A stretch of 26,639 nt of DNA. Origin: a virus. Lineage: Duplodnaviria > Caudoviricetes. The DNA lies in IMG/VR virus record IMGVR_UViG_3300032295_000123, positions 1-26,639 of that record. One strand, 5' to 3'. Below the pieces are notes generated by a model that saw only the letters and a list, made by a program, of their open reading frames with translations, had not been told where the DNA came from and did not search any database. The position numbers and the translations under genes were made by a program. Numbering within the stretch: position 1 is the stretch's first letter; the number at the start of each line of letters is the position of its first letter. Positions 1 through 26,639 of the stretch are shown here, piece by piece.

Positions 1-2380
1 CACCGTCCGTAACGTGATCAAACTTGCCCTCAGAGTTCTCTGTGACTACGTGTCTCTGTTGAACAGGTGGCCGACCAGCTCTCTTTTTGGTTACTGCTCC
101 GGCTGCGGGTGCTTCTTGTTTTTGCGTTTCTGTTTGGACGGTTTCAGCGGTCGCAGTGCCATCGATTGGGGTTCCTCTTTGCTTGGTTACTTCGGCTTCA
201 AATGCACGGTCTGCTGCGGCAAGCAGGCTGTCGTAATCGGGGTCGTCTCTGAGCCCTTCTTCGGCCAGTGTATCCGCCATGTTTGTACGATAGGAATCGA
301 GCGCTTCGTCAAGATTGGCGTACTCACCCGCTTGGTCGAACGCAGTGCTTGCGTTTGACTTGGCAATACTTTCTGCCTTAGCTTTCTTGGCTTCGTACGC
401 TGCATTGCGCTCGTCTTCTGCTTTAATCCGCTCGGCTTCAATTTCTTCGACGCTCTTAGCTTCAGGCGCGGCTTCGGCTACCGGTGCTTCCGTCAGTGCA
501 GTCGGCTGTGCGCTTTCTCCAGCAGCAATGTCTGTAGTAGCTGGTCCAGCAGGAACCACTCCATCTCGTTGATCGTCTCCAACCCCTGCGGCGGTGGGCT
601 CTGCACTGGGTCGTTCAGCCAAAGCAGGGCTTGCTCCAGTTGGCTCACTGATAGGTCTTGCAACATTCGGAGTTCCTCCTGCTTCTGTCTGCGCAAGCTC
701 ATCTGCTTGTGCCTCCTCTTGGGCTAGTGCCTGTGCGTCAATCTTCGCTTGCTGTGGGGGTACGCCCGACGCAATCAATTCCTGCGTAATCTCTTCGACT
801 CGACCTTCGGGTATCTTGATAGCCGCAGTCTTAGCCTCGGCCTTCAGTTCAGAGTCAACCTTACGTGTGGCAATGCGCTCGGCATTTTCAACGGGAATGC
901 CTTGTAACTCCAGCGTCTGAGTAAGCGCAGCAATTCGATCAGCTCGTTGCTTTTGCGCAACAATGGCTGTTGGTTCTGCCGCTGTCTCGGCGGCCTTCAA
1001 AAGCGCAGTGTCGTCCAGCGTAGGCTCAATGCGGTCGGGTGGTGGGGGCGCTGCGAGTTCTTTGTTGATGGCCGCTTGCTGTTCGGCCAATCTGGCTTCG
1101 CGCAAATTAGCACGGGCTTCCAGTGGAGCAGTAGCGCCTTCAGCCAATGCCTCCAACAAAACGTCGGCGGGCTTGTTATCCCCGGTGGCTTTCTGGGCTG
1201 CAAATTCACCACCTGCACCGCCAGCCATTTGCGTTGCTAGCTCTTTACCCCACGCTGCCATCGTAGCTTTTTTAGCCGCAGTGCCAGCGAGTTTGCCTTC
1301 AGCGATCAATGTTTGTGCAGGCTTCAAGAACCTGCCAGCAATACCCATAGACAAGCCGTCAAACACCCCGATGATCAGACCACGCTTAGCGCCCTTGTCC
1401 TTGATCTCAGCCATGATCTTGGGGTCAGCCAATGCCTTAGCCACGGCATTTGGGTCCAGCATATTGACGCGTTTTTCTTGCAGCACGTCAGCCATTGCCG
1501 AGCCGTACTCCATAGCGCCGGAAGCCAAACCTGCGGAACCGACACGAGCGGCTACTCCAGCAGGGGCGAGTACCAAACTTGGGACCATACCGGGCAGAGA
1601 AGCAAGGACAGACTCCGCCAGCAGCGTAAAGGTTGCTCGTGGGTTAGTAGCCAGAGCTGCAATGGCGTCGCCGTAAGTCTCAGCGTTGCCGATTTCTTGC
1701 ATGCCTGCACGGATAGAAGACGAGGGAGCAGCGGCGGCTCTTTGCTTTGCGTTGCGGGCCAACGAACGTCCAGCACTTTCAGCGTCGAACACACCCGACT
1801 GAAGCAAGTAGCTAGTTGCTGTATCGCCAAGGCTTGCGTCCACACGCTTAAACATGTTGCCTACGGCCTCTGCGGAGTACTGCACAGGCGATTCAACGAA
1901 CTTAGTCTCCGGTGTAGCTTTGATCTCTTGCGTGCCTTTGCGTGCAGTCGGGACTATAGAAGGCGCAGGTGTAGGTGCTTGCCGTTTGAAATACCCGCTA
2001 CCTCGTTGCTGCCCGTGCCTGACTACGTCTTCCCATTTGACGCCCATCTTCTGCAAGGACTGCTTCATCTCTTCGCGGTCAACGCCTTCTTCAAGCAGGT
2101 TGACGGCATCGTCGAGCATTTCTACGCGGTTCTTGTAGGGCGCACGTTGAGGCGGCTTGGGTTCTGTTGCACCAGTTCCTACCCCACTAGTTAACGCAGA
2201 TTGCGTAGGCGCAGGCGCTGGTTTTTGCGCAGGGGCTTCGTCTACTATCCATTCGCTACCTACCAAATACGCTTTAGCACCAGCTTGGTTTGTGGCTGTT
2301 TGCGTAATTGGTTTCCATTCGTTGCCGACTAAGGCGACACGTTCCCCCGTTTGGGGGTTGGTAGCTGTTTGGAGTGCCAT
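1..2380 (-). CDS. Very large internal virion / ejection-type (polyvalent-like) protein, 5' part only (>790 aa, runs off left edge)
   Basis: Absent from the ORF track because there is no stop in the window. ATG at 2380, 3 nt after the upstream stop; my translation stays open to position 2 (MALQTATNPQTGERVALVGNEW...SEGKFDHVTDG). Ala/Glu-rich helical composition, hydrophobic Gly/Ala stretch, last position in the ejection-gene cluster as in podophages. Confidence 0.8.
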   Translation of the reverse strand, partial: MALQTATNPQTGERVALVGNEWKPITQTATNQAGAKAYLVGSEWIVDEAPAQKPAPAPTQSALTSGVGTGATEPKPPQRAPYKNRVEMLDDAVNLLEEGVDREEMKQSLQKMGVKWEDVVRHGQQRGSGYFKRQAPTPAPSIVPTARKGTQEIKATPETKFVESPVQYSAEAVGNMFKRVDASLGDTATSYLLQSGVFDAESAGRSLARNAKQRAAAAPSSSIRAGMQEIGNAETYGDAIAALATNPRATFTLLAESVLASLPGMVPSLVLAPAGVAARVGSAGLASGAMEYGSAMADVLQEKRVNMLDPNAVAKALADPKIMAEIKDKGAKRGLIIGVFDGLSMGIAGRFLKPAQTLIAEGKLAGTAAKKATMAAWGKELATQMAGGAGGEFAAQKATGDNKPADVLLEALAEGATAPLEARANLREARLAEQQAAINKELAAPPPPDRIEPTLDDTALLKAAETAAEPTAIVAQKQRADRIAALTQTLELQGIPVENAERIATRKVDSELKAEAKTAAIKIPEGRVEEITQELIASGVPPQQAKIDAQALAQEEAQADELAQTEAGGTPNVARPISEPTGASPALAERPSAEPTAAGVGDDQRDGVVPAGPATTDIAAGESAQPTALTEAPVAEAAPEAKSVEEIEAERIKAEDERNAAYEAKKAKAESIAKSNASTAFDQAGEYANLDEALDSYRTNMADTLAEEGLRDDPDYDSLLAAADRAFEAEVTKQRGTPIDGTATAETVQTETQKQEAPAAGAVTKKRAGRPPVQQRHVVTENSEGKFDHVTDG
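91..162 (-). CDS. Possible overprinted 23-aa basic peptide (MALRPLKPSKQKRKNKKHPQPEQ)
   Basis: +1 frame inside the large gene; AGAGGA 10 nt upstream of ATG 162; TAA at 93-91. Confidence 0.3.
   Translation of the reverse strand: MALRPLKPSKQKRKNKKHPQPEQ
493..666 (-). CDS. Overprinted 57-aa Leu-rich protein (MLQDLSVSQLEQALLWL...LEKAHSRLH)
   Basis: +1 frame inside the large gene; perfect AGGAGG (680-675) 8 nt before ATG 666; amphipathic helical pattern while the main frame is low-complexity here. Confidence 0.55.
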   Translation of the reverse strand: MLQDLSVSQLEQALLWLNDPVQSPPPQGLETINEMEWFLLDQLLQTLLLEKAHSRLH

Positions 2381-2383
2381 GTT

Positions 2384-3889
2384 TTAGCGCTTGTCAGGAG
2401 TAAAGCCAGCGGGCGGTGGTGGTGGCATTGTGCCACCCCTTGGGCTCCGTGCGCTACCCCCGCCCCCAGAAACAGCAGATTCAGAGGCCTCAAATATCTT
2501 GCGTTGCTTGGCTGCTTCTGCGTCGTACAGAGCTTTAGCGTCCGCATCCCTACCTTCGCGTACGGCTCTCCGATATGCTGGGTTCAGGTTTGTGAACTTG
2601 TTCATCGCTGCAGCAACATCTTGATCAATTCTCTGCTGCACGGGGGCCGTAGTCACTCTAGCTTTTTCTGGCGCAACGTCGCTGGTCGAGAACGAAGTCT
2701 TGGTTTGTTGGGCAGTTAACTTACCAGCTTCTGCTCGAATACGTGCTTCGAACGCTTTTTCAGACTCACCCGGTTTTGGCCTACTAGTCGCCATCATATT
2801 AGCTACGTTATCTGCGTATAGCTGCTCAGCCAGTTTAGGACCGCCAGCGCCAGCACCAGTACGGGGGCGAGTAGCTGCTAGAGCCTTGGCGTCGAGATCA
2901 GCCAGAGCTTTGGCCTTGTCAAGCTCAAACTTAGCGGCATCGGCTTTGTCTTTACGCGCAGCTTCTCTTGCAGCTTGTGCGCCACGGATGTCACCCATAC
3001 GCTCCTTACGTTGTGCGTCGGCCAAGGCAAAACGCATGTTTTCAATAGAGCGTTGTTCAGCTATATCGGCGCGTTGGACTTCGCCCATCTCTTTGGCAAA
3101 TACAGGGAACGCTTTTGCTGCACCACGAGCCAGCGTGTTGCCCTCAAGGATCGCCCCAGCCGCAGCAAGCAAAGCCAATCCTTGGCCTTGGCGCGAAGTT
3201 TTAGCTCGGCCAGCTTCACGCTCGTCAAGCTTCCCAAACGCGGGTTTGTAAATATCTGGACCACCAAATTTTTCAACTTGCCGCATATATGCAGCAACTG
3301 CTGCGTCATCTTCTTCTGGTGTTGTGGTTCCGCGAGTCAGACGTTTAATCAAATTGCGAGTTTCTTGGGTGTCCTCAAACGCTCGGGCTTGTAGCCCAGC
3401 ATTACCCTCACCTGCGGGTTCGACTTCTCCGTCTGTACCTATTCTGCGAGTAGCGTCGTCGCTCGCTGCAAGTGCCTCGGGGTCTCCCGTGTTTAAACCA
3501 CCTGCTTGGAACGCAACAATGCCGCCCTCTGCGTAGTCCTCTTCGGAAGTAGGCAGGCCAGCCAGACCACCGGATGCTTGCATATCAGGAGCTTGAGCCA
3601 TTTGCTGTGGAGCTTGGCCCTGTGGCATTTGACCTGCGGGAGCGCCCATAGGCAGCATGCCTGCCAGACCTTGAGGTGCAACTGCTTGCGAAGCCAGAGA
3701 CGGAGCCGACGTAGGCCCTTGAGCCTGTTGAGCCATCTGCATGGCGTTCGACTCTTTAATGAGCTGCAGCGCACGAAGCGCTGTGTAGGGGTCCAAATTA
3801 GGATCAGGGCCCTGACCTAAAACTGTGGCTTGCAAAACTTGCGGGTTGCTCTTGAACCGCTCGGCAAAGACTGAGGCCTTATCAATCAT
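2384..3889 (-). CDS. Putative ejection / internal virion protein (501 aa)
   Basis: AAGGGAAG upstream of ATG; Ala/Gln-rich coiled coil, hydrophobic LALLAAAGAIL segment, YAEGG/FQAGG motifs; position in cluster. Confidence 0.7.
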   Translation of the reverse strand: MIDKASVFAERFKSNPQVLQATVLGQGPDPNLDPYTALRALQLIKESNAMQMAQQAQGPTSAPSLASQAVAPQGLAGMLPMGAPAGQMPQGQAPQQMAQAPDMQASGGLAGLPTSEEDYAEGGIVAFQAGGLNTGDPEALAASDDATRRIGTDGEVEPAGEGNAGLQARAFEDTQETRNLIKRLTRGTTTPEEDDAAVAAYMRQVEKFGGPDIYKPAFGKLDEREAGRAKTSRQGQGLALLAAAGAILEGNTLARGAAKAFPVFAKEMGEVQRADIAEQRSIENMRFALADAQRKERMGDIRGAQAAREAARKDKADAAKFELDKAKALADLDAKALAATRPRTGAGAGGPKLAEQLYADNVANMMATSRPKPGESEKAFEARIRAEAGKLTAQQTKTSFSTSDVAPEKARVTTAPVQQRIDQDVAAAMNKFTNLNPAYRRAVREGRDADAKALYDAEAAKQRKIFEASESAVSGGGGSARSPRGGTMPPPPPAGFTPDKR

Positions 3890-3898
3890 GATCTTCCC

Positions 3899-4924
3899 TT
3901 ACACCAAGTTGTTCAAGGCGAGTGCGCCAATGCCGCCGCCGTTTGAGTACGCCATACCACCGTCGGCCATAAGCTTGGAAATACCCGCTGCGCCCAGACC
4001 CAAGGCCGTAATGTTCTGCATCGCCGATGGGGGAGCTTGATAAATGGCAGAGCCAGTTGAAGTGAGCGGCACGCCACGAATGATGTCCGACATGAAGCTC
4101 AAGTTTTTGTATGGGTAGTTTTGCGCGTTGAGGAAATCCTGATACTTGGTATCGAGGTCTTTCTGTACTTGTGCTTGCTGCTGCAGACCGTACTGGTTTT
4201 GCAGGGCATTGATGCCCATATTCTGCTGGTACTGTTGCTGGCCAAGCTGCCCCAGTGTGCTGGCACCGGTCATAGCTGTCTGCAGCCCTTGAAGGCCGAG
4301 ACCCGCGCCAAACTGACCCTGCTGTGCGTTGAGTTGAGCAGCAGCTTGGTTTTGCGCCTGAGCCTGATTGAACTGTTGCTGAGCGTTCTGAAACGCGTTC
4401 TGCAACCCAGTAGCTTGAATGTCACCCTTTTGACGGGCTAAGTTACCGGCAGCTTGTGCACGCATCAGGTAGTCACCGCTACCGCCAAACGCGCCGGACC
4501 GAGCAGCTTGAGCGCCTTGGGCTTGCTGGGCAATCGCAGCTTGACGAGTGGCGTCTTGTTGCTGGCGCTCAACTACGTTCTGCATGTACGGAGACATGTA
4601 CTGGCTTACGTTCTCGCCTGTAAACTTTTGAGCTTGGTAGGGGTCAAACTTGTACTGCGTATTCAGAGCGCCAAGCCCCGCTGTGCCCGCCATAGCAGTC
4701 GCGTCTTTTAGCTGCGGCTGAGACTGCATCAAAGCTGCGTTTTCGTACGACTGCTTTTGCAGTGGGGAGAACTGAGCAACCCGCTCCCCCTGATACTGCA
4801 TGTATGGGTTGTACTCTATGTCGGTAAGCGCCTCTGCTTGACCCAAAAGTTTTTGAGCATAGGGGGCAACTTCCGGCGCAAAGCCGTAGTTTGTTTGCGT
4901 GATTTGTGTGGGGGTAGTGGCCAT
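3899..4924 (-). CDS. Putative DNA pilot / ejection protein, Gln/Ala-rich (341 aa)
   Basis: AAGGAG RBS; YMSPYMQNVV and GAFGGS motifs, Gln-rich helices, C-terminal ALGLGAAG hydrophobic segment typical of podophage internal proteins. Confidence 0.7.
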   Translation of the reverse strand: MATTPTQITQTNYGFAPEVAPYAQKLLGQAEALTDIEYNPYMQYQGERVAQFSPLQKQSYENAALMQSQPQLKDATAMAGTAGLGALNTQYKFDPYQAQKFTGENVSQYMSPYMQNVVERQQQDATRQAAIAQQAQGAQAARSGAFGGSGDYLMRAQAAGNLARQKGDIQATGLQNAFQNAQQQFNQAQAQNQAAAQLNAQQGQFGAGLGLQGLQTAMTGASTLGQLGQQQYQQNMGINALQNQYGLQQQAQVQKDLDTKYQDFLNAQNYPYKNLSFMSDIIRGVPLTSTGSAIYQAPPSAMQNITALGLGAAGISKLMADGGMAYSNGGGIGALALNNLV

Positions 4925-4935
4925 GTTTTGGCTCC

Positions 4936-7137
4936 TTATGCGGGGAGGTATTTGTCGGCACGGCTGTTAACAGCTACGCGCTTCTTGCCAGTAGTTTTGC
5001 GTCGGGCTCTTTGTACGCGGTCCATCATGGCGTACAGCTTACGCGCACCAGCTTCAGTCGAGCCGTTGCCCAACTCAGACACGATACGTGCAGGCACCAC
5101 GAATTCACCGTCGGCTAAACGTGCAGGGCGTTTGTTGCCGATTGAGGCAGGGATGCTGTCAGACACACCGTCACCGGGGCCACGCAGCAAGCGTCCGCCG
5201 TCAGAGTAATCGCCGAGGTTGTACCCAGCTCGTCCGCCAGCAGCCAAAGCGCCGAGACCGCCGATAGCCATGTGTTGGACCATGCCGCCGTTAGCTCCGG
5301 CAGGAGGGGGTTCTTCACCTCTTGGTGGCGTAATAGGCCTTGCTTCCCATTTTTTATCAACCGTGTTGAAAACCCATTCATTACCCGCGCCGGGATCAAA
5401 AGTTGGCTTTGTGTCTTTGTTTGCCAGCGCTGCTTCTTTTTCAGCGGCAAGCACGTAGGAAGGTTTGACATACTCAGGATTCGGCTTGTACGTGCGCGTA
5501 ACTGGGTCGAATATGTACTTCTTGGTTTTCATGTTCACCGGCATACGACCGACAGACTCGTAGTACGGCTTCATGATTTCGCCGGTAGGAGTGTAGGGAG
5601 TCGGCGAGTACGCAGTTTTACCTGACAGGACGTCAAACGATTGCCCAGAACCACCCGTCTGAGTGTTGTATTTGGCGTTGAAATCAGCCATGGACGTAGG
5701 TACGTATGGGGTATAGCCCAAGCTACCACCGCCCGCTGTATAAACGTCACGTACATTCCCCATGCCCGTGAAGCCGCCTTCTGGCCGACCGGGGATATTG
5801 GGTGTGACTACAGTGCTGCCACCGCCGCCACTGCCTCCGGGAGAGGGTGTTGTTCCGCCTCCGCCTCCGCCTCCGGGAGAGGGTGTTGTTCCGCCTCCGC
5901 CTCCGCCGCCTCCGCCGCCTCCGCCGCCTCCGCCGCCTCCGCCGCCTCCGCCGCCTCCGCCTCCGCTGGTGGTACGGTATATAACGCCATCAATAGCGAC
6001 ATCATCGGGGCCCATTTGGGCACGCAAAGCGTCTCTAGCAGCCTTACGCTCGGTGCGTTCCATGTCCATCTGCTTGATGCGGTTGTAGGCTTGCTCATCA
6101 GTCTCTCCGTACAGCATGCCTTTAACGCCCTGCGCCAGCATTGGCGCAAGAATCGGATCAGAAGGCGTGTAAGCCTTCAGTTTGGCTGCAGCGTCTGCGT
6201 CCTGCTGTGCTTTAAGCTCCGTTAACCGTTGTATCTCTTCTGGCGAAGTTCTGCCACCGCCGGTAACAAAACCCCCATCGTCAAAAGCTGCGATACCCCC
6301 ACTGGCCATGCGCACAACGGGTTCACTGCGCTGTGCAAAATCCAGCACGCCGGGGTTGTAGCCGCCGTCGGCCATAGCCATCAATCCACCTCCAGCAGCT
6401 CTAGCCGTGGCTTCGTATGGAACACCGACTTCGTACGTACCACCATAGGGGTCATACGCATATGGGCGAATCATGCCGGGTTTGGTCACAGTTTGTGGGA
6501 GTTTTGATTCCACAGCCGCGCCCGCCAAAATCGCTGGCCCTGCGGCGTACATCAAGTTTTTAGCGTTGTCTCTAGCAAAAGAGGCAGCTGCTTGTGGGTT
6601 AGCCGTAGCTGCGTTAAAACCCGCAGACAGTCTATCCGCGAACGGTGTAGTTTTAATCGCATCAGCCGCAGCTTGATTAAGCACGCCTTGTTCAGTTAGG
6701 CCAGACTGGGCCATTTGTGCCGCAATTTGTTCTTGCGTGAGTGCCCCCATAGCACCCTCTTGCACAGCACCAATCCCAGCGCCAGCCAATCCAGCACTAA
6801 AACCGGCTCCGCCGTACGCTCCCAGACCAGCCGAAATGCCCCTGCCGATGTCGCCAGTACGGACAGCCTCAGCTCCACCAACAATCATGCCCGCAGTCAT
6901 GGGGTTAATCGCCCCACCAGACAAATAGCTAAGGCCAAAACCAATAATAGTCGGTAAAAGTTTCTTCAGAAATCCAGCTTCGGGTAGGCCTGTCTCGGGG
7001 TTGATGGTCAACGAGCCGCCGTGACTCTCGGCCAAAGCTTGAAGGCCCCTAACTTCTTCGGGGGCCATGTGGACAAGCATCGTGTCAGGGCCGCGACCCT
7101 TGGATGCCATGTGGTCGGCTAGTACTGCAAGGCTCAT
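4936..7137 (-). CDS. Putative ejection / internal virion protein (733 aa) with poly-Gly linker and C-terminal GPGDGVSDSIPA...GEFV domain
   Basis: GAGAGG RBS; N-terminal GRGPDTMLVH...TINPETGLPEA motif, Gly/Ala hydrophobic segments, many xAxGG motifs. Confidence 0.75.
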   Translation of the reverse strand: MSLAVLADHMASKGRGPDTMLVHMAPEEVRGLQALAESHGGSLTINPETGLPEAGFLKKLLPTIIGFGLSYLSGGAINPMTAGMIVGGAEAVRTGDIGRGISAGLGAYGGAGFSAGLAGAGIGAVQEGAMGALTQEQIAAQMAQSGLTEQGVLNQAAADAIKTTPFADRLSAGFNAATANPQAAASFARDNAKNLMYAAGPAILAGAAVESKLPQTVTKPGMIRPYAYDPYGGTYEVGVPYEATARAAGGGLMAMADGGYNPGVLDFAQRSEPVVRMASGGIAAFDDGGFVTGGGRTSPEEIQRLTELKAQQDADAAAKLKAYTPSDPILAPMLAQGVKGMLYGETDEQAYNRIKQMDMERTERKAARDALRAQMGPDDVAIDGVIYRTTSGGGGGGGGGGGGGGGGGGGGGGGGGTTPSPGGGGGGGTTPSPGGSGGGGSTVVTPNIPGRPEGGFTGMGNVRDVYTAGGGSLGYTPYVPTSMADFNAKYNTQTGGSGQSFDVLSGKTAYSPTPYTPTGEIMKPYYESVGRMPVNMKTKKYIFDPVTRTYKPNPEYVKPSYVLAAEKEAALANKDTKPTFDPGAGNEWVFNTVDKKWEARPITPPRGEEPPPAGANGGMVQHMAIGGLGALAAGGRAGYNLGDYSDGGRLLRGPGDGVSDSIPASIGNKRPARLADGEFVVPARIVSELGNGSTEAGARKLYAMMDRVQRARRKTTGKKRVAVNSRADKYLPA
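5833..5964. repeat. Tandem repeats: 2 x 36 bp (5833-5904) then 6 x gccgcctcc (5905-5958), encoding GGGGGGGTTPSP units and a ~25-Gly run
   Basis: Read directly from the sequence. Confidence 0.95.
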
Positions 7138-7165
7138 ATTTGCCTCTCAAAATGGGGGTTGGTTG

Positions 7166-7194
7166 ATAATATCATGCTGATGTCTTTATACGAA
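7166..7194 (-). promoter_or_regulatory. Possible extended -10 sigma70 promoter for the ejection-protein genes
   Basis: Minus strand TTCGTA-17 nt-TATTAT with TGn extension, ~28 nt upstream of ATG 7137, in one of the few intergenic gaps. Confidence 0.35.
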
Positions 7195-7438
7195 GCGCTT
7201 GGCTCGTAGTCCCTGTAGTAGTGTCTCTGAAGACATCGCCGATCCGTAGACTGGGTAAATCTGCGTCAGTCGGCAGCGTACCGATGTCTAGGTTGAGCGT
7301 AGTCCCGCCCATATCGCCGGGGTTGGACAGTTGGTTAAAGAACAAACGCAAAACATTGTTCAGTTGGTCTTGATACCGGCGTTCGTATTCGTTAGGGGCC
7401 AACGGCAAGTTGGGCGGGGTTGCGTTTAGTTCAGCCAT
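7172..7438 (-). CDS. Conserved small phage protein downstream of the nozzle gene (88 aa)
   Basis: ATG overlaps upstream stop (TGATG); PNLPLAPNEYERRYQDQLNNVLRLFF helix. Confidence 0.75.
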   Translation of the reverse strand: MAELNATPPNLPLAPNEYERRYQDQLNNVLRLFFNQLSNPGDMGGTTLNLDIGTLPTDADLPSLRIGDVFRDTTTGTTSQALRIKTSA

Positions 7439-9531
7439 CAACGTCTCCCGTCGGGTCTGATGTCAATTCGCGGTGCGCCAAGCTGCCAAGTCGTGTTGAT
7501 CTGGTTCGACCCCACTTTAAAAATCAGCTGACGCCCACGCACACGGGTGTAAATCTGCCCGGTAAATTCCTCAGTAATCACGTAGGCGTTGCCCTTGACC
7601 ACGTTCTGGCCAGCGTTGTCGATAGAGCCGGAGCCTGAGTTGTACAGCCCATACAACGTCATGGTGACTTGCGGAGATACGTTGTTGTAGTCTGTGGCGT
7701 TCTCAAAAGTCAAGTCCGGCAAGATGCGCCAAACAAAACCAAAGTTGTGCCCATCCCCGATGTCAAACTCAGACGAAGAAATGTACGCCTCAATTGGCGC
7801 GGACACCTCTGTAGTGTTGTCGTTAAGACCGTTTTCGTGCCCAACAATGTTGTAAGCGTACGTAGCGGCTAGTGGGTACTTGCTTAGCCCGGAGTCAAGC
7901 CAAGCAGTGCGGCCCATCGTGCCGTAGTACCAGATTTTTTCAGCGTAGTTGTAGATAACGTACTTGTCTACCACAGTGGAACCCGCCGAGCAGTAGAACC
8001 ACCAGACCTCGTTGAAACCCTCATTGGTCCCCGCAAACACCTGCGCAGACTGGTCTTGGTTAAAGTCACTGAATATATACCGACGCAAATCGCAGTTGAG
8101 TGTTTGCACCCGGCCATCGTAGGCGTAGAACTTATCCACGCCCATCCAGTACACAATACCCGAAGCCAGCGCAACGGAGTTACGCCCTACTATGGATACG
8201 TTATCACCAAGAAGTTGCGGTGCCCATACGTATGGTGGCCCAAGGTACTGCAAAGAGTACACAGCCGAATCAGTAAATACTACAACTTCCTGTCGCGTCT
8301 GAAGCGAGGTAACGATTTCAGAGCCGTGAGACAACCGCGTAAAACCTGCTTGGTTGGTTGCGTCTGGCGTCCAGTTGTAGATGTCGTCCTGCCCTGACCA
8401 GCGAATCAGCATCGGGTCAATTGTTGCCGAGCCGTAGTCGTTACACCCCATAGCGATAATAAACCGCGAAGTGTCGGAAATAGTAAATGAATTAAGCGCT
8501 GTTGGAATATCAACGGGTGTTATCGTATGCACACCAGACTGAGTGCCCGAGGTATTGACGACCGCGCCAGCAGAGTCAAGAAGCTTAAACGTCAACCCGT
8601 TTACTTCAAACACGTAATAAGTTGTACCAGCCGTAATACCCGTAGGCAGCGCCCCTGTCGTGGAGAATTTAATTGCTGCGTTCTCGGTGTACAAAATGGT
8701 GGAGGTAACCACCGCAGGGGACGCAATGGTTATGGTCGCTGTACCGCCCAAGCTATTGAGCAAAACGCCACGAGAAGCTACGCCACCTCCAACGTCCCAG
8801 TAATACAAGCCCCCGCCACTAGGCGAGAACACAAGGTCTTCGCCGTAGTTAGACTGACTCCACAACTGCAGCGGAATTGGGTCGGAAACCCCAGTACCCC
8901 ATGGGCCTAACCCCCACCCACCAGCGCCCCAGCCGACAAGCGGGATTTGAACTTCGGGGCCAGTGTTGAGCTGATAGGCTGCAACAACCGACGCCCCACC
9001 ACCGGGGGAACCTGACACGTCAGTTGCGTTGGCCACTGCAGAAACCGTAATGGTGTAGCTGTTTGCGTTGATAACTGTGACTTGGTACTCGGCGTTGAGG
9101 ACGCCAGCCGTGATGTTGCCACCCAAACCAACCGCGCCACTGAAGGTTACAAAATCCCCCGTATTACAACCATGAGCCGTGTCTGTGACGGTGATGACGC
9201 TGGAGCCGAGCGTAGCAACAAACGGGTTGTTGTTGATGGTGCTGGACGCACGGATTGGGGTGACATCGTAATACTGCCCACCCTGCTCGATGTAGAACTT
9301 CAGGTTTGTGCCCACACCAAGCAAGTTGGCTCCACCCAAGGTCACCCAATTCCACAAAGAACGGCACACGCCTTGAAAACTAAAGCTGGAAATGCGTGTC
9401 CAGCCGCCGATTTTCTCAGGGTTGCCCTGACGGAACCGGATTTTGTCGCAGTCATACCAACCGCCCTCAGTGGTGTAGCGGGTATTTTCCCGGTTGACAC
9501 CCGGTTTGAACAGTATTTTTTGTAACGGCAT
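7438..9531 (-). CDS. Tail nozzle / tail tubular protein B-like (P22 gp10-like beta-propeller), 697 aa
   Basis: AGGAG RBS; Trp/Tyr/Gly-rich beta-strand repeats (LIRWSGQD, NEVWWFY, KYVIYNY..IWYYG); size and position directly before ejection genes. Confidence 0.7.
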   Translation of the reverse strand: MPLQKILFKPGVNRENTRYTTEGGWYDCDKIRFRQGNPEKIGGWTRISSFSFQGVCRSLWNWVTLGGANLLGVGTNLKFYIEQGGQYYDVTPIRASSTINNNPFVATLGSSVITVTDTAHGCNTGDFVTFSGAVGLGGNITAGVLNAEYQVTVINANSYTITVSAVANATDVSGSPGGGASVVAAYQLNTGPEVQIPLVGWGAGGWGLGPWGTGVSDPIPLQLWSQSNYGEDLVFSPSGGGLYYWDVGGGVASRGVLLNSLGGTATITIASPAVVTSTILYTENAAIKFSTTGALPTGITAGTTYYVFEVNGLTFKLLDSAGAVVNTSGTQSGVHTITPVDIPTALNSFTISDTSRFIIAMGCNDYGSATIDPMLIRWSGQDDIYNWTPDATNQAGFTRLSHGSEIVTSLQTRQEVVVFTDSAVYSLQYLGPPYVWAPQLLGDNVSIVGRNSVALASGIVYWMGVDKFYAYDGRVQTLNCDLRRYIFSDFNQDQSAQVFAGTNEGFNEVWWFYCSAGSTVVDKYVIYNYAEKIWYYGTMGRTAWLDSGLSKYPLAATYAYNIVGHENGLNDNTTEVSAPIEAYISSSEFDIGDGHNFGFVWRILPDLTFENATDYNNVSPQVTMTLYGLYNSGSGSIDNAGQNVVKGNAYVITEEFTGQIYTRVRGRQLIFKVGSNQINTTWQLGAPRIDIRPDGRR

Positions 9532-9547
9532 ACGGGGTATTCTCCTA

Positions 9548-10063
9548 TTAACTTAGGAACAACGCAATCTCTGCTTCCCGGCGCTTGACCAGCCCGGGAA
9601 GAACTTTGCCGCCACCTTTGGTCCAAACCCGGAACGCATCTGCTGCGCCATCCCAGTCACCCCGGTTGGCACGCATGCGGATGGTACTGCGCTGGAGGTT
9701 GCCCAGCCCGAAGTTAAAACTTATAGAGACCAGAGCGTCAAAGCTGCCTTGACGCCCAGCCACGCCGGGAACAAGACGAAGAACACCCCGTTCAAAAGTT
9801 CCGACATCAGTGCGGAATAGTTCGTCGATCTCCGTTTTCGTCCAGACACGGTTGTCCTCCGGTTTCAATGGGAACTCACTGCGGATCATGGGGATGTCCT
9901 CTTTGGTCTTGCCCGGTGGCCGCACCATGGGGAGCCTGATCTGCTCTTGATATAGGACATGGCCGTAGCCAATCGTCCAGATGTGGGCTGGGCAAAGGTA
10001 GGGCCGAGAGCGAAAGCCCTCGTACCTGTGCATCAGGTCTTCACCTGCCTTGCTCAGTTTCAC
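9548..10063 (-). CDS. Endolysin, GH24 phage lysozyme (171 aa)
   Basis: EG..RPYLCPAHIWTIGYGH catalytic motif, FDALVSISFNFG, LPGLVKRREAE C-terminus; GTG start overlapping holin stop. Confidence 0.95.
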   Translation of the reverse strand: MKLSKAGEDLMHRYEGFRSRPYLCPAHIWTIGYGHVLYQEQIRLPMVRPPGKTKEDIPMIRSEFPLKPEDNRVWTKTEIDELFRTDVGTFERGVLRLVPGVAGRQGSFDALVSISFNFGLGNLQRSTIRMRANRGDWDGAADAFRVWTKGGGKVLPGLVKRREAEIALFLS

Positions 10064-10563
10064 TTCTTGCTCCACTGACGGCTACCGAACCAGAACCCGA
10101 TGATCCCGCCAAGCATCGCCATCTCGTCGCTGGAGAAAATCAGGTCGGAGTAGCGGATGATGTCGTCAATGCTGGTGATCAGGCCGGGGGTCTGGTACAG
10201 ATACCAAGCCATAAAGGCGTTAATCGCCACCAGCTCAATCACGAAGATGTAGGTCACCGTGGGGCGCACAGTGCCCACGTAGTTGGCAACCCATGTAGAG
10301 GCCTTTTCCAGCACCTTGGCGTCATGCTCAAGAGCCGCCTCAGTCATCCGGGCATCGGTCTCCATCGCCACCTGATCGGTGCGGACCTCTTCGATCTTCA
10401 ACTGGGCGGCAAAGCCTTGGGCAGCCAGAGCCAGTTCGCGTTCGTTCTGGAGTGCAGCCAGCCGAAGCTCATGCGCTTGATCGGCCTTGTTCTGGAAAAA
10501 CTCCAGCAGTTTGGGCAAGCCGGAGATCAGCAGACCCCCAAGGGTTGAAAAAAGTGAAAGCAT
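10060..10563 (-). CDS. Putative holin, 3-TM type
   Basis: N-terminal hydrophobic helix, coiled coil, VRPTVTY then TM, C-terminal IIGFWFGSR motif; adjacent to lysozyme. Confidence 0.75.
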   Translation of the reverse strand: MLSLFSTLGGLLISGLPKLLEFFQNKADQAHELRLAALQNERELALAAQGFAAQLKIEEVRTDQVAMETDARMTEAALEHDAKVLEKASTWVANYVGTVRPTVTYIFVIELVAINAFMAWYLYQTPGLITSIDDIIRYSDLIFSSDEMAMLGGIIGFWFGSRQWSKK

Positions 10564-11171
10564 CAGTTACTCCTTTTGGTCAACATTGCTGAAGCGATCT
10601 CCAGCATGAATTTTACTTGCTCAAGGTTTTCTGGCTGCTCTGCCCAGCCCACCGTGATCTGCCCAACAAACTTGTAAGAATCCGGTGGGACACTGACGCG
10701 ACAGGTGTAGGTCACGCCCTTTTCCAAGTACCACAAACCCACTTCAGACTGCGCGTAGCGGTACTCGCCGCACGGTATTTCGTTGGTCATCAGCTTGATG
10801 ACGTCATGGTTGTTGGCTGAGTTTTTGCTGAAAAGCCCCACATCAATGTCTTCAATCGTCTTGTCCCTGCCTTCTTTGGTGTACGCCCTGTATACCACCC
10901 GAGAATGGAAAAGAGGGTTCACCTTGAACACCGCCACCACTGCTGCTCCTGTCCTCTTGATCAACATAGCACTGGCGTCATCCACACGGTCGGTGTTGAT
11001 CTCTGGCAACTTCTGGGACTCCTTGTAGGCATCCCTCATAAATTCCTGATTTTCCCAAAGAAAGTACCCAACAAACGCCACGACACCCATGATGAGGATG
11101 GCAAACAGCTTGAACGGCGAGTCCACATACCCAAGCACCTTGTCCAAAACTGATTCGGGTTTGTCGCTCAT
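10563..11171 (-). CDS. Single-TM membrane protein with GAF-like C-terminal domain, T4 holin T-like (202 aa)
   Basis: N-terminal amphipathic helix, one TM (FAILIMGVVAFVGYFLW), GAF-like strand pattern ending VGQITVGW plus final helix; located in lysis cassette. Confidence 0.55.
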   Translation of the reverse strand: MSDKPESVLDKVLGYVDSPFKLFAILIMGVVAFVGYFLWENQEFMRDAYKESQKLPEINTDRVDDASAMLIKRTGAAVVAVFKVNPLFHSRVVYRAYTKEGRDKTIEDIDVGLFSKNSANNHDVIKLMTNEIPCGEYRYAQSEVGLWYLEKGVTYTCRVSVPPDSYKFVGQITVGWAEQPENLEQVKFMLEIASAMLTKRSN

Positions 11172-11617
11172 TTTCGGATGTACAGCATATAAATGATGAT
11201 GCCGTAGACGATCAGGCCAGCAAGGATGACTGAGGCCACACCCAGCACCAGATACTCAATCAGTCTGTCCATCTTCGCTTTGCGCAGCTTGATGGCTTTG
11301 ATTGCAGCCTCTTTCTCTTCCCTGCGCCTTCTGGCTGCTTGGGCCTGAAACTTGATCCAATCCTCCCACATCCCCGGACGACCAGCGTAGACCATACGCT
11401 CACGCAAATCTTCTTCTTGTTGCCGGAGATTCTCCAGCGCCATGAATTCTTCAAGGTCAGAGCCGCCACCCTTTTTGTTGGCAGACTCCTGAATTTTGGC
11501 CTTGTTGTCGAAGTAGTCAAAGACTCTTGAGCCAAGCTGATGAAGCTCCTTGCCGTTAGCCAGTGCGCCTTTTATTACTGCGAAGGCCGCATTCGCTGCT
11601 GCAATTTCGGCAAGCAT
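11168..11617 (-). CDS. Membrane-anchored coiled-coil protein (149 aa), function unknown
   Basis: GGAG RBS; charged helix then C-terminal TM (LVLGVASVILAGLIVYGIIIYMLYI); ATGA overlap with next gene. Confidence 0.8.
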   Translation of the reverse strand: MLAEIAAANAAFAVIKGALANGKELHQLGSRVFDYFDNKAKIQESANKKGGGSDLEEFMALENLRQQEEDLRERMVYAGRPGMWEDWIKFQAQAARRRREEKEAAIKAIKLRKAKMDRLIEYLVLGVASVILAGLIVYGIIIYMLYIRK

Positions 11618-11716
11618 TTACATTCTCCACAACAACGGCGCTATTATGCTTGTACACCAAATTACCAGCCCAATCAGAAGGGCCGCTGCAACGAATGCGA
11701 CGGCCCAATCTTTCAT
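11618..11716 (-). CDS. Small single-TM protein, 32 aa (MKDWAVAFVAAALLIGLVIWCTSIIAPLLWRM)
   Basis: Not in ORF track; exactly fills the gap, ATGA overlap with upstream stop and TAA immediately followed by next ATG. Confidence 0.7.
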   Translation of the reverse strand: MKDWAVAFVAAALLIGLVIWCTSIIAPLLWRM

Positions 11717-12300
11717 GGCCCCGTAGTGGTTGTCGTTGTGTTGGTGTTGGTCACCACAGTTGGAACAGCCGTATTGTCAGTAATACTGCCACCAGCAAGG
11801 CGACCACTGTTGCCAGAGTTTGACCCACTGTTTGCTCCTATTGAGTAAGAACCTGCGCCAATTACACCGTTGCCGCCAATCGTTGTGACGTTGGCTGCGG
11901 GCGCTTGAATCTTGGATGCGATCCCAACGAAGGCGTTATTGGTGCTGATGCCTAGAGCCGTGGCGTTGTCAGACTGACGCATTCCCAAGGATGTCTGTTT
12001 GTTGATCGTGTAGATTTGGCCGACAGTAGGCAACAGAAGTCCTGTCCACTGCAAGGCATGGTCTGCCCATGACTTGGGAGCGTTGATCTGCGTGTTCTGC
12101 TGACCACCACCCATCTGGAGAGACATGACCGCAGCGACCTTGGCTGTGGTGTCGCCTTGACGGGCGATGTCAGCAAGGGCTTGGTAACGCGCTGCTTGGG
12201 CCGCTGCTTGCGCTTTGTGGGCGTCAGCGTAGGCTTGGTACTCGGCAGTGGCGCAGCCCGTCAGGGACAGGGCGCAGAGGAGGATGGTGATCAGTTTCAT
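11713..12300 (-). CDS. Lipoprotein (195 aa), possibly spanin-like or exclusion protein
   Basis: AGGAG RBS; signal peptide II with lipobox LTGC (Cys16); Ala/Gln helix, low-complexity Gly/Asn/Thr tail. Confidence 0.75.
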   Translation of the reverse strand: MKLITILLCALSLTGCATAEYQAYADAHKAQAAAQAARYQALADIARQGDTTAKVAAVMSLQMGGGQQNTQINAPKSWADHALQWTGLLLPTVGQIYTINKQTSLGMRQSDNATALGISTNNAFVGIASKIQAPAANVTTIGGNGVIGAGSYSIGANSGSNSGNSGRLAGGSITDNTAVPTVVTNTNTTTTTTGP

Positions 12301-12617
12301 GCTTGCTCCTGTTGGTAGTCCATCGGCCCGATAGGTGCATTTAAGTCGGGGTTCTTGATGATGTTGAAGATGCGCGTGTTGTCTTCCAAAGCCAAAATCT
12401 CATGCGGCTCTTCGGGTCGGAAATCCAGAATCTGCCCAGCCACCGCCTCCAACTCCCAGTCGTGGGAATACGCCTTGATCTTGCCACGCGCCACGATGGT
12501 GATGTGCACATTGTCTTCGGTGTGGTTGTGCTTTGGAAGGATGTCTCCAGCCTTCTCAAAGTCATACATGGCCCCACGGATGGAGCCAAGGTTTTCAAGG
12601 GGCTTAACCGATAACAT
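12297..12617 (-). CDS. Cupin-domain protein (106 aa)
   Basis: GGGAG RBS before ATG 12617; LPKHNH...HITIVARG and PHEILALED metal-binding cupin motifs. Confidence 0.8.
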   Translation of the reverse strand: MLSVKPLENLGSIRGAMYDFEKAGDILPKHNHTEDNVHITIVARGKIKAYSHDWELEAVAGQILDFRPEEPHEILALEDNTRIFNIIKNPDLNAPIGPMDYQQEQA

Positions 12618-13026
12618 CTGGCGCGCTCCCGGGAAGATTGTCATTTACATCGGGCACAACAACCCACGAAACGGTGTCTTCATCCCACTTGTAGAACGGC
12701 GGGGTGTTTGGTTCTGGCATTGAAACAGGCGGCTCCCAGCCATAAGAAAAACTGTCGAACACCCAAGAAGGATAAGGTTTTGGTGCAGAAAAACCCACCC
12801 CATCCCAGATGGAACCGATACTTGCAAAGTTTTTGCGAAATGCTTTGGTTTGGTCTGGGTCGGGGGTATAGGTGCCGGGTGTGTAGTACACCCCGCCACG
12901 AGTGTTGTAGCTGGTCTGAATCCAAGTTGCCGGGTCGCCCCAGTTTCCCGTATTAATCTCGTCCTGCTCAATGACCAGCACCTGCAATACGACACCGTTT
13001 TCGTCAATTTGCGCAAAATGGCTCAT
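12604..13026 (-). CDS. Tail fibre-associated protein (140 aa)
   Basis: MSHFAQID...WIQTSYN...FRKNFASIG...PYPSW...YKWDE pattern; ATGA-coupled to the adhesin gene. Confidence 0.65.
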   Translation of the reverse strand: MSHFAQIDENGVVLQVLVIEQDEINTGNWGDPATWIQTSYNTRGGVYYTPGTYTPDPDQTKAFRKNFASIGSIWDGVGFSAPKPYPSWVFDSFSYGWEPPVSMPEPNTPPFYKWDEDTVSWVVVPDVNDNLPGSAPDVIG

Positions 13027-14030
13027 TTTGTAAACGTCCCTGAAGATGTAAACGTGTGGTAAGTGTATCCACCTGCCGACGTAACAGTGCCTCCGGTTGC
13101 AACTTGGCTTCCGGCGTATCGAATGATCACAATTCCTGAGCCACCGCTTCCGCCATTTGATGGGTTGTTCATTGATCCGCCACCACCACCTCCGCCGCTA
13201 TTGGCGGTACCCGGAAGTCCGTCGTCGGTAGCTCCGGAACTGCCATACCCACCATTTCCTCCACCGCCAGCCCCCCCTGCGGCACCAGAAAATGGCCCTC
13301 CGTTTGCATTGTTATATCGCCCACCACCACCACCACCAGCGTATGTGAAACCGTTGAGCCAAGTGGAGCCAGCCCCTCCGGTTGATTGCGCTCCAGTTAA
13401 ACCAGACCCTGCAGAGCTTGCGCCACCACCACCCCCACCACCGCGTAACAATCTACAGCAAGCCAAAGCCTCTGTGTACCCATTACCCCCGGCATTACCT
13501 TGACCTGCTGTGCCTGCGCCACCAGTAACAGCTTGCCAACTACCACCACCACCTGATCCGCCTGAGCTTGCAGGACGAGCGTTGTTGCCGTAATCTTGCA
13601 TCGCGCCATAACCGCCACCAGTAGAGGTTAGGCCGTTAAAGGAGGAATTTGACCCAGCCGTGCTAAGTGTGCTGTAAGGTGTTGCCCCGGGTCCTCCAGC
13701 TCCAACAGTTACTGCAAACGAGCCGCTGCCGATGTTTGCGGAGGCCGTTCTGTATCCGCCCGCTCCACCTCCGCCGTTACCTATTAAATAACCACCGCCA
13801 CCACCGCCGCCAGCAACAACCAAATACTCGATTGCCAAGGTGTTCGACTTCCCGTACAGAGAACTCATGCTCCACTGCGTGCCGCTGGTCGTGCTGACGC
13901 CAGCCAAAGTGCGGACGTTGGTCTGGTTCATCGAGATGGTCGCGGTCAGGCTCAGGCCAAGTTCTTGCGCAACACTGACCGGACTTGATGTGCCCCCCAA
14001 ACTCAGGGGGCCGCTTGAGGGCATTACCAT
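13023..14030 (-). CDS. Glycine-rich receptor-binding / adhesin-like protein (335 aa)
   Basis: Repeated GGGGG motifs separated by variable loops (polyglycine-II sandwich type), EYLVVAGGG start and GSGIVIIRY end; small N-terminal attachment domain ending SLYGKSN. Confidence 0.75.
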   Translation of the reverse strand: MVMPSSGPLSLGGTSSPVSVAQELGLSLTATISMNQTNVRTLAGVSTTSGTQWSMSSLYGKSNTLAIEYLVVAGGGGGGGYLIGNGGGGAGGYRTASANIGSGSFAVTVGAGGPGATPYSTLSTAGSNSSFNGLTSTGGGYGAMQDYGNNARPASSGGSGGGGSWQAVTGGAGTAGQGNAGGNGYTEALACCRLLRGGGGGGGASSAGSGLTGAQSTGGAGSTWLNGFTYAGGGGGGRYNNANGGPFSGAAGGAGGGGNGGYGSSGATDDGLPGTANSGGGGGGGSMNNPSNGGSGGSGIVIIRYAGSQVATGGTVTSAGGYTYHTFTSSGTFTK

Positions 14031-14039
14031 GCTTGCTCC

Positions 14040-14996
14040 TTATGGGGTGCCGTAGGCGGTGATGTTGTCTGCGGAAATCAGAGCACCTGCGCTGCTGAAC
14101 GAGGCAACCACTGTTCCGCCGTACTTGATCACGAGCTTACCGCTCTCTTCCATGATTGTGAAGTTGGTTGTTGTCAGGCTTGTGACGGAACCGCTCAGGG
14201 TGATGTTGCCCGAAGATGTCACGGTGCCCGAGAGCGTCAGGCCGTTGGCCGAGCCTGTACCTGCAACCGAGGAAACCGAGCCGCCGCCAGTGCCCGCACC
14301 GATGGCTGCACGGAAGTCCGCAGCGTTCAAGGAAGAGACGGTGTTGTCCGCATTGAAGCGCGGGAACGTCACAGCACTTGGGTTGCTGATCGTGAAGAGG
14401 TTACCCCCCAGCGTGGTTGCACCAAAGTTGGTTCGGGCTGTTGCCGCAGTTGTTCCACCCGAGCCGCCGTTGGCCACGGGAAGCGTGCCGGTGACGTTGG
14501 TTGCCAAGTTCACGAAGGTGGTGGAGCTTGTGCCTGTACCGCCCGAAGCAACAGGAAGGGCTGTCTGCAAAGTCAGTGAAGATAGATAGTCAATCTGCTC
14601 ACCAACATCTGTGCCGTTGTTGTACACCACAGTGCGCTTGCCCGCAGGGACTGCCACACCAGTCTGGCCGGACACCTTGACTGTCACAGCGAAGCTGGAG
14701 CCGTTGATGACGATGTATGGCTTCTGGATGGCCGGGACGTTGATTGTGCCCGCAGCAGATACCGCGCCAGCAGCAATGTTCAAACACAGTGCCCGGGCAT
14801 CCTGAGCAGCGTTGGTGTTGGAGAGCGTCAGTGTTGCCACATTGGCTGTGAAGTCGCCGGAGTCCAGAGTGGCCATACCCACAATAGCCTGCTCAATGGC
14901 AGTGCCAATGTTGGAATTGGTCGTGGTGCCCCAAGTGCCTGACTGCTCACCGTTGCCGATCAGCTCAAACTTTAGGTTGGAGAAGGTGCTTGACAT
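14040..14996 (-). CDS. Tail fibre / virion structural protein (318 aa)
   Basis: GEQSGTWGTTTN N-terminus, LPVASGGTG/LPVANGGSG fibre repeats, C-terminal NITAY. Confidence 0.75.
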   Translation of the reverse strand: MSSTFSNLKFELIGNGEQSGTWGTTTNSNIGTAIEQAIVGMATLDSGDFTANVATLTLSNTNAAQDARALCLNIAAGAVSAAGTINVPAIQKPYIVINGSSFAVTVKVSGQTGVAVPAGKRTVVYNNGTDVGEQIDYLSSLTLQTALPVASGGTGTSSTTFVNLATNVTGTLPVANGGSGGTTAATARTNFGATTLGGNLFTISNPSAVTFPRFNADNTVSSLNAADFRAAIGAGTGGGSVSSVAGTGSANGLTLSGTVTSSGNITLSGSVTSLTTTNFTIMEESGKLVIKYGGTVVASFSSAGALISADNITAYGTP

Positions 14997-14998
14997 GA

Positions 14999-17227
14999 TT
15001 ATCCTTTCGCCTCAAGGGCGGCTACACGGGCTTCAAGTTCGTTGATTGCGGCCAGCAGCAAGGGCACAAGGCGTTCGTACCGAACCGTCAAATACTTATC
15101 GTCAATAGGGGCTGGAGCAACAACCTCCGGCATGATGGCCTGTACCTGCTGAGCGGAAACACCGACTTCACGAACAGCGGTGTACCCGAGCGCCTGAGCA
15201 GTTTCATTAGCATGGTAGTAGAAGCTGTCCAGCGTGCGAACCTTCGCCAACGCATTCTCAATACTACCAATACGAGTCTTCAGCCGATCATCAGAGTAAT
15301 ACGCGGTGACGTTGTTGGTTGCGCGAATTTCACCAGCGGTGCCAGATGCCGCAGTGCCAACACCCAAGGAAGCCAACTGCGTGTTTGTGTTTGTTGCTTG
15401 CCGGGAGTCACTCAAGCGAGAGTCGTTTCCTTGACAGGCAGTACCCGAAGAGGTGCCATACGAAACGGTGGCAGTTACCGCAGCAGAACCGTTAAAACTT
15501 GTTCCCGTAAGCCCTGTGCCAAGAGTCAGCGCATTGGCTACAGCGTTTGCCGTGGTTGCTGTGGTGGCGGTTGTGGCTGAAGTAGCTGTGGTGGCGTTTC
15601 CACTCAATGCTGCAGTAATCGTCCCTGCGCTAAAGTTGCCTGAGCCATCACGGGCCACAACCTTACCGGCGGTGTTGGCAGATGTGGCGTCCACTGCCGC
15701 AGTGACTGCGCCAGAGCCGTTGTAGCTTGTGCCGGTCAAGTACGAACCCAGCGTCAGTGCGTTCAGGTTGCTGCCCAAGGCCACGCCCGAGATCGTGCCT
15801 GCGCTCCATGTAAACGCAGAGCCGTTCCAGTTCAGGACTTGGTTCGACGCCGAGGGTGCGACAGCAAACGATGTGGTGCCTGATCCGCTTTGAAATGGAA
15901 TCTGGTTAGCCGCGCCGCCTGCAAGATTAGTCGCTGTGGTTGCGCTTGTAGCTGCACCAGACAGGGTAGCCGTGATGGTCCCGGCGCTGAAATCACCCGA
16001 AGCATCCCGAGCCACAACCTTGGAAGCAGTGTTGGCCGATGTGGCGTCCACAGCAAAAGTGCGGGCAGCAGAGCCGTCAAACGTGCCACCAGAGGTCAAA
16101 AATGTGCCTGCCGTCAGGGCGTTGGCCACCGAGCCAGCAGCGCCTGAGATGTTGCCCGACACTGCTGCGCCAGAGATGGCGATGGCCGTTGGTGTGACGC
16201 CTGTGACCTGACCTTGTGCGTTTGTGGTGATTACCGGCACCGTAGCGGCATCGCCGTATGTGCCCGCAGTGCCGATGTTGGCGATGTTGAACGTGTAAGA
16301 CGGTGACTCGCTCAGCCCCGTACCTGCCGTGTAAGTGATCGGCGCAGAGAACTGCTGAAAGACAATTGCGGTTGTACCGATGGTGATCGGAGGTGGGGTC
16401 TGCTGCACCCAAGCGGTGTTGACGTTGGCCGTGCCGCCGGTCACCAAGAAGAAGTCACCCTCATCAATCTGATCGACACCTGTTCCAACAGAATCCATGT
16501 CTGTTGAGCGGGTCAGGATGTATGGCGTTCCAGCAGAACCGACCTGCGTGACAACGTAGACGCCGTTATTGGCTCCGGCCACTTCGTTCTTGACCAGAAT
16601 CCGGTTTGCAACCACGGTGAGCGTTGAGTCCACCGACAGAGCGCCGTTGGCGTTACCTGTGAGCGTTGCCCCTACCCCGGATGTGCCGTTGTTGTACGTG
16701 TTTGCTGGGAGTGCTGCTGTGGTGGCCAAGTCCACCGCTTCGTGGAAGTGAATGCCCGATGCAATGGCGTCGGCATATTCCTTGTTGACGATGTCCGTGT
16801 TGTTGGTAGGCGGAGTGGAAACCGTGCCCGATGTAATGTTGGCAGTGGTGATGTTGGCCGTGCTCGTGCCCAAAGTGCCGATGTCCAGCGTTGTGACGGC
16901 AGAGCCCGCTGCGTCCAGATACACCGCCCGAGAAGAGGGGTAAGTGACGAACACGTCTTTGGAGCCAGCGCCAAACGGCACCAGCGATCCTGCATTGCTG
17001 GACGACACCACAGTTGTCCGGGATAGGGTTGTGCCCGAAGCTGTGTAAGTGCCAACACCAACTTCCCAATCGCCCGTAGCAGCGTCCACGATGGCGTAGA
17101 AGGTTTGATTGCCGTTACCAACAGCAGCAAAAGACTGAAAGCCTGCGGCTGCCCCAGCCAACGTCACCGTGCCCGTGCCCGCTGTTGTGGTCGTTTCTTT
17201 GACGCGATCTTTGAGTACCAATGCCAT
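14999..17227 (-). CDS. Tail fibre with C-terminal intramolecular chaperone (peptidase S74), 742 aa
   Basis: Thr/Ala/Gly/Ser-rich repeats; YYSDDRLK autocleavage motif, GVSAQQVQAIMPEVV, VRYERLVPLLLAAINEL coiled-coil end. Confidence 0.9.
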   Translation of the reverse strand: MALVLKDRVKETTTTAGTGTVTLAGAAAGFQSFAAVGNGNQTFYAIVDAATGDWEVGVGTYTASGTTLSRTTVVSSSNAGSLVPFGAGSKDVFVTYPSSRAVYLDAAGSAVTTLDIGTLGTSTANITTANITSGTVSTPPTNNTDIVNKEYADAIASGIHFHEAVDLATTAALPANTYNNGTSGVGATLTGNANGALSVDSTLTVVANRILVKNEVAGANNGVYVVTQVGSAGTPYILTRSTDMDSVGTGVDQIDEGDFFLVTGGTANVNTAWVQQTPPPITIGTTAIVFQQFSAPITYTAGTGLSESPSYTFNIANIGTAGTYGDAATVPVITTNAQGQVTGVTPTAIAISGAAVSGNISGAAGSVANALTAGTFLTSGGTFDGSAARTFAVDATSANTASKVVARDASGDFSAGTITATLSGAATSATTATNLAGGAANQIPFQSGSGTTSFAVAPSASNQVLNWNGSAFTWSAGTISGVALGSNLNALTLGSYLTGTSYNGSGAVTAAVDATSANTAGKVVARDGSGNFSAGTITAALSGNATTATSATTATTATTANAVANALTLGTGLTGTSFNGSAAVTATVSYGTSSGTACQGNDSRLSDSRQATNTNTQLASLGVGTAASGTAGEIRATNNVTAYYSDDRLKTRIGSIENALAKVRTLDSFYYHANETAQALGYTAVREVGVSAQQVQAIMPEVVAPAPIDDKYLTVRYERLVPLLLAAINELEARVAALEAKG

Positions 17228-17236
17228 TTTGAATCC

Positions 17237-17887
17237 TTACGACGGTATCTGAGTCCAGTTGGTGGGCTGGCCGGTGTCAATTGTCGCCCAAACTAGCGTT
17301 CCGCCGATGTTAATGTTGAGCTGCACGCCCGTAGTGAGGACGTTAATAGTCTTAATCGCCCCAAACGTGCTCAGGGCGCTGACAACCTCTGCAATCGAAG
17401 CGTTTACGCTGACCTGCACCACTTGAGTTGCCGCGCCCGTGGCGCTTTCCGCGATAGCCACAGAAAACAACAGCCCACGGTTTGAAGAATCTGTACCGGT
17501 GGCCGCTTCAGTCTGTGCAGCCAAGACTGTGCTTGCTGCGGTTTGTGTCGCCGTGCCGGTGATGGTCTCTGCCTGTGCAGCCAAGAAAGTGCCGATGGCA
17601 GCCTGTGCGTCAGTAGCCCCGGCCTGCTCCAACATGCTGGCCAACATAGCAGCAATCACCGACTGCGTGTCTGCTGCGGTAGCTGTCTCTGCTTGTGTGG
17701 CCACTGCTGAAACGCTGGCCGATTGAGCATCTTGGCCTGTGGACGTCTCGTTGATGAGGCCACCTCGAATTAGGCTTGGGACTGCCTCCACAGCAGTGGC
17801 CGTAGCCGATTCAGTTGCGGAGACGGCAAACGTGTTCCCGCCTAAAGAGGCGAAGGGTGCTTGGGCAAAAGTGACATCACCAAACAC
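17237..17887 (-). CDS. Virion structural protein with Ala/Thr repeats (216 aa)
   Basis: AGGA RBS, GTG start; MFG..FAQAPFA N-terminus, repeated E(T/S)AT(A/G) units, C-terminal W..ID..Q..NW. Confidence 0.7.
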   Translation of the reverse strand: MFGDVTFAQAPFASLGGNTFAVSATESATATAVEAVPSLIRGGLINETSTGQDAQSASVSAVATQAETATAADTQSVIAAMLASMLEQAGATDAQAAIGTFLAAQAETITGTATQTAASTVLAAQTEAATGTDSSNRGLLFSVAIAESATGAATQVVQVSVNASIAEVVSALSTFGAIKTINVLTTGVQLNINIGGTLVWATIDTGQPTNWTQIPS

Positions 17888-17898
17888 CGCACGTCCTA

Positions 17899-18477
17899 TC
17901 AGGCTGCGTCGAGCGAGAAGGAATAGGTCACGTTCAGCGTGTCGCCGTTGTCCACAGTCTTGTCGCCGCCAGTGAAGTCACCCGCCGAGAACAAGATGCC
18001 GGATGTGCCGCTGCTCACGCTGGCCAACAGTGCGCCTGCGACCACAGTGCTGTTCACCAACATGGCAAACGAAGCAGGGGATGCGGAGTTGGAGATCACC
18101 GAGGGATCAGCCGTGGTGGCAGTACCAAATGTCACCGCCTTGCGGTTACCGGTGTATGCGGTGCCGGGGACCAACTCTGTCCAGCCTGCGTGTGTAGCAA
18201 GGGTATCGCCAGCGGCGAACGATGTGCCGGAGCCGGGACCTTCGACCAAACCCAGATACCACGCAGCGGTGTAGCCAGAACCAGAAAAGTACTTGCTGTT
18301 CATGTCCTGCAGGCCTTGGTTGACCACGAGGTTGTGGAAGGTGTCAGACCACTTCTCTTTGCCGTCTGCGCCCACGCAAGTGACGGTGAATACACCGCCA
18401 GCGCCAACACGTTCAGTGCCTGCGCGTTGGGTGATCAGGCCTGCGGTAACGCTGTCTGAGGCTTTGCTGTGTTCCAT
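17899..18477 (-). CDS. Virion structural protein (192 aa), tail region
   Basis: AAGGA RBS; NLVVNQG, WYLGL, GDTLNVTY beta-rich motifs. Confidence 0.7.
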   Translation of the reverse strand: MEHSKASDSVTAGLITQRAGTERVGAGGVFTVTCVGADGKEKWSDTFHNLVVNQGLQDMNSKYFSGSGYTAAWYLGLVEGPGSGTSFAAGDTLATHAGWTELVPGTAYTGNRKAVTFGTATTADPSVISNSASPASFAMLVNSTVVAGALLASVSSGTSGILFSAGDFTGGDKTVDNGDTLNVTYSFSLDAA

Positions 18478-18486
18478 GATATGTCC

Positions 18487-18933
18487 TTATGAAATACGCA
18501 CGATGGCGCTGTTGGCATCGGGGGTTGGGAAAATGATTTGGAAGGTGTCATTATTCACGGTCTTGTCTGAACCAAAATCCAGCACAGCCACGGACTTGTT
18601 GCCCTCGGTACTGTTGTAAATCAAAGCACCACGGGCCGTGAAGGTTGCACTAGTCCAAGAGGAGTTGCCAAAGCTTACGTAAGCAGTAGGCACGGAGCTG
18701 GAGTTGTTTGACGCCGTCGGGCTGGTCGTGATGACCAGTGTGTTACCGCCAGCCGTATACCCAGTGCCAACAACTTCGTTCGATGTGGTGTACACCGTTG
18801 TGGTGGGGCCAATGCTAGAGGCCCCTGTGTACAAGGCCACTTTAAATGTGTCCGCAGACGTTGGTCCAAAGTTGTGGACCCCTTGGAGGAGTTCAACTTT
18901 AAACGATGTGGTTGCGGTTTGTTGAATTGCCAT
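18487..18933 (-). CDS. Virion structural protein (148 aa), probable fibre attachment
   Basis: SFKVELL, FKVALYT, GYTAGG, ARGALIYN, VLDFGSDK motifs; starts 1 nt after adaptor stop. Confidence 0.75.
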   Translation of the reverse strand: MAIQQTATTSFKVELLQGVHNFGPTSADTFKVALYTGASSIGPTTTVYTTSNEVVGTGYTAGGNTLVITTSPTASNNSSSVPTAYVSFGNSSWTSATFTARGALIYNSTEGNKSVAVLDFGSDKTVNNDTFQIIFPTPDANSAIVRIS

Positions 18934-18934
18934 A

Positions 18935-19591
18935 TCAGGTCACCTGAATCCTTACCTGCCCGGAGCGGTATGCGTCCTGACGTTCGAGGCCATCACCAAG
19001 GCGTTTAGCCAGTGCAAGAGCTTCTTGATACTTGCCGTTATACAACGCCATCATATCCTGCTCACCCTTCATGTAGGTGTAAGCTTCAACCAAAGAACCA
19101 TAAAGCAGCACGCTGTCAAAGTTGTCACCCAACCACGAAGTGCCCGCAGTCACAATCGACTCGGGGTAGTAGAAGTAATGCAGCTCAGCCACGTAGGTAG
19201 CATCCGGTGTTGGGCCCAAGATGAAGGTCAGCTCGTTTGGGTCGTTGGATTGTGAACCAAACAAGGCGTAATATTTGGGCAGTGCCTTATCGTTGGGGTT
19301 TGGGTACGCCTGTCGGATGAAGTTCACATCCTTGTTCAGGAGATACTCGTAGTTCCCCAAGGCGTCTACCAACGCTAGCGAATACACAGACAAAAAGTCC
19401 GAGGGGCAAGCCAAGTACTTGTTGTTATTTGTGGTGGAACCCGTCACGTTTTTGCGCAGTGAAGGGAATTGGATGGTGTTGTATATACGCTGCTCAGCCT
19501 GTTGAACAAACACAGGTATCTCCGCAATAAAAGTTGCGTCCGTATTTTCTGTGTACGCTTGAATAGCGTCGCTGAGAGCAGCGTAGTTCAT
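18935..19591 (-). CDS. Head-tail adaptor / tail tubular protein A-like (218 aa)
   Basis: N-terminal helices (FVQQAEQRI), P.YYA, LGPTPD..Y..ELHY, LLYGSLVEA helix pattern. Confidence 0.7.
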   Translation of the reverse strand: MNYAALSDAIQAYTENTDATFIAEIPVFVQQAEQRIYNTIQFPSLRKNVTGSTTNNNKYLACPSDFLSVYSLALVDALGNYEYLLNKDVNFIRQAYPNPNDKALPKYYALFGSQSNDPNELTFILGPTPDATYVAELHYFYYPESIVTAGTSWLGDNFDSVLLYGSLVEAYTYMKGEQDMMALYNGKYQEALALAKRLGDGLERQDAYRSGQVRIQVT

Positions 19592-19839
19592 GCAGATGGC
19601 CCGCGAAACTTAGTGCCCTTGGTAGCCGCGCCTGTGCCACGTATCTTTTCGCCGGAAGTTTTTGTCGGCGGATAGTCTTGACTGCGCGTGTTTGCTACGG
19701 ACACGTTTGCTTTACGCATGGTTTCTTTTGCCGACTCTTCGCCAACAACAACTGATGCGTACACTTTAGGCTGGACGTATTTACCAATTGGGTCTTTGGT
19801 ATTCGCGTCAAAGTATTTGAACTCGTCTTGGCTGTGCAT
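19588..19839 (-). CDS. Small basic protein (83 aa)
   Basis: Tightly coupled; C-terminal KIRGTGAATKGTKFRG. Confidence 0.75.
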   Translation of the reverse strand: MHSQDEFKYFDANTKDPIGKYVQPKVYASVVVGEESAKETMRKANVSVANTRSQDYPPTKTSGEKIRGTGAATKGTKFRGPSA

Positions 19840-19840
19840 A

Positions 19841-20041
19841 TCAGACCCCCTTTTGCTTGCGACCGGGGCTCATTTGGTTAGCAACCTTAGCCAAATTGCG
19901 ACCCATCTTCAGCATGTCGCTGTTGGTTTTGCCGCCAGCACGAAGTTTTGTCAGCGGTTGGCCTTTGTGTTTAGCTTTCTCGTGCTTGTGCACTGCGCCA
20001 GCGATCATCATCCTGTCCTGCTTCAAATCTTTTTTGTCCAT
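19841..20041 (-). CDS. Small basic protein (66 aa)
   Basis: AGGAG RBS; VHKHEK..H and LRAGG motifs. Confidence 0.75.
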   Translation of the reverse strand: MDKKDLKQDRMMIAGAVHKHEKAKHKGQPLTKLRAGGKTNSDMLKMGRNLAKVANQMSPGRKQKGV

Positions 20042-20042
20042 G

Positions 20043-20474
20043 TCAGACTCCTATCTGTATCGTTACTGTACCAACTTCCACGAATAAAACCAAGTAGTTT
20101 GGTGTTAGCGCGGTGTCAAAAAATCTGGCCCCACCCACAGGGTTCCAGCCCCACTGAAAGACTCTACTGCCACCTTCAGGAAATCCATCAGCGTCAATCG
20201 AGGTGCCGTTTGTGTTTGAAAGCTGCAGCCCGCTCAAACCCGACTGATAATAACTCCGATCAGGGCGAGGATTCCTCAAGCCCTGCGGGTCGTCAACTGG
20301 GTACATACCCAATTGCAACTGTGGCTGATCGGGGTCCCAGCACTCGGGGCAAACCAACAAGTCGTAGTTCTTCGTCTTGATGATTTCTTTGCGCAGGACC
20401 TTTAGCTTGAACCGTTGATCACAACGGTCGCACTGCGCAATAGCCCATTTGCCAGAAGCAAACCGATTACCCAT
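20043..20474 (-). CDS. Zn-ribbon protein (143 aa)
   Basis: CDRC...CPEC plus WDPDQPQ and PRPD; TGATG coupled. Confidence 0.8.
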   Translation of the reverse strand: MGNRFASGKWAIAQCDRCDQRFKLKVLRKEIIKTKNYDLLVCPECWDPDQPQLQLGMYPVDDPQGLRNPRPDRSYYQSGLSGLQLSNTNGTSIDADGFPEGGSRVFQWGWNPVGGARFFDTALTPNYLVLFVEVGTVTIQIGV

Positions 20475-21403
20475 CAGGTGCCCCCAATAAACTGCTGCCT
20501 AGGCACGAAGCGAACCGCCGCCTTTTCCCGATCCTCGTCTGCCGCTAACTGCCAAGCTTCGTCGTATTGCTGCTTCAGTACGGGTAGGCGCTCAGCGCCC
20601 CCGGCAAGCTTTAGCGCCAGATAGTAAGCCAAACCTGCGGCCATGCAGGGGATAAAGCGGAAGGGCACGTCCATGACGTTCACACCACCACCCGCATCCT
20701 GCGTGCGGCGCAAACGCCAGTAGACCAGTGTGTATTGCTGAGCTGAATCTGGAGTCGGCCAAACTGTGACTGCTGGGACTTGGGCCAGATACACCGCAGT
20801 GGCTGTTGTATGCGAGGCGGCAGTTGTGTTCTGCTGCCCACGGAAACAATTGTTCAGGACATTACCCGAGATGTAACCGTAGTTAATGATCTCGTCGTCG
20901 ATCTTTATGAACCCAGCGGCGGGCAGGCCGATGACTGAGCTCAGCGTAATCTCAGTAGCTGTAGACGTAATTGACCCGTTCAAAGTCAAGCCAGTCGGCG
21001 AGTTTTGGCCGTCTAAACGCTGCACCCAGATTTGAATTGGTCTGGCTTGCTGAATTTTGTTCGGGATCGTAGCGTACGTAGAGACGCTGATACGCGTAAT
21101 TGTGAGGTCAGCCTGTGTGGAGGCTACGTTAGCGCCAGTACGAATGACGTGCTCAATCAGATCAACTGTGTCGTCCGGCAATGCGTAGGTATTCTGGCCC
21201 TGAGTGAGAACAATCTCACCCTGCTCAATCGTCCACATGTTGATGCCACGATTGGCCCAATCTGCAAACATGATATTCAGGCTACGCCGTGCAGTGCGCA
21301 AGTCATAGCCAGTGCGCAGCTCACCACCGGCACGTTCAAATGCTTCCTCGACCAGCTCTGATAGATCGAGGTTAAACGCTGAGTAGCCGGAAGTGGTTGC
21401 CAT
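20474..21403 (-). CDS. Second head-tail adaptor-like protein with inserted beta domain (309 aa)
   Basis: LVEEAFER, ARRSLN...WANRG, VWPTPD, GLAYYLA pattern like tail tubular A / P22 gp4-type adaptors. Confidence 0.65.
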   Translation of the reverse strand: MATTSGYSAFNLDLSELVEEAFERAGGELRTGYDLRTARRSLNIMFADWANRGINMWTIEQGEIVLTQGQNTYALPDDTVDLIEHVIRTGANVASTQADLTITRISVSTYATIPNKIQQARPIQIWVQRLDGQNSPTGLTLNGSITSTATEITLSSVIGLPAAGFIKIDDEIINYGYISGNVLNNCFRGQQNTTAASHTTATAVYLAQVPAVTVWPTPDSAQQYTLVYWRLRRTQDAGGGVNVMDVPFRFIPCMAAGLAYYLALKLAGGAERLPVLKQQYDEAWQLAADEDREKAAVRFVPRQQFIGGT

Positions 21404-21636
21404 TATCTAAATCCTGCTGTTTTCTTGGCGATGCGTTTGGGCTGCGCCACAAATTGTTTACCTGCCGCCTTGCCAGCACGCTTGGCTCTTGTGGTGGCCG
21501 CATACTCTGCGGGGCTGAGTGATTTTATCGCCTTCTCCGGCAAATAGCGCTCTCCAGTTTTGGAGGACGGCTTCCCACTCTTGGTGCGCCATTTCTGGTC
21601 GCCCCAGTCTTTGAGGGATTGCTGGGGCGCTTTCAT
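21403..21636 (-). CDS. Small basic protein, DUF5872-like C-terminal part (77 aa)
   Basis: QSLKDW..QKWRT, ERYLPEKA..SLS..E..AT.RAKR motifs; ATG 1 nt after upstream stop. Confidence 0.7.
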   Translation of the reverse strand: MKAPQQSLKDWGDQKWRTKSGKPSSKTGERYLPEKAIKSLSPAEYAATTRAKRAGKAAGKQFVAQPKRIAKKTAGFR

Positions 21637-21637
21637 A

Positions 21638-21913
21638 TCAGTCTCTGTACCCGCCGCCAGCGGCCTTGTACTTCTTGGCCACAAGCTGGGCCTTACGGGC
21701 AGACCACTGTCCTGCTCCGGTTCCCTGCGTTGCAGCAGCTTTGACTTGGCTCACGATCCGCTTGCGCAGCTCGGGCTTGGTGTAGTTGCCAGCAGCATTG
21801 ACCTTCCCACCTTCTTTGTACTGCGTGAAGTCGGTGTCATCCCGGCGAGCTTTACGCTTGCCTTTGGGCATCTTAGAGGGGTTTATGTCCCCCATACCTC
21901 GGGATGCCATCAT
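21638..21913 (-). CDS. Small basic protein, DUF5872-like N-terminal part (91 aa)
   Basis: GAGGTG RBS; YTKPELR...GQWSARKAQL.AK.Y..AGGGY motif. Confidence 0.75.
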   Translation of the reverse strand: MMASRGMGDINPSKMPKGKRKARRDDTDFTQYKEGGKVNAAGNYTKPELRKRIVSQVKAAATQGTGAGQWSARKAQLVAKKYKAAGGGYRD

Positions 21914-21922
21914 GATTTCACC

Positions 21923-22501
21923 TCAGTACATTTTGCACTTGGTCTTGCCCTTGGTGGCAATCCCGTCGGCGCGTTTAGAAGCGGTCATACCACCAGAAGC
22001 CATCTTCTTGATTCTGCCACCACGCTTGAACTCATCGTCGCCACGGTACTCAGACGGCTTGTCTTTCTCAGCGTACCTACGGGCTTTGCGCTCTGCATCC
22101 ACTTCGCGCATGGTCTCGTCAATCTCCATGTCGGCAAGACGTTCTTTGGCGCTCTTGGACAGCTCAACCTTGTCACGGCGATCAGCCGCTTTTTCGGCAG
22201 CGCGACCAAGACCAGACCCCTCAACGAGCTTTTTACCAACGCCGGTTTCTTCGTCAATGGCTCGACCCAGTGTATAGCCCGCAGAAAGAGCAGCTTGAGC
22301 AGCGCCAGCGCGACCCATATTACGAGTTTCCGCACGGCGACCAGCTTCGCGAACAGCTTCTTTAGCGCCGCCCGTCAGCTTGGACGAGTCTACGTCACGG
22401 CCTCGTTTGGACTTGGCCATGTCTTCTTTGACGCGCTCGATAACATCACCCTTGTTACCGGGGATGCCGCTCCATCGTGTACCGCGAATTCCGGTTGCCA
22501 T
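21923..22501 (-). CDS. Charged protein (192 aa) with C-terminal ADGIA.KGKT motif
   Basis: AAGGAG RBS; FKRGG, MASGG, RADGIATKGKTK. Confidence 0.8.
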   Translation of the reverse strand: MATGIRGTRWSGIPGNKGDVIERVKEDMAKSKRGRDVDSSKLTGGAKEAVREAGRRAETRNMGRAGAAQAALSAGYTLGRAIDEETGVGKKLVEGSGLGRAAEKAADRRDKVELSKSAKERLADMEIDETMREVDAERKARRYAEKDKPSEYRGDDEFKRGGRIKKMASGGMTASKRADGIATKGKTKCKMY

Positions 22502-22510
22502 GATTGCTCC

Positions 22511-22771
22511 TTAGCACATCTTGCCGCGAGTCTTACCCCGAGAGGCAATACCGTCGGCAGACTTTACATAACCGCCTTTTGCCTTCTTTTCGGCCAATTC
22601 GTTCATACCCACACGCGAGGAAAGGTCGTATTTTTCCTTTTTCTCGGCCTTGGGGGCTGGTGGAGTCTTGTCCGCAGCGTTGTACGCTTTGGTAGCTGCC
22701 TCTTGCGCCTTTTTGTCGGCAATCATCTGGCGGGCTTCACGCTCCGCAGGGCTCATTTCTTTTTCAGCCAT
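22511..22771 (-). CDS. Charged protein (86 aa) with C-terminal ADGIA.RGKT motif
   Basis: AAGGAG RBS; KAKGG, SADGIASRGKTRG. Confidence 0.8.
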   Translation of the reverse strand: MAEKEMSPAEREARQMIADKKAQEAATKAYNAADKTPPAPKAEKKEKYDLSSRVGMNELAEKKAKGGYVKSADGIASRGKTRGKMC

Positions 22772-22781
22772 AACGTACTCC

Positions 22782-23300
22782 TTAGCAAGCTTTGCCGCCG
22801 TAGGCCATGGCCTTACCGCCTTTTTTCATGCCCATAGGCTTGGAGCCCTTCATGGCAATCATGGTGCCCTTGGACAGACCTTTGGATTGGATAGCGTGCT
22901 CGCCCTTGCCCTTAGTGCCGCCAGATTTAACAGCGCCCATTTTTGCTTTGGTGATACCACCGTTAGCCATTTTGCCCTTGCCGTCAGCAGCAAAGTCAGG
23001 AACCATTTTCCCGCCCTTGTTGACCATAGTCATACCGCCATCAGCCATCTTTTTCATCTTTGTAGCCATAGTATCACCGCCTTCTTTCATGATTGACATC
23101 TTGCCGTGAAGTGTCTTGGGTTTGTTAACTTTTTGGAGGTCAGCGCGGGTCTTTCCAGAGCCTTTGCCGAACTTCAAACCTTTGCTTGTCTCGCTAAATT
23201 CCTTAGCGACAGACACCGGTACACCCGCAGCTTTTGCAAAGCCCGGGTTGTGTGCTGCAGCGTCCATGAAACGCTTTTGTTTTGCGCTAGTTGAGGGCAC
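22782..23300 (-). CDS. Lys/Met/Gly-rich basic protein (172 aa) with multiple M.xGG motifs
   Basis: AAGGAG RBS, GTG start overlapping upstream gene; S.KQ.RFM.AAAHNP.FAK N-terminus. Confidence 0.8.
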   Translation of the reverse strand: MPSTSAKQKRFMDAAAHNPGFAKAAGVPVSVAKEFSETSKGLKFGKGSGKTRADLQKVNKPKTLHGKMSIMKEGGDTMATKMKKMADGGMTMVNKGGKMVPDFAADGKGKMANGGITKAKMGAVKSGGTKGKGEHAIQSKGLSKGTMIAMKGSKPMGMKKGGKAMAYGGKAC

Positions 23301-23535
23301 TGCGTTGCTCCTTCATAAAGTCATCAATCTTACCCTCAAGCCGGTCCAACCTAGCCAGAATACGGTTGATGTCATTGTGCATGTCCGACTTGGCCACAAA
23401 CTTCTCGGCGTTCTCTTCACGCGTCTTGCTCAGCAAGATGCTCAGGCGCTTGACCTCGTCATGCGAGACCTTCACCCAAAGCAGCAGCGCCGCAGAAGCA
23501 AACGACAGAACGGTATTCCAAACTGGCAAGTCCAT
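23287..23535 (-). CDS. Small TM + coiled-coil protein (82 aa)
   Basis: N-terminal hydrophobic helix, C-terminal RLDRLEGKID heptads. Confidence 0.75.
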   Translation of the reverse strand: MDLPVWNTVLSFASAALLLWVKVSHDEVKRLSILLSKTREENAEKFVAKSDMHNDINRILARLDRLEGKIDDFMKEQRSALN

Positions 23536-23536
23536 G

Positions 23537-23791
23537 TCAGCACTTCCACGCTCTAAGCGATTTGTTGATCCGCGAGTTGGGGTCTTTGGCCGTCTTCTCG
23601 CTGGTCAGTTTTTTCTTCATGCCTTCCATCCGGGCACAGAAAGAGTCGCGGCGTTTGCCGCCCTCGGGCTGTGGAGCCTTCAGGCCGGGTTTGCCGGGGT
23701 TGGCCTTGTTGTAAGACGCCCGCCCCTTGGCATTCAAGCCACCCTTTTCGGACTTGCCCTCTTTGCGCTGCCATGCTGGTGACTTAGCCAT
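23537..23791 (-). CDS. Small basic protein, DUF6321-like (84 aa)
   Basis: GGLNAKGR, RRDSFCARM, SLRAWKC motifs (family name from memory). Confidence 0.7.
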   Translation of the reverse strand: MAKSPAWQRKEGKSEKGGLNAKGRASYNKANPGKPGLKAPQPEGGKRRDSFCARMEGMKKKLTSEKTAKDPNSRINKSLRAWKC

Positions 23792-24299
23792 AATAAATAT
23801 TCACCGCGCTTAAACCGGAAAGATATGCGTACACGCCGTTGTATGCACGAACACCTTCACCGGGGATTGGAAAGCCGTTGAAGAAATAATCTTCAGCCGT
23901 TGCTTGATAGGTCACCAACCACTTACCAACCGCATAAACAGCCGCTGGTGTTCCGGTAATAGTCCCGCTGTTGATGTCAGTCAACGTAAATGTGTCTGCG
24001 CCAGTACGGGTTATGGTGTATGTACCATCAGTTGCTGCACCGCCCGTGCCACCCTGAAAATGGATACCAATGACGTCACCCGTAATCAAACCATGAGCAG
24101 TTTTGGTTACCGTTACAGTAGTACCAGAACGCCCATAAGTCACGCTGGCAGAAACAGGGGTTGATGTGGTGTCAAACAAGGTTACATACCCCGCAACTCC
24201 ACCCCCTGTGTAAGATATAGCTTTGACCCGTGTAGGGTATGGCACCATGAAGCCGCTTTGGTCTAGGTGCGCCGACTTTACGTCATATTGCATCGTCAT
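23784..24299 (-). CDS. Putative head accessory / virion protein with inserted small beta-barrel domain (171 aa)
   Basis: AAGGAG RBS before ATG 24299; TVTVTKTAHGLITGD insert; IPGEGV..YNGVY C-terminus. Confidence 0.7.
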   Translation of the reverse strand: MTMQYDVKSAHLDQSGFMVPYPTRVKAISYTGGGVAGYVTLFDTTSTPVSASVTYGRSGTTVTVTKTAHGLITGDVIGIHFQGGTGGAATDGTYTITRTGADTFTLTDINSGTITGTPAAVYAVGKWLVTYQATAEDYFFNGFPIPGEGVRAYNGVYAYLSGLSAVNIYYG

Positions 24300-24318
24300 A
24301 ATCAATCTCCTTTAAAGC

Positions 24319-24334
24319 AGGGGCCGAAGCCCCT
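24319..24334 (-). terminator. C(UUCG)G hairpin, weak terminator or mRNA stability element
   Basis: Minus strand AGGGGC-TTCG-GCCCCT followed by GCTTT only. Confidence 0.5.
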
Positions 24335-24342
24335 TGGGTTGA

Positions 24343-24864
24343 TTAAGCGATACGAGAGAACACGTAAGCTGTTGCGCTGGCAAACATGATGCGGAAGCAA
24401 CCAATGCCAGTCACACCGTTAGCAACAGTCAACAGGCCAGCACCAGCACCAGAGCCAGCGGCGGCGGCGGCAGACAAAATACCGTTTGTAGCTACAGCAA
24501 TCGTGACTGTGTTTGCACCAGCAGTGTTATCAACGTACAAGTCCAGCGTAGTACCGCGAGTTGCACCAAGGGCAGTGCCAAGGTCTGTGCCAGTAGGCAA
24601 AGTGATGGTTGTGGCTGCGGCTGAAGTGGATGTGATGTAGCCAGTTGCAACTTGTGCCGCAGTGGCTGTGGCGGTTGCGTTGATCGCGGCAGTTGTTGGG
24701 TGGTTTTGATCAGTGAACACCAAATTGGTGGTCGTCAGATTGGTTACGCTGGTGGTTGCACCAAAAGTGGCGTCCACGGTAACAGCACCAGTGGTGTCGT
24801 TGATAGAGATGTCTTGAAAGCCGTTTACTGAACGAACTGGGCCGTTGAAGGTCGTATTAGCCAT
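24343..24864 (-). CDS. Putative capsid decoration / head accessory protein (173 aa)
   Basis: MANTTFNGPVRS N-terminus, Thr/Ala-rich beta content with TITLP motif, first structural gene after the capsid gene. Confidence 0.65.
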   Translation of the reverse strand: MANTTFNGPVRSVNGFQDISINDTTGAVTVDATFGATTSVTNLTTTNLVFTDQNHPTTAAINATATATAAQVATGYITSTSAAATTITLPTGTDLGTALGATRGTTLDLYVDNTAGANTVTIAVATNGILSAAAAAGSGAGAGLLTVANGVTGIGCFRIMFASATAYVFSRIA

Positions 24865-24870
24865 GATGAT

Positions 24871-24947
24871 TCCTCATGCGGTTAAGGCGTATCTGTCTGC
24901 ATGATGTCGGCCCGGAGCCGTCAGATACACCGGAAAAGTCCGGGGGT
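24871..24947 (-). ncRNA. Candidate structured cis-regulatory RNA leader (stem plus two pseudoknots)
   Basis: 10-bp stem 24922-24931 / 24886-24895, inner hairpin 24908-24920, complementary pairs 24911-24916 / 24939-24944 and 24899-24904 / 24874-24879 next to the RBS. Confidence 0.55.
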
Positions 24948-24953
24948 TGTGTG

Positions 24954-24982
24954 TTTGTATCATGGGGCGGAGGGGGTGTCAA
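24954..24982 (-). promoter_or_regulatory. Sigma70-type promoter
   Basis: Minus strand TTGACA (24982-24977), 17 nt, TACAAA (24959-24954) with TGn extension. Confidence 0.75.
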
Positions 24983-25562
24983 CGAGTTTGTTGGACTTTT
25001 TCAAGTTTTCTTCTTGGGTGATCACACGCAGATTCCACGGCACATGCAGCCCACAAACTACCGGGTTGATAAGCGGCACGATGTGATCGACCACGTAGCG
25101 CTCGCCCGTGATCTTTGTAAGTTGTGCGGCTTGTTCATAGAGATGCCGCATAGTCTGCTTTTGCACTTTGGTGACCCAAGGTGGGGTTGCGTTACGGTGA
25201 CGGCGCTTGCGCACATTATTCAGAGTCGTGTAGTACTCAGGAAACTTTTCCTTGTGCCTGCGTTTGTATTCTTGTTTCTCCTCTAAGGGCCGTGCATTTG
25301 CACGAGCAACCACAGCTTCCTTGTTTCGTTTGTAGTATTCCTGTTTAGCGGTTACGCCAGCGTCAGATTTGTTGTACTCACGGAAATACTCCGCACGAGT
25401 TTCATTGCTCTTAGCCCATTCGACTTTCAGGCACTCAACACACGCGCCTTTGGTTTTACGTGGGGCTGTATGCCCGTGCTTGCACGGCTCCCCAGTGAAA
25501 TAGTATTTGGCTCCCGTGGCCTTGGCTTCGGCTCTGGTCTTGGGTAGGTTCGTGGTGTCCAT
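24960..25562 (-). CDS. Free-standing HNH endonuclease (200 aa), probable homing endonuclease
   Basis: AGGAG RBS before ATG 25562; N-terminal CKHGH...CVEC Zn motif, basic helical linker, C-terminal VDHIVPL...GLHVPWNL...EN..KSN HNH motif. Confidence 0.9.
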   Translation of the reverse strand: MDTTNLPKTRAEAKATGAKYYFTGEPCKHGHTAPRKTKGACVECLKVEWAKSNETRAEYFREYNKSDAGVTAKQEYYKRNKEAVVARANARPLEEKQEYKRRHKEKFPEYYTTLNNVRKRRHRNATPPWVTKVQKQTMRHLYEQAAQLTKITGERYVVDHIVPLINPVVCGLHVPWNLRVITQEENLKKSNKLVDTPSAP

Positions 25563-25569
25563 ATTGGCT

Positions 25570-25616
25570 CCTGTGTTACGACACAGGTAATGTACACGAT
25601 CTGGCGTAAAAAACAA
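25570..25616 (-). promoter_or_regulatory. RBS-sequestering hairpin and possible promoter for the HNH gene
   Basis: Minus strand CCTGTGT-CGTA-ACACAGG perfect 7-bp stem (25587-25570) covering part of AGGAG; TTGTTT-16 nt-TACATT just upstream. Confidence 0.5.
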
Positions 25617-25625
25617 GCGCCCAAG

Positions 25626-25646
25626 AAAAAGGGCCCCGAAGGGCCC
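25626..25646 (-). terminator. Rho-independent terminator after the capsid gene
   Basis: Minus strand GGGCCC-TTCG-GGGCCC-TTTTT. Confidence 0.85.
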
Positions 25647-25672
25647 TCTTAGTAGTACTTTTGGTACTAAGT

Positions 25673-26584
25673 TCAGGTCGAACCTGAAGAACCGAACATA
25701 CCCAATGGGTCTGACCAGCCGAACGAATAACGCTCGCGGGCCTTGTAACGGACGTTGCCAGTGTCAAAGTCTCCGTCCATTGAGTTCTGGAGGGGGGTAC
25801 GGACAAAGTGCTTCAGACCGTTAGGCACGTCTGTGGTCAAGAACCAAGCGTTGGTGTCAGTCAAGAAGTGGTTGACTGTGTAGCCTTCAGGGATAGCGCC
25901 CATCTGCTTGATAGCGTTGATGTCGTTATCCGCTGTAGACACACGCAGCTCAGTGTCCAACAGGCGCTTGGCCGTGAACATCAGTGCTGGTGGAACAATC
26001 AGCTTCTTAGGCTTAGCAGCAATCAGCAGACCACGTTCATCCGTCCAAGCGGCGATCTGAATAACGGCGGCTTCCAAGGAAGTCTCGTTCAAATCCGATT
26101 GTGTAGAAGGGGTGTTGCTGTTGACGCCACCAGAGATCAAGGGGTGGTTTGCGTTGAACAAAGACACGCCATCGCCACCGGGGTAGCTGCTGGAGAAGCC
26201 GTTGTTCAGGACCGCAGCGGCCTTGACTTGCTTGGTGTATGCCATGGCACGAGCCAGAGACTTGGTGTAACGAGCAGACAAGCTGTCGTACAAGTTATCT
26301 TCGATCGCTTCTTCAGTGATCGAGAAACCCAAGGCAATGGTTTCGTGGGTGTATCGAGTAGACCATGCTTCCTGAGCGTTGTCATACGCAATGGCAGAAC
26401 CTTCGTTCTTGACCGGTGCGGCTGAGAAGCCAGACAGCTTGGTTTCCTCTTCAAACGAACGCTCAGAAGTCTCAGTTTCGTAGATTTCTTTGTGTTCTTC
26501 GCCGTAGCGAGCGTACTCCATACCGAACAAAGCGTTCAGACCCGGGAGCAACTCTTTCAGCAGTTGTGCGCGTGAAATAGCCAT
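25673..26584 (-). CDS. Major capsid protein (303 aa)
   Basis: MAISRAQLLKELLPGLNALFG N-terminus, KPKKLIVPPAL, AWFL.TD, YKARERYSFGWSD motifs of Mu gpT-like HK97-fold capsids; followed by strong terminator. Confidence 0.9.
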   Translation of the reverse strand: MAISRAQLLKELLPGLNALFGMEYARYGEEHKEIYETETSERSFEEETKLSGFSAAPVKNEGSAIAYDNAQEAWSTRYTHETIALGFSITEEAIEDNLYDSLSARYTKSLARAMAYTKQVKAAAVLNNGFSSSYPGGDGVSLFNANHPLISGGVNSNTPSTQSDLNETSLEAAVIQIAAWTDERGLLIAAKPKKLIVPPALMFTAKRLLDTELRVSTADNDINAIKQMGAIPEGYTVNHFLTDTNAWFLTTDVPNGLKHFVRTPLQNSMDGDFDTGNVRYKARERYSFGWSDPLGMFGSSGST

Positions 26585-26599
26585 GATTTAGCTACTTGA

Positions 26600-26639
26600 T
26601 TAAACGCCAGAAGCGATGGTAGTTGTGTGAATCTCAAAG
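26600..26639 (-). CDS. 3' end of the gene preceding the capsid gene (...FEIHTTTIASGV*)
   Basis: Open frame ending in TAA 15 nt before capsid ATG; only 12 codons visible. Confidence 0.5.
   Translation of the reverse strand, partial: FEIHTTTIASGV

Follow-up and report, generated by a model that had tools for sequence, protein, structure and literature searches.

A conserved [FYM]-[AKS]-x-G-G tag shared by ejection-block proteins and small basic proteins of a HTVC023P/MinM2-like phage, and its possible role as a maturation cut site

The peptide [FYM]-[AKS]-x-G-G is a conserved tag of the ejection-block proteins and the small basic late proteins in the window, that is, the whole stretch of 26,639 nucleotides analysed here (IMG/VR record IMGVR_UViG_3300032295_000123). 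Our preferred reading, at a probability a little below 0.4, is that the tag marks a maturation cut before Ala and that the enzyme is a dimer of the Asp/Glu module found in the 733-aa protein. Taken separately, the motif is rather probably a cut site, and the C-terminal module of the 733-aa protein is tentatively proposed as the enzyme. What is new here is the likely position of the cut.

The tag and the proteins that carry it

Judged from its sequence, the phage is HTVC023P/MinM2-like, by capsid similarity (Table 1) and by the order of the ejection block. An ejection block with the motif was also found in MinM2, HTVC023P and DSL-LC04, and in GB2A the motif occurred in the module protein only. 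The phage is probably short-tailed. Comparison with Pfam and PHROG profiles gave SU10-type adaptors and zero matches to tail-tube families in the window, and the module carrier precedes a PHROG DNA ejection protein, which is not the arrangement of a tape measure in a long-tailed phage. The capsid patterns are estimated to match some 14,000 viral stretches in the collection. No virion proteomics for the HTVC023P/MinM2-like group was found in the literature.

Table 1. Coordinates of the motif carriers, modules and capsid protein in the window, with motif copies and their occurrence in homologues
Feature	Position	Strand	Remarks
Open 793-aa start of large last ejection-block protein	2..2380	-	Without strict copy
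501-aa ejection-block protein	2384..3889	-	2 strict copies after Q/P-rich leader: 3521-3535 (13/14 homologues), 3497-3511 (9/14)
341-aa DNA ejection protein	3899..4924	-	2 strict copies near C-terminus: 3956-3970 (46/77), 3935-3949 (8/77)
733-aa protein, first of ejection block	4936..7137	-	5 strict copies: 6361-6375, 6295-6309, 6271-6285, 5257-5271, 5194-5208
C-terminal module of 733-aa protein	4939..5208	-	Y644-SDGG, then GPG..SD660SIPA..LADGE678FV, two helices; candidate motif reader or protease
N-terminal module of 733-aa protein	6958..7137	-	GR..DTML.H..P.E..INP.TGLPE
66-aa basic protein	19841..20041	-	1 loose copy, LRAGG (18/21)
91-aa basic protein	21638..21913	-	1 strict copy: 21806-21820 (28/31)
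192-aa basic protein	21923..22501	-	2 strict copies: 22016-22030, 21989-22003 (same columns in 13/19 and 17/19)
86-aa basic protein	22511..22771	-	1 loose copy, KAKGG (same columns in 3/4)
172-aa basic protein	22782..23300	-	5 strict copies: 23076-23090, 23034-23048, 22956-22970, 22815-22829, 22794-22808 (motif in 31/33)
Major capsid protein	25673..26584	-	Motif-free; 73% identity to MinM2/Pag-Yong1, 64% to HTVC023P

The original prediction had listed 17 strict [MYF][AKSQD]xGG copies in six open reading frames, and all of them were recovered there with the peptides as quoted. One more, YAGGG, lies in the Gly-rich protein at 13023-14030, as had also been said. When the 35 window proteins, including the open 793-aa frame, were each shuffled 25,941 times, the average was 3.5 copies and the highest count 13, compared with the 18 copies present window-wide. 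Since the strict pattern was drawn up from the window itself, a somewhat wider one, [MYF][AKSQDNR]xGG, was used for other DNA. It occurred 24, 18, 11 and 28 times in four complete relatives against 6.5, 5.6, 6.0 and 5.5 expected. In 80 capsid-centred loci, 186 small basic proteins contained 225 copies against 15.3 (maximum 27 in 200 shuffles). This is an enrichment of about 2- to 5-fold in each independent genome and of about 15-fold for the small basic family. A chance pattern fitted after the fact, for which the origin of the pattern in the window might speak, is contradicted by these independent genomes and is hardly credible. Examined by gene class and in related genomes, as had been proposed, the motif exceeded the expectation from composition and was conserved in homologues.

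The motif was absent from capsid homologues (0/80), the presumed scaffold (0/59) and the adaptor (0/34), and it occurred in 1 of 47 presumed portals. With N added to the pattern, it was absent from nozzle homologues (0/72) and lysozyme (0/23) and present in 84/84 members of the 733-aa family, 62/77 of the 341-aa family and 14/14 of the 501-aa family. The capsid, adaptor, nozzle and lysozyme are motif-free as first claimed. The terminase large subunit, which lay outside that scheme, carries a copy of the form F-R-[QN]-G-G in 29/29 cases. The 341-aa protein matches the DNA ejection protein family PHROG 4287 (E 4e-13), and the N-terminal 40 aa of the 172-aa protein match PHROG virion structural proteins. 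For the full-length 733-aa and 501-aa proteins, Pfam and PHROG gave no family.

The conservation of single copies by position ranges from 43/45 (Y644 of the 733-aa protein) to 0/33 (M85 of the 172-aa protein), and the copy number is therefore fluid. Several copies are positionally unconserved (0/33, 1/33, 1/45) and the carriers are Gly-rich. This would fit a merely structural role, in which the motif forms a hinge or turn, has no common partner and was multiplied by short duplications inside low-complexity proteins rich in Gly, Met and Lys. We consider such a role very unlikely. The enrichment survives composition-preserving shuffles, and the motif is common to non-homologous proteins and distant phages. 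Moreover, the glycine codons of the 17 copies do not resemble one another more than expected (0.38 and 0.40 against 0.35 gene-wide), which indicates a peptide motif and led us to reject an origin as a DNA repeat.

Register of the likely cut

The only measured cut at such a motif is in phage T5. The tail ruler protein pb2 is cut after R1127, as determined by intact mass (PMC10038345), and its pieces have masses of 121,683 and 9,702 (PMC11937500). The piece starting at A1128-E-G-G computes to 9,701.7 Da against the 9,702 measured, which places the cut at R|AEGG, and only 3 of the 1,219 positions of pb2 start an [AKS]xGG. With a T5-like query, 29 prophage modules were collected; their profile, which has no row of the T5-like kind, begins its alignment with pb2 exactly at R1127 (22.9 bits). 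Because the measured T5 cut falls just inside a similar tag, the motif likely marks an assembly cut. The layout is also similar: in T5, the cut before A-x-G-G is followed by a G-x-E element and releases the C-terminal 92 residues (9.7 kDa), and a cut after Y644 in the window would release 89 residues (computed 9.5 kDa).

T5 differs from the window in having a single site, Arg at P1 (26/29 of the T5-type class) and a GExGxE-type module without detectable homology. Cross-scores between the T5 type (R|AxGG..GExGPE) and the window module fell within those of shuffles, with hhalign probabilities of 0.2-1.3%, at a length of 45-60 residues that is near the limit of the method. Since the modules are not detectably homologous, the link to the T5 cut consists of the four-residue register and the similar layout. 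Two further points count against our reading: Arg at P1 could be explained by a trypsin-like host enzyme, and an older MALDI study placed the T5 cut at another site (as told in PMC11937500). The T5 authors read the pb2 module as a muralytic metallopeptidase motif (PMC10038345).

A second example is gp45 of crAss001 (PF25725, 7QOG), a head-internal ejection protein of a podovirus whose portal-bound domain begins at the motif and holds an L-V-E-x-G-E-V strand. This domain of the cargo protein was modelled as residues 425-552 (PMC10172136), so that it starts at A425-F-G-G, i.e. N|AFGG. The x-x-G-G is kept at the domain start in 16 homologues, with G7 and G8 invariant. The protein has many x-[AKS]-x-G-G copies, 11 of its 842 positions starting [AKS]xGG, and a motif also lies 7 residues before the start of the second modelled segment, 214-245. 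Against our reading, residue 425 is a boundary of the model and not a measured N-terminus, and the main text of PMC10172136 has zero occurrences of 'cleav' or 'proteas'. In the ESM Atlas, gp45 was the nearest named cluster (score 0.85, a lead only). Comparisons of gp45 with the window module by sequence, profile and fold gave nothing significant. None of the 39 module rows matched PF25725 at E<=10 (gp45 itself, E 2e-66), and comparison with the gp45 domain of 7QOG gave no clear fold match, with strandless monomer models of pLDDT 57 and 69. Comparison of the three module types (window/lambda, T5, crAss) gave no significant sign of homology: held-out HMMs scored within shuffles and hhalign gave <2%. 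A search for crAss-type intermediates in 401 Bacteroidota-side genomes gave 2 weak, unconvincing matches.

The cut would fall before Ala and not after Gly-Gly, because T5 is cut at R|AEGG and the crAss domain starts at N|AFGG. In the adenovirus, SUMO-like and C39 proteases, the Gly-Gly lies N-terminal of the cut or spans it. The original prediction had named these enzymes as analogues; their register does not agree with the T5 cut and the crAss start, which break before Ala with Gly-Gly at P3'-P4'. Unlike the sites of di-glycine proteases, the only measured site with the motif, that of T5, is cut three residues before Gly-Gly. Of the two roles first offered, cleavage and docking, cleavage gains support from T5 and crAss, in a different register.

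The N-terminal module of the 733-aa protein points the same way. It lies at the natural N-terminus here and within the first 120 aa in 33/45 homologues (a stricter pattern, too narrow, matched 3/84). In DSL-LC04-type phages, an extra domain precedes it, and a loosely defined motif stands <=40 aa upstream of it in 55/55 copies. The N-terminal module stands behind a motif where an extra domain precedes it, as expected if the motif creates a new N-terminus. As a second copy of the C-terminal module it rests on alignment by eye, because the profile of the C-terminal module did not detect it.

Alternatively, the motif may serve for docking and stay uncut: a short turn at Gly-Gly would bind to the module dimer, the portal or the scaffold, and cargo would be brought into the prohead in this way. 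The fluid copy number would suit such a tag, and copies often lie few residues from a C-terminus, where a cut would free little. Terminase docks on the portal, and its constant copy would suit docking, as would the binding of the crAss gp45 domain to the portal wing and the failure to find a protease fold. However, docking gives no reason why the cut measured in T5 and the beginning of the crAss domain coincide with the first residue of AxGG, or why the motif takes the position of the natural N-terminus of the N-terminal module. We regard it as somewhat unlikely.

The Asp/Glu module as candidate enzyme

Identity of the 733-aa protein to its homologues is 0.62 in residues 1-60, 0.09 in 301-610 and 0.87 in 644-733, so that the ends are conserved and the middle is variable. 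The C-terminal module is about 90% identical among proteins that cluster apart at 50% (1,667 clusters, E<1e-30). One Asp and one Glu of the module vary hardly or not at all, and D660 and E678 are invariant across 39 module rows. The domains of this protein had earlier been named as docking partners only; the C-terminal one is a tape-measure module that stands behind the same motif in lambda gpH. A profile holding no lambda row matched gpH 718-776 at 38.6 bits (best shuffle 6.4), where F733-ATGG heads the module. As in the lambda type, [FY]AxGG is followed by G..G..D/E...A.[LV]..GEFV and a helix, and PHROG_24 has columns common to the DSL-LC04 and lambda modules. The same motif and a homologous G..G..D...A.L..GEFV occur in lambda gpH (~733-785), JBD30 gp46 (8RK3) and Douge gp16 (8ZDO, two copies). 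In a tblastn search at E<=1, the DSL-LC04 module matched 1,258 phage records, and most of the 60 matches listed were tape measures. The window differs from the lambda type in that the module ends an ejection-block protein, a tail-tube cassette is absent from the window, and at least 5 other proteins, without the module, have the motif too.

For a relative's module, P0280 (42% identical), a symmetric homodimer was predicted through residues 21-37, the D22 and E32 strands. Its score of 0.42 (best of 3 controls, 0.00) is just at the mark, which was reached by 20/30 solved homodimers and 1/23 single chains. The runs agree in >=82% of contacts with a partner pLDDT of >=61, and the motif lies outside the confident interface. 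Dimeric Asp/Glu acid proteases bring paired carboxylates to a substrate groove by means of a two-fold dimer; the predicted dimer runs through the D22/E32 region, and no fold match was found. Both monomer models are strandless, with the motif at pLDDT <50. Neither a Hint domain nor another known autoprotease fold found support for the module, with no Foldseek match at E<=0.001 and no VIA-align match at Z>=5 on these modest models. The absence of a matched protease fold, the strandless monomers and a dimer score only at the mark weigh against our reading, as do T5-type and crAss-type modules not detectably similar to the window/lambda type, and a terminase copy that a trans-acting protease must spare.

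The original prediction had suggested looking for a protease elsewhere. No adenovirus, SUMO-like or C39 protease was found among the 34 window proteins or 101 open reading frames of two complete relatives (70 of one and 31 of the other, 70-1,500 aa; E<=0.001; many without a family). In Pfam, the same frames gave no prohead-protease family, and no protease family between terminase and capsid. One relative has a putative metallopeptidase (DUF2201_N) in the early region, and another has a weak Peptidase_M28 match. These matches would suit a cut in the same register made by a host protease or another phage protein, with the module as a released, self-associating anchor; the register evidence is silent on the catalyst, the three module types behind the motif are not detectably related, and in crAss001 the domain was observed attached to the portal. 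However, both matches lie outside the structural block, each in one of the two relatives scanned, and the motif and module travel together across phages of Proteobacteria, Actinobacteria and Bacteroidota. We consider another enzyme quite unlikely, more so than docking.

The proposed logic, one short motif in many head-internal proteins that are cut during assembly, is that of the prohead maturation proteases T4 gp21 and SPN3US gp245. These are stand-alone serine proteases with the motif before the cut, and they also process the capsid or scaffold. The present system is unlike them in that the capsid and presumed scaffold lack the motif and no such protease family was found.

In the preferred reading, a cut by the Asp/Glu module, the motif proteins would be packaged into the head and cut during assembly between the first residue of the motif and Ala, a register taken from the T5 measurement. 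The module may act as a dimer, as predicted for the relative's module, with D660 and E678 as putative catalytic residues. It would cut the motif upstream of itself and would act in trans on the copies of module-less proteins. The products would be ejection proteins in trimmed form and short peptides, most of them basic; the predicted pieces of the 172-aa protein are 0.7 to 7 kDa.

Lambda gpH and the meaning of the module

Cleavage of a tape measure was reportedly first described in lambda, in 1974. From the shared module, the gpH cut site is predicted at F733|A734. This cut would give a piece of about 12.5 kDa, whereas the C-terminal piece is reported at about 14 kDa (PMC12617516), which counts against our reading. 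For JBD30, only a predicted Arg-C site at 1066 is given (PMC11445458). The available parts of PMC13033339, PMC1796659, PMC11661146, PMC10713586 and PMC5099701 gave no other measured tape-measure cut site. P23-45 gp96 is reported to be full-size in virions (bioRxiv 2022.12.01.518664).

In its widest form, which we regard as doubtful, the proposal is that the 60-residue Asp/Glu module is a new dimeric protease of tape measures and ejection proteins throughout the tailed phages, with x|A-x-G-G as its site. In lambda gpH (F733|A734), T5 pb2 and crAss gp45 it would act in cis, and in this abundant podophage group in trans, so that the basic internal proteins would become short DNA-binding peptides. 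According to a structural study of 2025, gpH is cleaved close to the C-terminus, with both the site and the catalyst given as unknown (PMC12617516); the present analysis offers a residue-level prediction and a candidate catalyst, the module Glu and Asp. The shared module ties tape measures to podophage ejection proteins. If the proposal is true, the module would be the missing catalyst of tape-measure cleavage, and the motif would tell how the internal proteins that are still unassigned are processed in a highly abundant group of aquatic phages and in crassviruses.

Distribution of the motif in the late region

All genes of the window lie on the minus strand, in the late region of the phage (table below); genes upstream of the capsid were examined in relatives. 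The 218-aa endonuclease-like gene, which is probably a homing endonuclease, had 15 homologues among 80 capsid loci. A GroES-like co-chaperonin gene was present between the presumed portal and scaffold genes in L001/L002 (MinM2), L003 (HTVC023P), L456, and L460.

Features of the window and of two other loci
Feature	Position	Strand	Description
Capsid	25673-26584	-	73% identical to MinM2/Pag-Yong1, 64% to pelagiphage HTVC023P
Endonuclease-like gene	24960-25616	-	218 aa, right after capsid gene; PHROG endonuclease VII, E 2e-17
Small basic proteins	21923-23300	-	several, with homologues, share a tail after the motif, ~S-x-R-A-D-G-x-A-x-[RK]-G-K-T-[KR]-G
Fibre	14999-17227	-	742 aa, C-terminal Peptidase_S74 self-cleaving chaperone domain
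Nozzle (so taken)		-	697-aa virion protein
Ejection block		-	proteins of 733, 341, 501 and >793 aa
Glycine run	~5800-5970	-	variable middle of 733-aa gene; ~27 glycines, then TTPSPGGGG repeats
Other gene content		-	small proteins, SU10-type adaptors, fibres, lysozyme
Rhizobium phage RHph_TM27B	L375:1718-2806		Gln/Ala-rich 362-aa ejection-type protein ending in motif and module
GNAT acetyltransferase gene, relative G006	L458:2889-3338		between 736-aa module protein and next ejection gene; no gene at this place in the window

The original prediction listed 17 strict copies of the motif [MYF][AKSQD]xGG. All were present, with one more in the Gly-rich protein, giving 18 copies over 35 proteins (shuffles, n = 25,941: mean 3.5, maximum 13). 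Because the pattern had been fitted to the window, other DNA was tested with the slightly wider [MYF][AKSQDNR]xGG. Copy numbers in four complete relatives were 24, 18, 11, and 28, where shuffling predicts 5.5 to 6.5; a set of 186 small basic proteins, drawn from 80 loci, held 225 copies where 15.3 were expected. Codon use speaks against an origin of the motif from DNA repeats.

The noted absence of the motif from capsid (0/80), adaptor (0/34), nozzle (0/72), and lysis proteins (lysozyme, 0/23) held across homologues; the presumed scaffold (0/59) and presumed portal (1/47) behaved similarly. The motif was carried by 84/84 members of the 733-aa family, 62/77 of the 341-aa family, and 14/14 of the 501-aa family. 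Its conservation was uneven, with some copies fixed in position (43/45, 28/31, 13/14) and others not (0/33, 1/45). Cultured MinM2, HTVC023P, and DSL-LC04 showed the same distribution as the window, and GB2A had the motif around the module only. The terminase was an exception to this pattern. Its large subunit kept one fitting copy, A-L-x-R-F-R-[QKN]-G-G-[FY], in 29/29 cases (capsid-centred loci L095-L174; G006, G008, G009, G010).

The C-terminal module of the 733-aa protein

The last motif copy of the 733-aa protein (Y644) starts a 90-residue stretch, the module, with 87% identity among homologues compared with 9% in the middle of the protein. The module was matched by 1,667 clusters (50% identity clustering) at E < 1e-30, and a search with the DSL-LC04 module matched 1,258 phage records at E ≤ 1, mostly tape measures among the matches listed. 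Positions invariant in 39 module rows included the glycines of the motif, D660, and G677-E678-F-V. Sequence comparison shows the module to be homologous to part of the tape measures of siphophages. It matched PHROG tape-measure families, Douge gp16 (twice), and JBD30 gp46, and a 58-row profile without a lambda row recovered lambda gpH at 38.6 bits (best shuffle 6.4). Each of five near-complete relatives had one match.

A second conserved block forms the N-terminus of the 733-aa protein, at the natural start here (33/45 homologues); in DSL-LC04-type phages it follows a loosely defined motif within 40 aa (55/55). Aligned by eye, this block may be a diverged copy of the module. The arrangement in RHph_TM27B suggests that the module moves between ejection genes.

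The cut register in T5, crAss001, and lambda

The T5 tape measure pb2 is cleaved after R1127 (PMC10038345). Its intact masses without trypsin were 121,683 and 9,702 (PMC11937500, which also recounts that an older MALDI-based study gave a different site). In the pb2 translation, A-E-G-G-M-M immediately follows R1127, and the piece from A-E-G-G computes to 9,701.7 Da (adjacent cuts, 9,858 or 9,631); [AKS]xGG starts at 3 of 1,219 pb2 positions. R-A-x-[GS]-G is kept in T5-like Vibrio phages. Among 30 prophage matches to the T5-like alignment, 29 had x-[AR]-x-G-G ahead of G-E-x-G-x-E, 26 of them with Arg at P1, the residue before the cut. Prophage-like loci L515-L536 (Proteobacteria-side genomes) contained open frames of ~180-230 aa with R-A-x-G-G and GExGPE; going by their size, these may be tape measures of gene transfer agents.

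The crAss001 cargo protein gp45 carries repeated copies of the motif, and the cryo-EM model of its domain at the portal (PMC10172136) covers residues 425-552 and so begins with A425-F-G-G. This boundary is the start of a model, 11 of 842 gp45 positions qualify, and the other modelled segment begins 7 residues beyond a motif. In lambda gpH, of which PMC12617516 states that cleavage site and catalyst are both unknown, F733-ATGG heads the module and Y778-ATGG stands after it. A cut at 733/734 would give a piece of ~12.5 kDa (computed), compared with ~14 kDa reported. The predicted cut Y644|S645 in the 733-aa protein would release 89 residues (9.5 kDa, computed).

Two parts of this picture have precedents: the cleavage of tape measures, and cutting at a common motif during maturation. 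We found no published description of this motif or module, which is weak evidence of absence since most subscription papers lay beyond the search. The link drawn here would connect the motif with the site measured in T5, the start of the crAss domain, and the site predicted in lambda. T5-type and crAss-type modules had no detectable similarity to the window/lambda type (cross-scores within shuffles, hhalign probabilities <2%), so the tie to the sole measured cut is a four-residue register and a similar layout.

A candidate catalyst and the proposed mechanism

It had been proposed to look for a protease elsewhere in the genome. Among 101 ORFs of relatives with lengths of 70 to 1,500 aa (70 from G006 and 31 from G008, where many counterparts were omitted), Pfam detected no family of the prohead-protease, C39, or SUMO-like kinds; peptidase-type matches were limited to DUF2201_N and a weak one to Peptidase_M28, neither of them in the structural block. 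In the window, Peptidase_S74 of the 742-aa fibre was the only peptidase family match and is unrelated to the motif. Arg at P1 in T5 leaves room for a host trypsin-like enzyme there.

When modelled as a monomer, the module reached modest confidence (pLDDT 57 and 69), with helices and no strands, and a fold search with these models matched no fold. Two copies of residues 1-72 of a relative's module, P0280 (alignment of 78 rows), were predicted to form a symmetric dimer via residues 21-37, with paired E32-Y33-V34 strands and the motif outside the confident interface. The score was 0.42 (best of 3 controls, 0.00), a mark reached by 20/30 solved homodimers and 1/23 single chains; runs agreed in at least 82% of contacts, with pLDDT of at least 61. 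The prediction supports self-association of the module, consistent with the tandem copies in Douge gp16. Paired Glu/Asp residues at a two-fold axis might form an acid-protease site; the dimer prediction speaks to self-association, not to catalysis.

We believe, with a probability of about 0.6, that the motif is a cut site. The version in which the module of the 733-aa protein is also the enzyme is held more tentatively, at somewhat below even odds. The motif could instead be a docking tag that is never cut, which we consider rather unlikely. The copy in the terminase may either serve in portal docking or bear no relation to the motif; if the motif is a cut site, this copy would have to be spared by the enzyme or be something else. 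In the full reading with the module as enzyme, the prohead probably takes up the tagged proteins, and a dimer of the module at its portal end probably makes the x|A-x-G-G cut, between the first motif residue and Ala. Cutting would free the module itself, trim leaders and tails off the ejection proteins, and turn the Lys-rich proteins into short basic peptides. The shared basic tails would then come free as near-identical basic peptides.

Follow-up and report, generated by a model that had tools for sequence, protein, structure and literature searches.

The question raised by this locus is what a leader of about 75 bases does between a promoter-like site and the ribosome binding site of a small gene that follows the capsid gene of a phage. 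The window, i.e. the whole stretch of 26,639 nt analysed here (IMGVR_UViG_3300032295_000123), is the virion module of a phage with a Mu-like gpT-type capsid protein. On the minus strand the capsid gene is followed by a terminator-like hairpin, an endonuclease gene, a sigma70-like promoter, the leader element and a gene for a protein of 173 aa (Table 1). The capsid protein exceeds the cut-offs of both PF10124 and PF25209 and is 63-73% identical to the capsids of HTVC023P, HTVC027P, DSL-LC04 and Pag-Yong1; a sequence search against the PDB gave no match for it. An initial annotation, made from the letters of the window, had described the leader as a double-pseudoknot RNA, and the string it quoted (24947-24862) is found letter for letter on the minus strand.

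Table 1. Features of the locus (positions in the window).
Feature	Position	Strand	Basis
Major capsid protein gene, Mu-like gpT family, HTVC023P-type / DSL-LC04-like	25673..26584	-	PHROG 371 major head, E 6e-24
Terminator-like hairpin and T tract, downstream of the capsid gene	25623..25647	-	Read from sequence
Inserted 200-aa endonuclease gene, between capsid gene and leader	24960..25562	-	PHROG 1035 endonuclease VII, E 2e-17
Sigma70-like promoter: TTGACA (24982-24977), 17 nt spacer, TG-extended TACAAA (24959-24954)	24954..24982	-	Sequence
Alternative 5' hairpin P0, CCGGA/UCCGG (24943-24939 / 24934-24930)	24930..24943	-	Lineage-limited
PK1 5' strand CCCGGA	24939..24944	-	Covaries with P3 loop
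P2 (10-bp main stem), 5' strand	24922..24931	-	9/9 counted pairs changed on both sides, 96.6% paired
First GAC triplet	24922-24920	-	First base is the last G of the P2 5' strand
P3 hairpin CGG/CCG, loop CUCCGGG	24908..24920	-	Middle pair complementary in 138/138 rows, four pair types
PK1 3' strand UCCGGG, in P3 loop	24916-24911	-	Covaries with PK1 5' strand
Second GAC triplet	24908-24906	-	
P4 arm, closed by the lone inferred pair C24906-G24897	24897..24906	-	C-G in 240/240
PK2 5' strand UCAUGC, in P4 loop	24904-24899	-	Pairs with GCAUGA
Third GAC triplet	24897-24895	-	
P2, 3' strand	24886..24895	-	Covariation
PK2 3' strand GCAUGA; its last two bases are the first two of the SD	24874..24879	-	240/242 vs 1.6% in swaps
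Shine-Dalgarno (SD) GAGGA	24871..24875	-	Sequence
ATG of the regulated gene	24864	-	Sequence
Regulated gene, 173-aa likely capsid decoration/spike protein, MxxTTFxGPV N-terminal arm	24343..24864	-	Slot annotation in relatives

Taken alone, the leader of the window does not exceed chance in nested folding (z -1.47; equally good folds in 13 of 200 shuffles), and the case for a structure therefore rests on comparative evidence. BLASTN of the element against cultured phages gave no match; homologues were instead found via the capsid protein. The cultured phages HTVC023P, HTVC027P and DSL-LC04 carry copies with different yet complementary strands, two of which alter nearly all PK2 bases, and no copy was found in Pag-Yong1 and two more distant cultured phages. 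A search with the downstream protein yielded 80 loci, 78 with sufficient upstream DNA, and 76 of these 78 fit the core expression. L079 was recovered by the covariance model (55.5 bits). The leader of L029 has lost its 5' half and begins immediately past a -10 box (L029:2900-3000), which may be a natural deletion or an assembly artefact.

Over all sets the gap-free 25-nt core is present in 242 of 349 distinct leaders, some of the search patterns having fixed part of it. Among these fixed-geometry leaders at least five Watson-Crick pairs are formed by PK1 in 236 and by PK2 in 240, compared to 3.1% and 1.6%, respectively, with swapped partners; two of the 242 (L524, L541) are reduced leaders that had been parsed wrongly, and without them 240 remain. 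The pairing of both pseudoknots is also seen in the sets anchored on proteins, for which no RNA pattern was used in selection. When 62 sequences are aligned with plain MAFFT, 87.7% of the cells pair versus 26-41% in slid controls, PK1 being only 64% paired because its linker varies in length. With 138 rows registered, the 21 variable pairs of the model rank ahead of all others among 1,326 column pairs; the outer pseudoknot strands were registered by complementarity, so that the swap controls are fairer there. By parsimony, a single PK1 pair has co-changed as many as 11 times and a single PK2 pair as many as 4 times. Covariation across homologues thus extends to the 10-bp stem, the inner hairpin and the two pseudoknots of the initial annotation, and judging from these sequence comparisons the doubly pseudoknotted leader is real. 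The inner hairpin stands in a shorter form, as the family keeps three base pairs (CGG/CCG) and not the four proposed; the 4-bp hairpin and the 6-bp PK1 both claim G24911. In the minimum-energy fold of the window's leader the PK2 3' strand forms a hairpin with the AUG, but this pairing is unselected (own partners 62/240 versus swapped partners 672/2,400).

Overlooked so far was the conserved core of the element, a three-way junction of three GAC triplets with single-A linkers. The first G and the third C top P2, the first C and the second G close P3, and the second C and the third G likely close a third arm (P4), so that each GAC leaves one A unpaired at the junction; in the window it is C24906-G24897 that likely completes the three-way junction. 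The triplets read GAC/GAC/GAC in 184 of 240 leaders and AAC/GAC/GAU, a compensated form, in 44 of 240, and they are kept while the stems turn over. All of 88 protein-anchored leaders have the second C and 86 have the first A, and the parser demanded neither. Because the closing pairs of P4 and P3 are invariant in the double-pseudoknot class they have no covariation support, and the third arm is to this extent inferred; in the nearest-neighbour model the lone P4 pair even costs energy (-13.3 vs -14.8 kcal/mol). A single U-G variant of the P4 closing pair occurs, in L486, a leader of the Mu-gpT-DE type described below, and in L079 the third junction A is replaced by G. Only about seven bases of the element are near-invariant. 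The junction letters survive even where P3 is down to one pair (L470, L482, L521).

A 5' hairpin (P0) competing with PK1 and the main stem had also been proposed. It is real in the main freshwater lineage, i.e. the CCCGG-loop class, where it can form in 132 of 135 leaders against 10.5 expected, and it is near absent in several other lineages (2/26, 0/12 and 1/14 in three other classes). Folding only the first 20-45 nt gives P0 as the minimum-energy structure, and in stepwise folding it is the earliest to appear; these models predict it to be an early co-transcriptional fold. As a universal switch of the family it was rejected due to its near absence in several lineages, and no alternative ON fold is conserved family-wide.

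The promoter claimed at the edge of the element is present as promoter-like letters, with a predicted start at about 24947 that places the PK1 5' strand at the transcript 5' end. A consensus scan did not list it, as the -10 has no T at position 6. Such scanning also listed no terminator in the window, the hairpin behind the capsid gene included, and no terminator separates the element from its downstream gene. A -10-like hexamer lies 7-9 nt upstream of PK1 in 128 of 236 homologues versus about six per position in shuffles, and 68 of 236 have none upstream of PK1. Some copies (L212, L219, L297) directly follow a terminator-like hairpin and have no space for a promoter. In L219, L230, L241, L245 and L290 the leader is preceded by a strong hairpin without T tract and without visible promoter, and it is therefore likely co-transcribed with the capsid gene in this lineage.

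The protein encoded behind the leader has no Pfam or PHROG hit. The gene in the same slot is annotated as cement protein in DSL-LC04 and as minor capsid protein in Pag-Yong1, and a structure model of modest quality (pLDDT 66) has the Pa223 capsid spike as its best PDB match, which is weak (E 0.013); matches in a viral library are mostly unnamed phage and giant-virus proteins. The product is likely a decoration protein. A gene with the same N-terminal arm comes next in all 236 evaluable pattern-picked viral loci, 4 of 240 being too close to the contig end. In a metagenome scan with a pattern for the core only, 108 of 118 matches were evaluable, and an arm gene follows 55 of the 55 with PK1 and none of the 53 without PK1. 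We take the latter 53 of 108 as chance matches, and host-gene copies were rejected on this ground. Five prokaryote assemblies gave five matches, located in four of them; four lie on the phage-like contigs that had brought these assemblies in, and the fifth is likewise upstream of an arm gene. PK2 and the ATG are 8-17 nt apart in 236 of 236 leaders, which for this distance were collected from ATGs, so that the unbiased count of linkage is the 236/236 for the arm gene. The capsid gene ends upstream of the element in 154 of the 176 loci that have at least 400 nt of sequence. The element is widespread among aquatic phages, and by estimate about 3,100 IMG/VR stretches fit one freshwater-type pattern alone.

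Comparing 234 downstream proteins reveals a shared short N-terminal arm and 15 families beyond residue 12 (e.g. L001, L095, L082, L083, L105, L117). This combination suggests, as far as sequences can tell, that a capsid-surface domain is swapped modularly among these proteins. A second arm-bearing gene without a copy of the leader follows the first in L399 (position 2072), L514 (2069) and L232 (1765).

Every genome with a model hit has one copy of the element (4/4). In the window and five near-whole genomes junction-like sites elsewhere do not exceed chance, with a descriptor that missed the G004 copy; a regulon of such sites was therefore rejected.

The search of Rfam 15 with the window that the initial annotation had advised gave no hit, yet the element is structurally related to the Rfam family RF03012 (Mu-gpT-DE). 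This motif reportedly originates in Weinberg et al. 2017. In Rfam it is an orphan motif of 53 positions filed as 'Gene; sRNA', whose structure line shows neither pseudoknot nor third arm, and the main text of PMC5737381 does not contain 'gpT'. With a cut-off of at least 49 bits the RF03012 model finds nothing in the window, in 20 related loci or at the element in 5 records, while Roseobacter phage CRP-902 as a control scores 72.3 bits. What both share is the location downstream of a Mu-like gpT capsid gene (in the window PF10124 above cut-off), the slot between this gene and an arm-bearing gene (CRP-902), and the core P2-A-C[hairpin]G-AC...GA-P2'; the long loop of Mu-gpT-DE can pair with the translation start region. 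They differ in that the window copy has a 10-bp P2 ending 10 nt upstream of the SD, a 3-bp P3, the 5' pseudoknot and a PK2 partner upstream of the SD, whereas Mu-gpT-DE has a 4-bp P2 containing the SD, a P3 of at least 5 bp and no PK1. The short SD-containing outer stem and the long inner hairpin of Mu-gpT-DE are thus absent from the window copy, and neither covariance model detects the class of the other.

Leaders of further kinds connect these two classes. Intermediate leaders (L473, L478, L479, L490, L494, L500) combine PK1 with a start-codon pairing of the Mu-gpT-DE type; the covariance model of the element gives them 15-27 bits and leaves the Mu-gpT-DE-type leaders unscored. In 28 Mu-gpT-DE-type and intermediate leaders, a class that was defined by pairing, the P4 loop is complementary to the start codon and tracks the second codon: 19 leaders combine GCC and AUGGC, and 9 combine CCC and AUGGG; cross-codon swaps pair in 24 of 342 cases. 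Leaders chosen solely by a GCCA loop start with AUGGC in 102 of 108 cases and never with AUGGG, compared to a background of 27/59 for AUGGG. Reduced leaders, which were selected by eye, contain exactly three GACs in 16 of 16 cases (48 observed versus 11.9 expected), and three of them have the perfect junction as their minimum-energy fold, in which P2 contains the AUG and P4 encloses the SD. Both the Mu-gpT-DE-type and the reduced forms lack PK1. Every form occupies the SD flank, the SD or the AUG, and the intermediate and reduced forms bridge the window class and Mu-gpT-DE. In a capsid tree the structural classes are interspersed with mixed support, and we claim no order of events.

Therefore the leader is a further structural variant of the orphan motif Mu-gpT-DE that lies outside the membership score of Rfam, and it probably works like, and is homologous to, this motif. 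Due to this kinship the novelty of the element is lower. Our literature search returned no paper describing it; the supplement of PMC5737381 or the alignments of PMC10690425 may hold it, and it may be among the 8,495 unnamed candidates of PMC10690425. Three of the six supplementary text files of that paper contain no match to the motif.

As to function, the initial annotation had offered a translational switch, either riboswitch-like or protein-binding, or a small ribozyme. A cis-acting translational leader is well supported: the helices covary, the downstream gene is always of the same kind, and the ribosome binding site or AUG is occluded in every class, all of which have the structure overlapping or adjoining these sites. 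Of the options given, protein binding is the likeliest. We see about an even chance, arguing from sequence comparisons, that the leader serves as a translational operator and that a phage protein, perhaps the product of the downstream gene itself, clamps it. The comparisons show that the P3 loop pairs with the 5' end and the P4 loop with the strand beside the SD; the folded state may then block loading of the 30S subunit. A point against this reading is that in the double-pseudoknot class the SD mostly lies just outside PK2 (of 240 homologues, 207 have it 1-2 nt past the pseudoknot and 23 have the two overlapping), so that blocking would be steric. A phage protein would bind the GAC junction and clamp the fold; the simplest candidate is surplus unassembled decoration protein, possibly as a trimer fitting the near three-fold junction, or else another virion protein. 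Such clamping could match the supply of decoration protein to the number of capsids, and the 5' pseudoknot might add stability and shield the transcript 5' end. Two points favour the operator: even very loose folds retain the junction letters, and there is one site per genome. Against it speaks that the shared N-terminal arm, short and by its sequence mostly uncharged, appears a poor candidate for an RNA-binding surface; since the 15 families share only this arm, the binder could be another phage protein. That the near three-fold junction docks a trimeric decoration protein, so that the leader would count free trimers and shut off synthesis, is a tentative model which we consider possible but doubtful.

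A self-forming fold might also act without any ligand, as an attenuator that sets a fixed low initiation rate and as a shield against 5'-dependent decay, in a topology that loosely resembles flaviviral xrRNA. PK1 starting 0-2 nt from the predicted start, given the 7-9 nt distance to the -10 in 128 of 236 homologues, would suit such a shield, as would the three copies without promoter room, in which the fold could halt processing of the 5' end. An attenuator does not need fixed junction letters, however, and these persist even with a one-pair P3; a shield is also hard to reconcile with the absence of PK1 from the Mu-gpT-DE-type and reduced forms, and we regard this explanation as unlikely. The invariant unpaired junction bases could line a cavity in which a small molecule or an ion would stabilise the pseudoknot that blocks the RBS. 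Several translational riboswitches have a pseudoknot adjoining the SD, as here, and the main freshwater lineage has a competing 5' hairpin, but the target is always one virion gene (236/236; 55/55) and never a metabolic one, no Rfam riboswitch matches, and the very loose reduced forms seem too unconstrained for a small-molecule pocket. Without an association to metabolic genes the riboswitch proposed in the initial annotation becomes quite unlikely.

Its ribozyme branch fares worse still. Size and two pseudoknots would fit a small self-cleaving ribozyme, and HDV-like and twister ribozymes are similar in both respects; the strand order, compared by eye, is unlike that of HDV-like, twister and pistol ribozymes, no Rfam ribozyme matches, only the seven or so near-invariant bases are available, and relatives lose one or both pseudoknots but retain the junction. 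Self-cleavage is the least credible of the readings weighed here. An RNA acting in trans or in the virion, as a released small RNA or as a scaffold binding capsid or portal, would agree with the own promoter, the compact fold, the location in the head module and the 'Gene; sRNA' label that Rfam gives to Mu-gpT-DE. Yet no terminator lies between element and gene, the pairing follows the start codon and the second codon, and the ATG distance is fixed, which makes this very improbable.

For the translational operator favoured here there are precedents. The E. coli S15 leader is an autogenous pseudoknot operator. T4 gp32 binds a pseudoknot upstream of its own gene (PMC10690425). Like these, the element is a pseudoknotted leader beside the ribosome binding site of a gene whose product would be balanced against an assembly partner; unlike these, the product is a likely virion surface protein without known RNA binding, and the likeness meant is one of arrangement. 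The GP20-a and GP20-b leaders and related phage motifs are likewise orphan structured RNAs right before a phage gene of the structural region and proposed to be cis-regulatory (PMC10690425), but their downstream gene is another one, and the element has no Rfam match. If the trimer-docking model holds, Mu-gpT-DE would gain a function, and HTVC023P-type phages would share with their freshwater relatives a sensor of capsid stoichiometry made of RNA. What Rfam lists as a narrow orphan motif becomes a family that has a defined core, gains two more pseudoknots and is tied to a specific target gene. Because cultured phages carry the double-pseudoknot form (HTVC023P, HTVC027P, DSL-LC04) as well as the Mu-gpT-DE form (CRP-902), the function is directly testable.

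The gap between capsid gene and leader is a hotspot of insertion (e.g. L024, L242, L260, L346, L350, L387, L409). More than 150 nt of extra DNA separate capsid gene and element in 39 of 154 loci, and the inserts include endonuclease-like genes and small ORFs. Insertions related to the endonuclease gene of the window, which we take to be of the HNH type, are present in L024, L346 and L350. A 7-bp hairpin (25570-25587, minus strand) lies over the SD of this gene, just past a promoter-like site. Translational silencing is known for phage homing endonucleases, and the hairpin recalls it, but it is statistically weak (equally good folds in 13 of 200 shuffles). The promoter of the leader in the window is embedded in the last codons of the inserted endonuclease gene.
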